The translations under genes were made by a program, and so were the position numbers. The notes beneath the pieces were generated by a model that had not been told where the DNA came from, ran no database searches, and saw only the letters and a program-made list of their open reading frames with translations. Shown here piece by piece: positions 1 to 64,000 of a stretch of 64,000 bases of DNA. The stretch is taken from the NCBI GenBank assembly GCA_023138835.1, contig JAGLOP010000008.1:1149-65148 (forward strand), given 5' to 3'. This DNA comes from Arcobacteraceae bacterium. GTDB taxonomy: Bacteria > Campylobacterota > Campylobacteria > Campylobacterales > Arcobacteraceae. Position 1 is the stretch's first letter. The number at the start of each line of letters is the position of its first letter.

Positions 1-617
1 ATACTATCACTTTTACAGGTAGAAGATATGATACTGAATCAGGTCTTTATTACTATAGAAATAGAATGTACTCTCCAACACTAGCTAGATTTATATCTAA
101 AGACCCAAAAGGTTATGTAGATGGTATGAATTTATATGCTTATGTTAAGAATAATCCTTTGAAGTATTTGGATGCTATGGGGACTACGGCTTATCAAAGA
201 CAAAATGTATTTGAACAAAATTTTAATATAAATGATTCAAGTTATAATGGATATATGGAAGTTCCTGGGGCTGATTATAGCCAGAAGTTATCAACAGCAA
301 CTTGGCTTAGACCTGATGATCATAAATATGTTGTTGGTAGGGATACGATAAAAGGTTTTAGACCAGGTGACTTAATAACAGGATTTTTAGAAGATTATAT
401 GCCAGGAATGCACACTATGGGAACAATACATGATCCATTAGTAGATAGTTTGACAGCAATGGGAGTGCCAGATATATTAGCAAATATTCCAACAATGTCA
501 ACGGCTTATACAACGGCTATCAAGGTTGAGACTGTAAATAGTATAGTAGATGGTATAAATAGTATATTTGGAACTGATTATGATTTATCATTTGACCACA
601 ATCATCCAAAGGATTAA
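1..617 (+). CDS. Rhs/YD-repeat polymorphic toxin, 3' end only (rest lies left of the window), ending in variable toxin tip CT1
   Basis: Frame 3 is open from base 3. TITFTGRRYDTESGLYYYRNRMYSPTLARFISKDPKGYVDGMNLYAYVKNNPLKYLDAMGTT is the same core-end block that closes the YD-repeat cores at ~3500-3690 and ~5650-5840. About 145 unrelated aa follow. The ATG at 66 is internal. Confidence 0.85.
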   Translation, partial: TITFTGRRYDTESGLYYYRNRMYSPTLARFISKDPKGYVDGMNLYAYVKNNPLKYLDAMGTTAYQRQNVFEQNFNINDSSYNGYMEVPGADYSQKLSTATWLRPDDHKYVVGRDTIKGFRPGDLITGFLEDYMPGMHTMGTIHDPLVDSLTAMGVPDILANIPTMSTAYTTAIKVETVNSIVDGINSIFGTDYDLSFDHNHPKD

Positions 618-620
618 TTT

Positions 621-1169
621 ATGAAATATGTATTTTTAATATTTATAATAATTTTATCTAGTGGATGTGTTGTAAAATATAAAGATGATAGTAAAAATGA
701 ACGTTATTCTAAAATTATTGATAAACAATTTAAAATTATAAAACCATTACCAATAATGGCAAATTTACTTTATAGTAAGAATTCAAATAAAAAAAATGCA
801 ATATACTCCTATACAATAACACCTCCTCCTGGATATGCTGGAAGATATGTATCTTGGGGTAAACTATTAAAATCTAATACTATTTTTACTATTAAAAAGA
901 TTTTAGATTACGATGATTTGCTACTAGATGATTATTCTATATTTATTAATATAGATAACAATGAATTAATAAGAAACGATTTACCAATAAAAACAGGATT
1001 GCAGTTACCTCCTCCAGATAAAAATGGTATTTATACTTCGTTTGATACAGATAAAATAGATTTTTATAAAAAAAATGCATCAATACAAATACGTTCAAGT
1101 TTAACTATTTTAAGTAAAGATGGTAAGTATATAATAATGGATCCTGAATATTTTGAAGAAGTAAAATAA
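621..1169 (+). CDS. putative cognate immunity protein for CT1 (exported, probable lipoprotein)
   Basis: Starts 4 nt after the toxin stop with AAGGA 7 nt upstream. N-terminus MKYVFLIFIIILSSGC is a signal peptide ending in Cys. Close paralogue at 6273-6821 behind the related tip. Confidence 0.6.
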   Translation: MKYVFLIFIIILSSGCVVKYKDDSKNERYSKIIDKQFKIIKPLPIMANLLYSKNSNKKNAIYSYTITPPPGYAGRYVSWGKLLKSNTIFTIKKILDYDDLLLDDYSIFINIDNNELIRNDLPIKTGLQLPPPDKNGIYTSFDTDKIDFYKKNASIQIRSSLTILSKDGKYIIMDPEYFEEVK

Positions 1170-1239
1170 AATACAAATTAGGTGTGGGTATTGCACATGG
1201 CGAGAAAATCCGGGGACAGTATACCAATTAAATTAAAAA

Positions 1240-4185
1240 ATGGTGCCAGACACAAAAAAGGGAATAATAGATGCACAAAATAATAAAACAACATACAGCT
1301 ATGATGAGGCAGGAAATATCATATCTCAAACAGATGCAGCAAATAGTACAACTTTATACTCTTATGATAAAAATAAAAATATGATAAGAAAAACAAACCT
1401 ACTGGAAAATGAAGAGCTAATTCAATCATATGCTTATGACAAGTTAAATAGAGTGATATCAATTACAGATGCAAATGAAAACCAAACGATATTTGCATAT
1501 TCAGTACATAATGAAAAGATATCATCAACAAATGCAAAAGGAGATATTACAAAAAAAGTATATGATAAACTATCTCGTCCTATACAAACCATAGATGCAA
1601 AAGGTATCATCACAAAGCTAGAATATAACAATTTTTCAAATCTAGTAAAAGTAACTCAAGCATTAGGATTACAAGAAGAAGTAATAACTTCATATATCTA
1701 TGACAACATAGGAAATAAATTATCTCAAATCAAAGAGGATATAACAACCACATACCAATATGATAAACTAAACAATCTTGTAAAAACAACTATAGATAAC
1801 ATTAGCAGCTCAAATAGATATGATGATGAAAATAACCTAATAGAACAAACCGACCCCAAAGGTAATATCACATATTTTAAATATGATGAAAACAAAAACC
1901 TGATCCAAAAACAAAACGCAAAAGGAAATATCTATAAATATGTTTATGACAATAACAACAATCTTCTAAGTCAGACATCACCCCAAGGAAAAGTAAAACA
2001 ATTCCAATATAATGAACTTAATCAAAAAGTAAAATATACAGAAGGTAATGCAGTAAAAGAGATAACCTATCATAAAAACGGCAAAGTAAAAGATAGTATG
2101 AGTTTCAATGGTGTAATTACAAGTTATGAATATGATTCTTTAAATAGAATCATACAAAAAACTGAATCTAAAGATACTCAGGACGAAGCAATCACAAAGT
2201 ATAAGTACGACAATAACTCAAACCTAATTTCACAAACCAATGCAAAAGGTGCAGAAGTATATTATGAATACAACACCCTTAATCAAAAAACAAAAAAAAT
2301 AAATGGTGATAATACTTTTAAAAAGTTCTTCTACGATAAAAACTCAAATCTCATAAAAGAGATAAAAGAAGATGGTACCATAGTAGAGTATAGTTATGAT
2401 AATCTAAACAGAAAAATAAAAACCATAGCTAACAATCAGATAGAACAAGAATTTAGTTATGATAACCTATCAAGATTAACTCAATCAAAAGACTATAATC
2501 AAAACCAAAAAACTAATACAGTTTTATATACTTATGATAATCTAAACAACATAACTAAATCTACTCAAAATGGTAAAGTAGTAGATAAAGAGTATGACAA
2601 TAATTCAAATCTTTTAAATCTAAAAGTAGATAACAATATTATACAAACAAATAGTTATGATAAATCAAACAAACTCACACAAATAGAAAACTATGCAACA
2701 ATGAGTTATGACAATGATAATAAAATAAACTCTATAGAGTATAACAACGGTATAATAAACACTATTTCTATAGATAACAGAAATAGAGAGATAAAAAGAG
2801 AATACACAAAAACAGGTACTCTATACTCGCAAGAAACCTCTTATGATGAAAACTCAAATATCGTAAAAGAGATAATTTCTAAAAATAACAATGAAATCAT
2901 AAAAGAATACACCTATGATAAACAAGATAGACTTTTAAAAGATATCTATAAAGACCATAGCTTTCAATACGATAAAGTTGGAAATCAAATATTTACCACA
3001 CAAAATAATACTCCTGAATATAGAGATGTAAACTTAGATAATGAATATACATCTATAACAGACAGTAATATAGAATATGATGTAAATGGAAATGTAAAAA
3101 TCTATAAAGACAAAGAGTTCATATATGACTATAACAATAGATTAGTAGAGTTAAAAAAAGATAATATAACAATAGCTACATATACTTATGATGCACAAAA
3201 TAGAAGAGTAAGTAAAACTGTAGATAACATCACAACAGAGTATATCTATAACAATAACCAAGTGATACAAGAGTATGAAAATGATACTTTAACTAACTCT
3301 TATATTTATGCAAGTTATATAGATGACCCAATAGCATATACTTTTAACAATAAAACATATTTTTATGTAAAAGATAGACAATATTCTATTCAAGCTATCA
3401 CTGACCAAAACGGAGAGATAGTAGAAAGCTACTCTTACAATTCATTTGGTATAATGACAATGAAAGACCAAAGTGGAGGTGTCATCTTCAAGTCAAATGT
3501 AAGCAATACTATAACTTTTACAGGAAGAAGATATGATAGTGAATCAGAACTTTACTATTATAGAAACAGAATGTATTCTCCAACACTAGCTAGATTTATA
3601 TCTAAAGACCCAAAAGGTTATGTAGACGGTCTTAATCTTTATGCTTATGTTAAGAATAATCCTTTGAAGTATTTGGATGCTATGGGGACTACGGCTCAAC
3701 TTGCTAATACTATGTCACATCTTAATCCTGAGGATTATGGGTATGTTACTGTTCCTGGGGCTGATTATAGTCAGGAGTTTACTGATGTTGGTGGTTTTGT
3801 TGATGGTGCTACAGAGAAATTTAATAATGTTTTTAAAGGCTCTCAATATGGAGCAGGTACAGGTTATGGTATTGAATTTAAAGCTTCTAGTTTAGTTAAT
3901 ATAGGGGTTTCTTTTAATGATATTAGTGGTAAAGAATTGACTAGTAATGGTTTAAAGGATTTTCATGAATCATCGGCAGAGTTTAAAATTGGAATACTTG
4001 GAAATCAATTCAATTTAAATATAGATAGAAATTACAATATTAAACCAAAATGGAGTTATAATGACAATGCCTTTACTCTAGAAGATGCAAGTACTTTTTC
4101 TATTGGTATTAACTTAACATATCCACCTACATCACAAACCGTAAAATTAAAAGGGGAGGTACATTTAGATGAAATTTTTAAATAA
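1240..4185 (+). CDS. Rhs/YD-repeat protein (981 aa, no N-terminal delivery domain, no SD) with toxin tip CT2
   Basis: Dozens of YD repeats (TYSYDEAGN, YAYDKLNR, YIYDNIGN and others). Core end is RRYDSESELYYYRNRMYSPTLARFISKDPKGYVDGLNLYAYVKNNPLKYLDAMGTT, then a ~165-aa unrelated tail. In-frame stop 2 codons upstream of the ATG; no Shine-Dalgarno. Confidence 0.85.
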   Translation: MVPDTKKGIIDAQNNKTTYSYDEAGNIISQTDAANSTTLYSYDKNKNMIRKTNLLENEELIQSYAYDKLNRVISITDANENQTIFAYSVHNEKISSTNAKGDITKKVYDKLSRPIQTIDAKGIITKLEYNNFSNLVKVTQALGLQEEVITSYIYDNIGNKLSQIKEDITTTYQYDKLNNLVKTTIDNISSSNRYDDENNLIEQTDPKGNITYFKYDENKNLIQKQNAKGNIYKYVYDNNNNLLSQTSPQGKVKQFQYNELNQKVKYTEGNAVKEITYHKNGKVKDSMSFNGVITSYEYDSLNRIIQKTESKDTQDEAITKYKYDNNSNLISQTNAKGAEVYYEYNTLNQKTKKINGDNTFKKFFYDKNSNLIKEIKEDGTIVEYSYDNLNRKIKTIANNQIEQEFSYDNLSRLTQSKDYNQNQKTNTVLYTYDNLNNITKSTQNGKVVDKEYDNNSNLLNLKVDNNIIQTNSYDKSNKLTQIENYATMSYDNDNKINSIEYNNGIINTISIDNRNREIKREYTKTGTLYSQETSYDENSNIVKEIISKNNNEIIKEYTYDKQDRLLKDIYKDHSFQYDKVGNQIFTTQNNTPEYRDVNLDNEYTSITDSNIEYDVNGNVKIYKDKEFIYDYNNRLVELKKDNITIATYTYDAQNRRVSKTVDNITTEYIYNNNQVIQEYENDTLTNSYIYASYIDDPIAYTFNNKTYFYVKDRQYSIQAITDQNGEIVESYSYNSFGIMTMKDQSGGVIFKSNVSNTITFTGRRYDSESELYYYRNRMYSPTLARFISKDPKGYVDGLNLYAYVKNNPLKYLDAMGTTAQLANTMSHLNPEDYGYVTVPGADYSQEFTDVGGFVDGATEKFNNVFKGSQYGAGTGYGIEFKASSLVNIGVSFNDISGKELTSNGLKDFHESSAEFKIGILGNQFNLNIDRNYNIKPKWSYNDNAFTLEDASTFSIGINLTYPPTSQTVKLKGEVHLDEIFK
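3041..3690 (+). repeat. rhs core-end segment duplicated at 5191-5840
   Basis: 3041-3350 and 5191-5500 differ at only a handful of positions by eye. The rest is roughly 85% similar. Likely recombination substrate for tip switching. Confidence 0.85.
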
Positions 4186-4513
4186 GACTATGTTTTTGCG
4201 TTTAGGGTTTGTTATATTGGTGTTTTTTAATGTGGCAAATATAACATTTTTATTATTTGGATACAAAATTGTAGAAGAGTTCAATATATCATCAAGTGAA
4301 GGATTATTTAGTACTATTTCTATATTAATTGCATTTATTGTAAATATAATTGCTGTATATTTTATTTTTTATTGTTTTTTTCATTTATGGAAAAAATCAA
4401 ATTTACATATATTTTATAAAATACTATATTCAATTTTATTTGGATTAGGTATTCCAATGTTGATTTATTATATTATTGCAGTAGAAAAAAAGTTCTACAG
4501 ACAAAATACCTAA
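4169..4513 (+). CDS. putative immunity protein for CT2 (small polytopic membrane protein)
   Basis: ATG overlaps the rhs stop by 17 nt and is preceded by GGGGAGG. 114 aa with about 4 hydrophobic helices. Confidence 0.5.
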   Translation: MKFLNKTMFLRLGFVILVFFNVANITFLLFGYKIVEEFNISSSEGLFSTISILIAFIVNIIAVYFIFYCFFHLWKKSNLHIFYKILYSILFGLGIPMLIYYIIAVEKKFYRQNT

Positions 4514-4580
4514 TTCCCTCGTCTCCAAGTTTCAAACTTGGGATACATAAGAAAATATAAATAAAAAGAATAATTAAAAT

Positions 4581-6269
4581 ATGAGTAAATACATCTTCTC
4601 AGCTTATGACAAATTATCAAGACTAACTCAATCAATAGACTATAATCAAAATAGAAAAACCAATATAGTTGAATATAGTTATGATGAGTTAAACAATATA
4701 ACTAAATCTACTCAAAATGGTAAAATAGTTAATAAAACTTATGATAATAACTCAAACCTTACTTCTTTAAATCCCAATTCATTTGAAGTAACAAACCAAT
4801 ACAATAATCTAAACCTTTTAGAAAAAGTAAGTGTAAACAATAATGAGATAGCTAACTTCACTTACAATAAAGATAAAAGATTAACACAAATACAAAAAGC
4901 AAATGGGATAACACTAGATATAGATTATGATAAAAGAGCAAGAGAAGTTAATAGAATATATTCAAATAACATCTTCTCTCAAACAACAAAGTATGACCTA
5001 AACTCAAATATCATACGAGAAGATATGACTTTATCAAATAACAATATCATAAAAGAGTATGAATATGATTTACAAGATAGATTGATAAATGATCTTTCAA
5101 ATAATCATATCTATAACTATGATAAAGTAGGAAACCAAATATTCACTACACAAAACAATATCAATGAAACCAGAGTTGTAAATGAAGATAATGAATACAC
5201 ATCTATAACAGACAGTAATATAGAATATGATGTAAATGGAAATGTAAAAATCTATAAAGACAAAGAGTTCATATATGACTATAACAATAGATTAGTAGAG
5301 TTAAAAAAAGATAATATAACAATAGCTACATATACCTATGATGCACAAAACAGAAGAGTAAGTAAAACTTTAGATAACATCACAACAGAGTATATTTATA
5401 ACAATAATCAAGTGATACAAGAGTATGAAAATGATACATTAACAAACTCTTATATCTATGCAAGTTATATAGATGACCCAATAGCATATACATATAATAA
5501 CAATACTTACTACTATGTAAAAGATAGACAATACTCTATCCAAGCTGTAACAAATAGTTCAGGTAATATAGTAGAGAGTTACTCTTATAACTCATTTGGT
5601 ATAATGACAATGAAAGACCAAAATGGAGGTGTCATCTTCAACTCTAATGTAAATAACACTATCACTTTTACAGGCAGAAGATACGATACTGAATCAGGTC
5701 TTTATTACTATAGAAATAGAATGTACTCTGCTACATTAGGAAGATTTATATCTAAAGACCCAAAAGGTTATGTAGATGGTATGAATTTATATGCTTATGT
5801 TAAGAATAATCCATTGAAGTATTTGGATGCGTTTGGGACAACTTCACAACTTACAAAAACTATGTCACATTATAATCCATCAGACCTTGGGTATATGAAA
5901 GTTCCTGATACTGATTATAGTCAGGGGTTATCTGGTGTTGAACAAACAGCAACTTGGTTTAGACCTAAAAATCATGATTATGTTGTTGGTAGGGATACGA
6001 TAAAATATTTTGAACCAGGTGGATTAATAACAGGATTTTTAGAAGATTATATACCAGGGATGCACACTATGGGAACAATACACGATCCATTAGTAGATAG
6101 TTTGACAGCAATGGGAGTACCAGATGCATTAGCAAATGTTCCAACAATGTCAATGGCTTATACAATGGCTATAAAAGTTGAGACTGTAAATAGTGTAGTA
6201 GATGGTATAAATAATATGTTTGGAACTGATTATGACTTATCATTTGAACATAATCATTCAAAGGATTAA
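4581..6269 (+). CDS. orphan Rhs C-terminal fragment (562 aa) with toxin tip CT3 (CT1-like)
   Basis: YD repeats and core end RRYDTESGLYYYRNRMYSATLGRFISKDPKGYVDGMNLYAYVKNNPLKYLDAFGTT. The tail is mostly collinear with CT1 of 1-617. No SD in front of the ATG. Confidence 0.85.
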   Translation: MSKYIFSAYDKLSRLTQSIDYNQNRKTNIVEYSYDELNNITKSTQNGKIVNKTYDNNSNLTSLNPNSFEVTNQYNNLNLLEKVSVNNNEIANFTYNKDKRLTQIQKANGITLDIDYDKRAREVNRIYSNNIFSQTTKYDLNSNIIREDMTLSNNNIIKEYEYDLQDRLINDLSNNHIYNYDKVGNQIFTTQNNINETRVVNEDNEYTSITDSNIEYDVNGNVKIYKDKEFIYDYNNRLVELKKDNITIATYTYDAQNRRVSKTLDNITTEYIYNNNQVIQEYENDTLTNSYIYASYIDDPIAYTYNNNTYYYVKDRQYSIQAVTNSSGNIVESYSYNSFGIMTMKDQNGGVIFNSNVNNTITFTGRRYDTESGLYYYRNRMYSATLGRFISKDPKGYVDGMNLYAYVKNNPLKYLDAFGTTSQLTKTMSHYNPSDLGYMKVPDTDYSQGLSGVEQTATWFRPKNHDYVVGRDTIKYFEPGGLITGFLEDYIPGMHTMGTIHDPLVDSLTAMGVPDALANVPTMSMAYTMAIKVETVNSVVDGINNMFGTDYDLSFEHNHSKD

Positions 6270-6821
6270 TTTATGAAATATGTATTTTTAATATTTATAA
6301 TAATTTTATTTAATGGATGTGTTGTAAAATACAAAGATGATAGTAAAAATGAACGTTATTCTAAAATTATTGGTAAACAATTTAAAATTATAAAACCATT
6401 GCGAATAATGGCAAATTTACTTTATAGTAAAAATTCGAATAAAAAAAATGCAATATACTCTTATACAATAACATCTCTTCCTGGATATAGTGGAAGATAT
6501 GTTTTGTGGAACAAACTATTAAAACCTAATACTATTTTTACTATTAAAAAGATTTTAGATTATGATGATTTATTGTTGAATGATTATTCTATATTTATAA
6601 GTATAGATAAAAATGAATTAATAAGGAATAATTTACCAATAAAAACAGGATTGCAGTTACCACCTCCAAACAAAGATGGAATTTATACTTTGTTGGATAC
6701 AGATAAAATAGATTTTTATAAAAAAAATATATCAATAAAAATGCGTTCAAGTTTAAGTATTTTTAGCAAAGATGGCAAATATATTATAATGGATCCAGAA
6801 TATTTTAAAGAAGTAAAATAG
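5651..6821 (+). repeat. direct repeat of 1-1169 (toxin tip plus immunity cassette)
   Basis: Both nucleotide and protein sequences are collinear with window positions 1-1169 at high identity. Confidence 0.85.
6273..6821 (+). CDS. putative immunity protein for CT3 (paralogue of 621-1169)
   Basis: 182 aa, collinear with 621-1169. Signal peptide MKYVFLIFIIILFNGC. Confidence 0.6.
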   Translation: MKYVFLIFIIILFNGCVVKYKDDSKNERYSKIIGKQFKIIKPLRIMANLLYSKNSNKKNAIYSYTITSLPGYSGRYVLWNKLLKPNTIFTIKKILDYDDLLLNDYSIFISIDKNELIRNNLPIKTGLQLPPPNKDGIYTLLDTDKIDFYKKNISIKMRSSLSIFSKDGKYIIMDPEYFKEVK

Positions 6822-6854
6822 ATAATGTTATAAAAGAGATGATTGGACAATAAA

Positions 6855-7760
6855 ATGAAAAAATTACTTATTCTGGTTATTGCTATTATGTTGTTGGGAG
6901 TATTTTATATCAAAGATATGAATGCTCTTGCTGAGGAAAAGCAAATTTTAAAAGGAACAACTGAACTAGAACTACTTAAAGCTATCGCTGGACATAATTT
7001 AAATAATATAAAAAATATTTTAGATAAAAATCTAAAGCTTGTAAATAGTCAGAAGTTATCTAATAAAATTACTCCACTTATATGGGCAGTTCAAAGGGAA
7101 TATGAAGAAAGTGTTAAGGTACTTTTAGAACATGGTGCAGATCCAAACATAATTGCTGATTATAATAATACAGCTTTATTTGAATCAATTTCTGTTTCAA
7201 CAAATAAAGATTATGATTTTGATAGAAATATCAATATAACTAAACTGCTTTTAAAATATGGAGCTGATCCAAATATAGCAGCATATTGTAAACCTAAAAT
7301 AAATGGAATTTCATCTACTATAATATGCGGCACAACGCCTTTAATAAAAGCAGCTACAAGAAGTCTAAAAAAAGTAAAACTACTCGTAGAATATGGAGCA
7401 GACATTAATGCTAAAAATATTGATGGCACAACAACAGCAGCAGCCGCTTCTTTACGTAAGCAAATTGATATTGCATATTATTTAATAGTAACAAGAAATG
7501 CAAATTTCTCCTATCCTATCATACCTAAAAGCCTAAAAAATATTCCGGGAATTAGCATGAAAGTGGATTATCCGATAAGTTATTTACGTAATTGGCTTGT
7601 AAAACTTGGTTCAGAAGAACATAAAAAAAAGATGGAGATAGTTGAACATTTAAAAAAACAAGGAATTGATTATAGTAAGACTAAGCCTAGTAAAAGAAAA
7701 TTACAACAAATACAAAAGTTGTATCCTAATACATGGACTGAATATTTAAAAAAGTATTAG
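6855..7760 (+). CDS. exported ankyrin-repeat protein
   Basis: N-terminal hydrophobic segment, then ANK-type repeats (TPLIWAVQREYEESVKVLLEHGADPNI, LLLKYGADPNIA, TPLIKAATRSLKKVKLLVEYGADINAKNIDGTT). The track ORF starts at TTG 6843; ATG 6855 is more likely. Confidence 0.75.
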   Translation: MKKLLILVIAIMLLGVFYIKDMNALAEEKQILKGTTELELLKAIAGHNLNNIKNILDKNLKLVNSQKLSNKITPLIWAVQREYEESVKVLLEHGADPNIIADYNNTALFESISVSTNKDYDFDRNINITKLLLKYGADPNIAAYCKPKINGISSTIICGTTPLIKAATRSLKKVKLLVEYGADINAKNIDGTTTAAAASLRKQIDIAYYLIVTRNANFSYPIIPKSLKNIPGISMKVDYPISYLRNWLVKLGSEEHKKKMEIVEHLKKQGIDYSKTKPSKRKLQQIQKLYPNTWTEYLKKY

Positions 7761-7798
7761 TAATATTAGTATCAGAAATAGTTAAATATTTTAACTCG

Positions 7799-7820
7799 TT
7801 ACCACTCTTCTGAGTGGTAA
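7799..7820. terminator. hairpin between convergent genes
   Basis: TTACCACTC-TTCT-GAGTGGTAA is a perfect 9-bp stem. No U-tract on either side. Confidence 0.4.
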
Positions 7821-7846
7821 TGCATATAAAAAGTAACTATAAATAA

Positions 7847-8668
7847 TTACAATAACGATTTTTTATAAACACCTGGGCTTACAGCAAAGACTCTTTTAAA
7901 TGATTTGATAAAATGACTTTGATCATAAAAGCCTACTTCACATGCAATATCAATTAAATTTAGATGTTTATTTTCTAATAGCATTTTTTTTGCTTTATTG
8001 ATTTTTTGATTTATAATCAATGCTCTAGGGGTAAATCCAAATTGTTTTTTAAATACCCTAATTAAATATGTACCATTATATCCTGTGTATGAAGATAAAT
8101 CTTCTAAAGATATATCTTGATCTAAATTATTTGTAATATATTTCTCTATATTATTTGCGAGCTGATTGTATTGTTGTTCTTTAATATTTACTGTGCGATT
8201 AACATCACAATATTGTTTAAATATATCAGTTATAAATTCAGATAAGCTATTTTCATAATTTTTTGATGTATTATCATTCATAATTTGTTTAAAAAGGATA
8301 ATAAATTTATTATATAATTTTTGTTCATTTAGAATATTTGCATTAATGTTAATAAATTCAGAATCTTTTCCAAATATCTTTTTTTGGATAGATTGACACC
8401 ATTCTGTGCTTAAGTAAAGTATAGAATAACCTAAAGCCTTTTCTCTAGTATTTTTAGAGCAATGCACTATCTTTGGATTAAATATAGCAAGTTTATTTTT
8501 TTTAAGTACTTCTAATGTAGATGTATTAAACTCTATATTTATAGTACCTGACTCAATAACAGCTATACCTAACACACAATGTGAATGTTTTGAATAGTTT
8601 GAAAAAAGTTCGTTACTATATTTTAATTCTGCAAATAGTTTACCTTGATTTGTATATAAATATTTGAT
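7847..8668 (-). CDS. AraC-family transcriptional regulator
   Basis: C-terminal double HTH (LSSYTGYNGTYLIRVFKKQFGFTPRALIINQKINKAKKMLL, LIDIACEVGFYDQSHFIKSFKRVFAVSPGVY). The frame stays open 31 codons upstream of the track's GTG (8575) and encodes the expected cupin start (..FSNYSKHSHCV..). The only candidate start there is ATC 8668 behind TAAGGA. Conservative alternative: 7847-8575. Confidence 0.8.
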   Translation of the reverse strand: MKYLYTNQGKLFAELKYSNELFSNYSKHSHCVLGIAVIESGTINIEFNTSTLEVLKKNKLAIFNPKIVHCSKNTREKALGYSILYLSTEWCQSIQKKIFGKDSEFININANILNEQKLYNKFIILFKQIMNDNTSKNYENSLSEFITDIFKQYCDVNRTVNIKEQQYNQLANNIEKYITNNLDQDISLEDLSSYTGYNGTYLIRVFKKQFGFTPRALIINQKINKAKKMLLENKHLNLIDIACEVGFYDQSHFIKSFKRVFAVSPGVYKKSLL

Positions 8669-8902
8669 ATGTTATCCTTAGTTATCATATTTATATTTAT
8701 ATTATATTTTGTATGCGTCACAGTTAGCGTCACAGTTTTAAGAAATTTAGAAATATTTATTTTAAAATATTTAAGGATAAAATACAGTAGATTCAGAATA
8801 ATCAATTAAATTAAACAAATGTGTCTTAATGATGAAATTTTGTACAAAACTTGTACAGTCTGTTTTTGAAGTCTTATAAAGCTAGTATTTAAGGGGTATA
8901 AG

Positions 8903-9000
8903 TGGCGGACGAGGAGAGATTTGAATGCTTTATTATAGTTCAAAAAGCCCTTAAATAAAGGGATTTATAATTATTAGTTCGTTAGCAACCGACTAGCGAC
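8903..9000 (-). pseudogene. decayed tRNA-Ser-like remnant (23-nt exact 3'-end copy plus degenerate body)
   Basis: 8903-8925 is identical to the acceptor/T-loop end of the tRNA at 49565-49587. Downstream, CCCTTAAATAAAGGG and ..CAACCGACTAGCGAC align loosely with the anticodon and 5' acceptor regions. The T stem is broken. Confidence 0.55.
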
Positions 9001-9009
9001 GAACTATAA

Positions 9010-9033
9010 TGGCACAGTTGTGCCACTTTTTTT
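9010..9033 (+). terminator. intrinsic-terminator-like hairpin
   Basis: TGGCAC-AGTT-GTGCCA followed by C and T7 on the plus strand. It lies just downstream of fic on the minus strand, where the U-tract is poor, so strand assignment is ambiguous. Confidence 0.45.
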
Positions 9034-9071
9034 CATCTTTTTATTAGTGGAATTATGACAATAAATTAAAT

Positions 9072-10214
9072 CTATATTTTTACAATATATCTAATATTTC
9101 TACCCTTACTACCTTCAATTTGTTTAATACATTTTTTTTCTAATAATTCTACTATATCTCTTGATGCAGTAGCAGGAGTTGTATCAGCTATTTTAATATA
9201 TTTTTTTTTACTAAGTCCACCATCAAAGTTTTCACTACCCATATCTAAAATCTTATTTATAACTTTTGTTTGTCTTGCATTTAAATTATCATCTTGATGT
9301 TTATCCCAAAACTTTGTCTTATCTACAATATAGTTTAATGACTTGTGAGCTTCAATAAGTGATATATAAAGAGTATTAAAAAACCATTCACACCAAATAG
9401 TTATATCTAATGGGTTATCTTTTTTTATATAGCCTGTAGTTTGTTCTAAAGCATTATAATAACCTTTTCTATCATCATTGATACTTTGTGACATAGTATA
9501 TAGTTTAGATACTTTTGAGTTTTCTATTTGAGACAATACCATATCAGTTATTGCTCTGGTAATTCTTCCATTACCATCATCAAGTGGATGAATAATTACA
9601 AACCATAAATGAGTAATAGCTGCTTTTAGAAGAGTAGCTGGAGTTTCATTGTACCAATTTATAAAATTATCCATCTCACTTTCTAATATCTCTCTTGGTG
9701 GTGCTTCATAGTAAACTTTTTCTTTCTTCATACTACTTGATACTATTTGCATCTCACCTTCATCTCTAAATGTAGCTACATTTATTTTACTAAAGTTGCT
9801 ATATCCTTTTTCAAACATTGCATGATGCCAACCAAATATTTTTTTTAGAGATAAACCCTCTTCATAATTTGTATTAGAATCTATTAATATATCTACATAG
9901 TTATCTTCTTTTATTTTGTTTTGATAGTTAGTATCTGATTCAAGTCCTAGTTTCTTCTTTATAGAAGATCTCACACTATCTCTATTTAGTATTTCACCTT
10001 CAATAGCACAACTTGAAATAATCTCATTTTCCATTGCTCTAAGTTGAGTTTGTTTAATATTATGATTATCCATTACACTTAGGAAGGCTATTAGTTTTCC
10101 TTGCTCTAAAGTAATCTTTTGAATAAGAGGATCTAGTACTTCTCTATCATAAGTAAAATTTGGATACTCATTATATTGCCATATCCATTGTTGTTTTATT
10201 GTATTATTTTTCAT
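9072..10214 (-). CDS. Fic-domain protein (AMPylase family) with C-terminal winged-helix-like tail
   Basis: Catalytic motif HPLDDGNGRITR matches HxFx(D/E)GNGRxxR. N-terminal SCAIEG fits the auto-inhibitory (S/T)xxxE(G/N) helix. Confidence 0.9.
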   Translation of the reverse strand: MKNNTIKQQWIWQYNEYPNFTYDREVLDPLIQKITLEQGKLIAFLSVMDNHNIKQTQLRAMENEIISSCAIEGEILNRDSVRSSIKKKLGLESDTNYQNKIKEDNYVDILIDSNTNYEEGLSLKKIFGWHHAMFEKGYSNFSKINVATFRDEGEMQIVSSSMKKEKVYYEAPPREILESEMDNFINWYNETPATLLKAAITHLWFVIIHPLDDGNGRITRAITDMVLSQIENSKVSKLYTMSQSINDDRKGYYNALEQTTGYIKKDNPLDITIWCEWFFNTLYISLIEAHKSLNYIVDKTKFWDKHQDDNLNARQTKVINKILDMGSENFDGGLSKKKYIKIADTTPATASRDIVELLEKKCIKQIEGSKGRNIRYIVKI

Positions 10215-10382
10215 ATGATGCTATTTTAACTAATATGATACGAATAGTCAAGTTAATCATCTCATAAATGATATGATTATATATCTTAATAGTCTTATTT
10301 GTTAAAAATTGCAGTTTAGAAAAGTGGTACAAAAAGTATAAAATGGCACAATAATTTTTTTGTTTGTCTAAAGTGATTGAAG

Positions 10383-10478
10383 TGGCGGATGAGGAGAGAT
10401 TTGAAATCTTTAATTTAAATCATAATCCTTTTAACTAAGGGAGATAGAAACTAACTAATTCGCTCACAACCGACTCAT
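10383..10478 (-). pseudogene. decayed tRNA-Ser-like remnant
   Basis: The 23-nt core has one mismatch (C to T), matched by a T in the 5' acceptor-like ..CGACTCATAA. The body aligns roughly 60% with the remnant in islet A. Confidence 0.5.
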
Positions 10479-10483
10479 AACAT

Positions 10484-10511
10484 AAAATGTAGGACAATTG
10501 TCCTACATTTT
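10484..10511. terminator. bidirectional intrinsic terminator downstream of hipA-like gene
   Basis: AAAATGTAGGAC-AATT-GTCCTACATTTT is a perfect 12-bp palindromic stem including A4/T4 flanks. Confidence 0.7.
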
Positions 10512-10549
10512 AATAGTTTTACTTACGGAATTATATAATCAAATAAATA

Positions 10550-12148
10550 TTACATCCAACAAAGAAGTTTTAATTCTTCAACTCTTTTGTTATGAAACTT
10601 TTCTAAAACATCCGCAAATTCAATTGGCTCTTTTGCGGCTTTCCATTCTGGTATTCCTCCAACTTTTTGCATTAATTTCATTTTATAAAAAGGAATATGT
10701 CCTAATTCTCTAATTTCATTTATATATTCAGGTAATATATTTGCATACTTTAGTGCAATATCATTGGCAACTTTTTTAAAATCTAAATGTTTAATATTCA
10801 ATATTTCACATAATCCCTTAAAATCATTTGGTCTTATGTTTTTTTGCTTACCATTAATTTTAAGATGTGAATCATATTTTTTAGTAGTACTATAAAAACC
10901 TGTACAAGCTACATCATATAATGGAGAAAATAATACTTTCTTTTTATCAAATATCAAACTAAGATTTTTTGTATGCATATCTTCATGTTGTATAATAACA
11001 CTATACGCATAGTGTTTTAACAATTCCATTCTCTCTGTTGGAGATATAAGTTCTTTTGCAATTCTTCTAAATAATTTTTCACTAGTTGTATCATACTTTT
11101 TTTCACTTCTTAGTCCCATATAGACAGCAAATGTGGCTTTTGCATACCTATGTACTTTATAGCGATCAAATCTTTTTATTAAATAGTGAAATTCTTGCTC
11201 ATCTGTTTTAATAATTGCAGTATAAGGAACTCTAAATCCAAGTTCATTTTTTGCAAATGACATAAATAAATGTTCATTTAATGATATGTGAGGAAAATAA
11301 GTCTCAAGGTCTTTATTAGATTTTAATTTGCTATAAGGCTTTAGAATATAATTATGAGACTCATCTTCTTTGGAGTATATTACTTTTTCATCAAAATCTA
11401 TATTAACAAGTTTTTTATATTGAAATCCAGATATTCCATCAGTTTGCTTTAGTGATAACTTTGTTAAATCGTGCCCTTCTGGAAATAGATTAATTTCATC
11501 TATATCTATTTTAAAATCATTTAAAATATTTATTCTAGGATTACTTCCTAGCATATCATCAAGAACATTTAAATATGATGGTGCTTTTGATAATTCTTCA
11601 TATGATATATCATCTAATGTTTTAGAAAAATACAAATCACCTATATTATCCTTTAATGTTGTTAGTATAGTAAATTCATCTGCTGTTTGAGAATTAACCT
11701 CTAGAATCTCTCTATTAATTCCTTCAGGAATATTTTCTTCAAAAACCGCAGGTAATTCTTCAAATTTATAAGGTTCTATTAAAATGTCTAATGATGCAAT
11801 ATTTGGAAGTAAATCTACTATATATTGATTAAGGTAATAAAATTCAAATACTTCATCAAGTCTAAATATTATACCAGCAACATTGTTGCCTTTATGTACA
11901 TAGATAAAATCAAATCTTCTATAAAATCTTTCAACATTTTCTACTCTATATTTAGTAGCTGATGCAGCTCCTTCTTGTATAGCTCTTTTATTATCCACTA
12001 GTTCTTTAAGTATTCTTTGTAATTTTCTCGTAAAAGTTCTATTCTTTTTTAAAATATTAATTATTTTACTTAAGTTTAAATATTCTTTTGAGTTTAAAAG
12101 AATATCTAAAACATCTATAGTATCCCTATTTATCTTTATCTTTTTCAT
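10550..12148 (-). CDS. HipA-family Ser/Thr kinase toxin homologue with N-terminal winged-helix/HTH extension
   Basis: HipA catalytic loop QHEDMHTKNLSLIF (D-x-H-x-K-N), 532 aa. The first ~95 aa are an extra basic, helical domain. Confidence 0.85.
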   Translation of the reverse strand: MKKIKINRDTIDVLDILLNSKEYLNLSKIINILKKNRTFTRKLQRILKELVDNKRAIQEGAASATKYRVENVERFYRRFDFIYVHKGNNVAGIIFRLDEVFEFYYLNQYIVDLLPNIASLDILIEPYKFEELPAVFEENIPEGINREILEVNSQTADEFTILTTLKDNIGDLYFSKTLDDISYEELSKAPSYLNVLDDMLGSNPRINILNDFKIDIDEINLFPEGHDLTKLSLKQTDGISGFQYKKLVNIDFDEKVIYSKEDESHNYILKPYSKLKSNKDLETYFPHISLNEHLFMSFAKNELGFRVPYTAIIKTDEQEFHYLIKRFDRYKVHRYAKATFAVYMGLRSEKKYDTTSEKLFRRIAKELISPTERMELLKHYAYSVIIQHEDMHTKNLSLIFDKKKVLFSPLYDVACTGFYSTTKKYDSHLKINGKQKNIRPNDFKGLCEILNIKHLDFKKVANDIALKYANILPEYINEIRELGHIPFYKMKLMQKVGGIPEWKAAKEPIEFADVLEKFHNKRVEELKLLCWM

Positions 12149-12186
12149 TTAAGCTTATCCCGCCATACTTTTATTTTAATTTAAGT

Positions 12187-12197
12187 ATTATATCATA
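12187..12197 (-). promoter_or_regulatory. extended -10 promoter (TGaTATAAT) for the hipA-like gene
   Basis: The minus strand reads TATGATATAAT about 40 nt upstream of ATG 12148. Confidence 0.4.
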
Positions 12198-12410
12198 ATT
12201 TACTTATTTTAGCTACTTTTATTAAAATATTCTTAGCGATTGTCGTGATATGCTTAATTAAGTCAGGTTTTACAATTAATTATTCAGTTTTTCAGGGGTA
12301 CGGATAAAAATTATTCTCGGTACTCGTAGAAAAACCCGTTTTAACTCATAGGTTGGGTATTTGATTGATTTTCAATGTGTTATAAAGGTAGTGTTTATAG
12401 GGGTTATTAG

Positions 12411-12437
12411 TGGCGGACGAGGAGAGATTTGAACTCT
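12411..12437 (-). repeat. attL core (displaced 3' end of tRNA-Ser)
   Basis: TGGCGGACGAGGAGAGATTTGAACTCT is identical to 49565-49591. Confidence 0.9.
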
Positions 12438-12575
12438 TTGGCACTCATACACCTGATAATCGAATAAACACCAGTAAAATCGGGCTTTGTCTCTTATCTA
12501 TTAAGCGGATTTTAATACACAAATGCTTACATCTACCTAAAATCTTGTCAAGCCGACAAAATGGCGGTAAAAACC

Positions 12576-12634
12576 AACTGCACAAAAAACTGCACAAAAT
12601 CATAAACACTAAAAAACTGCACAAATACTGCACA
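12576..12634 (+). promoter_or_regulatory. four direct AACTGCACA/TACTGCACA repeats: candidate integrase arm-type sites
   Basis: Copies at 12576, 12588, 12615 and 12626. Two more in the same orientation at 49465 and 49476 on the other side of the core. Confidence 0.5.
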
Positions 12635-12682
12635 CTTTTTTACAACAATATCATCATCATATTTTTAACACCCGTCTTAACC

Positions 12683-12940
12683 TTTGTCTTAATGTCTCAT
12701 ATACTTTCAAGACACAGAAACAGCCATTTTTAAAGGGTGTATAGTTCTTTGTCTTAGTGTCTCAATACATTGTGTTAGTAATTAATATTCTAAATCTTGC
12801 TTTTTTTATTCTTAGCTTTTTACTTTTAGTTTATTAAAAATCAATAAGACATTAAGACAAACAAATAAAGAGAGTAGTAAAAATCGGGCTTTTCAGTATC
12901 TCAAAAGTGAACTAAAAAAATAAGACATAGATTGAGACAA
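12683..12940. repeat. bipartite GTCTTA-N-GTCTCA repeats, two direct plus two inverted
   Basis: TTTGTCTTAATGTCTCA 12683-12699 and TTTGTCTTAGTGTCTCA 12748-12764. Inverted: TAAGACATTAAGACAAA 12845-12861 and TAAGACATAGATTGAGACAA 12921-12940. Confidence 0.6.
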
Positions 12941-12948
12941 TCAAAAAA

Positions 12949-12962
12949 GTGAGACAAAAAAG
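12949..12962 (+). promoter_or_regulatory. 14-mer GTGAGACAAAAAAG (phage operon-head motif, copy a)
   Basis: 24 nt upstream of ATG 12987. See also copies at 18153, 29984, 40296 and 41937. Confidence 0.5.
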
Positions 12963-12986
12963 ATAAAAAAAAATATAGGATAGATT

Positions 12987-13250
12987 ATGGACAATATAGA
13001 AATACATACAATAGATTACGGGATAGTCAAATCTAAAGATCCATCAAAACATGGACAGACAATAGGACTAAAAACTAGACTTATAATCACACCTCCAACT
13101 GGAGCAAAAAAGATACTAGATTTTGATTATCAAGTGGAAGCTATCAAATATATTAAAGAGACTTATGGAAATAGTACCAATATTGGTAAAACATATCACA
13201 TACTTAGTAATTATAAATTGTATGGGGAAAAAGGCTATCAATGGAAATGA
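12987..13250 (+). CDS. hypothetical phage protein
   Basis: 87-aa ORF with AGGA 7 nt before the ATG. First gene of the terminase operon. Confidence 0.55.
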   Translation: MDNIEIHTIDYGIVKSKDPSKHGQTIGLKTRLIITPPTGAKKILDFDYQVEAIKYIKETYGNSTNIGKTYHILSNYKLYGEKGYQWK

Positions 13251-13771
13251 CACCACCACAAGCTAGAGCATTAGAAATATATTGTGAGAGTGCAACTATT
13301 GAGAATGAATACAAACCAGCTACTTTTAAAGAGATTGAAGAAAAACTAAAAGAAGAGCAAATGCAGGGTTCAAATTCTGCAATACAAAGATGGTCAAAAA
13401 AATTTAACTTTGAGGGTATTCTACAAGCTCAAATACAAATAGTAGTTATTAATGATGAAGATAAAACAACAGAACATAAAGCTTTAGATGTAGTAGTTAA
13501 AAAAAAGTTAGATGCACTACAAGTAAATAATGAATTAACAGATGATTGTTATGAAATTATGGGATTATTTGTTAAGCAAGTAGTAAATAACTATGATAAC
13601 ACTAATATTATAAAAAGAGATGATATTAAAATCATTAAAGATATAGCTACATTTACTGGTGGGCGTGAAGATAAACTACTTGATAGAATTGCTGAAAGTG
13701 GTGGAGATAAAATGACAAGTGAACAACAAATGGAAGAATTCAATGATATTGTCTTGGATATAGAAGAATAG
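13241..13771 (+). CDS. putative terminase small subunit
   Basis: Assigned by position only. It overlaps the large terminase start (TAGTG). 176 aa with an acidic C-terminus. Confidence 0.45.
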   Translation: MEMTPPQARALEIYCESATIENEYKPATFKEIEEKLKEEQMQGSNSAIQRWSKKFNFEGILQAQIQIVVINDEDKTTEHKALDVVVKKKLDALQVNNELTDDCYEIMGLFVKQVVNNYDNTNIIKRDDIKIIKDIATFTGGREDKLLDRIAESGGDKMTSEQQMEEFNDIVLDIEE

Positions 13772-15363
13772 TGTCAGCCACACCAACTTTAAAATTAAAA
13801 ACTGCAAAACATATAGCACCTGAAATATTTACAAATCAAACACCAAAATTACATATAGGATTATTAAATTTTTTGGCGAGTCCTGATAAGTATAAAGTTG
13901 CTGCAATTTTCAGAGGTGCAGGTAAAACAACAGTTGTAACAAAAGTGGATACTTTCTCTTCTATATGGCATGAGCATGAACCTTATCATCAAATATTTTC
14001 AGTAAATGAAAAAAAAGCTAAAAAGTTTTTAAAAGATGTAAAAACTATGATACGAAATGCTATTCGTAAAGGTTATGATATTCAGATTAAAAAGTTTAGA
14101 GGAAAAACAAGAGCAGATGATAAAGACCTTGTTTGGAATGATACTGAAATAGAAGTTGTTGTTGATGGTAAGTTCTTTTGTTATGTTGAAGCATTAGGAG
14201 CTGGTCAAGACCCAAGAGGGGGGTCATTTAATTTTATGAGACCTACATTACAAACATTTGATGATATTGAAAGTAAAAGAGGTCAATACGCAATAACCAG
14301 CAAATCTAATAGAGAAAAATTACTAGAATGGTTTGAGGGAGATTGTTTACCAGCACTAGACCCTATATTTGGTAGAGTTAGATTTATTGGGACAATACTA
14401 CACGAAGATTCATTATTAAGTAATATTTTAAAAGATGATGAGTGGGTGCAATTCATACAACCAATTATTAAAGATGATGGTACAAGTGCATGGAAAGATA
14501 GATTTCCACTCACGGATGAAGATGCCATAAAGAAAAAAGAAGAAATATTCAAAGCTACTGGTAAAGTTGCAAAGATTAGATCCATACAAGCTATAAAAAG
14601 AGGACTTTATAAAAAAGGTCTTCATAATCTATTTTATCAAGAATATTTATGTTTACCTCAAGCTGAAGAAAAGAAACTCTTTAAAAAAGAAATGTTTAAA
14701 TATTATTCTCACATTGAATATGATGACAAGGTAAGCTATTTTAAACTAACTAATGCCTTAGAGCATCAAGAAGTTCCAATTAGAAAACCCAAAAATATAG
14801 TATTAAATGATGGTAAAAAAATAGCTATTGATAATACTATTGTATATAGTACAATGGATTTAGCTACAAAAGATGGTAAAGATAAAACTGTAATTATTAC
14901 TTGTGGATATGACAGTAACAATAATATGTATGTACTGGATATTTCCTATGGAGACTGGACACCATTTGATAAAAGTGTAAATGCAATTAAAGTATATAAA
15001 GAGTTCAAGCCCTTAAAGTTTGGTATTGAAAAGGCTGGTATGCAAAATGACTATTTTTATACTATAGATGAAGCACAAAAAGCAAGTGGTGTTAAGATAC
15101 CAGTTAAAGAATTATCACATGGTGGAATTGCTAAAAATATTAGAATAAAAAATATTCATCCATTATTTATGGTAGGAAAAGTGTTTTTTAATGAGAGTGA
15201 TCCAGCAACATCTATATTAGAAGCACAATTTAATGCTTTTGACCCTGAAGTAGAAGGAAGCAATGATGATTTAATTGATACCTTAGCCTATCAACACCAG
15301 TTTATCAAAGGTAGAACATTTGAAAATGAAGAATATGAAGAAGAAGAGGAGAGTTCATGGTAA
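13771..15363 (+). CDS. terminase large subunit
   Basis: Walker A AAIFRGAGKTTV, Walker B-like LQTFDDIE, GTILHEDS. Nuclease half has MDLATKDGKDKTVI and NDDLIDTLAY. GTG start. Confidence 0.9.
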   Translation: MSATPTLKLKTAKHIAPEIFTNQTPKLHIGLLNFLASPDKYKVAAIFRGAGKTTVVTKVDTFSSIWHEHEPYHQIFSVNEKKAKKFLKDVKTMIRNAIRKGYDIQIKKFRGKTRADDKDLVWNDTEIEVVVDGKFFCYVEALGAGQDPRGGSFNFMRPTLQTFDDIESKRGQYAITSKSNREKLLEWFEGDCLPALDPIFGRVRFIGTILHEDSLLSNILKDDEWVQFIQPIIKDDGTSAWKDRFPLTDEDAIKKKEEIFKATGKVAKIRSIQAIKRGLYKKGLHNLFYQEYLCLPQAEEKKLFKKEMFKYYSHIEYDDKVSYFKLTNALEHQEVPIRKPKNIVLNDGKKIAIDNTIVYSTMDLATKDGKDKTVIITCGYDSNNNMYVLDISYGDWTPFDKSVNAIKVYKEFKPLKFGIEKAGMQNDYFYTIDEAQKASGVKIPVKELSHGGIAKNIRIKNIHPLFMVGKVFFNESDPATSILEAQFNAFDPEVEGSNDDLIDTLAYQHQFIKGRTFENEEYEEEEESSW

Positions 15364-15386
15364 CAATAATTATAAAGTGTTTTTAT

Positions 15387-15418
15387 AAAAAAAACCCCAG
15401 CTAGACTACAAGCTGAGG
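15387..15418 (-). terminator. intrinsic terminator (minus strand)
   Basis: The minus strand reads CCTCAGCT-TGTAGTCT-AGCTGGGG followed by T8. This is an 8-bp stem with one G-U pair. There is no U-tract on the plus strand. Confidence 0.7.
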
Positions 15419-15460
15419 AACAAATAAAGTAGTGTTTTGTATTAACAGATAGCATACTCG

Positions 15461-15553
15461 CTACTTCTTATCTTTCCATTCTCTTAACATAGACAGAATA
15501 TGCCAAGATGCAGGTCCAACAATAGCGATAACTATAGCTTCTCCAATTCCCAT
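15461..15553 (-). CDS. 30-aa hydrophobic peptide (MGIGEAIVIAIVGPASWHILSMLREWKDKK), not in ORF track
   Basis: AAAGGA 5 nt before the ATG. One predicted TM helix plus a basic tail. The dedicated terminator 15387-15418 follows. Confidence 0.45.
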   Translation of the reverse strand: MGIGEAIVIAIVGPASWHILSMLREWKDKK

Positions 15554-15628
15554 AAGGATCCTTTCATAATAAGTCCACCCCATTACCCAGCCTTACTGGT
15601 TGAGAAACCCAAAAAGCTACAACAATAA

Positions 15629-15661
15629 AAAAAGCCCAAACCAGCAAAGGTCTAGGCTTTT
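15629..15661 (-). terminator. possible intrinsic terminator (minus strand)
   Basis: The minus strand reads AGCCTA..(14 nt)..TTGGGCT followed by T7. The stem is imperfect. Confidence 0.35.
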
Positions 15662-15807
15662 CCTATTCTCATTATGAAAGATACATTGGTATCCGCTTTT
15701 CTATCTGTTTTTGTTTTAAGTCTCTTTCACTACAAAAAGACTACACTAGTTTTTTAGCTAACGACTAATTAGAATACTTTCGGAGTAATTCGTATATACA
15801 ATATACC

Positions 15808-15863
15808 TATAGTAAACTTAAAGTTTAGTTATAGTTTAGTTATAGTTTACTTATAGTATTACT
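15808..15863 (+). repeat. five helically phased 11-bp tandem repeats (TATAGTTTAGT family)
   Basis: TATAGTAAACT TAAAGTTTAGT TATAGTTTAGT TATAGTTTACT TATAGTATTACT. Confidence 0.8.
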
Positions 15864-16017
15864 AATGGTTACATTATAATTGGATATTAGTAATAAGCAA
15901 AAGCTTTCTTAGAAGAGCGAAAACAACAAAGTAATAAAATTCCATTACCTGATATTAAAGCTATAAGCACGAAGACTTGTAGGACTTAACGGATAAAATT
16001 AAGATTTTTTTATTTTA

Positions 16018-16044
16018 TTGAGACAAAGATTTTCACTGGGGAAA
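16018..16044 (+). promoter_or_regulatory. orphan copy of both phage motifs (TTGAGACAAAGAT plus TTTCACTGGGGAAA) with no ORF behind
   Basis: A degenerate 14-mer sits directly next to the 14-nt core of the 21-mer. The terminator at 16115-16141 lies ~70 nt downstream. Confidence 0.45.
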
Positions 16045-16114
16045 TTTATATTTTATTTTTTTTAAATTTTTTATATAAAATTGTACATCATCATAGTATA
16101 TACTAAGACTTCAA

Positions 16115-16141
16115 TGGGGTACATACCCCACCCTTTTTTTT
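16115..16141 (+). terminator. intrinsic terminator (plus strand)
   Basis: TGGGGTA-CA-TACCCCA, then CCC and T8. Confidence 0.7.
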
Positions 16142-16559
16142 CTGATGATGTTTAAAAAAGCAGTTCCTAAAAAAGAAAACTTAAGCCAAAAAGCACCAAA
16201 AACACCTTTTAACCTTAAAGTAGTAGCATTTCTTAAACAAATAGCCTTTAAAATTAATCTAAAGTGGTTAATTCTATATACTTTTAACTACTTTAGACCA
16301 TTTTTATCTAATTATCGCAGTATTTCAACTATTTATCACTTTCAATCAATTTGTCTTAAAATCTTAGTGGGATGGGATAAAAATCTGAAATATCCCATCA
16401 TCTCAACCCATACCGTAGCTTAACTCACTATTTGTTTTTTTAAAAATGTTTTCGTGCTTAGGGCTTGTAGTAGTAAGTAAGATAAAGGTTAGAAAATCGC
16501 CCCTTGGTGATGATAGTGATAATTTGCTGAAGCAAATTAAGATTGTCCCAGTTATGGTG

Positions 16560-16685
16560 TTAAGGTTTGATTATTAGAAGTATATCGTTGCATTTAACAC
16601 CTAAGATGATAGTTGCGAGTAAAAAGCCTGTAATGAAAACTAAGAAGTATTTTAGTGGTTGAGATAATCTGATCAAAAAGTTCAT
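16560..16685 (-). CDS. 41-aa hydrophobic peptide, not in ORF track
   Basis: The ATG immediately follows the stop of the preceding small ORF (TAGATG). Sequence MNFLIRLSQPLKYFLVFITGFLLATIILGVKCNDILLIIKP. Confidence 0.3.
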   Translation of the reverse strand: MNFLIRLSQPLKYFLVFITGFLLATIILGVKCNDILLIIKP

Positions 16686-16814
16686 CTATCTTTTTATATT
16701 CATATAGGCATTATTAATATTTTTAAGAACTTTTACATATTCATTGTTAGCAGTACATCCATTGAAAAGAAATAATATAAAAATTAATAGTATCTTTTTA
16801 TTTATCCACTTCAA
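16686..16814 (-). CDS. 42-aa putative lipoprotein, not in ORF track
   Basis: TTG start 9 nt after GGAG. MKWINKKILLIFILFLFNGC is a signal peptide with Cys. It overlaps the 3' end of 16798-17217. Confidence 0.35.
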   Translation of the reverse strand: MKWINKKILLIFILFLFNGCTANNEYVKVLKNINNAYMNIKR

Positions 16815-17217
16815 TATCTCTATCTCCTATCTTATAGTTTAAATAAATATTCCAGTAAGGTTTTTTATGTGGTTTAAATTCTTGATACTCTTCTTTTGTA
16901 AGATTATCTATAAATTGAGAATATTGACTAATCATCTTTTCTTTAGTATCTTTAAGCTGCTCTTTTTGATACATATTGTATTGACCATATAAAAGTAATA
17001 CTGAAACAGCTAAACTTATTCCTACTTCTTTATAGTCATATTCGGTATGACTATATTTAGCTACTAAAAATCTAATAAAACAAGTTCCGAGTATATAAAT
17101 GATAGCTAAATAAGAATTTACCATCATTAATATAAAAGTAAATAAAATAAATAACCAAAACTTTACTCTTGGTATTTCATTCTTTATAATTGATGCATCA
17201 AATTCTTTATCAGTCAT
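16798..17217 (-). CDS. prophage membrane protein (3 TM plus coiled-coil tail)
   Basis: 139 aa. Hydrophobic helices at about aa 20-45 and 65-85. Starts 4 nt after the HTH gene. Confidence 0.6.
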   Translation of the reverse strand: MTDKEFDASIIKNEIPRVKFWLFILFTFILMMVNSYLAIIYILGTCFIRFLVAKYSHTEYDYKEVGISLAVSVLLLYGQYNMYQKEQLKDTKEKMISQYSQFIDNLTKEEYQEFKPHKKPYWNIYLNYKIGDRDIEVDK

Positions 17218-17221
17218 ATTT

Positions 17222-17452
17222 CTATCTATTATCTTTAATCATATCTTGTACCGCAATAAGCTTTTTGATTTTATCTATGTCTAAATTATTCTTTTTACAA
17301 AATGAACCCAGCTTTACTACTTCAATTAATTTAGGTTGTTTGGATGACCATCCAGCTATTGTACTATAGCTTTTACCTGTATATTCTACTATATCGTTAT
17401 TATTTATATCTTTCATAGTTGATATGATACCTAAAAAACCTTTAACTATCAA
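17222..17452 (-). CDS. small HTH DNA-binding protein (repressor-like)
   Basis: DIVEYTGKSYSTIAGWSS is HTH-like. It diverges from the ParAB operon across an operator-rich spacer. Track start is TTG 17452; ATG 17416 is an alternative. Confidence 0.55.
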   Translation of the reverse strand: MIVKGFLGIISTMKDINNNDIVEYTGKSYSTIAGWSSKQPKLIEVVKLGSFCKKNNLDIDKIKKLIAVQDMIKDNR

Positions 17453-17558
17453 ATAAGAAATAAATATTTATTAATATTTCTTATTTGATATATGATTAAG
17501 CTACTCTTTATATTTCTTATGTGATAATTCTTTAAATAAATATTTCATATAAGAAATA
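17450..17558. promoter_or_regulatory. four copies of the 13-mer TATTTCTTATNTG arranged as two inverted pairs (operators)
   Basis: CAAATAAGAAATA 17450-17462 pairs with TATTTCTTATTTG 17475-17487. TATTTCTTATGTG 17511-17523 pairs with CATATAAGAAATA 17546-17558. Confidence 0.6.
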
Positions 17559-17572
17559 AAGAAAGGCACAAA

Positions 17573-17761
17573 ATGAAAACATACAAAACCCACTACCCAC
17601 ATAAGTTAAATAAACAGTTCGCAATAAAACAAAATCGTACTAGTGGTGTAGGTAGAACATTATGCAGCAATCGGTTTGAACAGGACTATACTTTAGATAT
17701 AGACAAAGTAACTTGTGAAAAATGTTTAATGAAACTAAAAAATAAAGGACAAACAAAATGA
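17573..17761 (+). CDS. hypothetical phage protein, Cys-containing (possible zinc ribbon)
   Basis: 62 aa with GAAAGG 7 nt before the ATG. Contains C..(17)..CEKC. Confidence 0.5.
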   Translation: MKTYKTHYPHKLNKQFAIKQNRTSGVGRTLCSNRFEQDYTLDIDKVTCEKCLMKLKNKGQTK

Positions 17762-17871
17762 AAATAAAAGTATTCAACAAAAACGGCAAAAGCAGAGTAA
17801 TATATGCACATAGTGAAAATCATATATCAAAAATAGCAATTAAATTTGAAAGATGGGAATGGGTAAGATGA
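17758..17871 (+). CDS. 37-aa ORF, not in track, ATGA-coupled on both sides
   Basis: ATGA overlaps at 17758-17761 and 17868-17871. AAGGA upstream. Confidence 0.3.
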   Translation: MKIKVFNKNGKSRVIYAHSENHISKIAIKFERWEWVR

Positions 17872-18152
17872 GTACAGATAAAAAATTAATTGATGAACTG
17901 TATCAAGAAATAAATGAATTAAAAAAGCAACAACAGACTATCAAAGAAGAAAATCTAAACTATGTCAATCAGTTTTCAGCATTATCTTGTGATGTTCAAG
18001 GTGTCGCAAATTTAGTACATGGACTTGTACACTTTCAAGATATGAATAAACAAATGTTTACAAACTCTTGTGGAGTATTAAGTCGTAGTTTGGAAGATAT
18101 TAGTGCAAGTATGGAAGCTAGTGCAAATGGCGATAGTCATTTTGTAGGATAG
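17853..18152 (+). CDS. hypothetical phage protein (coiled-coil N-terminus)
   Basis: 99-aa ORF. ATG 17868, coupled to the previous stop, is a likely true start. Confidence 0.5.
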   Translation: MGMGKMSTDKKLIDELYQEINELKKQQQTIKEENLNYVNQFSALSCDVQGVANLVHGLVHFQDMNKQMFTNSCGVLSRSLEDISASMEASANGDSHFVG

Positions 18153-18211
18153 TTGAGACAAAAAAGCAAATTATACGGATTAAACTACTGATAAAACTTT
18201 CACGGGGGAAA
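18153..18211 (+). promoter_or_regulatory. 14-mer TTGAGACAAAAAAG (18153-18166) plus 21-mer ATAAAACTTTCACGGGGGAAA (18191-18211)
   Basis: Both motifs lie directly in front of ATG 18211. Confidence 0.5.
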
Positions 18212-18567
18212 TGATGAAAACATACAGAACACTAAGAGCAAGTACAGATGATAGAAGAAAAGTTATCATAAAAGAATTAAATCTTAGAAAAATAGATAAA
18301 GAAACACGAGCAAAAATTCATGAAGATATAACACTGGACTATTATAAAATCATTACGATTTTATCTCATCTATCAATGAAAACTACAAAGATGGTAGTCC
18401 ACAATAATGTTGAATATATTAAACAATTAGATACACCATTAAAAGATGGTAGTAAATCAAATGCTAGATTTTTAACACAAAAAGAAATCCAAAAGCTAAA
18501 TAGAGATTTAAAAATTTGTGTAATAGTACCACCAACAAAAATATATGAACTTAAAAAGGTAGGATAG
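18211..18567 (+). CDS. hypothetical phage protein upstream of parA
   Basis: 118-aa basic ORF. Its frame is open through the 21-mer. Confidence 0.55.
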   Translation: MMKTYRTLRASTDDRRKVIIKELNLRKIDKETRAKIHEDITLDYYKIITILSHLSMKTTKMVVHNNVEYIKQLDTPLKDGSKSNARFLTQKEIQKLNRDLKICVIVPPTKIYELKKVG

Positions 18568-18571
18568 TAGT

Positions 18572-19201
18572 ATGGAAGTTATAGTAGTAGCCCACTCAAA
18601 AGGTGGAACTGGAAAGTCCACCATCATTTGGAACTTAGCACACTTCATAAGAAGTTTGGATAAACCAACAATCATTATAGATTTAGACTTCCAGCAAACA
18701 CAACATTATCTACATAGAATTAGAACATTAGAAGGCTTAACCAATCCACAAAATGATATTCCAGTATTTAGACCACAAACAGCAGATGCACTAATTAATA
18801 CATTAGAAAACTTTAGTGATCATTATATACTTATAGATGTAGGTGGATATGATAATGATATAAATCGTATAGCTATCAGCTGGGCAGATAAGATAGTAGT
18901 ACCTTTATCAGATAGTATTACAGATGTATTAGGATTTAAAACATTTGAAAATATATTAAAAGAGATAGACAATCCTTTTATAAACATAGTCCTAAACAAC
19001 ATCCACCCACTCACAAAGAACTTTAACACCATAAAAGAAGCCATAGGTTCAAATGAAGATATCAAACTATTAGACACAGTTATCAGAACTAGAAAAATAT
19101 ACAAAACTACAATGGGAGAAGGTAAATCAGTATTTGATATCAACCACACAGTGGCACAAGATGAAATAAAAGGATTATATTATGAAATTATCAGCAATTG
19201 A
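18572..19201 (+). CDS. parA: ParA/Soj-type partition ATPase
   Basis: Deviant Walker A VVAHSKGGTGKST. 209 aa. Confidence 0.9.
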   Translation: MEVIVVAHSKGGTGKSTIIWNLAHFIRSLDKPTIIIDLDFQQTQHYLHRIRTLEGLTNPQNDIPVFRPQTADALINTLENFSDHYILIDVGGYDNDINRIAISWADKIVVPLSDSITDVLGFKTFENILKEIDNPFINIVLNNIHPLTKNFNTIKEAIGSNEDIKLLDTVIRTRKIYKTTMGEGKSVFDINHTVAQDEIKGLYYEIISN

Positions 19202-20588
19202 TGAAGTAACAAAAGACACTACTAGAACAACTGGAGTAAGTCCATTTATGGAACTACAGCTGGAGTTAGTTTATCCAAATCCAAATCAACCAAGAAAACT
19301 CTTTGATAAAGTAAAGTTACAAGAACTAGCTAACAGTATTGAAACACATGGGCTATTAGAGCCAATAGTTGTAGTTAAAGATGATAATGGTAAATACATG
19401 ATAATAGCCGGAGAGAGAAGATACAAAGCTTCACTATTAAATGATGCAAGAACTATAAAAACTCACATCATCAAAGCTGATATAAAAAAGGTGCAAGAGT
19501 TAGCATTGATAGAAAATATCCAAAGAGATGATTTAACAGATTATGAGATAGCAAAACATATAGGTAAGTTATGGGATACTGGTGACTATGATAGAAAAAA
19601 AGATTTAGCAGATGTTATTGGTAAATCAGATACATATTTAAGTCGTGTATTATCTGTATTAAAATTAGATGAACATATCATTAGTCAAATTGAAAGACAT
19701 AATCTAACTATATCTTTATCTGTACTAGATGAAATTTCACGAGTGAAAGATGTAAAACTGCAAAATATGGCTTTTAATGATTATCTTGATGGAAAGATTA
19801 AAAGAGATGATATTAAGCATATTAAAAATAGAACTAAAGAAGTTCCTGAATTGTGGGAAAAGGTGGAAGATAAAAAACCAAAGAAACTAAATAGAGCTGG
19901 AGAACTTGAAGCTAATGTTTGGTTTTTGGATGGATTAAAAGTATTAAATCAAGAAGAAGTTGTTTCAAAACTAGAAACAAATAAGCATTATAAATATAGT
20001 ATAAAAAAAACAACTACACTGCATAGTCATATTTTAGAAGATGAAAATGGCATAACCTTTCAATTTATTGCTACTGAAGAAAATATAAAAGCACTAAAAG
20101 GCAAAAGTATCTTAGAAGATTTTAGTAAAGAGATGTCACTTAATAATATATATACAATGACAATAGATATAAATAGTAAAAGAGGTATGTTTGAAAAAAA
20201 AGATTATTTAAGTTCTCTAGCTTGTACAAATGAAAATGGCAGAACATGGGTAATTTGTACCGAGGGTGACTTTGAGGGAACTCTTGAAATAACAAAAGGT
20301 AAAGAGCTTATTAAAAATTGCTCTAATCATTGTTATGAAGTTATTTTAAAAGAGATTGATAAAGAACCGCAAATAGAAAATGATGATGAAACTGTAAGAG
20401 ATATACTTATCAAAAAAAGTAAAATAAAGAATTTAACATCAAAAGTAAAATCATTTGATAATTGTACTGTTAGCAACGATAAAGATAAAACTATTTTTAA
20501 TCCTGAAAATGGATTAAAAATCACAGTAAATGTAAGAGATTTGTTTTTAGCAAGTAAAAAATACAAAATATATTTTGAGGAGATATAA
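19182..20588 (+). CDS. parB: ParB-like partition/nuclease-domain protein with long C-terminal extension
   Basis: ParB N-domain LLEPIVVVKDDNGKYMIIAGERRYKAS and LIENIQRDDLTDYEIA. Overlaps parA. Confidence 0.85.
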   Translation: MKLSAIDEVTKDTTRTTGVSPFMELQLELVYPNPNQPRKLFDKVKLQELANSIETHGLLEPIVVVKDDNGKYMIIAGERRYKASLLNDARTIKTHIIKADIKKVQELALIENIQRDDLTDYEIAKHIGKLWDTGDYDRKKDLADVIGKSDTYLSRVLSVLKLDEHIISQIERHNLTISLSVLDEISRVKDVKLQNMAFNDYLDGKIKRDDIKHIKNRTKEVPELWEKVEDKKPKKLNRAGELEANVWFLDGLKVLNQEEVVSKLETNKHYKYSIKKTTTLHSHILEDENGITFQFIATEENIKALKGKSILEDFSKEMSLNNIYTMTIDINSKRGMFEKKDYLSSLACTNENGRTWVICTEGDFEGTLEITKGKELIKNCSNHCYEVILKEIDKEPQIENDDETVRDILIKKSKIKNLTSKVKSFDNCTVSNDKDKTIFNPENGLKITVNVRDLFLASKKYKIYFEEI

Positions 20589-20590
20589 TC

Positions 20591-20713
20591 ATGAACGAAA
20601 TATCAACAACTGGAATTATTCTATTTATCTTATTTATAGGAATTATGGCTTACATAACATATAAAGAAAATCAATTACATAAAGACAAAACACCATTTAA
20701 AAAGGAACTATAA
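20591..20713 (+). CDS. 40-aa single-TM peptide, not in track
   Basis: MNEISTTGIILFILFIGIMAYITYKENQLHKDKTPFKKEL, with GAGGAG upstream. Fills the gap between parB and the recombinase. Confidence 0.4.
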   Translation: MNEISTTGIILFILFIGIMAYITYKENQLHKDKTPFKKEL

Positions 20714-20714
20714 A

Positions 20715-21299
20715 ATGGCACGACCAAAAAACACAAAAAAAGACAGACTACCAATTATGGAATATGAATACAACCAAATAGTATTTAAAACAAAACATGA
20801 TAAAGCTATGAAATCAGTAACCAAAAGAAAACTACTTCGTGCTTATGGATTATTATATTGCTTTGGTGCAAGGATATCAGAAATCACAAACTTTACACTT
20901 GATGATCTAAACTTTATCTATATGCATAAATACATCATACTTACAGATACCAAATCAAATGCAACACAAAGACTGATTATAAATGACAAAGCCATAGAGA
21001 TACTAAAAAGCTTAGATTATAGTGATTGTGAAGATGCACTATTTTACAGACCAAACACCACAACACCTATGAATATTGGTGGACTTGAAAAACTTATCAA
21101 TACCCACCTAAAACACCAGTTAAATGTATTATATACAACTCATAGCTTCCGTGCCGGTTACATCACTAGAATACTTGAAGCAACAGGTAATCCAAAAATA
21201 GCACAAAAACTAGCACGACACAAAGATATTATCACAACATTAAGATATAGTGGTGCAAGTGATAGACAAATAGATGATGCTTTGGATAAGATATTTTAA
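20715..21299 (+). CDS. small tyrosine recombinase (catalytic domain only, 194 aa)
   Basis: GARISEI (box I Arg), HSFRAGYIT (H-x-x-R), LARHKDIITTLRYS (His/Tyr). Confidence 0.8.
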   Translation: MARPKNTKKDRLPIMEYEYNQIVFKTKHDKAMKSVTKRKLLRAYGLLYCFGARISEITNFTLDDLNFIYMHKYIILTDTKSNATQRLIINDKAIEILKSLDYSDCEDALFYRPNTTTPMNIGGLEKLINTHLKHQLNVLYTTHSFRAGYITRILEATGNPKIAQKLARHKDIITTLRYSGASDRQIDDALDKIF

Positions 21300-21337
21300 G
21301 CTGTCCTTTAGTGTAAAATATATATACTGTTGTCAAC

Positions 21338-21409
21338 GGGGTATTAGCTCAGCGGTAGAGCGGTGAGTTTCTAACTCATGCGTCGTCGGTTCGAATCCGA
21401 TATACTCCA
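21338..21409 (+). tRNA. tRNA-Arg(UCU), phage-borne
   Basis: GGGGTAT/ATACTCC acceptor, GCTC-AGCGGTA-GAGC D arm, GTGAG-TTTCTAA-CTCAT anticodon arm, GTCGG-TTCGAAT-CCGAT T arm. No encoded CCA. Confidence 0.9.
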
Positions 21410-21445
21410 CTTAAGTCCCTCTCGGGGGGATTTCTAATTTAGTTA

Positions 21446-23482
21446 TCAAAAATCAAACTTAGCTTTTTTAAAATTAAAAGTTTTATCATCACCACTCAAA
21501 TCAAAACCAACTCTTTTACCAGCCTTTTTAATTTTTCGTGCAGTATCATCATATTCTTTTTGATTTTCTTTTTTGTCTCTACTTTTTGATTTATCTTTAA
21601 ACTTCTTTAGATTTTTAGCTTCTTTAAGCCTTGAACTTAACTCTTTTTTCTCATTAAATCTTCGTACACCAACACCACGACCACCAAGTTCAGCAAAACT
21701 CATATCTTCTTTATAATAATTCTTTTGCTCTATACCCATAAGCTTTTTACTAAACCTTTGACCATACCTACCAAATGTAAGTGGTGGCAAATAGTTTTCA
21801 GCCATAGTCAATATCTTCTTACCAGCTTTAATATGACTTTCATCATACTTACCGCTTATGTTATAACCAAGTGGAGTTTTACCACTAGCAATATTAACCA
21901 TACCACCAACAAAACCAAATCCAGTATCAAAACTTATATCAATACCACCAAACTTCATAGCTGGTATCATTCTTCCTAAGTTCATATACCAGCTACCACC
22001 AACATTAACCCACTCTTTAGCACCAAATAAGTTAGCTTGATTTTTAGCCCAAATAGGTTTAAGTAAATCTTCTTCACTAGAACTATTATCTAGCCAACTA
22101 CTAGCACCAGCTCCCAGTAATGCAGTTTGAAGTAAAGCATATCGTACTGGATGTTTAGCTATCACTTTCATAGTAGCTGGAGTTGCTTTATATACATAGT
22201 GCATAAATGGAAATAATCCACTTTTATCAATAGTCCGTACAAAATCAGGCAACGGAGTAGAATAATCAACATAAACTTCACTCGCCTTTTTAAAAGCATC
22301 TTTTTCAGCTACTCCATCATCCATCAATCTTTTAAATGAAGCAACTTTAAAAAGCTTATCTTCCCAGTCATAAAGCTTTCTTATTTTATCTCCAGCTTTA
22401 CTACCTTGTGCAAGATATAAGTTCTTAACGATACTTAGTCCAACATTGATTTTCTTTTTATCAGTTATGTGTACATCAATATCTTCAAAATCTTTTAGAC
22501 TACTATTCAATCCATATTTATTAGCAGTATCAACCAGCTTTTTAAACTTCTTAGGATTTTTAACTTTCATATACATCACTTGACCCAATGCAATCAAATC
22601 TCCATTAAGTCCAGCCAACATAACATTACTACCGATATTGTATAAATGTGTTACTGGATTTTTAACTGTAACATTCACTTTGATATGATCTATTACTGGA
22701 AACCAATACTTTTCCATTATTCCAAGTGTCTCACGAGCTAGTTGTGAACTCTTTAAACTATTAGATATCTCTTTTGGTACATATTTACCAGCTAAAGCAC
22801 CATACTTATAAACTCCACCATTAGTCTCATTAGATATTTTTACACTATTTTCAAACTCTTCATCTTTAGCAAACTTATCGGCTATACTTTTAAGTACACT
22901 AGCTTTAAGTATTTGAGTTCTTTGTTCAGCAAGTGTCTTAGGTATTACAACACTGGCATCTTCAATCATACTCATAGCTATTCTCTCATCATGAGTTAAA
23001 TTTTTTCTTTTCTTAAATTTCTTATCAAAAAAGATTTTACCCATCAATCCTTTTTCATTTAAATAAGCAGCATAATATCTTTTTAGATAATCTTTGATTT
23101 TACTCTTAGATTTTAATGCACCAAGTTTAACTAACTCATCAGCATTATTATCTATTTTTGCTCTCATTTTCTCATATAAGGGTTTTAACTCTTTAGGTAG
23201 CTTCAATGAACTCATATCACCATTTAAAGCTTGTACTAGCATCTCACTTTCATTTGGTAGCAGTTCATCAGCTAAATGCTTTTGAATATCTCCAGCTTGT
23301 TCATATATATCCCCTAAAGCTATTTGATATTCTTTTATACTTTCAGCAAAATCCTTTTGCATCTTAGTAGTTGTAAGTATATTATACTTATCAAACTCAT
23401 TTAGCTTATCTCCCATCTTAGAAAATATCTTATCAATACTATCATCTAATTTTACAGTTGCTTTTTTTATTCCACAATTCAT
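21446..23482 (-). CDS. large virion-module protein of unknown function (678 aa, very basic C-terminus)
   Basis: Starts 1 nt after the stop of the 2149-aa gene. No motif recognised. Confidence 0.7.
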   Translation of the reverse strand: MNCGIKKATVKLDDSIDKIFSKMGDKLNEFDKYNILTTTKMQKDFAESIKEYQIALGDIYEQAGDIQKHLADELLPNESEMLVQALNGDMSSLKLPKELKPLYEKMRAKIDNNADELVKLGALKSKSKIKDYLKRYYAAYLNEKGLMGKIFFDKKFKKRKNLTHDERIAMSMIEDASVVIPKTLAEQRTQILKASVLKSIADKFAKDEEFENSVKISNETNGGVYKYGALAGKYVPKEISNSLKSSQLARETLGIMEKYWFPVIDHIKVNVTVKNPVTHLYNIGSNVMLAGLNGDLIALGQVMYMKVKNPKKFKKLVDTANKYGLNSSLKDFEDIDVHITDKKKINVGLSIVKNLYLAQGSKAGDKIRKLYDWEDKLFKVASFKRLMDDGVAEKDAFKKASEVYVDYSTPLPDFVRTIDKSGLFPFMHYVYKATPATMKVIAKHPVRYALLQTALLGAGASSWLDNSSSEEDLLKPIWAKNQANLFGAKEWVNVGGSWYMNLGRMIPAMKFGGIDISFDTGFGFVGGMVNIASGKTPLGYNISGKYDESHIKAGKKILTMAENYLPPLTFGRYGQRFSKKLMGIEQKNYYKEDMSFAELGGRGVGVRRFNEKKELSSRLKEAKNLKKFKDKSKSRDKKENQKEYDDTARKIKKAGKRVGFDLSGDDKTFNFKKAKFDF

Positions 23483-23483
23483 C

Positions 23484-26400
23484 TTAACAATCCTTTACAT
23501 CAAATGCAGTGATAATATTTCCATTATCATCATAATGTTTAGCTTCAAACTCTTTAAGTTGAGCATCAATACTTTTAAAATCATCTTCATAAACTTTAAG
23601 CCCATCTTGAAGCTTTGTAACAGCTTCTTGATACATAGGTGTTTTATCTTCTCTTGATTTTATATATACTTTTTTTCTATCTCTATAATCTTTTAAATCA
23701 GCTTCATACTTCTTTTTATACTCTTTTTGTTTATCACTTTTTTTATAAGCTTTTTCATAAGCTAGTCTAAAAGCTTTTGTAGGAGTATCATCAGTTAAGC
23801 TATCAGTAGTTTGTTTGATTATCTCATTGTTTCGTGTCAAACTCTCTTTAGCTCCAATAATCTTAGCTTTCATATAGTTCAACTCTTCACGAATACTGTC
23901 ATATTCACTCTCTAGCTTATCAGCTTCAAACCTCACTATCATTTGAGCCTTGACAAGTGGATTAGTTTCCATCTCTATAAGTATTTCAGCTTCAGTAGGC
24001 ATACTTCCACTATCATCAGTTATTTCAATTCTATCTTTAACTTCAGCATCCCAAATAGCATCGTTCCAACCTTTCTTACCCATTACAGTAGAATACATCA
24101 AACTATCAAATGTACCCTCTTGAAAGAAATAATGAACATCAACATTATCATATTTATTACCGTGTCTCAAACCCCTACCATTTCGCTGGATTATTTCAGC
24201 TGGTGTCCAAGGTAAATCAAGATGATAGATATTAGTTGTATATGTTTGTATATTCATACCCTCTCCAGCACTCTTTGTACTACCAATAACAACTTTAATC
24301 TTTCCACCTTGATAAGCATTAACTATCTCTTGCTTCATCTTACTAGCTTTCTCTCCACTTGCTGGAACTTCTTTACCATCTAAATTAGTTACAGTTTTAC
24401 CATTGATAATAGCTACTTGATTTTTCTTATATCCATTTGTAATAAGTCCGTTTTTAATCTCTTGATGTAGGTTTTCACTTAGTACACTATGACCAGCACT
24501 ATCCAAAAATATTATTTGACCAGCTTTTTTATCTTTTTTAAATTTACTGGATGCAAGTTCTATAACTCTTTGAACTTTATTGTTATCAGGTGTAGGATAT
24601 AGCAAATCTCCAAATTCAGCACGAGCATACAATCGTGGATCAACTGAAGCAGTTACACCATTACTAAATATTCCCATAACTTCGTGTCTCTTTTGATAAT
24701 CTTCTTTAGCTTCTTTTAGTCTCTCTCTAATATCTTCAAAGGCTACCATACTTTCATCACTAGCAGTTATCATCTCTTTAATAATATTTTCATTTGGTAT
24801 CTTGATAAGTTTTCGTTTAGCAAATTCACTCATAGGAATTCTATCAACATATCTATCCAGTATACTTCTAAGTGCAACAGCATTTTTAATAGCTATTATT
24901 CCATTTTCAAACTTACCATTTTTACTAAGCTTTTGACCAAACTCAAAAAATGTTTCAGCAAAATCTCTATCAGTTTTTATACCATATTCATCAAAGATAT
25001 TATCATCTAAATGTTTTAGCATAGTAAATACTTCAATAGGTTTGTTAGGTGTTGGTGTAGCATCTAGTAAATATATATTTTTACCATTATTTAAACTACT
25101 GATATACTTAGTTTTAAATCTAAAATCATAAGCTAAAGCACTATCAAGAGATATACTTATGAAGTTACCAGCCTTATCAGTTTTAAGATTTAATCCAAAA
25201 GCTTTACCAAGTTTATTAGATACTAGCTTACTATTTACACCTACATTTTTAAATGCTCTAGCTTCATCAGTTATAACTGCATCAATACCCAGCTTATCAA
25301 TAGTGATTTTTTTATTAGCATTAGTTTTTGATAAACTATCTAAATACAAATCAATCTTTTGTTGTTGTATCTCTTTGGCACGACCTGTTAAATCTTCATT
25401 CTTCATATTTTCAGATATTAACTTTCTAGCATAGCTTTGTTCTATATCATCAGGTAGTTTAAGTTGTTTAAAACCCTCGTGAGATATAAGTACATAATCA
25501 GCATTAGTATTACCCAGTTCAAAAAGTCTTTTTTCTCTTACATTTTTAGGCAATCCACCTAAACTTATAATCTTAGCATTAGGATATAACTCTAATATCT
25601 CTTTTTCCCAGTTCTTAATTACTTTAGATGGTACAACCAATAAAGGCTTTTTAGCAATCCCTTTAGCTTTCAATACTCTAGCTAATACAATACCAGCCAT
25701 AGTCTTACCACCACCAACATCATGAGCATTTATATTTTTACCCTCATATAAAGCTTTTATAACCCATTCAATCTGATTTTTTCTAAGTTTGATATGTGCT
25801 GGTAACTCATCAAGTACATCTTGTATAAGATATTGAGCCTTACTATAATTAGGCTTTACATAGAAGTTCATTTTTCTATTGTAAGCATCTTCAAATTTAG
25901 CTTTTAATACTGCATCACTTTTTATATCATTTCTAAGTCTTGCTTGAACTTCTTTAACTTCATATTGAGCATCTTTCAATCTTCTTTTATAGCTTGATTG
26001 ACTTTCCCCATCTCTAGCTTTTATTAAAGCATCTTGATTAATGTATTTATTATAAGTAGCACCAACTCCAGTAGCTTGTATTTTTCTTACTTTTTTTACA
26101 CCACCTTCCTTTTGCTTCACTTCTTTAGTTACAGTTTGATATTCAAATAGTTTAATACCAGCTTCACTTACCCAAGGCTCTATACCTTTGAAATCTATCT
26201 CATCAACAGTTTTAATAGTAGGTAGTGTATCTTGTAGTTTAGTGTGTTGTTTATCAACTAAATTTTTAATGTCTCCATCAGGTAACTTATCTAAGTTTAA
26301 TTGTGTAGCATCAAGTTTAGTGTAAACATTACCAGCATAATATAATATATCATTAGCAATAGTATTTTCATCTGCATAAGCATACCCAAGTTTAAGTGCT

Positions 26401-29400
26401 TGTACCAGTTCAGACTTATCCAAGTGTTTAGCATCACTTAGATTTATGACACCTTGTGTATTTTCATTATAAAGTAATCTATCGTGAAGTTTAGATTTAG
26501 CAGTTATCTCTAGCTTACCACTATTTACATATTTAGTTTGTGTATTAAAGCTATCAGCTGGATTAAACTTATCATCAAATAAAGCACCATACTCATAAAG
26601 CTTATCCATACTATCAGCTTCCCTAAAAAGTTTTTTAAGTGTATTGTCTTTTAATGGATGGGTTTTATATTTAGCTTTATAATCTTCTATTAGATTTATA
26701 TCCATAGTATCAGTTATCTTTTGAAGTAAGTTTATTTTATCAGCAGTTTTTCCAGTTAGTGTTTTATATATCTTAGCTTTACTATCTATATCATCAAACT
26801 CTACAACTTTATCAACTACTTTTATACCATTTTCATCCATAACAAAATCAGCACCGGCATAAGTATAATCCACATCATTATCTTTAGCCCACTCTTGAAA
26901 ATCTAAACTATTTATTGGTATAGTCTTTTTTGTTGTTTTTGTAGTTGAACTTTCCCCAGTGAAAGTTTTATCATAAGCTTTATAATCCAACTTCATATTA
27001 CTATAATCAGCTTTTCCAGTTATCTCATAAGCTGGTGTACCATACATTTTATTTACACCAACTTTAATATCTCCAAGTATATGTGATGGATTTTTTACAT
27101 AATACTCATTCATATAAATATCATCATCAGTTTTAATAGACTTAGTAAACCATCTATTAGGTCTTACAAGTGTATCTTCTATTTTTATTCCATCAGGTCT
27201 CTTTTGTAAGAAGATAATATCAGTAACCACATCAGTATGAGCATTTTTACTAAATGTTTTAGCTGGTAATCTATATGCACCAATTACATCAGCTTTAGAT
27301 ACTATCTCTTTTCTTATCTTACTATCTACTTTATCCATTACACCAGTAGAAGTTACAAAAGCTACAATCCCATTATCTTTAACTTTATCAAGACTTTCTA
27401 CAAAATAATAATCGTGTAAAGCTTTTATATCACTTCTACCTTTAGTTATACCAGTACCCCTATCTTCTAAAAATGGAACATTAGATATAACCAAATCAAA
27501 ATCTTTACCCTTGAAACTCTCATAACTCATATTGTAGTTTTTAGCTTTTGGATAAAGTCTTTTAACTACTTCGTGGTTAGTTTTATCAATATCAATAGTA
27601 GTCCAGTCCATACCATAACCAAACCCTACAAAGTTACCACTTCCTACACTTGGCTCTAAAGCTTCTTTAGGATTAAATCCAGCTTCAAAAATAGCACCAT
27701 ACATAGCTTTGATAGTTTCATAAGGAGTATAATGTTCAGTTAAACTACCATAACCACCTTGACCCAATCCACCAGTACCAGTATATTGTCTCAAAATATT
27801 TTTATCATCATCAGTTAAAGTAGTTATATCTTTTTTAAGTATCTCTTGCACTTGATTATTAACTTCAATTCTTTTACCTTTAGTTAATTCAACTGGTGGC
27901 TTATTCATTAGAGTATAATTATCTAGTGTGGAAAGTTCCCCATCACTAACTCCACTTTGTTCTGATACCACTTTGTCTCTTCCAAGTTGGGCATTGTTTC
28001 CATCATTATCTGTAATGGCTTCGTGTCGTTCCATTCTTCCAGCTTCATTGAGTAACCCATCATCACTATTATTTGATTTAGTATCTCGTTCAATGTTTGT
28101 AGATATGGTGCTACCATCATTCGTGCTTGTTTCTTGTCCAGTTTGTTCAGGCTTTGCTCTTGTATCGCTTGGGCTTGTGTTACTGTTTTCATTATCTCCA
28201 TTCTCTCTTGAAGTGGAAATATCTTCTCTATTTGTTCCTTGATTTTCAATATTTGCATCTTTTATATCCTTAGTTATTGTTTCTTTTAAAGCTTTATGTG
28301 TACTCTCAATATTTTGTGAACTTTTATCCACAACAAAATCATCAAAACTATCAAGGTTTTTATTGATGATACTATGTACTACTACATTAGCTAACTCATC
28401 ACTAACCCCACCTTGTTTAAGTTTTACCATCATTTCATTAGGATTATTAACACCAGCTTCAATACTGTTTTTAGCTATATCTCTAAGTCTTGTACCAGCA
28501 AAACGATTTTCTACTGGCATACCATCATTTATAGTTTTAGTTAAATCTAATTCTTGTTTAGTTGGAGTTAGTTGTTTATTTATTTCATCTTTGATTGTAA
28601 CTGCATCAGCACCAGTCTCAATTAATTCTTGTGATATTATTTTACTTTGTTCCACAGATTGAGTTGATATCTCTTGTGCTTTTTTCATATCATATATTTT
28701 TTTAGCATTAATACTATCTATTATATCTTGACCTACATTTTCAGCCCAGCCATCATAGTCAGCATATATTACATCTTTATGAGTTATCATCTTTTTAGAT
28801 TTAGCTTCAAGTTGCATCACTTGTTCAGGTGTTAAAAGTTCAACTTCTACCAATTCTCTATATACTACTGGTAATTTTTCCATAGTTGCTCTTACTACTG
28901 GCAAGTTGTCATATATCATCTGAAAGTTAGGTTTTCCTTTTAGTTCAGGATGTACACTATATTGATTTACTCCAGCTGCTTCACTTCTAAATTCATCACT
29001 AACTTTAGGATAGTTACTCATAGCTTCTTGAAGTTTAGCACTCACTTCCTCAGGACTAAGTGGCTTACCACCACCCATATTTAAAAGTTCATTATCTAAT
29101 ATATCACTAGCTTCACTTTTTTCAAGTTTTATAGGAGTTGAACTTTTAGAAACCAATCCCCCAAATGTACCAAATGACCCACCAGCAACAGCACCACCAC
29201 CAGCACTTTGGAAAGCTATTTTATTTGCTTCATCATCACTCTTACCTTGACCCTTAGCGATAATATATTCAGCACTACTATTAACAACAACACCCTCGGC
29301 AGTACCAGCAGTACCACCAATAATACCCTTTACAAGTAATGTACGACCAAATCTACCAGCTAAACTACCAGCACCAAATGAAACTGCATTAAGTGGATCA

Positions 29401-29933
29401 GTTATCATCTCTACTACACCTTGAGTTGTCCACTCACTTGGATGAGTTACAGTATCAGCCATAGTAGATGCACCAGCTTTTATATTTTCCCATGGTGTTT
29501 TAGTATTTTGTGATTGTTTATCTAGTTCTTGAAGTTCAGCCAATCTCTTTTTAGATAGTCCAGCTCTTGATGTTTTTTGCTTTTTAGTTTCCATCAACTC
29601 ATTCATATTATTCATATTGTTAGTAACTTCATCACTTACTAAATCAAAACCTAAAAATTCAGCACCAGCATCAAGTCCGGCAACTGTACGATTTACAGTT
29701 GTAGTAGCACCTCTTAAAACACTTCCAACGACACCATCTTCCATAAATATACTATTGTTAAAAGCTTCATTTTTAGATTGTGTTGTTTGATTTACTTTGG
29801 ATTGTATATTTTTTTGTTGTGCTTTTTGCTCTTTGTGTCTTGCAGTTGCAAGAGATACAATCTCTTCATCACTTTTTGTCAGTCTTAAAATATCAAGTTC
29901 ATTTTTTGATATTATATCTCTTATTTTAGCCAT
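23484..29933 (-). CDS. 2149-aa polyvalent protein: N-terminal module, disordered linker, N6-adenine methyltransferase and SF2 (SNF2/DExH-like) helicase (P1 DarB-like)
   Basis: MTase motif I EPSVGSGNF (27630-27656) and motif IV VISNVPF (27471-27491). Helicase motif I DVGGGKT (25701-25721), motif II VITDEARA (25255-25278), motif VI QRNGRGLRHGN (about 24160-24195). Confidence 0.9.
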   Translation of the reverse strand: MAKIRDIISKNELDILRLTKSDEEIVSLATARHKEQKAQQKNIQSKVNQTTQSKNEAFNNSIFMEDGVVGSVLRGATTTVNRTVAGLDAGAEFLGFDLVSDEVTNNMNNMNELMETKKQKTSRAGLSKKRLAELQELDKQSQNTKTPWENIKAGASTMADTVTHPSEWTTQGVVEMITDPLNAVSFGAGSLAGRFGRTLLVKGIIGGTAGTAEGVVVNSSAEYIIAKGQGKSDDEANKIAFQSAGGGAVAGGSFGTFGGLVSKSSTPIKLEKSEASDILDNELLNMGGGKPLSPEEVSAKLQEAMSNYPKVSDEFRSEAAGVNQYSVHPELKGKPNFQMIYDNLPVVRATMEKLPVVYRELVEVELLTPEQVMQLEAKSKKMITHKDVIYADYDGWAENVGQDIIDSINAKKIYDMKKAQEISTQSVEQSKIISQELIETGADAVTIKDEINKQLTPTKQELDLTKTINDGMPVENRFAGTRLRDIAKNSIEAGVNNPNEMMVKLKQGGVSDELANVVVHSIINKNLDSFDDFVVDKSSQNIESTHKALKETITKDIKDANIENQGTNREDISTSRENGDNENSNTSPSDTRAKPEQTGQETSTNDGSTISTNIERDTKSNNSDDGLLNEAGRMERHEAITDNDGNNAQLGRDKVVSEQSGVSDGELSTLDNYTLMNKPPVELTKGKRIEVNNQVQEILKKDITTLTDDDKNILRQYTGTGGLGQGGYGSLTEHYTPYETIKAMYGAIFEAGFNPKEALEPSVGSGNFVGFGYGMDWTTIDIDKTNHEVVKRLYPKAKNYNMSYESFKGKDFDLVISNVPFLEDRGTGITKGRSDIKALHDYYFVESLDKVKDNGIVAFVTSTGVMDKVDSKIRKEIVSKADVIGAYRLPAKTFSKNAHTDVVTDIIFLQKRPDGIKIEDTLVRPNRWFTKSIKTDDDIYMNEYYVKNPSHILGDIKVGVNKMYGTPAYEITGKADYSNMKLDYKAYDKTFTGESSTTKTTKKTIPINSLDFQEWAKDNDVDYTYAGADFVMDENGIKVVDKVVEFDDIDSKAKIYKTLTGKTADKINLLQKITDTMDINLIEDYKAKYKTHPLKDNTLKKLFREADSMDKLYEYGALFDDKFNPADSFNTQTKYVNSGKLEITAKSKLHDRLLYNENTQGVINLSDAKHLDKSELVQALKLGYAYADENTIANDILYYAGNVYTKLDATQLNLDKLPDGDIKNLVDKQHTKLQDTLPTIKTVDEIDFKGIEPWVSEAGIKLFEYQTVTKEVKQKEGGVKKVRKIQATGVGATYNKYINQDALIKARDGESQSSYKRRLKDAQYEVKEVQARLRNDIKSDAVLKAKFEDAYNRKMNFYVKPNYSKAQYLIQDVLDELPAHIKLRKNQIEWVIKALYEGKNINAHDVGGGKTMAGIVLARVLKAKGIAKKPLLVVPSKVIKNWEKEILELYPNAKIISLGGLPKNVREKRLFELGNTNADYVLISHEGFKQLKLPDDIEQSYARKLISENMKNEDLTGRAKEIQQQKIDLYLDSLSKTNANKKITIDKLGIDAVITDEARAFKNVGVNSKLVSNKLGKAFGLNLKTDKAGNFISISLDSALAYDFRFKTKYISSLNNGKNIYLLDATPTPNKPIEVFTMLKHLDDNIFDEYGIKTDRDFAETFFEFGQKLSKNGKFENGIIAIKNAVALRSILDRYVDRIPMSEFAKRKLIKIPNENIIKEMITASDESMVAFEDIRERLKEAKEDYQKRHEVMGIFSNGVTASVDPRLYARAEFGDLLYPTPDNNKVQRVIELASSKFKKDKKAGQIIFLDSAGHSVLSENLHQEIKNGLITNGYKKNQVAIINGKTVTNLDGKEVPASGEKASKMKQEIVNAYQGGKIKVVIGSTKSAGEGMNIQTYTTNIYHLDLPWTPAEIIQRNGRGLRHGNKYDNVDVHYFFQEGTFDSLMYSTVMGKKGWNDAIWDAEVKDRIEITDDSGSMPTEAEILIEMETNPLVKAQMIVRFEADKLESEYDSIREELNYMKAKIIGAKESLTRNNEIIKQTTDSLTDDTPTKAFRLAYEKAYKKSDKQKEYKKKYEADLKDYRDRKKVYIKSREDKTPMYQEAVTKLQDGLKVYEDDFKSIDAQLKEFEAKHYDDNGNIITAFDVKDC
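26951..26971 (-). repeat. 21-mer ATAAAACTTTCACTGGGGAAA inside the giant gene (encodes DKTFTGE, aa 988-994)
   Basis: Exact reverse complement of 47850-47870. Confidence 0.9.
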
Positions 29934-29983
29934 AAGATAAACTCCTCTACTATAGTTTATCTTATGTTATTATTTTATTTTTT

Positions 29984-29997
29984 CTTTTTTGTCTCAC
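29984..29997 (-). promoter_or_regulatory. 14-mer GTGAGACAAAAAAG (copy d) upstream of the giant gene
   Basis: In the 70-nt gap, 50 nt before ATG 29933. Confidence 0.5.
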
Positions 29998-30003
29998 TTT
30001 TTG

Positions 30004-30606
30004 TTACTGAATTTCAGTATCTTCTAGTTTAAATTTCGCTGCTCTTTTAATGGCTCTTTTTTTATTTTGTTCCTTACCCCATTTAATACCGTTAAAATTT
30101 TTACTATTTGGGTCTAATTCATTTCCAGTATCGGTAAATTTTCCACCTTTTTTCCAATCTCTAACCTTACCAAAACTAACATTTTCATATATTCTTTTAC
30201 CATCAGTCCCATCAGTCCCAGTATCATAGACACCAACTCTATCACCATTTTTTGCAGTAAAAACATCAACCATTTTTCTTTTAGTTTTATCTTCATGTAC
30301 ATCATTGATTTTATTTGCCAATACAAAAACTTCATCATCTGATAAGTCTTTTGTAGTTTTAGGATGCAGTTTTTTCATACCACTAATAATAGAAGTTTTA
30401 GTTTGTGCATCTTTATCTTTTTTATTTTTTGCTAAATCAAACTTAGCTTTTCTATCATTAGTTTGTTGTTTTTGCTCCCCTAATTTAAAAGCAACATCTC
30501 CAACAGCACGACCCAATCCAGCCATAGCAGAACCTTTACCGCCTTTACCTAAGTTTTTTACCAACTCACTATCAGGCTTGAAGCCTTTATTATAAAAATT
30601 ACCCAT
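30004..30606 (-). CDS. hypothetical virion-module protein (Lys-rich)
   Basis: 200-aa ORF in the tightly packed minus-strand operon. Confidence 0.6.
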   Translation of the reverse strand: MGNFYNKGFKPDSELVKNLGKGGKGSAMAGLGRAVGDVAFKLGEQKQQTNDRKAKFDLAKNKKDKDAQTKTSIISGMKKLHPKTTKDLSDDEVFVLANKINDVHEDKTKRKMVDVFTAKNGDRVGVYDTGTDGTDGKRIYENVSFGKVRDWKKGGKFTDTGNELDPNSKNFNGIKWGKEQNKKRAIKRAAKFKLEDTEIQ

Positions 30607-30608
30607 AA

Positions 30609-30875
30609 CTACTCTCCTAAAGCCACTAATGGCTCTTCTTTCTTTTTAACTCCAAAAGAACTATTAAAAGCACTATCTAAATTACTTTGTGCTAAGTCCT
30701 CTTTGGCAATACCACGATTATAATCTGCTTTTTGTATATCCAAAAATCTTTGTGATATATCAGCTTGTTTTTTTAAAGCTTGTACATTTTTATAAGTACC
30801 ATATCCTTGTGCTACACCACCTACAATAGTTCCAACTGTTTTTAAATTATCAGCCTTTTTTAACCACTCCCACAT
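30609..30875 (-). CDS. hypothetical virion-module protein
   Basis: 88-aa ORF in the operon. Confidence 0.5.
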   Translation of the reverse strand: MWEWLKKADNLKTVGTIVGGVAQGYGTYKNVQALKKQADISQRFLDIQKADYNRGIAKEDLAQSNLDSAFNSSFGVKKKEEPLVALGE

Positions 30876-30885
30876 TTTATATCCT

Positions 30886-32622
30886 TTAACCTATTTTATT
30901 TAAGTGTGTCTGCTTTTTTGTCACAATATTTAAAAGCTTTTGATTTTTATATTTCTTATCTTTTTTTACAAACATAGCATATAAAGTTCTCACTAATTGT
31001 GAATACCCATCAAAAGCTAATTCATATTCTTTTGCCTTGATAAGCTCTACACCTACACTTAAATACTCATCATATATCCATTGATATATCTCTTTATTAT
31101 TAGAAAGTAAATCTATTTCTTTAACTATTCTAGGAGATAAAATATAATATTTTTGCATTAAAGTTTTACCACCTTTTGTATGCAATACATAATTGTCTCT
31201 ATAGTCCTCATATATTTTAACAGTATCAGTACCAAGTGCTTTATCCATTGCAGTAGCTATAAAACTTCCATCCCCACCAGTATCAGCACCATTGTTTGCA
31301 TCTCCAATACTTGACAATCCACCAGTATTTACACCCTCTAGTCCAGCACCTAAACCATTTGTATCATTATTAAATCCTAACCCTTGTGAATTACCTAAGC
31401 CACTTTGAAAACCACCAGTGCTATCAGATAATTGTCCAAATGAATTACTATTAACTGCATCAGATATACCACTAATACTATTCCCAAATGAGTCAGTAAA
31501 TCCACCAACACCATTCATACCTGTAAAGCTTCCACTCATAGAACTAAATCCTATATTATTACCCATTGCATCAGTTAAACTAAGTCCAGTAGATGATGGA
31601 TTAAAAGTATCAGTATTTGCCATACCAAATGAAAACACCTCACTAAGTACATCAGATATCCCTTTTGACATACTAATATCAGATGAAAACATACCATTAC
31701 CCATGGAGTTAGTACCTTGTATATCTCCACCAAAACCAAATGTAGTATCAAGACCCATAGCCACTTCCATAGCTTCATCAAATGCTAATCCCACTACAAA
31801 ACCAACAGCTAAACTCATAGCTACATTTGTTATACTAAGTGCAGATACTACTGATTGAGATAACACACCTTTCATAGTTCCAAAAACTGTACCCATCAAT
31901 GCAGATGATAATGTTTTACTAATAGTAACTTCTTGCTGGGTAATAGTTTCTATCATAGTAAATGTAATAGATAAAGGGTTCATATGAAACATACTAAATT
32001 GAGTATCAAATGCAGCTTTTGTCTCTTCTAAAGAAGCTGGATGAGTATTAGTCTCTATCCCTATATTATCTATTGCATTATCTCCACCATCAGAAATATT
32101 AAAAAAACCATTTGTAGATACTGATTGTCCAGTTATTGTATTTGTTATAGTAGTTGTGTATTCAAGTCTTAAGATATTAGTGTCGTTAATCCTTTGCAAT
32201 AAATCAAGCATTCCACCTTTGACAAGTGAATCTACTAAAGCAAATCCACCATTCAAAAATAAGAAATTACCATTTAACAATGACCTTGACATACTAAAAG
32301 TTTGTTGTTTATTATCATAAGATGGTATATCTGTAGGCGAAAAATTAACACCACCGGAAAAACTCTCATTTCTTAAAGTTCCACCAGCATACCATTCATT
32401 TTTGTCTTTTGCATTTGGTATATCTATATTAACTACTTGTACAATTTGTGAAGTTCTTCTTTGTAAACTTTGTTCTAAACTAGATAAATACTCATTACCT
32501 TCAGCTAAATAGTTTGTAACCTTTGTTTGGTCATAGTGACTATCTCCAACATAAGCACTTACCTTAGCTATATCTTCTTTAGTTGATGTTATTAAAGCTT
32601 GATAGCTAGATATTGTATCCAT
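30886..32622 (-). CDS. virion-module protein with Gly/Ser/Asn-rich low-complexity centre
   Basis: 578 aa with a long GxxG/SxG-type region (..GFSSMSGSFTGMNGVGGFTDSFGNSISG..). Confidence 0.65.
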   Translation of the reverse strand: MDTISSYQALITSTKEDIAKVSAYVGDSHYDQTKVTNYLAEGNEYLSSLEQSLQRRTSQIVQVVNIDIPNAKDKNEWYAGGTLRNESFSGGVNFSPTDIPSYDNKQQTFSMSRSLLNGNFLFLNGGFALVDSLVKGGMLDLLQRINDTNILRLEYTTTITNTITGQSVSTNGFFNISDGGDNAIDNIGIETNTHPASLEETKAAFDTQFSMFHMNPLSITFTMIETITQQEVTISKTLSSALMGTVFGTMKGVLSQSVVSALSITNVAMSLAVGFVVGLAFDEAMEVAMGLDTTFGFGGDIQGTNSMGNGMFSSDISMSKGISDVLSEVFSFGMANTDTFNPSSTGLSLTDAMGNNIGFSSMSGSFTGMNGVGGFTDSFGNSISGISDAVNSNSFGQLSDSTGGFQSGLGNSQGLGFNNDTNGLGAGLEGVNTGGLSSIGDANNGADTGGDGSFIATAMDKALGTDTVKIYEDYRDNYVLHTKGGKTLMQKYYILSPRIVKEIDLLSNNKEIYQWIYDEYLSVGVELIKAKEYELAFDGYSQLVRTLYAMFVKKDKKYKNQKLLNIVTKKQTHLNKIG

Positions 32623-32625
32623 TTT

Positions 32626-33402
32626 CTAAAGCTTAGTAACATTCTTTTGAAAAGTTTTAAATGATATAGTAGAACCGGTTAATTCTTTAAAAACATCAAA
32701 TACGGCATTCCAACCGACATCAGGTACGACTAAACCACCAGCACCAAGAGTACCAAACAATTCAGTTAAACTATCATTACCCCTAATCTTATTATTATAA
32801 ATAACACTAGCGATAAGTTGTTGTGCTTGTGTTTGTATGAAATTTGTTTCTTCAGCAATTTTAAGATTTTGAAGTTCAGCAGTAGATAATCCACTACCAG
32901 CATTTATAACTTTCTTAGCTACTCTTTTATAATCTCTAAACAATACAAATGTTTTTAAGATATCATTATTATCATCATCTTGACCGATAAGAACTTCTAT
33001 TTCAGTTTCATTAATAAGTTGAGTTTCTGTCTTTACATTATCATTATCAAAGTATGATCTATAAAAAGTATAAGTGAAACCAACACCACCATTTTTCAAT
33101 TGCTCTGCAAAATGTTTCTGTTCTTTGATATTGGTATCAATTCTAGCACTATCAAGTTTAAAAGGTTTCATCCTTTTTTCTAGTTCTATTTGCTCGTTAT
33201 TCATCATAACTTGTGTCTTAGATACAGTAGCTTGTAAACTTTGTGTCATAGCACCAACCATAACATTACTTATAACACTAGCTTCTTCTTCCCCAGTCAT
33301 ATTTCTATTTTCAAGTAAATCTAAAAGTGTATCTTTTGATTTAGCTAAAAAATTATCATAATATGTATTGATATCTTTTTTATAATCTTCAGTAAGCATC
33401 AA
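32626..33402 (-). CDS. hypothetical virion-module protein
   Basis: 258-aa ORF in the operon. Confidence 0.6.
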   Translation of the reverse strand: MMLTEDYKKDINTYYDNFLAKSKDTLLDLLENRNMTGEEEASVISNVMVGAMTQSLQATVSKTQVMMNNEQIELEKRMKPFKLDSARIDTNIKEQKHFAEQLKNGGVGFTYTFYRSYFDNDNVKTETQLINETEIEVLIGQDDDNNDILKTFVLFRDYKRVAKKVINAGSGLSTAELQNLKIAEETNFIQTQAQQLIASVIYNNKIRGNDSLTELFGTLGAGGLVVPDVGWNAVFDVFKELTGSTISFKTFQKNVTKL

Positions 33403-33623
33403 GTAACCCCTTGTGTTATTTTAGTAATCGTTTCAATTCCATTGTCATCAGCATAGTTATGTGTATGAGTAGGATAGTTTGTAAGTTGATTTTCTAGTGT
33501 TGTACATCTGTTTTTTAAAGCATTTATTTCAGAAAGTAAACTAGCAACAGTAGTATTTTCAATCTCTCTAACTTTAGCAAGTGCAGCCACCGCAAATATT
33601 TTATTTCTTTTATCTTTAGTCAC
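33399..33623 (-). CDS. hypothetical protein (coiled coil)
   Basis: 74-aa ORF with a 4-nt overlap with the next gene. Confidence 0.5.
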   Translation of the reverse strand: MTKDKRNKIFAVAALAKVREIENTTVASLLSEINALKNRCTTLENQLTNYPTHTHNYADDNGIETITKITQGVT

Positions 33624-33625
33624 TT

Positions 33626-34147
33626 CTAAAACTCAACTTCCATACTCACATGATACTCTTCCATATCAAAACCATTCATTTCTAAAAAGTGTTTAACAGT
33701 TCCAGCACCAGCTTCTGTATTGTAGTGTCTCTTCCAATACCTACCTTGACCAACCATATCAGCGGGTATCTCTTCTTTAAATGGTTTAAAGTGAAGCCTA
33801 CAAGCCAAAGCACCTTTTAAAATATCAATTTTTAACTCTTCCCATGTAGTCTCGCTCACATCAATACTTAGTTGATATTTTACTTTTTCAATATGTTTTG
33901 TTTTGTATCTTGATTGATTGTCATAAAAAGGGATCTTATCAAACTGAAATATCCCAGCACCAGCACCGTTTGGAGTACCATCTATTATAGTACCAGCTCC
34001 ACTTTCAGCTTTTGAGATTCGATATACAAAAATATCAGCACATTCATTTGCACCAAAACCAAGAACTCTACAAACTTTGGCACATATCTCTTCTATATTT
34101 GTATCTTCATCTATCCCATAGCTTTTTTGTATATCAGTTATCATCAC
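33626..34147 (-). CDS. possible endolysin (lysozyme/transglycosylase-like)
   Basis: Lies directly after two holin-like genes. ISKAESGAG..GAGIFQFD loosely resembles the E-S...G-x-x-Q glycosidase motif. Weak call. Confidence 0.35.
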   Translation of the reverse strand: MMITDIQKSYGIDEDTNIEEICAKVCRVLGFGANECADIFVYRISKAESGAGTIIDGTPNGAGAGIFQFDKIPFYDNQSRYKTKHIEKVKYQLSIDVSETTWEELKIDILKGALACRLHFKPFKEEIPADMVGQGRYWKRHYNTEAGAGTVKHFLEMNGFDMEEYHVSMEVEF

Positions 34148-34572
34148 TTTCCCCTACCAATCAAACCTTTGTACTTACCATTAGCAAAATCTTTAAGCAT
34201 ACCTCTCATACCATATTTAACCACTACCATTCCAACAACTAAAGATAAATACCAAGTAGGCACACTACTTAAACCATCAAAACCTTTAGAAATATAAGCA
34301 TCAAAAATTGGATAAAGAAAAGCGATTAATAATGCTTCGTCCAAATAAGAGTTTTTCATCTCTTGCATGGCTATTTTATCAAGGTTATAATCTTGCATTT
34401 GACCATTTTCAGCCAGTTTGATTTTGGCTTTATTAATAGCAACTTCTGTATCAGCTTTAGATTGTAGGATTTTAATTTCTCCCTCAATCTTAGCTTGTTT
34501 AATCTTTTGTCTATTTGTAGCATAAGTTTTTACACCATCTACAATAGCACCAAATATATTCAATCCAAACAT
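34144..34572 (-). CDS. holin-like/lysis-associated membrane protein
   Basis: 142 aa. Amphipathic N-terminal half and two C-terminal hydrophobic helices. Lies next to the holin. Confidence 0.4.
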   Translation of the reverse strand: MFGLNIFGAIVDGVKTYATNRQKIKQAKIEGEIKILQSKADTEVAINKAKIKLAENGQMQDYNLDKIAMQEMKNSYLDEALLIAFLYPIFDAYISKGFDGLSSVPTWYLSLVVGMVVVKYGMRGMLKDFANGKYKGLIGRGK

Positions 34573-34584
34573 ATTAATCCTTTC

Positions 34585-35061
34585 TTATAATTTATCTCTA
34601 TTAAATACAAACATTTTTTCTACAAAAAATAAAACTCTTTTAATTATCATAGATAAAGCGTCAAACTCTTCTATTTCTTTCCCTGAAACGATTGAATATA
34701 TATTTCCTATTATTGAATAAGCTTCAGATATGATAAGAGCTGATACAAGAACTGTTAAATACAATTCAAAGTTTAAACTTAATCCTTTAGCCATTAAAGC
34801 GATAGTTAAAACAAGCAGAACAACTAAAGCCTTTTTAAATAACCCTGAAACAGCTCTAAGGCTCTTTAATGTTACTTTATTTACTATAATAGCTTTTAAT
34901 ACACCAGTAAAATAATCTATTCCAAGCAAAATACCTAATATCACAAATGATTCAGCTGGAACACTTAAATAAGTAAGTAGTGGAATACATGGTATATATA
35001 AAAAGTTTAGCATTGATGATTTTGCTATTGCTGTTGATTCTAATGGCATCACACACCCCAC
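34585..35061 (-). CDS. holin (4-TM, TcdE/phage_holin_4-like)
   Basis: Polytopic 158-aa protein with an LGIDYFTGVLKAI motif typical of that holin family. Confidence 0.6.
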   Translation of the reverse strand: MGCVMPLESTAIAKSSMLNFLYIPCIPLLTYLSVPAESFVILGILLGIDYFTGVLKAIIVNKVTLKSLRAVSGLFKKALVVLLVLTIALMAKGLSLNFELYLTVLVSALIISEAYSIIGNIYSIVSGKEIEEFDALSMIIKRVLFFVEKMFVFNRDKL

Positions 35062-35402
35062 TCAATATCAGCTAATGCAGTTAAGTTTGTCTCTGCTACA
35101 TTACTGATATCTATGATAGAATTTTTAAATGCTAAATACTCCACTTTTTGAACATCATCATCAGCTAGTTCGGATAAGTTGATTTGCTTCCATATTGGAT
35201 ATTTAGCCAGTATGATTTTCCCAGCTTTAGCTCTAATGTCAGAAATTTTTTTATCAGCCACTATTTTATCCTCTGCTACCATATCAACAGTCATATCAAT
35301 ATTATAGTTTGTATAATAACTACCATCTTCTCTTTGTGTTAATTCAGATTGAAGTACCATTGTAGGTACTCCTTCTATATTTACTAGTTGTTTAATACTC
35401 AT
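35049..35402 (-). CDS. hypothetical protein downstream of the tail fibre (possible fibre chaperone)
   Basis: 117 aa. Overlaps both neighbours. Assigned by position only. Confidence 0.45.
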   Translation of the reverse strand: MSIKQLVNIEGVPTMVLQSELTQREDGSYYTNYNIDMTVDMVAEDKIVADKKISDIRAKAGKIILAKYPIWKQINLSELADDDVQKVEYLAFKNSIIDISNVAETNLTALADIEWGV

Positions 35403-37557
35403 CTGCTTCTCCTATATAAGTTGCTATCACACGACAAGGTGCTGATGACTTATTTCCAACAGCTACTCCAAAGCCGTGACCTACATCAGTTGGACTGGTA
35501 CCACAAACATAATATGAACCAGTCTGTACAACTATATTAGCAGGGTTACTTCTTGCTACAGTTCCTTGTCCACCACTTGCATAAATAAACCCAGACTCAG
35601 ACCATATACCATTTATCTGAACTTCTGCTCTAACTATCCAATCCTTACCCCAAGTATTAGGAATAGGAAAATCTCTTTCATATGTATTACCATTATACAC
35701 AGTCCCAAAATCAACTATATACTGGTTCTTCCCCAAATTAGCAGTGTTTAAGAACATAGTATCCTTATCAATAATTAAACTAGGAAGCTTACCTTCAGTA
35801 CTCAGACTAATTGGGTTACCATTAACATCAACATTGAGATAGTATAGACCACTCTTATCTCCTAAATAAGCTATTGTTGGTATGTAAGGGTTACCATTTG
35901 AGTCATACCAAATACCCTCAAAGAGGAAATCCCCTCCAGCTGGTTTAGAGCCAATTACAGGTTTGTCAAGGTTAAAACCACCATAATCCCCACCCTCAAA
36001 CTTTTTAATGTATCCACCACCCCAACCACCGGCTCCAGGGGTTGGTATTACACCATCTAGAACTTCTGTAGTTACTGCAATTACTCCTGTAATTGCATCC
36101 CTATCTTTTGTATAACATATGATACCGTTGGATATTGTTAATTCAGCGTGACTTAATGTAAAATATGAAGTATTAGTTAGTAAAATACCTACTGTACTTG
36201 TTTGAATACAAGTATAAAAATCTCCTGTATCATCCACTTGAACAATATTAGTCACTGCATAAGGTTGAGTTGTGGTTGTAGTTGCTTCATAGTGTGTTCG
36301 TGTTATACTCAAACTTAACTCACCACTTATCATACCATTTACTGTAAGCATTGATGATAATGGTAATAGATTATTGGCAACTATATCTGAACTATCAGCC
36401 TTTAATCCCAATGCTTGAAGCATCAAAGTTGATACTGGCTTACTCATATCACTTGTATTATCTGCATTTCCAAGTCCAACTTGTGCTTTTGTTACACTAT
36501 GTGGATTTGCAATATTATTTTTATGTGCTGTTAAATCTGAACTATCAGCCTTTAATCCCAATGCTTGAAGCATCAAAGTTGATACTGGCTTACTCATATC
36601 ACTTGTATTATTTACATTATTTAGTCCAAGATTTGCTTTAGCTTGTGTTGCATCTACATCTGATAAATTATTGTCAGCCATCAAAACACCACTCATAGAA
36701 GCATAAGCAACTCTCCAAGCACTACCATCATAAACTTTCATTACACTTTCGTTTTCAGGAACACCATCATCAAAAAAGTATAATGCACCACTTTGTAAAG
36801 CATCTCCATCATTATCAACTAATGGGTCAGCATCAAAGCTACCTAAAAATCTATCATCAAAATTATCAAATGCTAAAAGCAACTGATCTCTTAATACAAG
36901 TATCTCTTTTTTTAAAGCTAAAACAGCAGTTTTATCATCACTTACACTACTAGCACTTTCATTTACTGTTAAAAGTTCTGCTAAGTTTACATAAATATCA
37001 GTAGCTACAATGTTTATATTCGCTTCATTTTCTATAGCTTTTGGTATCGCATTATTTAAAAATGCAGATGCTTCGATCATATCTACCATCTTTTTAGCAA
37101 GTGAAATTAAATCAACTTTAGCTAAAGATGTTGATAGTACATCAAACATCACACCGCCTAAGTTATCATACATCGTAAAAGTTGCATCTACTAAATAAGT
37201 ATAATTCACTATATCAGTCTCGCCAATCTCTAAATCAACTTTATAAGTATAATTTGGGTCTGCAAAATTTGAATAGCCGGTATTTGCACTAATAGTATAT
37301 TGAGGTAAATTAATAGCCATATCAGCAGTTATTTCAGCAGTAGCAGTATTTAGATCAGCAATAGCAAATAAAGTCGAAGATAAAAAGCCATATTCTTTAT
37401 CCACTCCAGTGATAGGGTCATAATATCTTAGTTTCAATCCAACTTTGATATTTATGCCGGTTGTTGTATATTCGTCAGATTCAATTCCAATTTTTTTATT
37501 GTATTTGTTTATTAAATTACTTAGGTAATTTACATTTTCCGTAAAAGTTCCAGTCAT
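35392..37557 (-). CDS. tail fibre protein
   Basis: 721 aa. Duplicated NTSDMSKPVSTLMLQALGLKADSSD unit, like the KPVS..AL..K phage fibre repeat. Gly-rich beta C-terminus. Confidence 0.7.
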   Translation of the reverse strand: MTGTFTENVNYLSNLINKYNKKIGIESDEYTTTGINIKVGLKLRYYDPITGVDKEYGFLSSTLFAIADLNTATAEITADMAINLPQYTISANTGYSNFADPNYTYKVDLEIGETDIVNYTYLVDATFTMYDNLGGVMFDVLSTSLAKVDLISLAKKMVDMIEASAFLNNAIPKAIENEANINIVATDIYVNLAELLTVNESASSVSDDKTAVLALKKEILVLRDQLLLAFDNFDDRFLGSFDADPLVDNDGDALQSGALYFFDDGVPENESVMKVYDGSAWRVAYASMSGVLMADNNLSDVDATQAKANLGLNNVNNTSDMSKPVSTLMLQALGLKADSSDLTAHKNNIANPHSVTKAQVGLGNADNTSDMSKPVSTLMLQALGLKADSSDIVANNLLPLSSMLTVNGMISGELSLSITRTHYEATTTTTQPYAVTNIVQVDDTGDFYTCIQTSTVGILLTNTSYFTLSHAELTISNGIICYTKDRDAITGVIAVTTEVLDGVIPTPGAGGWGGGYIKKFEGGDYGGFNLDKPVIGSKPAGGDFLFEGIWYDSNGNPYIPTIAYLGDKSGLYYLNVDVNGNPISLSTEGKLPSLIIDKDTMFLNTANLGKNQYIVDFGTVYNGNTYERDFPIPNTWGKDWIVRAEVQINGIWSESGFIYASGGQGTVARSNPANIVVQTGSYYVCGTSPTDVGHGFGVAVGNKSSAPCRVIATYIGEADEY
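36386..36611 (-). repeat. 150-nt-period tandem duplication in the tail fibre gene (76-nt exact cores)
   Basis: 36386-36461 is identical to 36536-36611. Confidence 0.9.
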
Positions 37558-38228
37558 TATTTTACTCCTAAAGTTGCTAAATATTTATTTAATGCTTCAT
37601 ACATTTCATTATCTTTTAGCCCACTATCTCCATAAGCTAAATACTCATCTATATTATTTCTATCACTTTTACTAAGTTCAGCCAAAGTCTCTCCAGCTAA
37701 ATACTTATTTAAAATAGTTACAAAAGCATCATCCCAAATATATACATATCCGTTAAGAGTTTTAATTTTTTTAATATAAATAAGTTTATATCCATGTATA
37801 TCAAGTGAATTTTCAGCTACACTCTTTTGTAAATCTAACTTTCCGCTCTCTATATCTTTATATCTCTTCCAATTATAATCAGTCATTATCGCTTTCGCAT
37901 CATCTTCATTATCATCTTTTTTGTGTTTTGATAACTTAGAAGCTGTAAGGTAACTAACTGCATATACAAGTGTCTCATCCATATCCATAACATCATCATT
38001 TTCCATTGATAACTTAGGCACTCGTATATAAAGTCCATCTTCACTTTCCATCGACTGCAAAATATCATTTTCCATATCTCTAGTCATAAGAGAAAGTGGC
38101 TCACATTTAGCAGCCACTTCCCTTAAACATTGAAGTATGATAGTTTTTAAATCATTATTGTCTTTAGGAAGAGGTCTATCCCCACCTACTATTACAGTTA
38201 AATGTTTTTTAAAATCTTCATACTTCAT
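37557..38228 (-). CDS. hypothetical head-tail joining region protein
   Basis: 223 aa, between the capsid and fibre genes. Confidence 0.5.
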   Translation of the reverse strand: MKYEDFKKHLTVIVGGDRPLPKDNNDLKTIILQCLREVAAKCEPLSLMTRDMENDILQSMESEDGLYIRVPKLSMENDDVMDMDETLVYAVSYLTASKLSKHKKDDNEDDAKAIMTDYNWKRYKDIESGKLDLQKSVAENSLDIHGYKLIYIKKIKTLNGYVYIWDDAFVTILNKYLAGETLAELSKSDRNNIDEYLAYGDSGLKDNEMYEALNKYLATLGVK

Positions 38229-38237
38229 AACTTTTAC

Positions 38238-39170
38238 CTACTCTTCTAAACCAGTAATAGCAGTTACACCGTAAGGATTATTAATTCTTAAAGTAAGTTC
38301 AGTAATGATAGTCTTTTTGATACTATCTCCAGTCTTACCAAGTGTTTCAATCTTTGATAATCTTTGATGTACAAGTGCTAAACTATCAGCATTTACACCA
38401 AGTATCATATCTTGTGGTAAATGTGGAGTTAAGATAACCTGTACATCTTTTGCATAAGTAAAGTTTTTGATTGTTTGATAGTCATTAACTCTAAGGTCTT
38501 TTTTACCATAGATACTATTACTACTCTCTGTATCAATCTCATCAAGTTTGTCTTTTTGAGCATCATTCATAAATACATACTCAGTTATTACACCTTGCTT
38601 CCAACCAATTTTAAACATATCTCTTAAATGCTTTTTAGATAAAGCAGTAGGAGTACCAGCATTTAATGCATCAACAGTATTTTCAGCAGTAAGCCAATGT
38701 CTAACACCTCCAAGTTTACCAGCAACTTCAGCACCTTCAGTATTAACTCTTTGAACTGGCTCTGCATCACTTAAGATAATTCTCTCGATATCTAAAAGAT
38801 GGTCATCAATAGATGTTACACCAGCAACAGTCATCTCATCTTTACCCTCAATATCTTGTTTACCTTCAGCCGAACCAGTCACACCAAATTTATGTTTAAT
38901 AATTTGATAATGGTTTTTACTTTCCCCAAGATTTCTATCAACACTATTTGCAGTATCTCCACCCTCAATATGTGCATTGTCTCCAGTTCCAGTTGGTTTA
39001 GCTTCATACCACCATTGGTGACCATCAATTGCTTTACCTTTTTTACTAGGAGTTCCTTTTTTAATTAAATGGTAAAAAGGTGTATTTGTTTTACCAATTC
39101 TTGCCATCTCTGTTACTAAATCCTTTTCAGGAGTGTTTTGATCATCTAAATAAATCATACCTACTGGCAT
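38238..39170 (-). CDS. major capsid protein (position-based)
   Basis: 310 aa. Follows the portal-size and scaffold-like ORFs. Strong SD. Confidence 0.55.
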   Translation of the reverse strand: MPVGMIYLDDQNTPEKDLVTEMARIGKTNTPFYHLIKKGTPSKKGKAIDGHQWWYEAKPTGTGDNAHIEGGDTANSVDRNLGESKNHYQIIKHKFGVTGSAEGKQDIEGKDEMTVAGVTSIDDHLLDIERIILSDAEPVQRVNTEGAEVAGKLGGVRHWLTAENTVDALNAGTPTALSKKHLRDMFKIGWKQGVITEYVFMNDAQKDKLDEIDTESSNSIYGKKDLRVNDYQTIKNFTYAKDVQVILTPHLPQDMILGVNADSLALVHQRLSKIETLGKTGDSIKKTIITELTLRINNPYGVTAITGLEE

Positions 39171-39202
39171 ATTATGTCCTTTGTTTTATATTATTCGTTT
39201 TA

Positions 39203-39793
39203 TTAAAAAAACTTACTAAGTAGTGCTTCTTTATCTTGTTGTGAAGCACTACCACCATTTGCTAATTTTTCATGAATCTCTTCAGTTCTATTAGTACCAC
39301 CATCATTTCTACCAAAACCAATATCATCATTATCAATCTTAGCTGGTGCAAATTCTTGCAGATGGACTAATTCCCAACCTACACCATTGTTTAAACTTTC
39401 AGCCTTTGCAGGGTCAGTTTTATGAAGTTCTTTTAAATACTCCTCAACCTTACTCGCTTCAAATTCAGGATATTTTGTTTTAAGTCCACTTAAGATACTT
39501 GTTTGAGCTTCATTACTTTCACGAGTATTTTTATCTTCTTGAAGTTCCTTTATCTGCTGTTGAAGTTTTAAAACATCTTCAGTAGATGGACTTTCCCCCG
39601 TGGAATTTTTACCATCTTTATCATCTCCACCAGTACCAGCTGGGTCATCTCCATCAAGATTATCATCATCGATATCAACATCCCCAACATCTCCACCACC
39701 AGCTGGGTCATCATCTCCACCACCAGCACCACCATCAACGATATAATGCTGGAACATAAACAAAGCCCAAAATATACTAAATAAGTTTTTCAT
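39203..39793 (-). CDS. scaffolding-like protein
   Basis: 196 aa with an acidic Gly/Asp-rich N-terminal half and a helical C-terminal half. Lies immediately upstream of the capsid gene. Confidence 0.45.
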   Translation of the reverse strand: MKNLFSIFWALFMFQHYIVDGGAGGGDDDPAGGGDVGDVDIDDDNLDGDDPAGTGGDDKDGKNSTGESPSTEDVLKLQQQIKELQEDKNTRESNEAQTSILSGLKTKYPEFEASKVEEYLKELHKTDPAKAESLNNGVGWELVHLQEFAPAKIDNDDIGFGRNDGGTNRTEEIHEKLANGGSASQQDKEALLSKFF

Positions 39794-40245
39794 TATTCAG
39801 TTCCAGCAACAATAAGTTCAGCTAATTCATCTTCTTTTAATGAAGAATAATTTTTTAGCCCTTTTTGTTTTGCAATAGTTTTCAACTCTGCTACTTTAAA
39901 CTTCTCTTTTAATTCATCAACATCAAGACCAGCATAATCACTTTCTTCAATAGTTTCATTTAGAGCAGTAAGTTGAGTAGTTAAATTTTCATTTGTTTCA
40001 TTTAGAGCAGTAAGTTGAGTAGTTAAAGTCTCAACCTTTGTATTTAACTCTTCAATTTGTTTAGCTTCACTACCAGCTTTAACTGGTTTAGCTTTCTCAA
40101 CTACAATCTCACCAGTTGTAAGATTCTTTTTTAGCTTATCGCCAACTTGGGCTTTAGCACCTGAACGAATACCTTTATCAGTTAGTACCATTCCACTATC
40201 AAGTTTTTTCGTTACCACTCCAAGTGGTGTAAATTTTGTTGCCAT
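39793..40245 (-). CDS. hypothetical protein with 14-aa tandem repeat and Rho_N/SAP-like C-terminus
   Basis: LTTQLTALNETNEN/LTTQLTALNETIEE (33-nt exact repeat at 39953 and 39995). C-terminus VAELKTIAKQKGLKNYSSLKEDELAELI. Confidence 0.6.
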   Translation of the reverse strand: MATKFTPLGVVTKKLDSGMVLTDKGIRSGAKAQVGDKLKKNLTTGEIVVEKAKPVKAGSEAKQIEELNTKVETLTTQLTALNETNENLTTQLTALNETIEESDYAGLDVDELKEKFKVAELKTIAKQKGLKNYSSLKEDELAELIVAGTE

Positions 40246-40295
40246 TTTAATCTCCTATATTTTTTTAACATACAAATCTTAACAATTAGGATTTA

Positions 40296-40309
40296 CTTTT
40301 TTGTCCCAC
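40296..40309 (-). promoter_or_regulatory. 14-mer GTGGGACAAAAAAG (copy e)
   Basis: Between the portal stop and ATG 40245, 50 nt upstream of the ATG. Confidence 0.5.
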
Positions 40310-40312
40310 TAT

Positions 40313-41890
40313 TTATAATCTTCCACTTCCTAAATTATCTTTATCAATCTCTTCTTTAGTTGGTGGTACATTATTTACTTCACTCTCAACTGATTTAAAT
40401 AACTCATCTAAATCAGTATCATCACCAACTCTTAAATCAAGTATCTTTTTAAGAAAGCCCTCTATGATTTTAGGATTGATATTTGGATTTTGTGAAGTCA
40501 TTTGATAAATACCAAGTAAATCATTAATTCTTTTTTCTTTGTCCAATGTCATACCAAAGTTTATTACAAGGTCGTATCCGATAGCGTCACGGTTTCCTTT
40601 TTTTCCAAAAGGATTTTTCTTTCCTGTAACAGCATTGATGATTTTATCATCTGCATTTTCAAAAACCATCTTAACCCAAGTCTTAGCCCAGTGCTCAAAT
40701 AGTGTCTCTTTGATTAGCATAATCATCTCTTCAATTCTCATAGAACTATTACTATTTACAACAGATAATGCAGTAGCACTTCTTCTATCACTTGCACTTG
40801 TTTCACCCTCTTGAATACTATTTACACCAACAGCACTCTGTACATCTCCAGCTAAAATAGATAAATCAGCATTAAGTGAATATTCACTAGGTACTTGTCT
40901 CTCTTTTATCTGATTGACATCCCCCTTTACTCGTATCTTTTTACCCTCTCCATAAGTTAAATCTTTAGGATCTACATCAGCATCATCTCCAACATATACA
41001 TCAGGATTAAGGATTTTTTCTTGAATATCATTTTTTAAATTTCTTTTTTGATTTATTTCGTGTTGTAAGTCTTTAAGCAGTTCTACTATGTCCCCACCAT
41101 AACAAAGTATTTCATCTTTTCGTATCTCTTTATCAATAGCTGGTAATTTTTCAAAAGCATATCCATATTGAAATGGATTGTTCTTTACTTTTGCAACTCT
41201 TACTAGAACATCATCTATAAAAGTTTTAGATTTATATCCCCTATTAGTTTGCATATATATAACTTTGATAAGTCTTCTTTTACTAGGATTGTTTAAATCT
41301 TTCTCATTGAAAAGTTTTTTTAATATTCCTTTCTCATTATAAACACCAACTTTTATCTTTTGTCGTATTATTCGATTAGACTCATGATATCTATATCCCA
41401 TGGCTTGAACATCATCAATATTTACACACTCATCATCAAAAGCTATATCAGTAATTGGAATATTTGTAGTTACTACTTTTTGTTTTCGCTCATCCCACAT
41501 AGTTATCACTACACCCATTTTAAAAAGTAAGGCACTTAAAAAAGCTTTGTTAAGTTCTTTGTTTGGTTTTAGTTTATTGTAGTAGTAGTTTAAGACTTTA
41601 TTTCTAGCAGTCCAAAGTTCGCTTTCATCTTCTCCAAGTGGTTTTAATTCTATTGGATTACCCGCACCAAAAAAAGCAGTAGAAAATATAGCCTTGATTA
41701 TATTTGTAGTATTTCTAATTGCTGGTACAAAAACTTTACTTCGTTTTTTCTTTTTAAGTTTTTTAAATTGTTCTTTGGTGTGTTTTGAATTATATAGTCG
41801 CTCGTTGTCAAGCCATATATCTGTAAGTAATTCTTGTTTAGTAAAAAGCTTATTAAACTTTACTAAATCTGTGTCTTTTTCTTTATTCAT
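40313..41890 (-). CDS. portal protein (size/position-based)
   Basis: 525 aa. First gene of the virion block, followed by the scaffold and capsid genes. Confidence 0.5.
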   Translation of the reverse strand: MNKEKDTDLVKFNKLFTKQELLTDIWLDNERLYNSKHTKEQFKKLKKKKRSKVFVPAIRNTTNIIKAIFSTAFFGAGNPIELKPLGEDESELWTARNKVLNYYYNKLKPNKELNKAFLSALLFKMGVVITMWDERKQKVVTTNIPITDIAFDDECVNIDDVQAMGYRYHESNRIIRQKIKVGVYNEKGILKKLFNEKDLNNPSKRRLIKVIYMQTNRGYKSKTFIDDVLVRVAKVKNNPFQYGYAFEKLPAIDKEIRKDEILCYGGDIVELLKDLQHEINQKRNLKNDIQEKILNPDVYVGDDADVDPKDLTYGEGKKIRVKGDVNQIKERQVPSEYSLNADLSILAGDVQSAVGVNSIQEGETSASDRRSATALSVVNSNSSMRIEEMIMLIKETLFEHWAKTWVKMVFENADDKIINAVTGKKNPFGKKGNRDAIGYDLVINFGMTLDKEKRINDLLGIYQMTSQNPNINPKIIEGFLKKILDLRVGDDTDLDELFKSVESEVNNVPPTKEEIDKDNLGSGRL

Positions 41891-41936
41891 AGAATATCCT
41901 AAATAATTTTAGGAATATTCTATTTGTTTATTTTAT

Positions 41937-41950
41937 CTTTTTTGTCCCAC
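41937..41950 (-). promoter_or_regulatory. 14-mer GTGGGACAAAAAAG (copy f)
   Basis: 46 nt upstream of portal ATG 41890. Confidence 0.5.
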
Positions 41951-42168
41951 TAACCAAAAACTTTATATTTAGTTTGTGGTTTTCCATCAGGGTCAAGTAT
42001 CTCAATTTTACTTAATGCTTGACCTTTATACCAGTGTATATCATCAGCACTATCATACCGCATAAGCTTATAATCAAATATAATTATTTCTCCACCAACA
42101 ATAGTAGCTTTAATTTGACAATCTTCTATACTATAATTATTTTTTTCCATAATGTCCCTCCATATCAC
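41950..42168 (-). CDS. hypothetical protein
   Basis: 72-aa ORF overlapping the repressor gene end. Confidence 0.45.
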   Translation of the reverse strand: MIWRDIMEKNNYSIEDCQIKATIVGGEIIIFDYKLMRYDSADDIHWYKGQALSKIEILDPDGKPQTKYKVFG

Positions 42169-42472
42169 TCACTTTACTTGCTAACTCTTCTATCTTTTTA
42201 TATAAATCTTCATAACCCATAGGTTCTTTTTTCTCTTCAGTTAAATCAAGTCCACTATCAAGCACTATAGAGCCACGACCAAAAATTAACCAACAAGGAT
42301 TTAATTTAAAACACTTCTCAAATAAAAGTGCAATTTCAGGTGTAATATTTTGTTTATTACTTCTTAAATCACTAACTTTTTGTATAGAAAAACCAGTTTT
42401 ATCAGATATGTCTTTGTTTTTTAAACCAAATTTAACAATAAACTCTTTTAATCTTAAATGTATTCTATCCAT
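42137..42472 (-). CDS. XRE/cI-type HTH repressor
   Basis: LKEFIVKFGLKNKDISDKTGFSIQKVSDLRSNKQNITPEIALLFEKCF. Divergent from the replication operon. Confidence 0.8.
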   Translation of the reverse strand: MDRIHLRLKEFIVKFGLKNKDISDKTGFSIQKVSDLRSNKQNITPEIALLFEKCFKLNPCWLIFGRGSIVLDSGLDLTEEKKEPMGYEDLYKKIEELASKVSDMEGHYGKK

Positions 42473-42570
42473 TTTTTACTTCCTTTAATCTTTTTTTAAA
42501 GAAAATTATCTTAATCTTTCATATAATCTTTCTTTTTTATAAGAATATTATACCAAAAAAACAAGATTTT

Positions 42571-42651
42571 TCTATGAAATTTATGTTAGTACCTCTTCAG
42601 GGGTGTCGAGCAAAAGTGTAAATTTCATAGAGAAATCCAAAAGGACACCCC
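42571..42651. promoter_or_regulatory. switch-region inverted repeats (interleaved pairs)
   Basis: TCTATGAAATTTA 42571-42583 pairs with TAAATTTCATAGA 42619-42631. GGGGTGTC 42600-42607 pairs with GACACCCC 42644-42651, which overlaps the SD of 42656. Confidence 0.55.
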
Positions 42652-42655
42652 CGCA

Positions 42656-43075
42656 ATGTTAAAAATTCTAAAAAGGTTTTTATTTATGACCCAAAAATAT
42701 CTACCAATACAAGCAGTAGCAACTATCAATGAAGTTGAACCTATCAAAATAATGTCTATATACTATAAAAATAAAGATGATGAGCGATTTAAAATCATAG
42801 ATGGTAAGGTATTTGTAGTAGAAAACTATAAATATCCTTTTGCAGATGAACTAAATGAACTAAGAGAAAAAGCACTCGTAATATCACACAATGAAAATAA
42901 ACTATGTCATGAATTATCACTCTTAGGTAATACAAACAAAGACACTTTACGAAAATACTTTTATAGATTTACATTTAAGCAAGTAAAACAAGCAAAAGAA
43001 TTAATAGCATTATTAACTTTATATATAAATCAAAATAGTTTATTTCCAACAGAAGAGTTAAACTATGAATATTAG
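42656..43075 (+). CDS. hypothetical early protein
   Basis: 139-aa ORF, first gene rightward of the switch. ATG 42686 is an alternative start. Confidence 0.55.
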   Translation: MLKILKRFLFMTQKYLPIQAVATINEVEPIKIMSIYYKNKDDERFKIIDGKVFVVENYKYPFADELNELREKALVISHNENKLCHELSLLGNTNKDTLRKYFYRFTFKQVKQAKELIALLTLYINQNSLFPTEELNYEY

Positions 43076-43295
43076 TCAAGAACAAAAACTAGATGAGCTG
43101 CAACATTACTTACAATTTCATTGTATAGATTATGTTTTACAAGTTAGAAGTATAAATATATCGCACAATATAACAAAAGAACTATTTATCTATAGTAAAG
43201 AAGATATTTCTCATTTTTTAAAAAAACATTTTGACTTAGAACACTCTATGGGCTTACATATTAGTAACTATAGATTTAGTTGGAGATTAATATGA
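43065..43295 (+). CDS. hypothetical early protein
   Basis: 76-aa ORF, overlapping its neighbours. Confidence 0.45.
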   Translation: MNISQEQKLDELQHYLQFHCIDYVLQVRSINISHNITKELFIYSKEDISHFLKKHFDLEHSMGLHISNYRFSWRLI

Positions 43296-43732
43296 AAAAT
43301 AATTTTAAACTACATCAAGATAGCGATTACAAAACTTACATAGTTAAACTCACATCAATATCTGCAAAACAAGTAGATGAGTTTATTAAAGATTACAATG
43401 TTTATTTCAAAGCTTTTAGTGAAGATGTACTAGCCAATCAAGTAGATACAAATATTTACCAAATTGACAACTTAAAAGATTTTGATGAGCAATACGAAGA
43501 TATAAAAAACCTAATGCCAAGTTCAAGTGTAAAGCATATAAGCTTTTATACCAACTGGATTAAAAATGAAGCAATACAACTTAAAAAAGTAGAAGATAGC
43601 TGCAACTTATTAAAAAGTGAAAATAAATCAACTTGTATATCTTCTCTACAAAAACACTCACAAGTTTCAAAAGAGATATGTGAACAATATTTAAAAAGTT
43701 TAGAACATCAACAAGAAGGATTATTTGAATGA
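43280..43732 (+). CDS. hypothetical early protein
   Basis: 150-aa ORF. Track start is TTG; ATG 43292 is likely. Confidence 0.5.
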   Translation: MEINMKNNFKLHQDSDYKTYIVKLTSISAKQVDEFIKDYNVYFKAFSEDVLANQVDTNIYQIDNLKDFDEQYEDIKNLMPSSSVKHISFYTNWIKNEAIQLKKVEDSCNLLKSENKSTCISSLQKHSQVSKEICEQYLKSLEHQQEGLFE

Positions 43733-44304
43733 AATTAAAACCAAGTATTAAATTTTCTATACTAGGAAAATCATCGGATTTTGAAGAAATTGTTGGAGTT
43801 TCAGTAATGGCAAATTATATAAGAACTGCTTTTGATGGTAGTATTGTTGAATTTTGTGATTATAAAACAAAATTTGAAAATTGGGATTGTCAAGAAATAT
43901 CATTTGATGAAGCATTATCTAGTTTTATAGATAAAGAAAAAATGAAAAAAGTAAATGGTTTCACAATGTACTTTAAAATTAAAGAAAATGAAAAATATAT
44001 AAATGCTAAAGACAATGTTATCTGTACAGCAAGACATAAAAGATTTAAAAGAATATCTTTTAAATTAGCTAGTTATTTACAACTACTATTATGGAAGCTA
44101 AATATTAATACTCATAATTTAGTAAACAAGGAATGTACGCCAGACTTTAGTTGTTGTATTGATGAAAAATCTATAAATACTCATCCATGTAGTGCCTGTA
44201 ATAAAGTAGTTGATATAGAAGAGATATGTAGAGTTACTTTACTTTGTGATGAATGCTGGGTTAAATATGAAGAACCAAAATTAAAAAAGGAAAAGCAATG
44301 TTAA
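43729..44304 (+). CDS. hypothetical protein with Cys-rich C-terminus (zinc-binding?)
   Basis: CTPDFSCC..HPCSACNK..LLCDECW. Confidence 0.5.
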   Translation: MKLKPSIKFSILGKSSDFEEIVGVSVMANYIRTAFDGSIVEFCDYKTKFENWDCQEISFDEALSSFIDKEKMKKVNGFTMYFKIKENEKYINAKDNVICTARHKRFKRISFKLASYLQLLLWKLNINTHNLVNKECTPDFSCCIDEKSINTHPCSACNKVVDIEEICRVTLLCDECWVKYEEPKLKKEKQC

Positions 44305-44909
44305 TTTATGATTGTGAAATAATAAAAGCAATACCAAATAAAAATGAAGAGCCAATTGAAAATATTGAATACTGTAAAGGGTGGGGCGACCATAAAGGTA
44401 TGGGTATAAGTGTAGCTGGTGTGTATGATTATATTGAAGATAGATATAGAGTATTTACACAAGACAATTTCCAAGAGTTTCAAGAACTTATAGATAATAG
44501 AGATTTAATAATTGGATTTAATTCACTAGGCTTTGATAATAAACTATGTGAAGCAAATGGTATTAATATATCTCATAAAAATCATTATGACATCATGCTA
44601 GAAATTGCAAAGTTAGTAAATCCAAATTATAAAACACGACCATCTTTTAAAGGATGTGGTTTAGATAAATGTTGTGAAGTAAATTTCAACACTAAAAAAA
44701 GTGGCAACGGAGCATTAGCACCTATTGACTGGCAAAATGGAAAAATAGGAACCGTTATAGATTATTGTCTTAATGATGTAAAACTTACTAAAAGACTACT
44801 TGATGAAATTATGTTCAATGGATTACTTACAAGTCCAGTAGATGAAAATATTGTTTTAGAATTTGATAATACTATTTTAATAAATGAACTTAAAAAGATT
44901 AAAAGATAA
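44298..44909 (+). CDS. DEDD-type 3'-5' exonuclease
   Basis: Exo I IYDCEI, Exo II GFNSLGFDNKL, Exo III DYCLNDVKL. Confidence 0.7.
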   Translation: MLIYDCEIIKAIPNKNEEPIENIEYCKGWGDHKGMGISVAGVYDYIEDRYRVFTQDNFQEFQELIDNRDLIIGFNSLGFDNKLCEANGINISHKNHYDIMLEIAKLVNPNYKTRPSFKGCGLDKCCEVNFNTKKSGNGALAPIDWQNGKIGTVIDYCLNDVKLTKRLLDEIMFNGLLTSPVDENIVLEFDNTILINELKKIKR

Positions 44910-47853
44910 GATAATGCAGACTGATTTATTTGAACTAGTAAAAAACGCAAACCTTGATATAAAAGAATTTATATCAACACATTATAATTTTGAATGGAAA
45001 AGAAATAAAACAGTTTGCCCATTCCACGGAGATGATGAAAAATCCCCAAACTTTTCTTATGCACCAAAACTAAATATAGTTAAATGTATGGTTTGTGAGC
45101 AAGGTGGAGACCTTATCAATTTTATAGTAGCATATAAAAAAATAACAAAACTTCAAGCTTGTATAGAGATACTTGACTTTGAAAATATCTCTTATGATAG
45201 ACCTGATGAAACGACAGTAGAAACAAAAGAAGAAAGAGAAAAAAGACAAAAAGAATTCAAAGAGAACCAAGCTAAAAATGAAAAAAGAAAAATAGCAAAA
45301 GAAAAAGAGTTACAAAAAGATAAAGATAAAGCCATAGTAACTATGACAAAAGATAGTAAACTTCATGCTAAAAATTTAGATTTATTTACACATCATAAAG
45401 AGTTAGGAGAATTAGTCTATAACCAATCAGACACATTTGCTCATTGGTTAAAACTTTATCTAGGATATGATACTAAGCATCAAACTATTTGTATTTTAAA
45501 TAGATTAAATGATAATGCTAAAACAACATTTAATATCAAACATAGATTAAAATATGAGTGGGATGACAAACAAAAACAACATACAAACATTAGAAAAGCT
45601 GGTAAATGGTTAAGCACTTATGACTCTACTACATATCCATTTCCTTATGATTATTTTCAATATGCAAGTGCTTTAGATGAAGTTGTATTTTTAACAGAGG
45701 GTGAGAAAGATGCCTTAAATCTTTTAAGCTATGATATAAATGTTTTAACTTTAGGTGGTGTAAGTACCAGCTGGGAAGACCACAAAGAAATATTAAAAGA
45801 TAAGATAGTTTATATTTGGTTTGACAATGACAATGCAGGATATAAAGGTGCAATAAATCAATACAATGCAATTAAAGATATTGTAAAAGAAGTTTATATT
45901 GTACTATTCTTTGAAATAAATCCAAGCTTACCAAATAAATATGATATAAATGATTTTATAAAAGATAAAAAGTTTAAAAACAAAGCTGAAATATTACATT
46001 CAATAGGATACAGTAGTTTTAAACTTACAACAGCAGTTGTCGAAAATATAGAACATTACACCAGTTTAGATTTAAGAGATTACTATTGTATAGAACCTAT
46101 AAAAACAATCCAAGATATAAAAAAATATTGGTTAAAACAAGATAGCGACCACCAACCTATAAACATAGTTAGAGCAAACGGACAAAAAGATATAAAAGGC
46201 TTAAATGAATTTATACAATATTTCAAAGATGAAAAAAAATATAAAAACTTTCATAAAATCACAGTAGAGCAAATAGCCTTAAATCTTATAAATATAGATG
46301 ATGGTGCAAGAGAAGAAAAATCTTTAGAGTTAGTGGAACTTATGAAAAATCTAGCACTAAATTATGAAGATTTACACAAAGATTATTCACAAACACATAT
46401 ATCAGATATGGTAGAAGCTTTTGAGATTATGTCAAAGAAAACTGATAACACTTTTGCTAAGTATGGAAGTGTATTATCTATATGGACTGGAACATATTAT
46501 CAGATATTAGAAAACCATGATGACTTTAATAGATTTGTACTTAAAGGGTGGATGCCAAAAGCTAGAGTTGATAAGAAAAAAAGAAGTAGTGAAAATGTAG
46601 ATAAAATTTTAAAAGATGTTTATGTTGGAGCAGTAAGTTTAGATGAGATTAAACACTACAGCCAAAAAGGTAAAAGAGTTATAAACTTTACAAATGGTAC
46701 TTTATTTATCACATCGAAAGGTAAAGTAACTTTTAAAAATATCCACGATAAAAAAGATGCCTGTACAAATATATTAAAATTTGAATACGACACAAAAGCA
46801 GTATGCCCAAAATGGACAAAGTTTTTAAATAGAAATATTCCAAACAAAGATGACCAAGCTACACTTATGGAATTTATAGGATATTGTTTTTTACCGGCAC
46901 ATAACTATGAAGCATTTTTATATCTTTATGGAGCAGATGGAGCAAATGGAAAATCAGTTATCATAGATACTATAAAAGAGTTCTTTGGAAAAGACAACAC
47001 ATCAGCACTTGACTTACAAAACTTAAAAGGTCATGAACTAGAGGGACTTACTAATAAACTTGTAAATGTAGGAAGTGAGTTAGATACAAAAAACTTACGA
47101 GATGGTCAGATGAATGTTCTAAAAAAACTAACATCAACCAAAGATGATTTACAAATAGATCCAAAACATACAAAAGGTTTCTTGCTTACAAGTGAAAACC
47201 AACCAAAGATGATAAGTGCTGGAAATGGAGAACTAAATCCAAGCACTTTAGATGGTGGAGTTTTAAGAAGAGCCTTACAAATTAACTGCGATATAGTAAT
47301 TGAAGATGATGAAAAAGTAAGAGCATTAAGTGATAGGTTTGAAGATGAGATGAATGGAATACTAAATCTAGCATTACAAAGTTTAGGCAACTTAATCAGA
47401 AATGGCAAATTTACAAAATCTGAAAAACTAAAAGAAACAATAGAAAACTACAAAGACCAAGCTAATCCAATAAGAAGATATATAAATGATTGTTTAGAAC
47501 TAGATGAAGAAGTGATAATACCAAAAGATTTTTTATATGCACACTATAAAGAGTACATGAAAGAAAAAGGAAGTATGCCATTATCTCAACCTAAATTCTT
47601 TAACAAAATTTACACACAACTAAAAAAAGTACAAGATATAGGGCAACAAAGAGTAAATGTAGAAGATATAGCAAAAGATAGACCAAGATTTATACAAGGT
47701 GTATTTTGTAACTCAAATGATGTATATAGTTTTGACCTTGAAAAGAAACAAGTTAAAACAGAAAACATTAACTACGATTTAAAACTTAAAACAGTAGTGG
47801 TAAAAGATGATGATATAAATACAAAACAACAGGTTATGAATTATGAGCAATAA
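44884..47853 (+). CDS. bifunctional primase/SF3 helicase (Zn finger, TOPRIM, P4/D5-type NTPase)
   Basis: CPFHGDDEKSPNFSY..CMVCEQGGD; VVFLTEGEKDALNL..IWFDNDNAGYKG; Walker A YGADGANGKS. ATG 44914 is the likely start. Confidence 0.85.
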   Translation: MNLKRLKDKIMQTDLFELVKNANLDIKEFISTHYNFEWKRNKTVCPFHGDDEKSPNFSYAPKLNIVKCMVCEQGGDLINFIVAYKKITKLQACIEILDFENISYDRPDETTVETKEEREKRQKEFKENQAKNEKRKIAKEKELQKDKDKAIVTMTKDSKLHAKNLDLFTHHKELGELVYNQSDTFAHWLKLYLGYDTKHQTICILNRLNDNAKTTFNIKHRLKYEWDDKQKQHTNIRKAGKWLSTYDSTTYPFPYDYFQYASALDEVVFLTEGEKDALNLLSYDINVLTLGGVSTSWEDHKEILKDKIVYIWFDNDNAGYKGAINQYNAIKDIVKEVYIVLFFEINPSLPNKYDINDFIKDKKFKNKAEILHSIGYSSFKLTTAVVENIEHYTSLDLRDYYCIEPIKTIQDIKKYWLKQDSDHQPINIVRANGQKDIKGLNEFIQYFKDEKKYKNFHKITVEQIALNLINIDDGAREEKSLELVELMKNLALNYEDLHKDYSQTHISDMVEAFEIMSKKTDNTFAKYGSVLSIWTGTYYQILENHDDFNRFVLKGWMPKARVDKKKRSSENVDKILKDVYVGAVSLDEIKHYSQKGKRVINFTNGTLFITSKGKVTFKNIHDKKDACTNILKFEYDTKAVCPKWTKFLNRNIPNKDDQATLMEFIGYCFLPAHNYEAFLYLYGADGANGKSVIIDTIKEFFGKDNTSALDLQNLKGHELEGLTNKLVNVGSELDTKNLRDGQMNVLKKLTSTKDDLQIDPKHTKGFLLTSENQPKMISAGNGELNPSTLDGGVLRRALQINCDIVIEDDEKVRALSDRFEDEMNGILNLALQSLGNLIRNGKFTKSEKLKETIENYKDQANPIRRYINDCLELDEEVIIPKDFLYAHYKEYMKEKGSMPLSQPKFFNKIYTQLKKVQDIGQQRVNVEDIAKDRPRFIQGVFCNSNDVYSFDLEKKQVKTENINYDLKLKTVVVKDDDINTKQQVMNYEQ

Positions 47854-47870
47854 AACTTTCACTGGGGAAA
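47850..47870 (+). promoter_or_regulatory. 21-mer ATAAAACTTTCACTGGGGAAA (copy 3)
   Basis: Starts inside the primase stop codon and ends 4 nt before ATG 47875. Confidence 0.5.
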
Positions 47871-47874
47871 TATT

Positions 47875-48135
47875 ATGACTGAACAAATAATGCAAGGACT
47901 AACAATAGCAATATTTCAAATACTATTAGTATTTTTCAAACACTTAAATATTAGAATAATTGTAAAAGAAAAAATATCTATAAGTATGTTCCTAACTTTT
48001 ATGATACAACTATCATGGTTAGTTTCAAGTTCATTAGGGATATCAGCATTTTTAGACAGTGATTATATTTTAGTAACTGTTTATCTACTAAGTGGAGTAA
48101 TTGGAACATATTTGAATTTTAAGGTAAAAGTATAA
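47875..48135 (+). CDS. small 3-TM membrane protein
   Basis: 86-aa hydrophobic ORF between the replication and recombination modules. Confidence 0.55.
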   Translation: MTEQIMQGLTIAIFQILLVFFKHLNIRIIVKEKISISMFLTFMIQLSWLVSSSLGISAFLDSDYILVTVYLLSGVIGTYLNFKVKV

Positions 48136-48137
48136 AG

Positions 48138-48386
48138 ATGGATGAACTAGCTGAATTAAAAAGAATGTATTTAGAGTTAAAAGCTAAGGTGGAAGCCTTA
48201 GAGTTAACAACATACAAAGAGATTTTATTGACAGATTTAGCTAGAGAATTAGATATACATAGACAAACTTTGACATACTATGTTAAATCAAATTTTGAGC
48301 CTGAAGTAGATTTTTATAAAAAAAATAATAAAATATACCTTGATGTAAGTATTTTGTGTAGATTAAGGAAACACTATGCAAAATAA
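48138..48386 (+). CDS. excisionase-like HTH protein
   Basis: LLTDLARELDIHRQTLTYYVK. Overlaps the integrase start. Confidence 0.55.
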   Translation: MDELAELKRMYLELKAKVEALELTTYKEILLTDLARELDIHRQTLTYYVKSNFEPEVDFYKKNNKIYLDVSILCRLRKHYAK

Positions 48387-49515
48387 AAACAAAGCTGGAT
48401 TTATGGTTAGGGGTAATAAAATCTATGTTCAAGGTAGCCTTGATGGAGAGTTCAAAAGATATTCAACTGGTAAAGAAGCTAATAAGCTAAATTTATCATG
48501 GATAAAAAAGAACCACCAAAAAGAGCTGCTAAGAATACATGATCTAAAAACTAAACCAAAAAAACAAAGCACGAATTTTATAGAATATGCTTTATCAAAT
48601 CTTGAATTAAAAGCCAGTGGTAGAAAAGCTGGAACGATAAAAGATTATAATAAAATATTCAAAGGTAAAATTCAACCGTTCTTTAAAAACTATGATTTAA
48701 ACGATATTAAAAGAAATGACCTAATGATATGGCAAAATAATCTTGTAAAAGATGGACTAGCCGGTAAGACTATTAATAGTATCAGAGGTGTGTTTAACTT
48801 TATACTTGAAGAAGCTAGAAAAGATGAAATAATAGAAAAGAATTATTTCACTTTAGTTGATAGAGTTAAAACCAAAGCCCCTGACATTACACCATTTTCA
48901 CTAGATGAAGTTAAACTAATGTTATCAAAAGCAAATGAATGTTGGCAAAAAAATCTTATCCAAGTAGCATTTTTTACTGGATTAAGAAGTGGCGAACTAC
49001 TAGGATTAAAATGGGAAGATATAAACTTCGTATCAAAAACAATCTCTATCAAAAGAGCAATAAGAGATGGTAAGATTGATACACCAAAAACTCAAAGTAG
49101 TATCAGAACTATTGATATGCTACCACTAGTTGAAGATGCACTTCTAAAACAAAAAGCGAATACATATCTTAGAAACAGTTTTGTATTTTTAAACTATTTA
49201 GGAAATCACTTATACGACAATGCAAGTATAAGAAGAGGATTTTGGAAAAATATCCTAATGCTTACAGGACTAGACCATAGAGATATGTATCAAACAAGAC
49301 ACACATTTGCATCTATCATGATTAGTCGTGGAGAAGATATTTTATGGGTTAGCCAAATACTAGGACACTCAAATCCAAATATCACACTTTCTATATATGC
49401 TAAGTTCATAAAAACAGAAAAAGTAACAAGAGCAACTTTTCTAAATGACTTTTCAATAGCAAAAAACTGCACAAAAACTGCACATCTAAAATTCAAACAA
49501 AAAGAGAGTGCTTAA
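48376..49515 (+). CDS. int: tyrosine integrase
   Basis: TGLRSGELLGLKWEDI (Arg I); YQTRHTFASIMI..LGHSNPNITLSIYAKF (H-x-x-R, H, Y). Lies 50 bp from tRNA-Ser. Confidence 0.9.
   Translation: MQNKNKAGFMVRGNKIYVQGSLDGEFKRYSTGKEANKLNLSWIKKNHQKELLRIHDLKTKPKKQSTNFIEYALSNLELKASGRKAGTIKDYNKIFKGKIQPFFKNYDLNDIKRNDLMIWQNNLVKDGLAGKTINSIRGVFNFILEEARKDEIIEKNYFTLVDRVKTKAPDITPFSLDEVKLMLSKANECWQKNLIQVAFFTGLRSGELLGLKWEDINFVSKTISIKRAIRDGKIDTPKTQSSIRTIDMLPLVEDALLKQKANTYLRNSFVFLNYLGNHLYDNASIRRGFWKNILMLTGLDHRDMYQTRHTFASIMISRGEDILWVSQILGHSNPNITLSIYAKFIKTEKVTRATFLNDFSIAKNCTKTAHLKFKQKESA
49465..49484 (+). promoter_or_regulatory. two AACTGCACA repeats (arm-type sites) inside the int 3' end
   Basis: 49465-49473 and 49476-49484, in the same orientation as the four copies at 12576-12634. 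Confidence 0.45.
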
Positions 49516-49564
49516 AAATGTTAGCTAAAGCCTTATTTTATTGTACATTGGTAAAAAGATTTGA

Positions 49565-49654
49565 TTGTTATATAGTGGCGGACGAGGAGAGATTTGAACT
49601 CTCGGTACCCGTTAGGATACGCACCCTTAGCAGGGGTGTGGTTTAAGCCACTCA
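49565..49654 (-). tRNA. tRNA-Ser(GCU), intact; 49565-49591 is the attR core
   Basis: GGACGAG/CTCGTCC acceptor, CACCC-CTGCTAA-GGGTG anticodon arm, long variable arm GTATCC-TAAC-GGGTAC, GAGAG-TTCAAAT-CTCTC T arm, G73 and an encoded CCA. Confidence 0.92.
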
Positions 49655-49716
49655 CCCACTCGTCCTTGGAGTGACATTATAGGTAAAAGTAGTTGAAAAA
49701 ATACTTAAACTAAAAG

Positions 49717-50400
49717 TTATATTTTTGCTAAAATATTTTTTACTACGGTTGCCGGATTTTCTGATTTATAAATTGGTCTTCCAACAACGATAAAGTCTAC
49801 AAGTTCTTTTTTTGCAAAGTTAATATCGGCTACCCTTTTTTGATCTTGGGCATCCTCGCCAAATGGTCTGATTCCCGGTGTTAAAGTGATAAAATCTTTA
49901 TTTGTATTATCTTTAATATCTTTACTTTCAAATGCGGAACATACAACACCATCAAGTCCAGCGGTGTTGGTATCTTTTGCAAATTGTGTTGCTTTTGTAT
50001 CTAAGTCTTGCCCATAAATTTCTTTAAAGTCATTATTGTCAAAACTTGTAAGAGCAGTTACTGCTAAAACTAAAGGACGATTAGGAATATCTTTAATTCT
50101 ATTCATAACTGTTTGCATGGCAATTTTACCGGCACTTGCATGTACATTAAACATATCAACACCAAGTTTAGCTATCTCTTCACTCGCATCTGCCATAGTA
50201 TTTGGAATATCATAAAGTTTTAAATCTAAAAATATTTTAAAATTTGGATTTATCATTTTTAGGTTTTCTAAAAACTCTTTACCATCTCTAATATATGCTC
50301 TAAATCCAACTTTTAACCATACATCAAAGTCTTTAATTTCTTTTGCTAATGCCAAATTTTCTTTAGCACTCGGCAAATCTAAAGCAATACATAATTTCAT
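49717..50400 (-). CDS. pyrF: orotidine-5'-phosphate decarboxylase
   Basis: [33 protein letters not shown]. Confidence 0.9.
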
Positions 50401-50401
50401 A

Positions 50402-50794
50402 TTATTTATTAACTTTATCTAATAAACCATTTATAAATTTAGGAGCATTATCACTTGCTAATCTTTTACATAACTCAATCGCTTCATTGATAATGATTGG
50501 TTTGTCAAGTGAAGTAAATAAAGTTTCATAAATTGAAAGTCTTAAAATTGCTTTTTCAACACTTCCCACTTCAGTAATATCTCTTTGTTTTAAATGTGAG
50601 CTTAACTCTTCATCTATTTTTTCAAGATTTTCCATAGTCCCTTGAAATAAACCAAGAGCAAATTCTCTTTGTTTATTTCTTATTTTTTTATCTTCTAAAA
50701 TTATATCAGCATGCTTGGCAATCGCTTCATTACCTAAATCATAGGCATAAAGCAATCCAACTACTGATTCACGGGCTTGTGTTCGTGTAGCCAT
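50402..50794 (-). CDS. nusB: transcription antitermination factor NusB
   Basis: 130 aa; [16 protein letters not shown]..; placed between ribH and pyrF. Confidence 0.85.
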
Positions 50795-50797
50795 TTA

Positions 50798-51268
50798 TTA
50801 CTTATCCATCTCAGAATAAAGGTCTAGCATCTCAATAATAGTTATCATAGCTTCTGCGCCTTTATTTCCAACTTTACTTCCAGCTCTCTCAATTGCTTGT
50901 TCGATTGTATCTGTTGTTAAAACACCATTTGAAACTGGCTTACCAAATTCCATAGTAGCACTTGCAATTCCTTTTGTAGCTTCAGCACTAATATAATCAA
51001 AATGTGGAGTAGCACCTCTTATAACCGCACCAACACAACAAATTGCATCATATTTCCCACTCTCTAAAGCTTTTTTAAGAGCAAATGGAATTTCAAATGC
51101 ACCTGGTACTAAAATTAAATCTAAATTTTCTACATTTCCACCGTGTCTTTTAAAAGCATCTTGGGCACCTTCAACTAATCTATCTGTAATGATATGGTTA
51201 AATCTACCATTGATAATAGCAATTTTTTCACTACCGTTTAATCTTAAGTGACCTTCAATAATATTCAT
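50798..51268 (-). CDS. ribH: 6,7-dimethyl-8-ribityllumazine synthase
   Basis: [40 protein letters not shown]. Confidence 0.9.
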
Positions 51269-51298
51269 AAACTTTCCTTATTTGTATTTCTATAATTT

Positions 51299-52102
51299 TT
51301 ATGCATTATACCCTAAAACTTCTTGAATTGAGAAAATATCTTTTATCGTTGATTTTAAATCAGGTATTGTAAGCATATTTGGACCATCACTTAATGCAAT
51401 ACTTGGGTCAAAGTGTGTTTCAAAGAAAAATCCGTCAACTCCAACTGCAGCAGCAGCTTTTGCCAAGCTTGGTACTATAGCACTATTACCACCGGTTGTA
51501 CTTCCTGTACTTGGCACTTGAGCTGAATGTGTTGCATCAAATATCACAGGGGCAAATTCTCTCATACCAATTAAATTTTTCATATCAACTATAAGTGAAC
51601 CATATCCAAAAATATTTCCTCTTTCACACAGCCAAACACCGTTATCTTTAGAGGTTTGATAATTCACTTCATCTACACCTCTGGTTTTCAGTACTTTTGC
51701 TACTGGATGCTGCATAGAATCACTTGCTAAAAATTGACCTTTTTTGATATTTACTTTTGCATTAGTTTTTCCGCAAGCTACTAATAAATCAGTTTGTCGA
51801 CATAAAAAAGCAGGTATTTGTAATACATCTACAACTTGGGCAGCAGGTGCTACTTGATAAGTTTCATGAACATCAGTTACTATTTTGTATCCAAACTGCT
51901 CTTTTACCTCTTGAAGTATTTTTAATCCCTCATCAAGCCCCGGTCCTCTAAAGCTATCTAAACTTGTACGATTTGCTTTATCAAAACTAGCTTTAAAATA
52001 AAACTCAACCCTTTTGTCTTCTTGTAAAAATGCCAATTGTTCAGCTATTTTCATAACATTATCACGACTTTCTATTACACAAGGTCCTGCGAGTATTATC
52101 AT
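51299..52102 (-). CDS. kdsA: 3-deoxy-8-phosphooctulonate (KDO8P) synthase
   Basis: LAGPCVIES..YFKASFDKANRTS..FLCRQTDLL..DATHS. Confidence 0.88.
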   Translation of the reverse strand: MIILAGPCVIESRDNVMKIAEQLAFLQEDKRVEFYFKASFDKANRTSLDSFRGPGLDEGLKILQEVKEQFGYKIVTDVHETYQVAPAAQVVDVLQIPAFLCRQTDLLVACGKTNAKVNIKKGQFLASDSMQHPVAKVLKTRGVDEVNYQTSKDNGVWLCERGNIFGYGSLIVDMKNLIGMREFAPVIFDATHSAQVPSTGSTTGGNSAIVPSLAKAAAAVGVDGFFFETHFDPSIALSDGPNMLTIPDLKSTIKDIFSIQEVLGYNA

Positions 52103-53799
52103 TTTGTTTTCCTTTTAAATTTATTTAATATTGTTCTTTCTTCACCGTTTAAAGCATAATGAAATTCATATATATTTTGACAAATATATTCTAAGTCTTC
52201 AATTGCATTTTCATCACAGGCAAATAGTATTTTATCATTTTTTTCTAATAATGTATTCCAAGCGGGCAGGAGTAAAGAATCTGTATGATTTCTTACTAAA
52301 AGCAGAGGTACTATGTTATTTGACATATGATGATTTCGTAAAGAGGTTTTTAATAAAGATAATTTAATTTTCTTATTTTCATTAAGTGTATTAAAAACCT
52401 GTGGAGAATCTGTTTTATTGAGAGTTAATTCATAAAGTTTTGGATTATGGTCAATTGTTTCAATTAAAACTCTTACTAAATGCTGTGCCCATTTTTCATT
52501 TTGTTTTTCAAGTATTTGTATAAATTTATCTGAAAATGGGTTTATAAGTGCATTTGATGTTTTATTTATGAGTATTTTTGACGGCATAAATACATAATCA
52601 ATTTTTGCATGATTAAAAATAGAAAAGTCATCTATCTCATTTTCTCTTGCCATTGTTATAATTTTTGGATTAAGTTTTTTTGCGGTTGCCAAAATAGATA
52701 AGTTTACTGTGTCATCGTTTGTTCCTGCTATAATACTTATGGCATCTTTAACTCCTGCATTTATGAGCATATCTTTATCATCTCCATTACCCATGATTAG
52801 ATGGCTCTCTTCATCTTTTGTGAGGTTTATAAATTTAGATTTATCAATTTCTACAAAAGTAGAATCTATATTATTTTTTTGTAAAACATCATAAATGCTA
52901 TGCCCCATACGACCATATCCACAAATAATATATTTTCCGTGAGGTAGTTTATTAAGTGGAGTATCCAAAGTTCCAAGTTTATGTATCCAGTTTTTTAGTT
53001 TTAGTAAATTTGGTGCTGTTAATGCCATTTGAATTTGTGAAGCAATGATATTAAATGGATTTTCTACAATTTCAACACCTATATCATATAAGTTCTCAGT
53101 GTGGTTTTGAGTTGTTGATTTTACAGCCAAAGTTACATGTTTATTTAAAAGTTTTGATGTAAGTGCAATTCTTAAATTCAAAGCATCATCTTCAAAAAGT
53201 GATACTACTGCTTTACAATATTTTGATTTGATGCCTGCTGCTTCCAGTGCTTTTGGATCAAAAGCGTCACCTTCTAGTGCAGGTACATAAGGGGTGAAGT
53301 TTTCAAGTAATAGATGGTCTACTTTTTGTTTGTCTTTTTCTATTACAACTGTTCTTATACCTTCACATAAGGCTTTTTTAATAATCTCACTTGTAGTATA
53401 GTTATAACCAAGTATTATAATATATCTTTGTTTTATATTTTTTACTTGCTTTACAAATTTTGCTTTTTTAATTTCTAGTAAAAAAAGCTTATCTTGAAGT
53501 AAGCTAATAAGTGAACCAATACTGTAAAACCAGCTAAGTACAACTAAATATACAACAACAGATGCCCAAACTCTTTGATGATAAGTAAACTCGTATGGTA
53601 TTTCACCAAATCCAATAGTAGTAGCTGTATAAGTTATAAAATAAAATGCATCAAAGATATTCATTTGGTAAATGTTACCTTGATTATCCATACCATCAAT
53701 TAGTAAAAAACCAATTATTGAAATTGTATAAGAAATTACAAGTACCAAGAATGGCATTCTCATTCTTTGCAATACAATCCAAAGTGAGCTATTATTCAT
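52099..53799 (-). CDS. K+ channel with tandem RCK/TrkA-N domains
   Basis: Selectivity filter TATTIGFGE. Rossmann-like IIILGYN.. and IICGYGRMG. Confidence 0.8.
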   Translation of the reverse strand: MNNSSLWIVLQRMRMPFLVLVISYTISIIGFLLIDGMDNQGNIYQMNIFDAFYFITYTATTIGFGEIPYEFTYHQRVWASVVVYLVVLSWFYSIGSLISLLQDKLFLLEIKKAKFVKQVKNIKQRYIIILGYNYTTSEIIKKALCEGIRTVVIEKDKQKVDHLLLENFTPYVPALEGDAFDPKALEAAGIKSKYCKAVVSLFEDDALNLRIALTSKLLNKHVTLAVKSTTQNHTENLYDIGVEIVENPFNIIASQIQMALTAPNLLKLKNWIHKLGTLDTPLNKLPHGKYIICGYGRMGHSIYDVLQKNNIDSTFVEIDKSKFINLTKDEESHLIMGNGDDKDMLINAGVKDAISIIAGTNDDTVNLSILATAKKLNPKIITMARENEIDDFSIFNHAKIDYVFMPSKILINKTSNALINPFSDKFIQILEKQNEKWAQHLVRVLIETIDHNPKLYELTLNKTDSPQVFNTLNENKKIKLSLLKTSLRNHHMSNNIVPLLLVRNHTDSLLLPAWNTLLEKNDKILFACDENAIEDLEYICQNIYEFHYALNGEERTILNKFKRKTK

Positions 53800-53826
53800 A
53801 TATTGTCTTTATTAAATTTAATTATT

Positions 53827-54204
53827 TTATCTTTTACTTTTAAGTGTTTCGCCGATGTAAAGTATTACTGAAGTAATATTTGCTAAAAGTGCACCAACTG
53901 AAAGTGATATAACTATAGATGAAATTTCTATACTTGCACTGTCTGAATAACCTGCAATTGCCCAAATAGTAGCAGCTGCTACAAGCTGAATAACAGCAAC
54001 TAAACTAGTAGCAAGTAATACTGAACCTATCTGTGTTTTATCACCAAGCTTTAAAATAGTTGCAATTATATTGATCACAATAGCTGCAAAAAGTTCATAT
54101 TTACTATGTGCAACCAAATCATTTATATCTCCATAAACAAAGCCGAAGTTTAATGTCATAGCGAGTATGATAAAAAATCCGGCAACAACTTTGTCAAAAT
54201 TCAT
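53827..54204 (-). CDS. small polytopic membrane protein
   Basis: 125 aa with 4 hydrophobic helices. Confidence 0.6.
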   Translation of the reverse strand: MNFDKVVAGFFIILAMTLNFGFVYGDINDLVAHSKYELFAAIVINIIATILKLGDKTQIGSVLLATSLVAVIQLVAAATIWAIAGYSDSASIEISSIVISLSVGALLANITSVILYIGETLKSKR

Positions 54205-54227
54205 TTTGTTTCCTTTTTGTGATATAT

Positions 54228-54425
54228 CTATTCTTTGCTAGATATAGTAGTCTTAGTAAATTTAATATAATCATCCGGTTGAACTAATAAAATCAAACCA
54301 TAAAGTGCAAGTAATATGCCAAAAACTATACCCAGCTTAGTTAAAAATTTCTTTTCAATTTTTATCTTTGTAAGGTAAAAAGCTATAATAGAGCCAATTG
54401 CTAATAATAATATTCCTAATTTCAT
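54228..54425 (-). CDS. small 2-TM membrane protein
   Basis: 65-aa hydrophobic ORF upstream of the previous gene. Confidence 0.5.
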   Translation of the reverse strand: MKLGILLLAIGSIIAFYLTKIKIEKKFLTKLGIVFGILLALYGLILLVQPDDYIKFTKTTISSKE

Positions 54426-54523
54426 AAATAATTATAGAGCTATTTTTGTTAAATATACATTAATAGATGTTATAATACCAAAAAATAATGGTGTAATTCC
54501 ATAGGTATGAGGATAATAATTAT

Positions 54524-55357
54524 ATGAGTAAAAAACATTTAAAAGAGTTTATAGGTTTTGGTGTTGCAGGAAATTTTGCACACCATTTAGTTCAAGCAGG
54601 GGAAGCTGATGATTTTGTGAATGTTAAAGTCGATGATGAAAACGCACCTAAAGGGATATTCCCTTTTTATTTACCTGGCAGTAATAGTTTTTTAGGTACT
54701 TATCCTTTATCATCTGATACTATTATCTCCCCAAAGATAACTAATGGAAATTTACAAATGGAGCCGGAAGTTGCTTTAATTTGTGATTTTGTCTATAAAG
54801 ATGGACAAGTTGTAGATATTCAACCAAACTTTTTCACAGCATACAATGACTGTAGTATCAGAAAACCGGATGCTAAGAAAATCAGTGAAAAGAAAAACTG
54901 GGGAGAAAATACAAAAGGGATCTCATCTCAAATTATACCCTTAGATAAATTTGAAAAGGGCGGGGTAATGGATAATTATTATATTGCATCATTTTTAAAA
55001 AGAGATGGAAAACTATATGAATATGGTGAAGATAGTGCAGTATTAACATATAATTATTTTTATACTCAATTAAAGAAGTGGATAATAAGCAAACTGAATA
55101 CTCAACAAGATGATGGTCCATTAGAAAATTTATCAAAGCATCTAAAAGATTGTGATTATCCAAAAGCAATGATTATAAGTATAGGTGCTACAAGTTATAC
55201 AAAATTTGGTGAGACAACTTTTCTAAGAGCTGGGGATGAGATTTATGTATGTGTTTATGATAAAAGTCAAAATAGTTTTGATGATATTAAAATGAAATTG
55301 GCAAATGGAGAAACTACTATATCTGGTAGCTCTATTTTATATCAAAACATTAAGTAA
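54524..55357 (+). CDS. hypothetical protein
   Basis: 277-aa ORF with GAGGA upstream. No motif recognised. Confidence 0.65.
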   Translation: MSKKHLKEFIGFGVAGNFAHHLVQAGEADDFVNVKVDDENAPKGIFPFYLPGSNSFLGTYPLSSDTIISPKITNGNLQMEPEVALICDFVYKDGQVVDIQPNFFTAYNDCSIRKPDAKKISEKKNWGENTKGISSQIIPLDKFEKGGVMDNYYIASFLKRDGKLYEYGEDSAVLTYNYFYTQLKKWIISKLNTQQDDGPLENLSKHLKDCDYPKAMIISIGATSYTKFGETTFLRAGDEIYVCVYDKSQNSFDDIKMKLANGETTISGSSILYQNIK

Positions 55358-55421
55358 ATAAAAGAATAAATTATTAAACAATTAGCTATAATTGCATTTT
55401 TAAAATTAAGGGAAAACTATT

Positions 55422-56702
55422 ATGATAACAGATGAAGAGATATTAACATATCACAAAGGTGGTAAAATAGGAACATTAGTAACTAAAGATTGTGAAACAC
55501 AAAAAGATTTATCTTTAGCATATACTCCCGGGGTTGCATTGCCTTGTAAAGAGATTGAAAGAGACCCGTCACTTGCATATGAATATACTGCAAAAGGAAA
55601 TATGGTTGCAGTAATAACTGACGGTACAGCAGTTTTGGGGCTGGGTGATATTGGAGCATTAGCTTCTAAGCCGGTTATGGAAGGTAAAGTTGTTTTATTC
55701 AAAAAGTTTGCAAATGTAGATGGTGTGGATATAGAAGTAGATGAGAAAGACCCCCAAAAATTCATAGATATTTGTGCAGCTATCAGTCCAAGTTTTGGCG
55801 GGATAAATCTAGAAGATATTAAAGCACCAAAATGTTTTGAAATTGAAAAGAAATTACAAGAGAGACTGGATATACCAGTAATGCACGATGATCAGCATGG
55901 AACAGCTATTATCACAACAGCAGCTCTTTTAAATGCAAGTGAGCTTGTAAATAAAAAAATTGAAGATATGAAAATAGTTGTTTTAGGTGCGGGAGCTGCT
56001 GCTATGACTTGTGCCAAGATGTATAAAAAAATTGGAGCAGCTAATATTTGTATGTGTGATAGCAAAGGTGTGATTAATCATAAAAGAACAGATTTAAATG
56101 AGTATAAAAAAGAATTTATAGTTCAAACTGATGATGAAACAATGGCAGATGCTATTAAAAATGCTGATATGCTTCTAGGTTTAAGTGTTGCTAATACAGT
56201 TTCAAAAGAGATGATATCTACAATGGCAAAAGATCCTATTATCCTTGTACTTGCAAATCCAACTCCTGAAATTTTACCTGAAGAGATTAAAGCTGTAAGA
56301 GATGATGCGATTATAGGAACAGGAAGAAGTGATTATCCAAATCAAGTAAACAATGTATTAGGTTTCCCATTTATTTTTAGAGGTGCTTTAGATGTTCGTG
56401 CTAAAAAAATCACAGAAAATATGAAAATGGCTGCAGCTAAAGCTTTGGCTGCATTGGCAAAAGAACCAATTCCATATTATGTAAAAGCTGCTTATGATGA
56501 TCAAAATTTAGAGTATGGAAAAGAGCATATTATTCCTAAACCATTTAATAAAGAGGTTCAAATCTGGGTATCTTCAGCAATTGCACAAGCTGCGATTGAA
56601 GATGGTGTTACTGATATAAAAGATTTTGATATTGAAGCTTATCGAAAGCAATTAAGACATATGGTATATTTTAATTCTAATAGTGCAACTTGTGCTATTT
56701 AA
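55422..56702 (+). CDS. NAD(P)-dependent malic enzyme (malic domain only)
   Basis: LSLAYTPGVA..VITDGTAVLGLGDIG..MEGK..FGGINLEDI..DDQHGTA..VVLGAGAAA. Confidence 0.88.
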   Translation: MITDEEILTYHKGGKIGTLVTKDCETQKDLSLAYTPGVALPCKEIERDPSLAYEYTAKGNMVAVITDGTAVLGLGDIGALASKPVMEGKVVLFKKFANVDGVDIEVDEKDPQKFIDICAAISPSFGGINLEDIKAPKCFEIEKKLQERLDIPVMHDDQHGTAIITTAALLNASELVNKKIEDMKIVVLGAGAAAMTCAKMYKKIGAANICMCDSKGVINHKRTDLNEYKKEFIVQTDDETMADAIKNADMLLGLSVANTVSKEMISTMAKDPIILVLANPTPEILPEEIKAVRDDAIIGTGRSDYPNQVNNVLGFPFIFRGALDVRAKKITENMKMAAAKALAALAKEPIPYYVKAAYDDQNLEYGKEHIIPKPFNKEVQIWVSSAIAQAAIEDGVTDIKDFDIEAYRKQLRHMVYFNSNSATCAI

Positions 56703-56865
56703 GATAAGTAACTATTGACATAATAAAAATTATAACTGCTATAGTTACAAATATATCTTTCATTTTTAAAGTGGGATTTAATACCCCGCAATAGGGGCAT
56801 CTTCTTACCCCTTTAATTATCTCATGTTTACAGTATCTACAAGATTCTGTGATTTGTTTTTCCAT
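56695..56865 (-). CDS. 56-aa zinc-ribbon plus C-terminal TM protein, not in track
   Basis: MEKQITESCRYCKHEIIKGVRRCPYCG.. then a hydrophobic tail. The ATG abuts the upstream stop (TAGATG). The 3' end overlaps the malic enzyme stop by 8 nt. Confidence 0.45.
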   Translation of the reverse strand: MEKQITESCRYCKHEIIKGVRRCPYCGVLNPTLKMKDIFVTIAVIIFIMSIVTYLK

Positions 56866-57621
56866 CTATTTTATATCGTTAAATGCACTTGGTAATGGCG
56901 GATGTGTGCTAAAAACTTTTTCTAGTGCATCTGGCATTCTATATTGTAATTTACTTCCATCCAATGGATGAAGAAATTGAAAATGTACTCTTGCATATTC
57001 CTCTTGTGTAGATTTTCTAAATACAAAGGCAATCTTTTTTTGCATCTGAATACATTTATCATAAATACTTTTTGCATAATTATAAATATTAATAAATTCA
57101 CTTCGATTTATTTTATGACCCCACGCAAAAAATACAAATTTACCATTTATTTTAAAATTATTTAGATCAATATAGTTTGATTCTTTATGAAATTTTGTAA
57201 ATTGATTTGTATTTAACATCTCTGTATCATCATTAAGTGAGACTAATATCTCTGAAACATCAATTTTTTTGATATTAAGATTGAAAAGTGTCCGTATCTC
57301 TACTAATTGCCCTTCATATCCTTTAATACTAGCTCTAAACATAGTAATTTCTCTTTCAATTTTAAGATGATGAAAACCAGCATCAAAATCAAAATCTTGA
57401 CTTGCTAAACTTTTCTTTTCATCATAACCAATAGGGTAGTAATAAGGATTGTACATAAAAATTGTACCGGCTATATTTTTCTTTTTAAGTTTTTGATTTT
57501 TGATTAACTGTTCTAACTCTTCAATAGTTAAGTCATCTTCACCTTCCTTGTTGAAATATAAATAACTCTCAACTAAAAATTCTTCATTAAATTCGGTTGT
57601 ATATTGTCCAAAAAATTGCAT
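56866..57621 (-). CDS. hypothetical protein
   Basis: AAAGGA 8 nt before ATG 57621. The track's longer start at 57654 would overlap the helicase gene. Confidence 0.65.
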   Translation of the reverse strand: MQFFGQYTTEFNEEFLVESYLYFNKEGEDDLTIEELEQLIKNQKLKKKNIAGTIFMYNPYYYPIGYDEKKSLASQDFDFDAGFHHLKIEREITMFRASIKGYEGQLVEIRTLFNLNIKKIDVSEILVSLNDDTEMLNTNQFTKFHKESNYIDLNNFKINGKFVFFAWGHKINRSEFINIYNYAKSIYDKCIQMQKKIAFVFRKSTQEEYARVHFQFLHPLDGSKLQYRMPDALEKVFSTHPPLPSAFNDIK

Positions 57622-57625
57622 TTTA

Positions 57626-58912
57626 TTAATCCTTTCTAAAATTCCGACCAGCATCTCTTTTAGTCGTTCTTTTAGATTTTTTATTAGTATTTGTTTTAGC
57701 CTTAGGCTTTCTGTCTAGTTTGCCTTTTTTCTGACTTAAAGATTTTCTTTGTTGTTGTCTTTGTCTTGGCTGTCTGTCTTTTAATTCAAAACCGTCTTCA
57801 ATTGTTCTTTTGATGCTTAATTTTAAATCTCTTTCAATTTTTGTAAATCTGTTATAATCTTTTACAGTCAATAATGTTATCACATTCCCTTTATGATTTG
57901 CACGACCTGTTCTTCCAACTCTATGTGTAAATTCATCTGTAGTTTCAGGAAGCTCATAATTGATTACCAAAGGAAGTTCATGAATATCAATACCACGAGC
58001 TGCAATATCAGTAGCAACTAAAACCTGAGCTTTTTTACTTCTAAAAGATTTGATATTTTTAGTTCGCTCTTTAGAGTCTAAATTACCATGAATTGCAACT
58101 GCTTTGATACCTTTGTTTACAAGATAGCTGGTTATTTCATCTGCTGTATCTTTCATATTTATAAAGAGTAATATCTGTTTATTTTCATCTTTTTTGATAA
58201 TATGAGCTAAAAGTTCATTTTTTCTTTTTACATCTATTTTAAAAGCTTGATGTTCAATTAGGCTTACTACATCTCTTCTTTGAGAAACTTCTATTGTTAC
58301 TGGATTTTTTAGGAATTCTTTACCCAGTTTTTTAATATTCTGAGAAATAGTTGCAGAAAACATCATAATTTGTCTATAAGTTGAGCAAGAAGAAAGGATA
58401 AACTCTATCTCTTTAATAAATCCCATCTCAAGCATAGTATCTGCTTCATCAAGTACAATCATATTTACACTGCTCAAATTGATATTATCATCTTCTATAA
58501 AAGATTTTAATCGTCCAGGTGTTGAAACAATGATATCTATACCAGTATCAAGTTTTGTAAGTTGTGAAGCTTTACTGACTCCACCTTGAATTTTAGTATG
58601 TCTAAGTTTTAAATGCTTTCCATACTCTCCAATCCAAAGTGAAACTTGATCTACTAATTCTCGCGTAGGAACTAAAATCAAACCTCTTAAAACTCTATGG
58701 TTAGGTTTTAAAGTTTTATGCATTTTTTCTAACATAGGAAGTACAAAAGAAGCAGTCTTCCCCGTACCTGATTTTGAAGCCGCAATTAAATCGATACCTT
58801 TACAAGCTATAGGAATAACTTTTTTTTGAATAGAAGTAGGGTGTTCATAGCCAACTTCTTGTATTGCTTTTATAATTTGCGGATTTAAATTTAGTTTTTC
58901 AAATGATTTGAT
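57626..58912 (-). CDS. DEAD-box ATP-dependent RNA helicase
   Basis: Motifs PTRELV, TPGR, DEAD (VLDEAD), SAT, HRVGRTGR, and a basic tail. The Q motif and motif I (ASKSGTGKT) lie upstream of the track's ATG in the same open frame. The only possible start there is ATC 58912 behind TAAGGA. Confidence 0.85.
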   Translation of the reverse strand: MKSFEKLNLNPQIIKAIQEVGYEHPTSIQKKVIPIACKGIDLIAASKSGTGKTASFVLPMLEKMHKTLKPNHRVLRGLILVPTRELVDQVSLWIGEYGKHLKLRHTKIQGGVSKASQLTKLDTGIDIIVSTPGRLKSFIEDDNINLSSVNMIVLDEADTMLEMGFIKEIEFILSSCSTYRQIMMFSATISQNIKKLGKEFLKNPVTIEVSQRRDVVSLIEHQAFKIDVKRKNELLAHIIKKDENKQILLFINMKDTADEITSYLVNKGIKAVAIHGNLDSKERTKNIKSFRSKKAQVLVATDIAARGIDIHELPLVINYELPETTDEFTHRVGRTGRANHKGNVITLLTVKDYNRFTKIERDLKLSIKRTIEDGFELKDRQPRQRQQQRKSLSQKKGKLDRKPKAKTNTNKKSKRTTKRDAGRNFRKD

Positions 58913-59054
58913 ATATTGTCCTTAGTTGTTATTTAATTTAAGTTTATTATTATACCACAAACTTAATTACATTGATTTAAATGAAAAATTAATGTCATAT
59001 ACAACAATAAATATAAGGTAAAATTGTATAGACTAATATATAAAACTATAGGAT

Positions 59055-59639
59055 ATGAAAATGGATTTTGAAATAGGCGGAAGTAATTATTTTATTATAT
59101 TAGTAATTATTGCACTTATATCAGTTATAGGTTTAGTGGCTGTATGGTCAAAAATTTTTATTATAAGTCAATATTACACTTTGATTAGAATTTTTGACAG
59201 AGTAGCTAAAATATATGCATGGTTATATTCTATATTTTTTGACAGTGTCGAAAATTTTGAACGAAAATACTCTAGATTTAGTTCAAATAAGTATAAAAAG
59301 AAAAGGCAACAGCAATCGTATTCTTTTTATACTGATTTTAATCAGAAATCTAAATATAAGAATTTTAATAAACAATCAATATCAAATAATTTATTTACCA
59401 ATGATCCAAAATACAATCAATTTTTCTTAGACTCTGATTATGAAGTACTTGGTGTTCCATACAAATCAAATTTTAGAAAAGTGACAAGACCGGCTTATAT
59501 TGAATTAATTAACAAGTATCATGAAGATAAAATGACAACAATTCATAAAATATTTGATAAAAGATTGTACGATGAGATTAGTAAACGAATAAATGCAGCA
59601 TACGATAATTTAAAAAGAGAACATCATACTAGTTTATAG
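59055..59639 (+). CDS. membrane-anchored J-domain-like protein (HPD replaced by HED)
   Basis: N-terminal TM helices. DYEVLGVPYKSNFRKVTRPAYIELINKYHEDK. Confidence 0.6.
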   Translation: MKMDFEIGGSNYFIILVIIALISVIGLVAVWSKIFIISQYYTLIRIFDRVAKIYAWLYSIFFDSVENFERKYSRFSSNKYKKKRQQQSYSFYTDFNQKSKYKNFNKQSISNNLFTNDPKYNQFFLDSDYEVLGVPYKSNFRKVTRPAYIELINKYHEDKMTTIHKIFDKRLYDEISKRINAAYDNLKREHHTSL

Positions 59640-59692
59640 TATAGGTAATAAAAATAGTTAGATTTGCAGTGTAATTTTATTTGAAATATAGT

Positions 59693-59769
59693 TGGAGCGG
59701 GTGACGCGACTCGAACGCGCGACAATCTGCTTGGAAGGCAGAGGCTCTAGCCAACTGAGCTACACCCGC
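59693..59769 (-). tRNA. tRNA-Gly(UCC)
   Basis: GCGGGTG acceptor, TCTGC-CTTCCAA-GCAGA anticodon arm, encoded CCA. Confidence 0.9.
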
Positions 59770-59803
59770 ATAAAAATACATTTTTACTAAAACGTATAAA
59801 AAA

Positions 59804-59880
59804 TGGTGGGTCCAGAAGGACTCGAACCTTCGACCACTCGGTTATGAGCCGAGTGCTCTAACCAGCTGAGCTATGGACCC
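59804..59880 (-). tRNA. tRNA with CAU anticodon (elongator Met or lysidine-Ile; not initiator)
   Basis: GGGTCCA acceptor with a paired G1-C72, CTCGG-CTCATAA-CCGAG anticodon arm, encoded CCA. Confidence 0.85.
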
Positions 59881-59922
59881 ATTCTAAAATTATTATATCT
59901 TAAAATCAGATGGAATTATAAT

Positions 59923-59957
59923 AAAACTCAAATTAAAAATACCTTAATTTGAGTTTT
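59923..59957. terminator. bidirectional terminator after the GGDEF gene
   Basis: AAAACTCAAATTAA-AAATACC-TTAATTTGAGTTTT is a perfect 14-bp stem including A/T tracts. Confidence 0.6.
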
Positions 59958-59971
59958 ATTTATAATTATTT

Positions 59972-60925
59972 TTAAAATAAATCAAATTCCCCAGTATCTT
60001 CTTCAAATTTTAAAACTTTATTTCTTCCACTATCTCGAGCATCGCTTAAGGCTATTTCAGCTTTTTGAACTGCTTCATCGATGTTTGATGCATCTTGTGG
60101 AAACATTGAAATACCAATACATACAGTCTTTTTAAAGTTATCTCCATTTGGTGATTTTAAATATACACTTGCCAATTTATCTTTTAAATCATTTGCTATT
60201 TGACTTGTTTTTTCTTCATTAATAACATTTATTAATAATACCAAAAATTCACCACCGCTAAATCTAATTGCAATATCTGAAGTTCTAATTGTATCTTGTA
60301 TAGTATTGGCATATAATTTTAAAAATTCATCTCCAAAATTTGTGCCATGCTCATCATTAACTGCTCTAAATCTATCTATATTTATAAGTAAAATACCAAT
60401 ATTCATTTTTTCTCGCAAGACCAGCGGAATTAATCCTTTCATATCTTCTTGAAATGAAAGCCTGTTTTTAAGTTGTGTAAGAGAATCTATGTGCGATGAT
60501 TGTGCCAAAGCCAATAAAACAAATTGAATATAAAGTATAGAAGATGTTTCAGTTAAAAAACAATTTAAATATACTTTATTAAAATCATTTAATGAAGAGT
60601 TATCTAATAAAAATGTAATAGTTGTCCCCACATTAACAGTTTTGCAAAAACTGTAGCTAAAAAAAGATTCATCGCCTGATTGATATTGTGCAGTTTCAAT
60701 ATTGTTAATTGTTTCTATAATTTTAAAATGTTCTATACTAAATTCTTGTTTTAAAAATTTAGAAATTTGAGTATAAAGAGAATCCATGTTGGGACTATCA
60801 GAGGTGGAAGATTTAAAATTATTAATATTTATCAAGGCAGATACAATTTTTTTGACATCATTTAGCTGTGTTTCACTGATAATACTGTTAAGTTGATTTA
60901 TTAGCGGGTTGTCTATTATTTGCAT
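59972..60925 (-). CDS. diguanylate cyclase (GGDEF domain) with N-terminal sensor region
   Basis: DSLTQLKNR..FRAVNDEHG..RFSGGEFLVLL..ALSDARDSGRN. Confidence 0.88.
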   Translation of the reverse strand: MQIIDNPLINQLNSIISETQLNDVKKIVSALININNFKSSTSDSPNMDSLYTQISKFLKQEFSIEHFKIIETINNIETAQYQSGDESFFSYSFCKTVNVGTTITFLLDNSSLNDFNKVYLNCFLTETSSILYIQFVLLALAQSSHIDSLTQLKNRLSFQEDMKGLIPLVLREKMNIGILLINIDRFRAVNDEHGTNFGDEFLKLYANTIQDTIRTSDIAIRFSGGEFLVLLINVINEEKTSQIANDLKDKLASVYLKSPNGDNFKKTVCIGISMFPQDASNIDEAVQKAEIALSDARDSGRNKVLKFEEDTGEFDLF

Positions 60926-61046
60926 TAATCACCTACTTTTAAATATAAATTATATAAGTGTAGTGTATCACACTATATTAAAAGATTCTCTAAAATAAGA
61001 TAATTATAGTATAATCACAAATAAATAGAAATAAGGTGGTAAATAT

Positions 61047-61457
61047 ATGCAGTCTTGTCAAAATAATAAAAAAGTTATCTATAAAAAAGCGTTTTCATTG
61101 ATGGAGCTTATGGTTGTAATCATTATCCTTGGGCTCTTGGCATCCTTTGTGCTGCCAAGTTTAACAAAAAAAGGTGAAGAGGCTAAACAAAAGCTTACAT
61201 GTATCCAGATGAAAAGTATTTCGTCGGCACTTAAAATGTATAAAATTGATAATTCTGTTTACCCAACAACTTCTGATGGTTTAAATTTATTAGCTAGTCA
61301 AGATTATTTTGAAGATAAAAAATTACCTAAGGATTCTTGGGGAAATGATTTTATATATACTAATTCAGGTGATACTTTTGAGATTTTATCTTTGGGAGTT
61401 GATCAAAAAGAGGGTGGAAATGATGATGTTTTCTATTCTAAATGCGGCGATAAATAG
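61047..61457 (+). CDS. gspG: type II secretion/competence major pseudopilin GspG
   Basis: Prepilin leader and FSLMELMVVIIILGLLA. DSWGNDFIY..ILSLGVDQKEGGNDD. Confidence 0.85.
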   Translation: MQSCQNNKKVIYKKAFSLMELMVVIIILGLLASFVLPSLTKKGEEAKQKLTCIQMKSISSALKMYKIDNSVYPTTSDGLNLLASQDYFEDKKLPKDSWGNDFIYTNSGDTFEILSLGVDQKEGGNDDVFYSKCGDK

Positions 61458-61461
61458 ATAG

Positions 61462-61986
61462 TTGTATAAAAAAGCTTTTACACTTTTTGAGTTACTTATA
61501 GTAATAGGTTTAGTTTCTATTATTTATTATATGACACTTTCTAACTTTAGTATGAAACAAAAAAATAAAGATTTTGTTACTTTATCAAATTTAAAACAGA
61601 GTTTATTAAAGTTTGATTTTAAAGATAAAATTAGTTTAAAATGTGTTGATGATGAGAATGTTGATTGCTTGGTTATAATTGATGATAATATACAAAATGA
61701 GAAGATCAGTAAACTTTTTAAAAGTTGTCCTGATGTTTATGAATATTCAAAAGATCAAACAAGAATGGAATTTGATGATTTGGAATTAGAACAACTTCTC
61801 AGATTAGAAATTTGTTTTGAATTTGAAGTGAATAAAAATGGATATAGTTCTCAAATGATTGTTGATACACATGATGAGGTGTTTATTTATGATAATATAT
61901 CCCAAAAGCCAAAAAAAATAAAATATATAAATGATATTGGACTGTACTTTGATGAGAAAAATGATGAGGTAAAAAATGCTTTTTAA
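61462..61986 (+). CDS. pseudopilin-like protein
   Basis: TTG start. KKAFTLFELLIVIGLVSII N-terminus. Confidence 0.6.
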   Translation: MYKKAFTLFELLIVIGLVSIIYYMTLSNFSMKQKNKDFVTLSNLKQSLLKFDFKDKISLKCVDDENVDCLVIIDDNIQNEKISKLFKSCPDVYEYSKDQTRMEFDDLELEQLLRLEICFEFEVNKNGYSSQMIVDTHDEVFIYDNISQKPKKIKYINDIGLYFDEKNDEVKNAF

Positions 61987-63193
61987 GTATAAAGGTTTTG
62001 ATAGTTTAGGACAAAAACTAAAATCCACTGTTGAAGCTTCAAATATAAAAGAGGCAAAAGCAAAATTAAAAGTTAAAAAAATTATTTACACAGAGATAAA
62101 AGAAAATAGATTTAACTTTACTGATTCTTTATCGTTTAGAAAAGCCCATAAAATTGATTCTTTAATATTGTCTGTAATTAGCCGTGATTTAAGTATCTAT
62201 TTGAAATCCGGAATTTCACTTTTAAACGCAATTAAACTTATTAATGAAAGATATAAAAAAGATAGAAAATTAAGTCCTTTTTTTGAATCACTTGTTACAT
62301 TTTTGGATGAGGGTAAAAATTTTTATACAGCACTTAGTGTACAAAAATCAGTAATACTTCCTGAATTTTATATGCAGTCAATTCGTATTAGTGAAGATGG
62401 CGGGATTTTAGAGACAGTTTTAGTAGAACTTGCCAATTATTTAAAAGAAGAAGATAAAATAAGTAAACAAATTAAGGCGAGCTTAGCATATCCCGCTTTT
62501 ATATTGGGAGTTTCTGTTTTGATGGTAGGCTTTATGTTAAGCTTTATAGTACCTAAGATTACTGCTATTTTTGAACAATATGATCAAGCTTTACCACCTA
62601 TTACGGCATTTGTGATTAAAGCCGGTGATTTTGTTAATGATTATTATCAAATTTTATTTATTGGTGTTTTTGCATTTATATTTGGGTTTGCTTTTATGAT
62701 GAAAAAATCATATAATTTTAAATATGCTGTAGATACATTTATGCTAAAAGTACCTTTTATAGGTTCATTAATTCAGTTAGGTGAACTTAGCCGTTTTGCA
62801 TATATGAATTCTATTTTGATTAAATCTGGAGTGCCTATTGTTCAATCTTTTAAGCTTGGTGCAAATATTTTAAAGAATTCAGTAATCAAAAAACTTTTTG
62901 AAGAAGCCAGTCTTAAAGTAGTTGAGGGTGAGCGACTTTCAAAAATACTTGATAATTCTAAGATATATAAAGTAGATATAGCTTTTATTCAAGCAATTGC
63001 GATTGGAGAGGAAACAAGCCAATTAAGTATAATTTTGCAAAATCTGTCAGAACTGTATTCTGAAGCAAATAAAGATAAAATTGGTTTGTTTTTATCCCTT
63101 CTTGAACCTGCTTTTATGTTAATTGTAGGTTCTGTTATTGGACTTATTGTTGTTGCTATGCTGTTACCTATTTTTAGTATGAATTTTGGATAA
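61976..63193 (+). CDS. gspF: type II secretion/type IV pilus platform protein GspF/PilC
   Basis: 405 aa with two T2SSF-type repeats and 3 TM helices (AYPAFILGVSVLMVGFML, LLEPAFMLIVGSVIGLIVVAML). Confidence 0.85.
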   Translation: MLFKYKGFDSLGQKLKSTVEASNIKEAKAKLKVKKIIYTEIKENRFNFTDSLSFRKAHKIDSLILSVISRDLSIYLKSGISLLNAIKLINERYKKDRKLSPFFESLVTFLDEGKNFYTALSVQKSVILPEFYMQSIRISEDGGILETVLVELANYLKEEDKISKQIKASLAYPAFILGVSVLMVGFMLSFIVPKITAIFEQYDQALPPITAFVIKAGDFVNDYYQILFIGVFAFIFGFAFMMKKSYNFKYAVDTFMLKVPFIGSLIQLGELSRFAYMNSILIKSGVPIVQSFKLGANILKNSVIKKLFEEASLKVVEGERLSKILDNSKIYKVDIAFIQAIAIGEETSQLSIILQNLSELYSEANKDKIGLFLSLLEPAFMLIVGSVIGLIVVAMLLPIFSMNFG

Positions 63194-63204
63194 TAAAGAT
63201 TATT

Positions 63205-63846
63205 GTGAATTCTAAAAAAAGTATAGTTTTACTTATCACTTTATTTTTTATATCTGCTATATCTATTTTAATTTTACAAAATTTAAAAGATACTGAGCAA
63301 TTTTTAGATGAGTTGTCATCCGGAAGTTCATTGTCTCAGATTCAAATCACTATTGATAATGTTAGAGAAGAAGTACCAAAATATTTAAATAAAAATAAAG
63401 ATGATATAGATGAGATATTAAATAATACACAGGTAGTTGCATTGCAAGTTGGCAATGTTGATATTTTATTAAATATTGAAGATTATAGTTTGACTCAATT
63501 TAACATAAATAATTTAACTACAAAGATGACTTCATCTGAAGATTTTACAAATAATATAAATTATAAGTATGATTTCTTAGAAATTGTCAATGAACATAAA
63601 AAAGAGGGTAATTATACGAATACTCATCAAATACAACAAACTATAAAAGAATATATAAAATTAACCAAAGATAAAGATATCTTAAATATAAAAGATGAGT
63701 TTACTTATCTAAAAGATATAAATGGAACTAAACTAATTCAATGTAACTATTCTATAAAAGTGAATGAGGAAAGTTGTGATGTCTCTTTTATATTTGATTT
63801 AAGTTCATCAACTGTAAAAGACTTTAACATCATCAATATCTTTTAA
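63205..63846 (+). CDS. hypothetical N-terminally anchored protein (possible minor pseudopilin/GspK-like)
   Basis: GTG start and a hydrophobic N-terminus SIVLLITLFFISAISILIL. Function is assigned by position only. Confidence 0.5.
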   Translation: MNSKKSIVLLITLFFISAISILILQNLKDTEQFLDELSSGSSLSQIQITIDNVREEVPKYLNKNKDDIDEILNNTQVVALQVGNVDILLNIEDYSLTQFNINNLTTKMTSSEDFTNNINYKYDFLEIVNEHKKEGNYTNTHQIQQTIKEYIKLTKDKDILNIKDEFTYLKDINGTKLIQCNYSIKVNEESCDVSFIFDLSSSTVKDFNIINIF

Positions 63847-64000
63847 AATCTGCTGTTGTAATTCTTTATATTCTTCAAACTTTTTATTATCTCTTATTTT
63901 TTTAAAAAATTTAATTTGAATAGATGGGCAAATTGCGTCAATATCTTTATCTAAAATATGAGTTTCAACTGCAAACTTACCATCTGTAGTTACCCTGTGA
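63808..64000 (-). CDS. 3' end of an unidentified gene running in from the right edge
   Basis: Open minus-strand frame (..RVTTDGKFAVETHILDKDIDAICPSIQIKFFKKIRDNKKFEEYKELQQQILKDIDDVKVFYS-stop). Overlaps the previous gene by 39 nt. Confidence 0.3.
   Translation of the reverse strand, partial: HRVTTDGKFAVETHILDKDIDAICPSIQIKFFKKIRDNKKFEEYKELQQQILKDIDDVKVFYS

Follow-up and report, generated by a model that had tools for sequence, protein, structure and literature searches.

Two integrase-less Fic and HipA-family islets between tRNA-Ser(GCT) 3'-end repeats beside an Arcobacteraceae prophage

In a 64,000-nucleotide stretch of DNA from an Arcobacteraceae bacterium (the window), four copies of the 23-nt 3' end of tRNA-Ser(GCT), all direct repeats, start at positions 8903, 10383, 12411 and 49576; none would be expected by chance. 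These cores delimit islet A with a Fic gene, islet B with a HipA-family kinase gene, and a 37-kb prophage (Table 1). Both islets are bounded by attL-/attR-type direct repeats (8903/10383 for A, 10383/12411 for B), and the same core also bounds the integrase-bearing prophage. This arrangement probably represents a tandem array at a tRNA-Ser(GCT) hotspot, generated by successive integrations at a T-loop att site and including two integrase-less remnants of the CIME type. The repeated layout described in an earlier note, consisting of a tRNA-Ser 3'-end core, an arm, a hairpin, a single minus-strand gene and its promoter, proved to be real.

Table 1. Positions of the features of the tRNA-Ser(GCT) array in the window.
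Feature	Position	Strand	Details
Flank F	8830–8902		just downstream of tRNA 3' end, left of most distal core
att core 1	8903–8925	-	exact 23-mer
Islet A core-adjacent arm ("body" and hairpin)	8926–9062		homologous to B arm
Terminator-like hairpin, islet A	9010–9025	+	followed by T7
Fic gene (DUF4172 + Fic, SoFic-like)	9072–10214	-	Pfam; PADLOC; PDB
Fic promoter region	10215–10303	-	TTGACT, 17 nt, TAAAAT at 10251–10223; promoter scan
Islet A far arm, 79 nt	10304–10382		two TGG[T/C]ACAA repeats; weakly F-like end
att core 2	10383–10405	-	C to T at 10390
Islet B core-adjacent arm	10406–10541		includes 13-bp hairpin at 10483–10512
Terminator-like hairpin, islet B	10483–10512		13 bp
HipA-family Ser/Thr kinase gene, 532 aa	10550–12148	-	Pfam HipA_C; PDB; ORF list
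HipA promoter region	12149–12271	-	shared with homologous loci along with gene
Islet B far arm	12272–12410		last ~45 nt (12366–12410) resemble flank F
att core 3 (prophage distal att site)	12411–12437	-	tRNA identity 27 nt; 23-nt core at 12411–12433
Prophage	12434–49575		PHROGs; ORF map
Three exact AACTGCACAAA repeats	12576–12625	+	putative arm-type integrase sites
Prophage tyrosine integrase	48376–49515	+	Pfam Phage_integrase E 1.4e-21; PHROG integrase E 2e-63
Intact tRNA-Ser(GCT)	49576–49665	-	ARAGORN; 3' 23 nt (49576–49598) are att core 4

The core (TGGCGGACGAGGAGAGATTTGAA) carries a single mismatch in its second copy, and ARAGORN recognised a real tRNA at only one of the four cores, the last. 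Core 1 is a displaced tRNA-Ser 3' end comprising the acceptor 3' strand, the T-stem 3' strand, the T-loop and CCA, and its tRNA identity ends at the T-loop/T-stem boundary. The identity stops at this same edge in islets A and B and in a third islet, found at tRNA-Ser in another metagenome-assembled genome (MAG; contigs L013/L011), and 4 nt later in the prophage. Such a common stop point agrees with the T-loop sublocation at which tRNA-targeting integrases are known to act (discussed in bioRxiv 10.1101/2020.11.02.365908). The T-stem half-site adjoining the core is degenerate in A (TGCTT) and B (ATCTT) compared with the tRNA (CTCTC). Because an integrase adjoins the tRNA and a complete phage gene set lies between cores 3 and 4, the core is a working att site.

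The core-adjacent arms of the two islets are homologous to each other, as had been claimed. From the core to the cargo stop codon the homology spans ~146 nt at 61.5% identity (88/143 identical; z = 8.8), and none of 3000 shuffles reached an equal score. The blocks CAACCGACT and CCTT..AAGGG are common to both arms, and each arm finishes in a terminator-like hairpin. The common arm suggests that A and B come from one lineage of tRNA-Ser-targeting elements and had diverged before their arrival. The cores are far more alike than the arms, with 22/23 identical positions; at the divergence of the arms, one difference or fewer would be expected with P = 2e-4. This suggests that the cores are constrained or renewed, as expected of att sites from separately diverged elements. 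The core-plus-arm unit was absent from every collection searched, and the proposed family built on core, body and hairpin gained no further member there. The A arm is not present at other Fic loci, nor the B arm at other HipA loci, and the similarity of the L013 arm to the A/B profile is limited to the core and ~27 nt.

Neither islet contains a recombinase ORF or a remnant of one, in agreement with the earlier note. Each has one credible ORF, the only Pfam domains are Fic and HipA, and a tblastn comparison of two integrases with the islets returned nothing better than E = 2. The single ORF of islet A, on the minus strand, encodes a Fic protein that aligns with the PADLOC SoFic model along almost all of its length (E 7.8e-34; residues 34–377) and matches PDB 8cil_A with E 6.5e-91. 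The catalytic motif HPLDDGNGRITR, of the form HxFx(D/E)GNGRxxR, is kept in the translation, as is the SCAIEG inhibitory-helix motif. The near full-length match, the catalytic and inhibitory-helix motifs and the stand-alone gene are shared with SoFic anti-phage defence (bioRxiv 10.1101/2022.05.11.491447; PMC12249575), but the protein scores 35.7 bits against the NCBIfam SoFic equivalog (NF046030), far below the cut-off of 550. No small ORF resembling the 47-aa AS1 of E. coli lies downstream of the islet A Fic gene. Membership of a toxin/defence family is supported for this protein by homology, and a defence function may be predicted from it.

The one credible ORF of islet B, also on the minus strand, encodes a kinase with a HipA_C domain (E 4e-33; 115.2 bits against a Pfam gathering score of 30.5). 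Its nearest solved structures are HipT kinases (PDB HipT(Lp), E 9e-18), and it contains GISGFQYKK, EDMHTKN and PLYD, which we take to be the kinase P-loop and catalytic motifs. The protein had been described as HTH-HipA; the kinase part of this description stood, but Pfam detected no HTH in residues 1–100, and it is only distant homologues that have HTH_11 and HTH_24 among their precomputed Pfam domains. The above-threshold HipA_C domain and the HipT structures liken it to HipA-family toxins. Unlike HipBA and HipBST, islet B has a single gene without a HipB or HipS partner, and the ORF list holds no antitoxin ORF beside it. Similarity to YjjJ/HipH is weak (26 bits versus a cut-off of 401). On the strength of the SoFic and HipA_C matches, the assignment of both cargoes to toxin- or defence-type families appears sound.

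Both cargoes recur elsewhere as modules with sharp homology borders. Loci L023–L025 are 84–87% identical to the window in DNA, confined to the Fic gene and promoter (9063–10303), and L018–L022 are 82–93% identical, confined to the HipA gene and promoter (10542–12271). Across 12 Fic/HipA homologue loci, gene and promoter are common and neither core nor arm was detected; ARAGORN found no tRNA in the ten of these that were scanned. The far arm of islet A is not common to other Fic loci either. A fixed link between cargo and scaffold is not supported by these comparisons, in which the homologues share gene and promoter in unrelated contexts.

Relatives differ in what occupies the same tRNA. L012, from a close relative (pyrF 96% identical), has no islet and no core-like sequence in the 7.4 kb covered downstream of tRNA-Ser, and its 491-kb contig contains one exact core only. 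An inovirus-type prophage with its own integrase is found there instead. The third islet (L013/L011, MAG191) is of the same build and carries a mazEF cargo. Its parts are, in order, a degenerate copy of the core, a hairpin-bearing arm of ~125 nt, mazF/mazE on the minus strand and ~160 nt of unique sequence in which the promoter presumably lies, followed by an F-like flank, a core and the real tRNA. Its left core contains a 2-nt insertion, which suggests that this islet is fixed in place.

The prophage encodes TerL, a portal/adaptor, a major head protein, a tail fibre, primase, ParAB and the integrase, whose gene stops 60 nt from the tRNA. A 194-aa integrase-like ORF lies at 20715–21299. Besides the three copies at the distal end, AACTGCACAAA occurs at 49465–49486; it is found only at the prophage's own ends and is absent from islets A and B. 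This counts indirectly against mobilisation of the islets by the neighbouring prophage, which is disfavoured but may still occur.

In the successive-integration reading, tyrosine integrases would cross over at the tRNA-Ser(GCT) T-loop, and each integration would restore the tRNA using a 3' end brought by the element, while the earlier 3' end was displaced outward. Entry of A, then B, then the prophage would produce the order flank F, core, islet A, core, islet B, core, prophage, tRNA. The islets would descend from elements that once carried integrases, each retaining one self-contained promoter and gene module, with a predicted SoFic-like Fic AMP-transferase as the product in A and a HipA-family kinase in B; the arm hairpin may serve as terminator and insulator. 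Fic and HipA modules of this kind would circulate alone among Campylobacterota in unrelated contexts. The islets would not be self-mobile today; at best, a compatible integrase could move them in cis or in trans. Several observations count against this reading. None of the collections searched yielded a parent element with both an integrase and A/B-type arms. Pseudogene debris is missing from the islets and their far arms are as short as 79 and 139 nt, whereas random deletion would usually leave a less tidy outcome. Support for the junctions at 8903 and 12411 comes from one metagenome assembly, an independent Logan assembly breaking at both cores; the A–B junction is crossed by an independent Logan contig (L006). 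Flank F, too, may be either native or element-borne.

The clean architecture without integrase remnants speaks for a different origin, in which the islets were never larger. They would be, along the lines of the earlier note, a family of miniature integrase-less single-gene cassettes with a dedicated att scaffold (core plus ~146-nt arm), inserted and shuffled at tRNA-Ser by a phage or inovirus integrase acting in trans, somewhat as in integrons. The use of one scaffold for two different cargoes, the analogous single-module islet with mazEF that another MAG has at this tRNA and the superior conservation of the cores are consistent with this, as are the two distantly related integrases (34% identity) that adjoin the same tRNA-Ser gene in the window and in L012; the core serves as att site for the window's integrase and may do so for that of L012. 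Against it, arms of the A/B type turned up nowhere else in the collections searched, the match of the L013 arm being limited as given above, and Fic/HipA homologues elsewhere never come with the scaffold. The islets also lack the arm repeats of the resident integrase, their T-stem half-sites are degenerate, the L013 islet looks fixed, and no circular or empty-site junction was observed. We consider such cassettes unlikely. A wider version, in which the T-loop att site of tRNA-Ser(GCT) is an Arcobacteraceae platform for integrase-less mini-cassettes, is quite unlikely. Each mini-cassette would bring one toxin or defence module (Fic, HipA, MazEF) with its own promoter and a short att arm dedicated to it, and phage or inovirus integrases would provide in trans for insertion, stacking and perhaps export, a way of collecting genes that resembles integrons.

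The arm, gene orientation and layout common to A and B could also reflect in-place tandem duplication of one ancestral islet by unequal crossing-over between cores, with later divergence of the copies and replacement of one cargo, and no second integration. The cargo modules, with their sharp borders, are demonstrably exchangeable units, which speaks for this route. However, divergence in place should have degraded the cores as much as the arms, at odds with the P value given above, unless gene conversion with the tRNA intervened, and between the far arms of A and B there is no homology beyond a short F-like end; this route appears very unlikely. The reading of the ~75-nt bodies as decayed tandem tRNA-Ser copies or functional tRNA mimics, with the cargo merely lying between old tRNA genes, is close to refuted. 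In its favour, the CCCTT..AAGGG hairpin lies at about the distance of a tRNA anticodon stem from the core, and CTCAT in B is complementary to the mutated core (ATGAG). This 5-nt complementarity, previously described as a mirrored T, has no counterpart in A and so gives no evidence of compensation. The bodies show no significant similarity to the real tRNA body, either by local alignment (p = 0.43 for A, 0.21 for B) or by core-anchored global alignment (p = 0.30 and 0.10), in which they did no better than the prophage arm (p = 0.25) and the L013 arm (p = 0.18) used as controls. ARAGORN found no tRNA gene at 8903–9010 or 10383–10490, and Rfam at E <= 10 gave no tRNA-family match in the bodies. 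RNAalifold on the two arms gave 3 pairs at -1.95 kcal/mol with no covariation, and thus no conserved palindromic structure common to them. The tRNA-Ser-like character proposed for the bodies was not upheld. Moreover, tRNA-Ser(GCT) is single in eight related MAGs, and tandem tRNA-Ser genes occur in none of the relatives. With the islets also missing from L012, the earlier note's own second ground for rejection, remnants of ordinary tandem tRNA genes found in all relatives, does not apply.

The accretion of att-flanked remnants without an integrase at a tRNA has been described before, in CIMEs and in the partial-tRNA arrays of genomic islands. The CIME definition and the accretion model are given in PMC5704250, with ICESt1/ICESt3-related elements of Streptococcus thermophilus as examples of tandem accretion at the 3' end of a target gene. 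By its structural definition alone, the earlier CIME-like label suits the islets, since they have no integrase, are flanked by direct att-core repeats and share one scaffold. As in CIMEs, the islets lack integration and transfer genes between attL-/attR-type repeats and share their site, in tandem, with a functional integrative element. They differ in being far smaller, at 1.5 and 2.0 kb with a single gene in each, in having a prophage rather than an ICE as neighbour, whose arm repeats they lack, and in having no known parent element. Tycheposon islands of Prochlorococcus show partial tRNAs and degenerate elements stacked at a tRNA (bioRxiv 10.1101/2020.12.28.424599), and the ssrA islands of Dehalococcoides are reported as another case of island formation by repeated integration (PMC3146451). 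In the tycheposon islands, too, successive elements are set apart by partial copies of the tRNA, older elements are displaced outward by newer ones and degenerate integrase-less fragments stay in place. What remains here, by contrast, is not ill-defined debris: each islet is an intact single-gene module whose att borders are sharp, and the two have an arm in common. The host, an Arcobacteraceae bacterium, and the target, tRNA-Ser(GCT), differ as well. Integron cassettes likewise form arrays of single genes, some of toxin type, split by a repeated recombination-site unit. However, the repeat here is a tRNA 3' end and not attC, the A/B arms have no common palindromic fold, and each islet gene comes with a promoter of its own and is oriented away from the platform. 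The ORFs analysed within the array and beside it included no integron-type integrase; the recombinases among them were the phage-type tyrosine integrase and the 194-aa integrase-like ORF. With no attC-type structured sites in the arms and no integron integrase among these ORFs, the array does not qualify as an integron cassette array. If successive integration is correct, the array would be a clean, small-scale case of a tRNA hotspot gathering stand-alone defence/toxin genes, and Fic and HipA promoter-gene modules would shift between contexts in Campylobacterota. If the islets moved in trans, they would amount to a minimal, att-only carrier of single defence genes; at present they are a further example and not a new principle.

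Flank F includes TTGTACAAAACTTGTACAG and ..ATTTAAGGGGTATAAG and is 88% identical to the spacer between the integrase stop codon and the tRNA in L012, with no continuation of the L012 homology to its left. Similar sequences adjoin tRNA-Ser in L009, L011/L013 and L015.

The + strand carries four copies of the 23-nt sequence TGGCGGACGAGGAGAGATTTGAA, which corresponds, in reverse complement, to the 3'-terminal 23 nt of a tRNA-Ser gene with CCA included. They start at 8903, 10383 (C to T at 10390 as the one mismatch), 12411 and 49576 (cores 1–4); the chance expectation is 0. Only one of the four belongs to a real tRNA gene, tRNA-Ser(GCT) at 49576-49665(-), as identified by ARAGORN. In islet A (between cores 1 and 2), islet B (between cores 2 and 3) and a third islet on contig L013, identity to the tRNA ends after ..ATTTGAA, where the T-loop meets the 5' strand of the T-stem; at the prophage junction it runs 4 nt further (CTCT). 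Past this identity, all four non-tRNA copies read NNCTTT, compared with CTCTCGG in the tRNA. Such a boundary is the pattern that would be expected of integrases crossing over in the T-loop, which is a known sublocation of tRNA-targeting integrases (see the discussion in bioRxiv 10.1101/2020.11.02.365908).

The window derives from a metagenome-assembled scaffold (ZHAN22-2_SAMN18200495). The same sequencing run (SRR13892605) was also assembled independently in Logan, where contig L006 spans core 2 and both of its flanks. The Logan contigs (k=31) break in the other three cores or at their edge (L003 ends at 8924, L006 starts at 12437 and L001 starts at 49580), so the junctions at cores 1, 3 and 4 rest on one assembly. 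One possible cause of these ends is a graph that branches because some cells have the elements and others lack them; the register of the ends is inconsistent, and one contig breaks within the Fic gene too.

Features of the islets and their surroundings (window coordinates unless a contig is named)
Feature	Position	Strand	Remarks
RHS/YD-shell toxin tip	4581-6269		left of islets
Ankyrin-repeat protein	6843-7760		left of islets
AraC-type regulator	7847-8575		left of islets
Terminator-like hairpin, arm A	9010-9025		followed by T7
Fic gene, islet A	9072-10214	-	single credible ORF between cores 1 and 2; DUF4172 and Fic domains (Pfam)
Terminator-like hairpin, arm B	10483-10512		13 bp
HipA-family kinase gene, islet B	10550-12148	-	single ORF between cores 2 and 3; HipA_C domain (Pfam)
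Repeat AACTGCACAAA	12576-12625		3 exact copies, one prophage end
Tyrosine integrase, 379 aa	48376-49515		ends 60 nt from tRNA-Ser(GCT)
Repeat AACTGCACAAA	49465-49486		1 exact and 1 degenerate copy, other prophage end
Host membrane-protein gene	L013		first in order, precedes degenerate core
Degenerate core	L013 770		TGGCGGACGAGGAGAGA[GG]TTTGAA, 2-nt insertion
L013 arm	L013		~125 nt; starts AACTTTA, ends in hairpin TTTACACAGATTGTGTAAA
mazF	L013 920-1258	-	PemK_toxin, E 2e-24
Small ORF (mazE position)	L013	-	upstream of mazF, overlapping it
Unique sequence	L013		~160 nt, upstream of small ORF
F-like flank	L013		100 nt, then exact core

The arms of A and B, each comprising the ~146 nt from core to cargo stop codon, are homologous over their full length (z = 8.8 against shuffles), with 88 of 143 aligned positions identical and an alignment score matched by 0 of 3000 shuffles. 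Because the arms are homologous and each ends in a terminator-like hairpin, the earlier note was correct in its description: arm alignment, hairpins and ORFs all bear out a common layout of core, arm, hairpin and one minus-strand gene. On alignment, the common arm shows that A and B stem from one element lineage. The far arm of B (from the cargo promoter side to the next core) weakly resembles the tRNA promoter region in inverted orientation (z = 4.3), a similarity judged likely noise from AT-rich sequence.

Over residues 34-377, the islet A protein fits the PADLOC SoFic model (E 7.8e-34), and it also matches the solved Fic protein 8cil_A (E 6.5e-91). Its translation includes HPLDDGNGRITR, which we take to be the Fic catalytic motif, and SCAIEG, presumably the inhibitory-helix motif. 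The nearest solved relatives of the islet B kinase are HipT kinases. Of the proposed "HTH-HipA" cargo, the kinase domain was recovered; Pfam detected no HTH in the N-terminus. The ORF list contains no small partner ORF in either islet. The islets do lack a recombinase, as had been proposed: neither the ORF list nor tblastn with integrases revealed a recombinase gene or remnant in 8903-12410, and tblastn found no integrase remnant to the left of 8903. The GC content of the islets (26-27%) is similar to that of the flanking chromosome.

The part of each arm read in the earlier note as a decayed tRNA-Ser-like body did not hold up in any of five tests (ARAGORN, Rfam, local alignment, core-anchored alignment and consensus folding). 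Rfam yielded no tRNA-type match in 8400-13000 at E <= 10. Local alignment of the bodies to the real tRNA body was no better than for shuffles (p = 0.43 for A and 0.21 for B). Core-anchored alignment gave p = 0.30 (A) and 0.10 (B), and unrelated controls did no worse (prophage arm, p = 0.25; L013 arm, p = 0.18). The RNAalifold consensus of the two bodies (n = 2 sequences) comprised 3 pairs at -1.95 kcal/mol, with no covariation; two sequences are too few for covariation to bear on structural conservation. The T said to mirror the C to T change in the core of B amounts to a 5-nt complementarity and has no counterpart in A. What remains of the tRNA resemblance is a short CCCTT..AAGGG hairpin roughly at the anticodon-stem position, which is anecdotal.

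A third islet was found in MAG191, another Campylobacterota MAG, at L013 770-1777 and continuing into L011 1-190, with mazF/mazE between a degenerate core and a real tRNA-Ser. An overlap of exactly 127 nt joins the two contigs, and L011 runs on into the tRNA. The islet design recurs, because this islet has the same build of core, arm with hairpin, minus-strand module, F-like flank (resembling flank F, window 8830-8902, left of core 1) and core. Its arm matches the A/B profile over the core and ~27 nt only. The L013/L011 contig break lies at ..GAACTCT, the point at which the window's prophage junction leaves tRNA identity.

In a collection of species-representative genomes, the exact core occurred in 11 stretches, 10 of Campylobacterota type and one an unrelated tRNA-Ser(CGA). 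The 10 are L013, which breaks off at the core, L011, which overlaps it, and eight contigs that each have one tRNA-Ser(GCT); their record labels vary, including Helicobacter (L007) and Desulfosporosinus (L017). None of the relatives among these core-bearing stretches has tandem tRNA-Ser genes, which speaks against the bodies being remnants of such genes found in relatives. Across pyrF and the tRNA, the close relative L012 shares 96% identity with the window. Its 491-kb contig (CBDETN010000027.1) contains the exact core once, and no core-like sequence lies within 7.4 kb downstream of its tRNA. L012 1-7433, abutting tRNA-Ser, belongs to an inovirus-type prophage that encodes Zot, a secretin, a GPA-type Rep and an integrase (34% identical to the window integrase) and whose distal end lies beyond the 8 kb covered. 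A near relative thus lacks the islets, with a single exact core on its contig and an inovirus-type prophage in their place.

The 72 nt separating the L012 integrase from the tRNA are 88% identical to flank F and also resemble 12366-12410. The integrase stop codon directly abuts this stretch, homology to flank F does not extend into the 3' end of the integrase gene (p = 0.56), and shorter F-like flanks stand beside host genes in L009 and L015. By sequence, flank F could be either native or element-borne. Left of the islets, window 4581-8575 also looks accessory and includes a 182-aa ORF of a type repeated further upstream in the scaffold; this region has nothing in common with L012 beyond 107 nt next to the tRNA.

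For the HipA homologues L018-L022 (protein identity 93, 85 and 82%), DNA homology is confined to 10542-12271, that is, the kinase gene with 8 nt past its stop codon on one side and ~120 nt of promoter on the other. The Fic homologues L023-L025 (87-89% protein identity) have only 9063-10303 in common with islet A. More distant homologues (L026-L029) lie in Aliarcobacter butzleri and on a resolvase-bearing element. Neighbouring genes differ at all 12 Fic/HipA loci; no core-like sequence (<=5 errors) was present at any of the 12, and no tRNA at any of the 10 scanned with ARAGORN. Judged by these sharp homology borders, the Fic and HipA genes with their ~90–120 nt promoters are discrete modules, found again in other Campylobacterota at 82-93% DNA identity where the chromosomal surroundings are unrelated, and the cargo of A and B is best described as independent promoter-plus-gene modules. 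Upstream of the HipA homologue in L020, 7396-7865 holds five copies of CCTTTAGTTAAACTGTCCACAAACT at ~110 nt spacing, near a gene of TnpB/OrfB_IS605 type and one for a 1047-aa protein whose Pfam match to AAA_19 is faint. In L018, the HipA homologue of 93% identity is followed directly by three copies of GTGTCCAAGTGTGACCG (5003-5065) and then by a PemK-type toxin gene.

No wider family built on the core-arm-hairpin unit emerged. The core with CAACCGACT had no match in IMG/VR viral contigs or JGI metagenome contigs, the core alone none in IMG/VR, and the core with NNCTTT none in JGI metagenome contigs. Searches of the arms by blastn against GenBank phages and PLSDB plasmids returned nothing, or chance-level 31-34-nt matches to Riemerella phages (E 0.6), and an nhmmer arm profile found A and B only among all compared loci.

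The array is most simply explained by elements integrating site-specifically, one after another, at a single tRNA, a process in which older elements would be displaced outward. An accretion model of this kind has been described for ICE/IME/CIME tandems (PMC5704250), and partial-tRNA arrays have been seen in tRNA-proximal islands (bioRxiv 10.1101/2020.12.28.424599). The islets could instead be a duplication that arose and decayed in place. Against this, cores 22/23 identical adjoin arms only 61.5% identical, and at arm divergence 23 nt would show one difference or none with a probability of 2e-4. With core divergence so far below arm divergence, the cores must be constrained or freshly supplied, as would be expected if each came with a separately diverged element forced to match the tRNA. 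Like CIMEs, A and B keep att sites without recombination genes and so have the defining structure of this class. A CIME-like reading is reasonable, and that of a tRNA mimic is unsupported. The islets may either have decayed from larger elements or been small from the start; the absence of debris and the short far arms (79 and 139 nt) are compatible with the latter origin. Tandem att-flanked elements without an integrase are already known in kind, and A and B are a further example.

A 37-kb stretch separates core 3 from core 4; its genes include those for a large terminase, portal/adaptor, major head protein, tail fibre, primase and ParB. Since these phage genes lie between the two cores and the integrase adjoins the tRNA, the core works as an attachment site for a phage, the prophage occupying 12434-49575. 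A small ORF upstream of the integrase gene (48138-48386) is a possible excisionase. The AACTGCACAAA repeats at its ends are probably arm-type integrase binding sites; there are no further exact copies in the 64 kb, and none in the islets at <=2 mismatches. Mobilisation of the islets by this neighbouring prophage is disfavoured, because the repeats are missing from them and both A and B have a degenerate T-stem half-site beside the core. The prophage also carries a 194-aa integrase-like ORF adjoining a tRNA-Arg(TCT) gene (20715-21410), a 2149-aa ORF beside a 678-aa ORF with a weak virion-RNA-polymerase PHROG match (21446-29933) and ParA/ParB genes (18572-20588), a combination that is unusual for an integrated phage.

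What the first reader, a model, noticed from the sequence alone, without database searches (positions are those of the whole stretch)
12411..49591. Integrated prophage with a phage-plasmid (P1-like) maintenance kit and a split morphogenesis layout
The element is clearly integrated: 27-bp att repeats, and int/xis next to tRNA-Ser. Yet it also carries ParA-ParB (18572-20588), a second minimal tyrosine recombinase (20715-21299), a tRNA, a DarB-like giant protein and two separate repressor/operator regions (17222-17572 and 42137-42655). Those are hallmarks of extrachromosomal phage-plasmids such as P1.

The terminase genes (13241-15363, plus strand) lie next to attL. They are separated from portal/capsid (38238-41890, minus strand) by the partition module and about 23 kb.

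Either this phage can alternate between integrated and plasmid lifestyles, or it is a fusion of two elements. In the second case 12.4-21.4 kb would be one part and 21.4-49.6 kb the other.
Basis: partly seen in the sequence, partly recalled or inferred. Interest (0 to 1): 0.65.

Follow-up and report, generated by a model that had tools for sequence, protein, structure and literature searches.

The report
Integrated phage carrying plasmid-partition kit
This is one complete 37-kb virus integrated into a serine tRNA gene of an Arcobacter-like bacterium that also carries a working-looking plasmid-segregation system, so it can probably persist either inserted in the chromosome or as a free circle; this dual set-up is already known from a few other phages.

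Summary
A 37,165-bp prophage lies between perfect 30-bp repeats (12408-12437 and 49573-49602) at tRNA-Ser(GCU). It has int and an xis-like gene at the right end and terS/terL at the left end. It also carries ParA, ParB, a 194-aa tyrosine recombinase, tRNA-Arg and a 2149-aa DarB-like protein.

The "fusion of two elements" reading is rejected. About 100 relatives in Campylobacterota share the backbone. The layout of terminase on one strand, a variable slot, then the structural block on the other strand is conserved. Unintegrated relatives read int-attP-terS-terL without a break.

The slot differs between relatives. It holds ParA-ParB with or without the small recombinase, another ParA type in relatives without an integrase, an integrase, or nothing.

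ParB has matching sites. The 14-bp motif TTTC(A/C)C-NN-G(G/T)GAAA occurs 5-6 times in the prophage and never in the host flanks. It changes together with ParB type in unrelated elements. The partition system therefore looks functional, and an episomal phase is plausible but unproven.

"P1-like" is an analogy only: there is no homology to P1.

A conserved, base-paired non-coding element of about 590 nt (15957-16551) next to the slot, absent from Rfam, is the most novel thing seen.

The parts
12408..12437 (.). attL core, the left copy of the 30-bp repeat
   Evidence: Perfect 30/30 direct repeat with 49573-49602. The same core, with 1 mismatch, lies just upstream of the orf87-terS-terL block in the integrated relative L043.
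12576..12623 (+). Three AACTGCACA repeats, candidate integrase arm-type sites on the left side of the att core
   Evidence: The motif occurs at 12576, 12588, 12615, 49465 and 49476, with only one other copy in the 64-kb window.
12987..15363 (+). orf87, small terminase (13241-13771) and large terminase (13771-15363)
   Evidence: phrog_38 E=1e-56. More than 100 TerL homologues at 40-71% identity, many on 34-40-kb contigs. orf87 and TerS are conserved in relatives.
15957..16551 (+). Conserved non-coding, base-paired element of about 590 nt. It is either a structured RNA or a replication origin.
   Evidence: - No ORF.
- 67-73% DNA identity in L014, L043, L097 and L094.
- A nucleotide profile finds it directly after TerL, in the same orientation, in 34 non-redundant sequences, including phages whose TerL is only 41-45% identical.
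- The 5' and 3' ends are complementary over a long range, with compensatory changes.
- Helices covary: 91% paired versus 78% in shuffles, 0/500.
- No Rfam match.
16798..17572 (-). A 139-aa and a 76-aa ORF on the minus strand, plus a divergent control region (17453-17572) with inverted TATTTCTTAT repeats. This is the putative regulator of the maintenance cassette.
   Evidence: No family hit. The 76-aa protein is 54-59% identical to proteins next to partition modules in L007, L015 and L092. Repeats seen.
16031..16044 (+). parS-like site 1 (TTTCACTGGGGAAA), inside the conserved non-coding element
   Evidence: L009 carries its own palindrome TTCCCCGCGGGGAA at the same position.
18198..18211 (+). 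parS-like site 2 (TTTCACGGGGGAAA), directly upstream of the o118-parA-parB operon
18572..19201 (+). ParA, a small Walker-type partition ATPase without an N-terminal DNA-binding domain
   Evidence: Pfam AAA_31, MipZ and CbiA. phrog_164 E=7e-29. NCBIfam ParA_partition E=2e-29, below the family cut-off.
19182..20588 (+). ParB (468 aa): ParB_N plus HTH, followed by a lineage-specific C-terminal half of about 240 aa. It contains parS-like site 3 at 19735-19748.
   Evidence: ParB_N E=1e-23. TIGR00180 scores 131 bits, above its cut-off. The N-terminal half is 55-64% identical to Campylobacterota ParBs, including those of Aliarcobacter butzleri plasmids. Internal site.
20715..21299 (+). 194-aa tyrosine recombinase consisting of the catalytic domain only
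   Evidence: - Phage_integrase E=2e-13.
- It aligns to residues 127-275 of archaeal XerA. The candidate catalytic motifs (GARISE, HSFR, RHKD, LRY) are present by eye in that alignment.
- The 24 homologues are nearly all 194-204 aa (three are longer). Those whose contigs could be matched are on contigs of this phage family.
- It sits directly after ParB in L152.
21338..21410 (+). tRNA-Arg(UCU)
   Evidence: ARAGORN and Rfam. Absent from the close relative L014.
21446..41890 (-). Late (virion and lysis) block: 678-aa protein, 2149-aa DarB-like methyltransferase-helicase, internal proteins, holin, tail fibre, major capsid protein, scaffold-like protein, portal. No tape-measure or tail-tube gene was identified. 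parS-like sites lie at 26951-26964 and, in degenerate form, at 39592-39605.
   Evidence: PHROG and Pfam hits. The order TerL(+), slot, 678-aa(-), giant(-) is conserved in relatives. Sites.
42137..42472 (-). CI-like HTH repressor, divergent from the early operon
   Evidence: HTH_3 E=2e-4. phrog_8, 3 and 4. Phage_CI_repr proteins occupy this position in L009 and L012.
42656..47853 (+). Early/replication operon, including an RNase-H-like exonuclease (44298-44909) and a 989-aa primase-helicase (44884-47853)
   Evidence: phrog_864 E=8e-55. Zn_ribbon_DnaG, Toprim_2, D5_N, DUF5906 and Pox_D5 domains.
47857..47870 (+). parS-like site (TTTCACTGGGGAAA), directly upstream of the m86-xis-int genes
   Evidence: A site at the equivalent position upstream of xis exists in L097.
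48138..49515 (+). xis-like 82-aa gene and a 379-aa tyrosine integrase. Two AACTGCACA arm-type repeats lie at 49465 and 49476.
   Evidence: phrog_1 E=2e-63. Phage_int_SAM_3 plus Phage_integrase.
49573..49602 (.). attR core, overlapping the 3' end of tRNA-Ser(GCU) (49576-49665, minus strand)

Best explanation
Shown:
- The region is one intact temperate, short-tailed phage of 37,165 bp. Its portal and capsid are of the SU10 type, and no tape-measure gene was identified.
- It is integrated by its own tyrosine integrase into the 3' end of tRNA-Ser(GCU) of an Arcobacteraceae-like genome.
- It belongs to an uncultivated phage family spread across Campylobacterota.
- In this family the terminase operon follows attP on one strand. 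The whole virion block lies on the other strand, converging on a variable 'maintenance slot'. The split layout is therefore ancestral, and the terminase sits next to attL only because attP lies between int and terS.
- In this phage the slot holds an exchangeable cassette: a small putative regulator, ParA, ParB and a catalytic-domain-only tyrosine recombinase.
- ParB's likely binding sites are present as 5-6 dispersed copies of TTTC(A/C)C-NN-G(G/T)GAAA.

Inferred:
- After infection or excision, the 37-kb circle can be kept as a low-copy episome.
- ParB loads at the sites and ParA segregates the copies. The small recombinase may resolve multimers. Replication would come from the P4-alpha-like primase-helicase, and perhaps from the conserved 590-nt element.
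- Int and Xis move the genome in and out of tRNA-Ser.

The phage is thus an intermediate, facultative form between its purely integrative relatives and its integrase-less, plasmid-type relatives.
For: One unit:
- The perfect 30-bp att repeat sits at a tRNA.
- Arm-type repeats lie on both sides of the core.
- The backbone is collinear in relatives. L009 (a 38-kb contig) reads portal(-)|CI|primase|xis|int|orf87|TerS|TerL|...|ParA|ParB|giant(-).
- L095 and L097 show the same int-terS junction.
- L043 is integrated at the same tRNA-Ser core, with the terminase next to attL.

Conserved split layout:
- TerL(+) followed by 678-aa(-) and giant(-) occurs in about 45 of the fetched loci (some are duplicate records), down to 41% TerL identity.
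- A second group has TerL-portal-capsid on one strand, which points to an old inversion of the structural block.

Variable slot:
- ParA+ParB with or without the small recombinase: window, L009/L010, L043, L152.
- Another ParA type plus the small recombinase (seen where the slot is fully covered: L012/13, L091, L092), with no integrase between primase and TerS, on 31-36-kb contigs: L012/13, L016, L048, L086, L091, L092.
- An integrase in the slot: L025, L066, L140.
- Nothing: L018, L020, L021.
- L014, 83-86% identical in the structural genes, lacks ParAB but keeps two sites.

Functional partition system:
- The motifs are intact.
- The 20-bp motif occurs 5 times against 0.03 expected, all inside the prophage.
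- The 14-bp pattern occurs 18 times in 113 kb of elements that carry this ParB clade, against 6 in 1.82 Mb elsewhere. These elements include the unrelated integrated element L007, the phage-like L149 and the conjugative element L150. Each has one copy inside parB.
- L009, with a different ParB, has its own palindrome TTCCCCGCGGGGAA four times at equivalent positions.
- ParB homologues occur on real Aliarcobacter butzleri plasmids.

Precedent: phages that may alternate between integrated and episomal states are noted in PMC7969092.
Against: - This copy is integrated. No episomal form can be seen from an assembly.
- The Logan contig that ends exactly at the att core is explained by a 30-bp repeat breaking a k=31 graph (the explanation rests on my own knowledge of that assembly method).
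- Unintegrated relatives could simply be virion or lytic DNA.
- No dedicated plasmid initiator (Rep) was found.
- The ParB sites could serve gene regulation, as for KorB, rather than segregation. Two of them lie right at operon starts.
- The small recombinase lacks a core-binding domain and its target site is unknown.
- The close relative L014 has lost ParAB, so the cassette is dispensable.
Confidence: 0.6

Rival explanations
1. The phage is purely integrative. The ParB-site system acts mainly as a KorB-like regulator or silencer (for example of the par operon and of m86-xis-int), or in positioning replicating phage DNA. It does not maintain a plasmid prophage.
For: - Sites lie directly upstream of the o118-parA-parB operon (18198) and of m86-xis-int (47857). 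The latter position is conserved in L097.
- The best ParB homologue, P0002, has a weak KorB domain hit.
- Both ParAB-carrying genomes seen in a chromosomal context (the window and L043) are integrated.
- L007 is a second, unrelated integrated element with the same module.
Against: - A complete ParA partner is kept.
- Sites are also scattered inside long coding genes (the giant gene and parB), far from promoters.
- Integrase-less relatives rely on a ParA in the same slot.
- The same ParAB clade sits on conjugative elements and plasmids.
Confidence: 0.25
2. The cassette is a recently acquired, neutral or decaying passenger in a normal integrative prophage.
For: - The slot turns over quickly. L014 lacks ParAB, and L015 has only a ParA fragment.
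- The cassette is shared with unrelated elements.
Against: - All cassette ORFs are intact and their motifs conserved.
- 5-6 matching sites are spread over the whole 37-kb genome, including backbone genes. That implies long co-residence.
- The same ParA-ParB-recombinase unit recurs in L043 and L152 at 37-80% identity.
Confidence: 0.1
3. Two elements are fused or sit in tandem: 12.4-21.4 kb (terminase plus partition) and 21.4-49.6 kb.
For: Terminase and portal lie on opposite strands, 23 kb apart. G+C is lower in the left part.
Against: - Only one pair of att repeats bounds the region, and no internal att copy was found.
- The terminase is linked to the same structural block in about 45 fetched loci, with or without any partition genes.
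- The int-attP-terS junction is seen in unintegrated relatives.
- G+C is low in the early operon at 42-49 kb as well.
Confidence: 0.03

Closest known systems
Phage P1 (plasmid prophage with ParA-ParB-parS, Cre-lox, DarB, tRNAs)
   Same: The functional kit is the same: partition ATPase plus ParB plus sites, a tyrosine recombinase beside them, a giant methyltransferase-helicase protein of the DarB type, a tRNA gene, and terminase genes apart from head genes.
   Different: - No sequence relationship.
- The virion is of the short-tailed SU10 type, not a myovirus.
- ParA is the small type without the N-terminal DNA-binding domain.
- The recombinase is 194 aa against Cre's 343 aa (Cre length from my own knowledge).
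- This phage has a lambda-type int/xis/att system and is integrated.
Cluster A mycobacteriophages with parABS in place of the integration cassette (PMC7157519)
   Same: - Related phages carry either an integration cassette or a parABS cassette at a collinear position.
- ParB types are diverse.
- A par-proximal non-coding region of about 600-670 bp that expresses an RNA is needed for replication. This resembles the 590-nt element at 15957-16551.
   Different: - There the two cassettes replace each other. Here int and parABS coexist in one genome and sit at different places.
- The 590-nt element here also occurs in relatives without any par genes.
- Host phylum and virion type differ.
Temperate phages reported or suspected to have both integrated and episomal states (phiC725A, Staphylococcus phi80b/phi84b, P88; PMC7969092), and P1-like phage-plasmids found integrated (PMC10879196)
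   Same: A phage genome combines plasmid partition or replication genes with a chromosomal location.
   Different: - The lineages are unrelated.
- Here integration is by a dedicated int/xis/att-tRNA system with clean att sites. It is not secondary capture near other prophages.
Satellite phage P4 (integrated or multicopy plasmid; alpha primase-helicase). From my own knowledge, not tested here.
   Same: A D5-type primase-helicase replicon is combined with a tRNA-targeting integrase and an optional plasmid state.
   Different: P4 has no ParAB and no virion genes. No sequence comparison was made.
KorB/IncC of plasmid RK2, and ParA(Soj)-dependent maintenance of excised integrative elements such as PAPI-1. 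From my own knowledge.
   Same: The ParB-family protein has many dispersed palindromic sites of TTT...AAA form, some at operon starts. A partition ATPase is kept by an element that integrates.
   Different: Only a weak KorB-domain hit in a homologue. A regulatory role here is untested.

Membership tests
Integrative temperate prophage (lambda-style site-specific integration) | Direct att repeats at the ends, one within a tRNA gene | tested here: met
   30/30-bp repeat. The right copy overlaps the tRNA-Ser 3' end.
Integrative temperate prophage (lambda-style site-specific integration) | Full-length tyrosine integrase with an arm-binding/SAM-like N-terminal domain, next to att | tested here: met
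   379 aa, Phage_int_SAM_3 plus Phage_integrase, phrog_1 E=2e-63. Repeated arm-type motifs lie on both sides of the core.
Integrative temperate prophage (lambda-style site-specific integration) | Complete virion, lysis, packaging and replication gene set | tested here: met
   TerS/TerL, portal, scaffold-like protein, capsid, fibre, holin and primase-helicase are all intact ORFs. Whether particles are produced was not tested.
Phage-plasmid (temperate phage kept as a plasmid in lysogeny) | Plasmid partition genes in a phage genome | tested here: met
   ParA and ParB.
Phage-plasmid (temperate phage kept as a plasmid in lysogeny) | Prophage is extrachromosomal in the lysogen | tested here: not met
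   This copy is chromosomally integrated. Whether an episomal state also exists cannot be tested with these tools.
Phage-plasmid (temperate phage kept as a plasmid in lysogeny) | Plasmid-type replication function active in lysogeny | tested here: inconclusive
   No Rep-family initiator was found. The candidates are the primase-helicase and the conserved 590-nt element.
P1-like phages (Punavirus) | Homologous backbone or sequence similarity to P1 | tested here: not met
   No megablast hit in 50,697 phage or 72,556 plasmid records. The best isolated-phage TerL is at most 26% identical and N4-like. Portal and capsid are of the SU10 type.
P1-like phages (Punavirus) | Large ParA with an N-terminal DNA-binding domain (type Ia) | tested here: not met
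   ParA is 209 aa and Walker A starts at residue 10.
ParABS partition system with a small ParA (type Ib-like) | Deviant Walker A ATPase of about 200 aa | tested here: met
   KGGTGKST. It matches NCBIfam ParA_partition over the full 203-position profile, though below the equivalog cut-off.
ParABS partition system with a small ParA (type Ib-like) | ParB with ParB_N (GERR CTP-binding motif) and HTH | tested here: met
ParABS partition system with a small ParA (type Ib-like) | Cognate repeated centromere sites on the same replicon | tested here: met
   By comparison only. The sites are enriched about 50-fold, are absent from the host flanks, and covary with ParB type across unrelated elements. Binding was not tested.
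DarB-type virion antirestriction protein | Giant protein with N6-methyltransferase and helicase domains | tested here: met
   phrog_10089, phrog_11801, SNF2 and Helicase_C.
DarB-type virion antirestriction protein | Packaged in virions and protects incoming DNA from restriction | not testable with these tools
   Only its position in the late block supports this.
Xer/Cre-type multimer-resolution recombinase | Catalytic residues of tyrosine recombinases | tested here: met
   The candidate R, H-x-x-R, H and Y motifs were read by eye from the alignment to XerA and not individually mapped.
Xer/Cre-type multimer-resolution recombinase | N-terminal core-binding domain and an identified target site | tested here: not met
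   Only residues equivalent to XerA 127-275 are present. No convincing site was found near the gene.
Known RNA families (for the 15957-16551 element) | Match to an Rfam covariance model | tested here: not met
   None at gathering score or at E<=1.

The most novel reading that the evidence does not exclude
The phage is a truly bimodal lysogen. Its ParB is bound at dispersed sites, one directly upstream of xis-int and one inside a family-wide structured element of about 590 nt. In this reading ParB links episome segregation, copy control and the integrate-or-stay-free decision. The 590-nt element would be a new class of phage structured RNA, acting as an RNA-based origin or immunity element. It would be analogous to the par-proximal RNA origins of mycobacteriophages, but conserved across a whole Campylobacterota phage family.
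Probability: 0.2. Interest if true: 0.8.

Novelty: new member of a known kind. Interest (0 to 1): 0.5.

Why it matters
- It adds a clean example, in a poorly studied host group (Arcobacteraceae and other Campylobacterota), of a temperate phage that keeps both an integration system and a partition system.
- Its relatives cover the whole range: integrative only, both systems, and partition only. This natural series shows how phages move between chromosomal and plasmid lifestyles by swapping one slot.
- The ParB/site pairs that change together give ready-made, testable centromere predictions. They could supply parts for genetic tools in Campylobacterota.
- The conserved 590-nt base-paired element is a candidate new structured RNA or origin.

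Tried and rejected
- Near-identity DNA search of 24.6 kb of the prophage against deposited phages and plasmids found nothing.
- Single-protein scans of IMG/VR gave only 25%-identical hits for TerL and none for ParB. An alignment-based scan was needed.
- The canonical chromosomal parS (TGTTTCACGTGAAACA, up to 3 mismatches) is absent from the window and from the ParB-carrying loci.
- Fusion or tandem-element idea: rejected by collinearity.
- Logan contig ending at the att core as evidence of excision: rejected. A 30-bp repeat breaks a k=31 graph by itself.
- Idea that the inverted-repeat-bounded 590-nt segment is an invertible switch for the small, FimB/E-sized recombinase: unlikely.
  - All 34 non-redundant TerL-linked copies have the same orientation.
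  - The element occurs in phages without that recombinase, such as L018 and L021.
  - Its helices contain conserved G-U pairs, which only work on the plus-strand RNA.
- Rfam found nothing for that element. The sub-threshold hits at 15625-15777 reflect only a minus-strand terminator hairpin.
- An exact 15-mer scan of IMG/VR for the conserved hairpin returned 34 loci. None contains the element: only two weak partial profile matches (E=3e-4), so these look like chance hits.
- Family searches for the 76-aa 'second repressor' found nothing.
- The A. butzleri plasmid with a 45%-identical ParB has none of the window-type sites, so site specificity differs within the ParB clade.

Full report
**1. What is in the sequence**

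The window has about 27% G+C. By exact protein look-up it comes from a 1.18-Mb metagenome scaffold. ParB and TerL homologues carry Arcobacteraceae, Sulfurimonas and Campylobacter names.

A perfect 30-bp direct repeat lies at 12408-12437 and 49573-49602. The right copy overlaps the 3' end of tRNA-Ser(GCU). The excised circle would be 37,165 bp.

Gene content is as described:
- orf87, TerS and TerL on the plus strand at 12987-15363;
- an ORF-poor gap of 1.4 kb;
- two small minus-strand ORFs (16798-17452) facing a plus-strand operon that ends with ParA, ParB, a 40-aa ORF and a 194-aa tyrosine recombinase (17573-21299);
- tRNA-Arg(UCU);
- a 20-kb minus-strand late block (21446-41890), running from a 678-aa protein and a 2149-aa DarB-like methyltransferase-helicase to the SU10-type capsid and portal, with no tape-measure gene identified;
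- a CI-like HTH gene (42137-42472, minus strand);
- a plus-strand early operon with a 989-aa D5-type primase-helicase;
- an xis-like gene and a 379-aa integrase.

The motif AACTGCACA occurs three times just inside attL and twice just inside attR. That pattern is expected for integrase arm sites of a single attP.

**2. One phage, not two**

TerL has more than 100 homologues at 40-71% identity. Many are on contigs of 34-40 kb. I fetched 148 loci around TerL relatives from genomes, IMG/VR and metagenomes. I then mapped all window proteins onto them.

Two results settle the fusion question.

First, the order TerS-TerL(+), a variable stretch, then 678-aa(-) and giant(-) recurs in about 45 of the fetched loci (some are duplicate records). 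This holds down to Campylobacter and Sulfurospirillum prophages with 41-45% TerL identity. A sister group has TerL-portal-scaffold-capsid on one strand. The split layout is therefore an old inversion of the structural block and a trait of the family.

Second, the unintegrated relatives L009 (38-kb contig), L095 and L097 read primase-xis-int-orf87-TerS-TerL without a break. L043, inside a 617-kb contig, has the same tRNA-Ser core (1 mismatch) directly upstream of orf87-TerS-TerL.

The terminase is next to attL simply because attP lies between int and terS.

**3. The variable slot**

Between TerL and the 678-aa gene, relatives carry one of the following:
- ParA plus a ParB_N-type ParB, with or without the 194-aa recombinase: window, L009/L010, L043, L152.
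- A different, minus-strand ParA, with a small adjacent ORF in L012, plus the recombinase where the slot is fully covered (L012/13, L091, L092). There is no integrase between primase and TerS, and the contigs are 31-36 kb: L012/13, L016, L048, L086, L091, L092.
- An integrase: L025, L066, L140.
- Essentially nothing: L018, L020, L021.

L014 is 83-86% identical to the window in the 678-aa and giant genes. It has no ParAB but keeps the recombinase.

The family therefore spans integrative-only, both, and partition-only forms. The window phage carries both. This resembles cluster A mycobacteriophages, where parABS replaces the integration cassette at a collinear position (PMC7157519). Here, however, the two systems coexist.

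**4. Is the partition system real?**

ParA has the deviant Walker A box. ParB has the GERR and ENIQR motifs, and the GERRYKA variant is common in its clade.

A 20-bp motif, AAAACTTTCACNGGGGAAAT, occurs 5 times in the window against 0.03 expected. All copies are in the prophage.

The core reduces to TTTC-N-C-NN-G-N-GAAA. Counts of this core:

| Sequence | Copies |
|---|---|
| Window prophage | 5 |
| 26.8 kb of host flanks | 0 |
| L007 | 4 |
| L043 | 2 |
| L149 | 3 |
| L150 | 4 |
| Remaining 1.82 Mb of loci | 6 (3 of them in the close relatives L014 and L097) |

L152 has 2 more copies.

L007 is an integrated phage-like element that shares only the recombinase-ParA-ParB module, the small 76-aa ORF and a partial match to the 590-nt element. 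L149 is another phage-like element. L150 is an F-type conjugative element.

Each of the window, L007, L043, L149 and L150 has one copy inside parB itself. L009 has a more distant ParB and lacks this motif. It carries its own palindrome, TTCCCCGCGGGGAA, four times at equivalent places: in the conserved non-coding element, inside parB, inside the giant gene, and next to the repressor genes.

Sites that change together with the ParB type, in otherwise unrelated replicons, are what is expected of true centromere sites. ParB homologues also sit on real Aliarcobacter butzleri plasmids.

I take the system to be functional. Whether its main job is segregating an episome or KorB-like regulation remains open. 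Two sites abut the starts of the par operon and of m86-xis-int.

**5. The other 'hallmarks'**

- The giant DarB-like protein and the 678-aa protein are core late genes in relatives of every lifestyle. They are not plasmid markers.
- The 194-aa recombinase matches only the catalytic domain of Xer-type enzymes. Its 24 detectable homologues are nearly all 194-204 aa (three are longer), and those whose contigs could be matched lie on contigs of this phage family. Multimer resolution is a reasonable guess, but no target site was found.
- The second 'repressor' (76 aa) has no family match. It does travel with partition modules in L007, L015 and L092.
- 'P1-like' fails every homology test.

**6. Known or new?**

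Phages that may alternate between integrated and episomal states, and P1-like phage-plasmids that have become integrated, are already described (PMC7969092 and PMC10879196). This is therefore a new member of a known kind, in a phage family with no cultured representative.

**7. The most unexpected item**

The stretch 15957-16551 lies in the ORF-free gap.
- It is conserved at the DNA level in close relatives.
- A nucleotide profile detects it directly after TerL, always in the same orientation, in 34 non-redundant sequences. These include phages whose TerL is only 41-45% identical.
- Its two ends are complementary over 20-25 nt (-20 to -37 kcal/mol in at least 12 of 22 sequences), with compensatory substitutions.
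- Internal helices covary. 91% of cells are paired against 78% in shuffles (0/500) and 37-52% when partners are slid. There are 30 double-sided changes against 10.8.
- Conserved G-U pairs favour an RNA read from the plus strand.
- It contains one ParB site and a strictly conserved hairpin, GGGGTACATACCCC, followed by a T run.
- It matches no Rfam family.

It recalls the par-proximal, RNA-expressing origins of about 600-670 bp in mycobacteriophages. However, it is also present in relatives that have no par genes. Its function is unknown.

Noticed in passing
window 15957-16551 (+): A conserved non-coding element of about 590 nt, found directly after TerL across the whole phage family.
- Its ends pair over a long range and its internal helices covary.
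- It has a strictly conserved GGGGTACATACCCC hairpin followed by a T run.
- It has repeated CTTAAG-containing motifs and one ParB site.
- It is not in Rfam.
It is a candidate new structured RNA or an RNA-based origin.
   Followed up: partly
window 10380-10409 and 9072-12148: A degenerate copy of the att core (27/30) lies 2 kb left of attL. It encloses a hipA-like kinase gene (10550-12148). A Fic-domain gene (9072-10214) lies just beyond it. This is probably the remnant of an earlier element inserted at the same tRNA-Ser.
   Followed up: partly
window 15395-15777 (-): A 40-aa hydrophobic ORF (15461-15583, MGWTYYERILMGIGEAIVIAIVGPASWHILSMLREWKDKK) is followed by a minus-strand terminator at 15418-15395 and preceded by another terminator hairpin at 15660-15625. 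The arrangement looks like a type I toxin-antitoxin locus or small membrane-protein locus. This stretch of about 500 bp is absent from L043 and L014.
   Followed up: no
window 15818-15857: A tandem array of the 11-bp unit TTATAGTTTAG (3.6 copies, 93% matches) lies just upstream of the conserved element. It is not conserved in relatives.
   Followed up: no
window 12685-12960: A dense cluster of TGTCTTA/TGTCTCA motifs and their complements TAAGACA/TGAGACA lies between the arm-type repeats and orf87-terS. Single TTGAGACAA copies also sit 10-45 nt upstream of the ParB sites at 16031 and 18198. These could be packaging or late-promoter control sites.
   Followed up: no
loci L026, L030, L034, L035, L063, L070, L076, L081, L101, L117, L135 versus the window type: The family has two architectures that differ by inversion of the whole portal-to-tail block relative to the terminase. 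In the collinear type, a tyrosine recombinase of small or normal size often sits between primase and TerS.
   Followed up: partly
L014:3749 and L014:12406: The closest structural relative lacks ParA and ParB but keeps two ParB-type sites, one in the conserved element and one in the giant gene. This suggests recent loss or exchange of the cassette.
   Followed up: partly
L009:8103-8392: Twelve copies of AAGTCGTGAA, in both orientations, lie between int and orf87 of an unintegrated relative. They are probably its attP arm sites. The 210-aa ORF called there is probably spurious.
   Followed up: partly
L153:8696-16284: A decayed remnant of a related prophage sits in a 156-kb contig. It retains the small recombinase, a 690-aa homologue of the 678-aa protein, a truncated primase (206 aa), xis and int, flanked by host genes.
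   Followed up: no
window 21446-23482 (-) and 13771-15363 (+): The 678-aa protein has a short match to the C-terminal end of N4-type virion RNA polymerases (phrog_2206, E=2e-6). The nearest isolated-phage TerL proteins are N4-like. This hints at a distant link to N4-like podoviruses and at an ejected-protein role.
   Followed up: no
window 16370-16380 and equivalents in alignment A5, columns 303-316: Inside the conserved element, a tandemly duplicated 5-mer changes as a unit between relatives: GGGAT-GGGAT, GAGAT-GAGAC, GCAAC-GCAAC, GAAAC-GAAAC, GGGGT-GGGGT. In some sequences there are matching complementary 5-mers downstream, in others not.
   Followed up: no

Follow-up and report, generated by a model that had tools for sequence, protein, structure and literature searches.

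Iyer et al. 2017 (PMC5512222) described the polyvalent proteins, a family which includes the methylase-helicase dyad and shares domains such as LPD1 and PBECR1-3; Vibrio phage VvAW1 gp01 (3640 aa), the Lastavirus 'PLxRFG' giants and the MTase-helicase giants of Firmicute ICEs are examples of this group. The sole studied homolog of the dyad is DarB of the myovirus P1 (2255 aa), a head-internal protein that protects in cis against the type I systems EcoB/EcoK and whose packaging needs Hdf, DarA, DdrA, DdrB and Ulx. The DarB dyad is N-terminal, after a 30-aa capsid-targeting signal, and is followed by a 700-aa C-terminal tail (PMC9024508). A different organization is seen in the giant virion RNA polymerases of short-tailed phages (N4 gp50 and DEV gp71), in which a cargo enzyme is flanked by a helical part on the N-terminal side and, on the C-terminal side, by a part required for encapsidation or for binding the tunnel. 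In DEV, the C-terminal part of the giant binds the periplasmic tunnel protein. Cys is characteristically suppressed in the ejection operon of the Schitoviridae (PMC11445570).

We analysed a window of 64,000 nt from an Arcobacteraceae bacterium. An exact direct repeat of 30 nt (12408-12437 and 49573-49602) delimits an element of 37,195 bp, in agreement with the 37-kb genome proposed in the first-pass annotation; attL (12408..12437) is an exact copy of the tRNA-Ser 3′ end, attR (49573..49602) lies inside tRNA-Ser(gct) (49576-49665), and the integrase gene (48376-49515) adjoins attR and this tRNA. Alongside the att repeats and the integrase, the element encodes TerL, an SU10-type portal (40313-41890, minus strand) and an SU10-type major capsid protein (38238-39170, minus strand), and is a temperate, short-tailed, SU10-type prophage of an Arcobacteraceae host. 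Portal and capsid genes, together with a tail fibre (35392-37557, minus strand) and a holin (34585-35061, minus strand), form a block of structural and late genes (34585..41890, minus strand) upstream of the giant gene in the same operon. The giant gene had been placed among the structural genes; it does belong to this minus-strand late operon, but is precisely its second-to-last gene and, with its partner, closes a run of Cys-free genes at the operon end. It occupies 17.3% of the genome, which had been called an unusually large investment, but the shares are comparable or bigger in VvAW1 (gp01 gene, 10.9 of 38.7 kb, 28%), N4 (gp50 gene, 10.5 of 70 kb, 15%) and Lastavirus, whose giants take up 19% of the genome (PMC9505181). 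The window shows no restriction-modification genes that would point to a matching host threat.

The giant gene (23484..29933, minus strand) starts with ATG and encodes a protein of 2149 aa (240.7 kDa, pI 6.0); an ORF of 6.4 kb in DNA of 30% G+C is far beyond chance. The initial description of a single ORF bearing MTase and helicase motifs was borne out, since each of these motifs could be located by position. The N-terminal module (aa 1-565; 28239..29933, minus strand), previously estimated at ~570 aa, is a putative delivery module also found on proteins with other cargos. Its start is conserved (MAKxxDIL), aa 165-262 form the invariant, Gly-rich stretch PxEWTxQG...DPLNxxSFGAGSLA, of only moderate hydrophobicity (Kyte-Doolittle maximum 1.38), and aa 469-483 carry the motif NDGMPVENRFxGxRL; the AF2 model is all-alpha, at low confidence (pLDDT 58). 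Next comes an acidic, low-complexity linker rich in Ser, Asn and Thr (aa 566-680, pI 4.3; 27894..28238, minus strand), matching the acidic linker of ~120 aa noted earlier. It leads into an LPD36-like helix bundle (motif YTGTGGLG, aa 717-724), a TP motif (HYTPYE, aa 734-739) and an N6-adenine MTase core with motif I EPSVGSGNF (aa 760-768) and motif IV SNVPF (aa 817-821), features defined in PMC5512222 (27054..27893, minus strand). A helical middle region (aa 961-1370; 25824..27053, minus strand), conserved in dyad-bearing relatives only, separates the MTase from a SWI2/SNF2-type SF2 ATPase (23964..25823, minus strand) with Walker A DVGGGKT (aa 1405-1411), motif II DEAR (aa 1556-1559) and motif VI QRNGRG (aa 1916-1921, within QRNGRGLRHGN, aa 1916-1926). 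Pfam matches were SNF2-rel_dom (1388-1566, 3.6e-10) and Helicase_C (1856-1925, 2.1e-9), and the PHROGs matches were 'DNA methyltransferase' (7.5e-148) and 'DarB-like antirestriction' (5.7e-117). The C-terminal helical tail (aa 1991-2149; 23487..23963, minus strand) ends on Cys2149, the only Cys of the giant, encoded by the final codon TGT (23487-23489).

BLASTP aligned the giant with P1 DarB in three collinear blocks (LPD36+MTase part, 30% identity; the two helicase lobes, 22% and 44%), so that, judged by sequence, the MTase-SNF2 pair is truly homologous to the DarB dyad. Matches confined to aa ~730-2049 were found in 143 phage records. The original comparison with DarB holds for the homologous, collinear domain pair and the similar size class, but the giant is not an ortholog in architecture or packaging: no homolog of Hdf, DarA, DdrA, DdrB or Ulx was found in the window (best E 0.43).

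The partner gene (21446..23482, minus strand) begins 1 nt past the stop of the giant, and its Shine-Dalgarno sequence is embedded in the last codons of the giant (AAGGAT). As first reported, the product is a basic protein of 678 aa (76.7 kDa, pI 9.5, net charge +34). It has a sole Cys at residue 3 (codon 23474-23476, N-terminus MNCGIKK); the single-Cys pair at the giant/partner junction was missed in the first-pass annotation. The AF2 model of the partner (pLDDT 84, pTM 0.81) gave no match in the PDB and 57 matches in BFVD (TMq <=0.69), only to the final segments of polyvalent proteins encoded by phages. Upstream of the giant lie four Cys-free genes (258, 578, 88 and 200 aa; 30004..33402, minus strand), which are candidates for the remainder of an ejection-protein cluster. 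Aa 262-280 of the 578-aa protein are strongly hydrophobic; relatives also have the 88- and 200-aa genes upstream of the giant, with a gene of ~425-590 aa replacing that for the 578-aa protein. The synteny around the giant is conserved among relatives.

The N-terminal third and the partner had been regarded as uncharacterised, but both turned out to be the conserved ends of a family of large, Cys-free phage polyvalent giants with a swappable middle cargo, and hence the most informative parts. No covering Pfam or NCBIfam model matched these two end modules. The N-terminal module recurs at 36-78% identity in the relatives P0006-P0011, P0058 and P0241, with LPD1, PBECR2, DUF3560 or a reversed helicase-MTase as cargo, and P0241 (870 aa) and L027 (769 aa) carry the same ends with almost no cargo. 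Many relatives have both end modules in one polypeptide without Cys, and the partner domain equals the C-terminal module of these fused giants: P0058 (46% identity, E 2e-167), L020, L031 and L036 all show it as an in-frame fusion with the giant. A partner-family profile retrieved 3156 cluster representatives, the distant ones being mostly proteins of 1000-5000 aa with the domain at their C-terminal end, about 22 of which also have the N-terminal module at the N-terminus. Sequence comparison thus shows a giant built from a conserved N-terminal module, a linker that is disordered, a cargo that can be swapped and a short C-tail, with the conserved C-terminal module as a separate gene; the label 'polyvalent' stands as Iyer et al. 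2017 (PMC5512222) use it.

We then examined the distribution of Cys. Among partner-bearing giants of at least 1000 aa, 62 of 75 have no Cys, as do N4 gp50, gp51 and gp52 and VvAW1 gp01; the chance of finding none in the other 2825 residues of our pair is 2e-5 to 6e-12. In the Campylobacterota lineage, where the giant gene is split, the sole Cys of the split giant is the terminal residue and that of the partner lies at residue 3-9. All 10 split giants retrieved by the protein search have one terminal Cys, and the ~18 split loci examined all have a single Cys at the last residue, except for one where it is penultimate. Partner homologs have a Cys within residues 3-9 in 109 of 120 cases (the sole Cys in ~104), and a check of the one apparent full-length exception revealed a mis-called start. 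All fused forms in the giant/partner clade contain 0 Cys. A crude neighbour-joining tree of the partner domain, with the split state scored partly by the Cys itself, gives at least six split/fused transitions. The Cys pair is kept even in L016, which has the partner gene upstream of the giant and two genes in between, and in L026, where giant and partner are 253 nt apart. In the distant relatives L028, L030 and L032 the Cys pattern differs and is unexplained by a disulfide model. In the literature searched, we found no account of split forms that carry such a terminal pair of Cys.

Paired Cys at the ends created by the split, and their absence from fused forms, are what is expected if a bond takes the place of the lost peptide linkage. 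Hence, the 2149-aa and 678-aa proteins are probably the two halves of an N4-type ejection protein with a DarB-type cargo, joined end-to-end by a disulfide. The same conservation would also fit another thiol role for the terminal Cys, such as giant-giant or partner-partner homodimers, metal binding, transient mixed disulfides with host Dsb proteins or a link to a third protein, possibly the portal, which has 2 Cys. We consider this unlikely, as the Cys sit exactly at the ends made by the split and are co-present in split and co-absent in fused forms over several transitions, a coupling that such roles do not predict.

The giant is best read as a protein that is packaged in the virion and injected, and the order of events in an end-to-end ejection protein, as suggested by the sequence features and by analogy with N4/DEV and DarB, might be as follows. 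Both chains would be synthesised late and enter the head along with the remaining Cys-free proteins from the cluster, and Cys2149 of the giant and the Cys at residue 3 of the partner would form a disulfide outside the cell. A bond of this type would keep the linear topology of the single-chain relatives, so that threading through the tail would still be possible. Upon infection, the two-chain complex may be ejected ahead of or with the DNA, the N-terminal module and the partner joining an envelope-spanning ejection apparatus, while the MTase-SNF2 dyad enters the cytoplasm and tracks the incoming DNA, where it may methylate adenines or otherwise prevent restriction in cis, in the way that DarB protects P1. 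The reducing cytoplasm may cut the disulfide and so separate the cargo chain and the partner, a release that would be only partial, since the cargo stays on the N-terminal module.

Could the cargo serve DNA entry rather than (only) anti-restriction? SNF2 ATPases translocate on duplex DNA (PMC5512222), and the cargo lies where the vRNAP lies in the N4/DEV giants, between the injection N-part and the tunnel-binding C-part, from where a translocase anchored in the ejection complex could reel the genome into the cell, with methylation being secondary. Close relatives with the same ends carry non-motor cargos (LPD1/zincin-like, PBECR nucleases, DUF3560) or are nearly cargo-less, which implies that DNA entry in this phage group cannot depend on the cargo and makes genome reeling quite unlikely. 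DarB, moreover, is dispensable for infecting non-restricting hosts.

It is very unlikely that the giant stays in the cytoplasm as an ordinary, unpackaged late enzyme which methylates progeny DNA prior to packaging or serves replication or recombination, with its place in the operon being incidental. Many phages encode non-packaged MTases, and the relative L005 has an additional N6_N4 MTase gene, but this does not account for the family-wide depletion of Cys over 2825 residues, the position within a Cys-free cluster that closes the virion operon or the homology to virion-borne DarB. The end modules are also common to polyvalent proteins with nuclease, ART, zeta toxin and lytic transglycosylase cargos, which are sensible only as delivered effectors. 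Finally, it is highly improbable that the Cys codons mark a recoding site at which a ribosome hop (T4 gene 60-like), frameshift or readthrough gives a ~2825-aa fusion: the TGT of the giant lies directly before TAA with a second TGT 10 nt further on, tRNA-Cys could re-pair with TGT or TGC and fused relatives exist, but L016 and L026 keep both Cys despite their gene arrangements, every partner has its own Shine-Dalgarno and ATG at normal spacing, even outside the giant ORF (L017, L023), the frame offset (+1, -1, 0) and landing distance (8 to about 40 nt) vary, and the absence of all other Cys is left unexplained.

Compared with DarB, the giant has the same LPD36-MTase-SNF2 order, shares the GxGU, TP, motif I and NVPF motif IV signatures and helicase motifs I, II and VI, and is likewise a late/virion-associated gene. 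In contrast to DarB, its dyad is internal, after 680 unrelated residues, and it has 1 Cys versus 9. As for other polyvalent phage proteins, its gene directly follows virion or ejection genes; VvAW1 gp01 lacks the partner domain and the ICE giants have 5-29 Cys. With AB-type bacterial toxins, in which an effector and a delivery chain held by one extracellular disulfide become separable in the reducing cytosol, the likeness is an analogy only: there is no homology, and the putative bond here would run from C-terminus to N-terminus between separate gene products instead of within a nicked precursor.

The delivery logic appears to resemble that of the giant ejection proteins N4 gp50 and DEV gp71, not that of the P1 head internal proteins. 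Like the N4-type giants, ours follows a three-part plan, has an almost complete suppression of Cys and comes last in a series of small and medium-sized proteins devoid of Cys. Aa 355-450 of the partner match the C-terminal end of N4 gp50 (aa 3349-3449) weakly but consistently: PHROG 2206 gave E 2e-6, the local HMM 14.7 bits (<=1.6 bits for 60 shuffled controls, 20 from N4 gp50) and hhalign E 0.003 (probability 11%); the link covers ~100 residues at marginal scores. No similarity was detected between the N-terminal module and N4 gp50, or between the small neighbouring proteins and N4 gp51 and gp52. Unlike the N4 giants, the cargo is an MTase-SNF2 dyad and not an RNA polymerase, the phage is a 37-kb temperate one with an SU10-type capsid and portal, and the C-terminal module forms a polypeptide of its own, the break being marked by a Cys.

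The methyltransferase-helicase open reading frame reported by the first-pass annotation is real: it lies at 23484..29933 on the minus strand and encodes a protein of 2149 aa (hereafter the giant), in which every quoted motif was found. Pfam models for SNF2-rel_dom (3.6e-10) and Helicase_C (2.1e-9) matched the giant, as did the PHROGs families 'DNA methyltransferase' and 'DarB-like antirestriction', with E-values from 1e-117 to 1e-148. The following gene, at 21446..23482, begins 1 base past the giant stop codon and encodes a protein of 678 aa with a pI of 9.5 (the partner), which is 100% identical to a protein from an Arcobacteraceae MAG and has named homologs in Campylobacterota only. Both genes belong to a 37.2-kb prophage, in a window of ~30% G+C, delimited by a 30-nt exact direct repeat (12408-12437 and 49573-49602); the second copy forms the 3' end of a tRNA-Ser(gct) and adjoins the integrase. 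The prophage encodes a large terminase (TerL, 13771-15363) and a primase/D5-type helicase; its late operon, on the minus strand, comprises the genes for a portal and a major capsid protein (both SU10-type), a tail fibre and a holin. Since neither a sheath nor a tape-measure gene was found in the prophage, the virion can reasonably be taken to be short-tailed. A conjugative-element origin, considered since giants from Firmicute ICEs gave the most numerous sequence matches, was rejected because the SU10-type portal, the capsid protein, TerL, the holin and the att sites define a prophage. No near-identical phage DNA was found in the phage collection. The giant gene takes up 17.3% of the prophage (22.8% together with the partner gene), and the share of the genome that had been called unusually large is inside the range of other short-tailed phages, in which the gene for the giant protein accounts for 28% (VvAW1), 19% (Lastavirus) or 15% (N4).

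The prophage also carries genes for ParA (18572-19201), a 468-aa ParB (19182-20588) and a 194-aa tyrosine recombinase (20715-21299), and includes a tRNA-Arg(tct) of its own (21338-21410). Relatives again have ParA and the small recombinase, and the plasmid-type partition genes suggest possible maintenance of the phage as an episome as well. Within the tail-fibre gene lies a 119-nt direct repeat (36371-36639, 87% identity, 150-nt spacing), which represents an internal duplicated segment. In a public MAG (locus L002, GCA_030634865.1, DAOVZW010000010.1), the giant gene is 100% identical, with a run of four rather than five T at the position corresponding to 24505-24509, which leads to its being called as products of 1817 and 340 aa; this is probably an assembly error, or alternatively could be a phase-variable run. 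Beyond attL (12408), two degenerate copies of the tRNA-Ser att core (90%) lie at 8900 and 10380, and the core copies (8891-12469) mark off two small islands stacked on one tRNA, one with a Fic/DUF4172 protein (9072-10214; PADLOC SoFic model, E 7.8e-34) and the other with a HipA-like kinase (10550-12148). The left flank (1240-7760) contains two RHS-repeat proteins of 981 and 562 aa with small ORFs behind each, past which come an ankyrin-repeat protein and an AraC regulator; this RHS region, a polymorphic-toxin locus, has no relation to the prophage. No host restriction genes were found within the window, the flanks of which carry the RHS cassettes and the SoFic and HipA-like genes.

A comparison with relatives separates the giant into a conserved end and a replaceable middle. 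Full-length relatives in the first protein search had 62-76% identity, and other relatives shared only the first ~565 aa (the N-module, aa 1-565), followed by LPD1, PBECR2 or DUF3560 cargos or by a helicase-MTase cargo in reversed order; one N-module relative, P0241, has almost no cargo. The gene order around the relatives is kept, with genes of ~90 and ~200 aa followed by the giant, a partner of 680-906 aa and a small recombinase on the opposite strand. One relative (P0058) has giant and partner in a single in-frame fusion (46% identity over 640 aa, E 2e-167), and further fused forms occur at three IMG/VR loci (L020, L031 and L036). A partner-family profile, built from 120 homologs and searched against a library of 1.84 billion proteins, matched 3156 cluster representatives. 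The distant matches were mostly proteins of 1000-5000 aa with the partner domain at the C-terminal end, and ~22 of them also begin with the N-module. No Pfam or NCBIfam model matched either end module, and the 'PLxRFG' model sought in NCBIfam gave no match for the partner or the giant ends; in a tblastn search of phage records, the partner matched four Helicobacter pullorum prophages only and none of the N4-like phages. The fold of the partner, predicted with good confidence (pLDDT 84, pTM 0.81), is mostly helical and had no match below E = 1 in the PDB (Foldseek). In BFVD, its matches were the closing segments of numerous polyvalent proteins from phages, including ART-PolyVal, zeta toxin, LPD, lytic transglycosylase, RelA/SpoT and methylase giants. 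With an N-module that recurs with unrelated effector domains and a partner fold that closes other polyvalent giants, the giant is, as judged from sequence, a member of the polyvalent/DarB-like proteins.

The matches of the giant to phage records were confined to aa ~730-2049 (143 records, 25-30% identity, many annotated as DarB-like). Its alignment with P1 DarB consisted of three collinear blocks that cover aa 35-276 and 847-1548 of DarB only, the first spanning motifs I and IV as well as the LPD36 GxGU and TP motifs. In the giant, YTGTGGLG (aa 717-724) aligned to YTGEGGIG of DarB at the GxGU motif, and HYTPYE (aa 734-739), EPSVGSGNF (aa 760-768) and SNVPF (aa 817-821) correspond to the TP, AdoMet and IV motifs. 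The NVPF of motif IV is also present in DarB and in an E. faecium ICE homolog, and variants of N-x-P-Y/F with a hydrophobic x occur in active adenine MTases, for example Erm and KsgA. C-terminal to the MTase lies a SWI2/SNF2 SF2 ATPase with conserved motifs I, II and VI, for which SsoRad54 and Snf2 were the best PDB sequence matches. By the definition of Iyer et al. 2017 (PMC5512222), a DNA methylase-helicase dyad is recognised by LPD36 GxGU, TP, motif I and the N-x-P-(Y/F) of EcoKI/TaqI-like N6-adenine MTases, with a SWI2/SNF2 ATPase fused C-terminal to the MTase, and the cargo of the giant is such a dyad, of the DarB type. Given the integrity of these motifs, its predicted functions would be methyltransferase and ATPase activity and protection of incoming DNA from restriction.

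We found that the giant and its neighbours are nearly devoid of cysteine. The 2149 residues of the giant include a single Cys, at its terminus, the partner has one in 678, and the products of the four upstream genes (258, 578, 88 and 200 aa) have none, compared to a background Cys frequency of 0.38-0.91% in other genes of the window; the probability of finding no Cys across the remaining 2825 residues is 2e-5 to 6e-12. By contrast, P1 DarB has 9 Cys and the ICE homologs have 5-29. Cys is absent from 62 of the 75 partner-bearing giants and from gp50, gp51 and gp52 of N4 and gp01 of VvAW1. Cys suppression is conserved in the ejection operon of Schitoviridae, where it has been related to passage through the periplasm (Lokareddy et al. 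2024, PMC11445570), and the giant with its neighbouring genes shares this hallmark of ejection proteins.

A weak but reproducible match over ~100 residues would link the partner to N4 gp50 itself: aa 355-450 of the partner correspond to aa 3349-3449 of gp50, in the last ~150 residues of the N4-type vRNAP, and all three methods agree on this (PHROG 2206, E 2.3e-6; hhalign, E 0.0027, probability 11%; local partner HMM, 14.7 bits on N4 gp50, compared to a maximum of 1.6 bits among 60 shuffled controls, of which 20 were derived from N4 gp50). The C-terminal part of gp50 is required for encapsidation in N4, and that of gp71 of phage DEV binds the periplasmic tunnel protein (PMC11445570). The N-module HMM had no match in N4 gp50. 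The AF2 model of the N-module is all-alpha at low confidence (pLDDT 58), and, set against the membrane-spanning helices of the N-terminal region in giants of the gp50/gp71 type, its conserved Gly-rich stretch (aa 173-262) is only moderately hydrophobic. Likewise, no similarity was found between a 3540-aa partner-bearing representative (P0326) and N4 gp50, or between the 258-, 578-, 88- and 200-aa neighbours and N4 gp51 or gp52. The Cys depletion, which is the more telling, and the partner/gp50 match lead us to infer that the giant is an ejection protein, the cargo slot of which would be filled by the DarB-type dyad in place of an RNA polymerase. In SU10, five ejection proteins encoded by adjacent genes are packed. 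The 578-aa Cys-free protein (30886-32622) is rich in Gly, Ser and Asn, has a single strongly hydrophobic segment (aa 262-280), scores above the NCBIfam cut-off for a 'CFI-box-CTERM domain' (aa 454-520, 45 bits), and is a candidate for a tunnel or membrane role in the ejection apparatus.

The two remaining cysteines flank the gene boundary. The sole Cys of the giant is its last residue (codon 23487-23489), and the sole Cys of the partner is residue 3 (codon 23474-23476). All ten split giants (those with a separate partner gene) from the protein search have a single Cys, at the last residue, and the same single terminal Cys was present in the giants at every split locus examined, being penultimate in L015. 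On the partner side, 109 of 120 homologs (38-85% identity) have a Cys within residues 3-9, which is the sole Cys in ~104, and those without an early Cys appear to be 5'-truncated. Two apparent exceptions were discarded: P0158, the one full-length case checked, has a mis-called start (the true start is MAC, and the giant ahead of it ends in MLEC), and P0201 is a remnant beside a transposase. Fused forms of the same clade have no Cys, and the partner-domain tree, a crude neighbour-joining tree, requires at least six changes between split with Cys and fused without Cys. Many partners (P0129-P0205 and others; 9491-12211 in L009) reach 850-950 aa through extra N-terminal cargo, in the form of PBECR1/2/3 nuclease-like domains that follow the N-terminal Cys and precede the conserved domain, so both chains can carry effectors. 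In a distant group (IMG/VR loci L028, L030 and L032, i.e., UViG_2881293083, 2881301707 and 2791355312, together with P0253 and P0255), a protein of 1180-1780 aa starts with MICPNNFA (Cys3), with the partner domain lying in the C-terminal half of the protein and a second Cys ~23 residues from the end; no N-module giant was found at these three loci among the listed plus-strand ORFs of at least 600 aa, and this Cys pattern is not accounted for by an end-to-end model.

The codons before the terminal Cys overlap the Shine-Dalgarno sequence of the partner, which partly explains the acidic and Gly residues in these positions; the terminal Cys itself is not accounted for by this overlap. Recoding at the junction, whether by a ribosome hop, a frameshift or readthrough, is unlikely, since both Cys are kept where the partner gene precedes the giant, two other genes standing in between (L016), and where a 253-nt gap separates the two (L026), and since partners retain their own Shine-Dalgarno and ATG in a frame that varies relative to the giant; the co-variation of TGT and TGC is uninformative on hopping, as one tRNA reads both codons. 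The simplest explanation would be a disulfide between the two ends made by the split, which would return the pair to the linear topology of the single-chain form and could be broken by a reducing cytoplasm. We propose, with about an even chance of being right, that in this Campylobacterota phage lineage an injected giant was divided into two genes, and that the peptide bond so lost is replaced by one engineered-looking disulfide linking the final residue of the cargo chain to residue 3 of the delivery chain, both chains being otherwise free of Cys. Such a bond would arise outside the cell only, hold the pair together as a single linear thread during passage of the tail and then be cut in the cytoplasm, a reducing environment, so that the DarB-like effector would be released by a redox trigger.

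DarB-like giants are widely annotated, and this locus bears on how they are packaged and delivered outside P1. Sequence comparison shows the DarB-type dyad to be just one of many cargos that short-tailed phages carry between two conserved end modules, in a very large Cys-free family (more than 3000 cluster representatives), and the end modules together with the absence of Cys would provide a practical sequence signature for injected effectors. The split forms offer a natural experiment, in which a lone Cys per chain, placed right where the protein is split, yields a precise prediction; the pair suggests how phages load and release effector proteins, and the end modules with a Cys link could serve to load foreign proteins into phage particles. 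No phage ejection protein is known to release an effector in such a redox-triggered way, and the two-chain form with its terminal Cys pair, which was not found described in the literature searched, appears to be an undescribed variant.

The first-pass annotation had likened the protein to P1 DarB, and this analogy holds for the cargo and breaks down for the rest of the protein. The capsid-targeting sequence of DarB is ~30 aa long and N-terminal (PMC9024508), standing directly ahead of the dyad, whereas the giant has 680 unrelated residues in this position. The C-terminal ~700 aa of DarB are unmatched in the giant, and tblastn of five P1 proteins (Hdf, DarA, DdrA, DdrB and Ulx) found no homologs in the window (best E 0.43). 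Because the capsid-targeting signal, the C-terminal 700 aa and the five co-encoded proteins are all unmatched, the giant does not qualify as a member of the P1 Dar system in the strict sense. The locus ties, if marginally, the polyvalent giants to the N4-type ejection apparatus, with one clear difference: the cargo of N4 gp50 and DEV gp71 is a virion RNA polymerase, whereas the giant has no RNAP domain and carries the MTase-SNF2 dyad instead.
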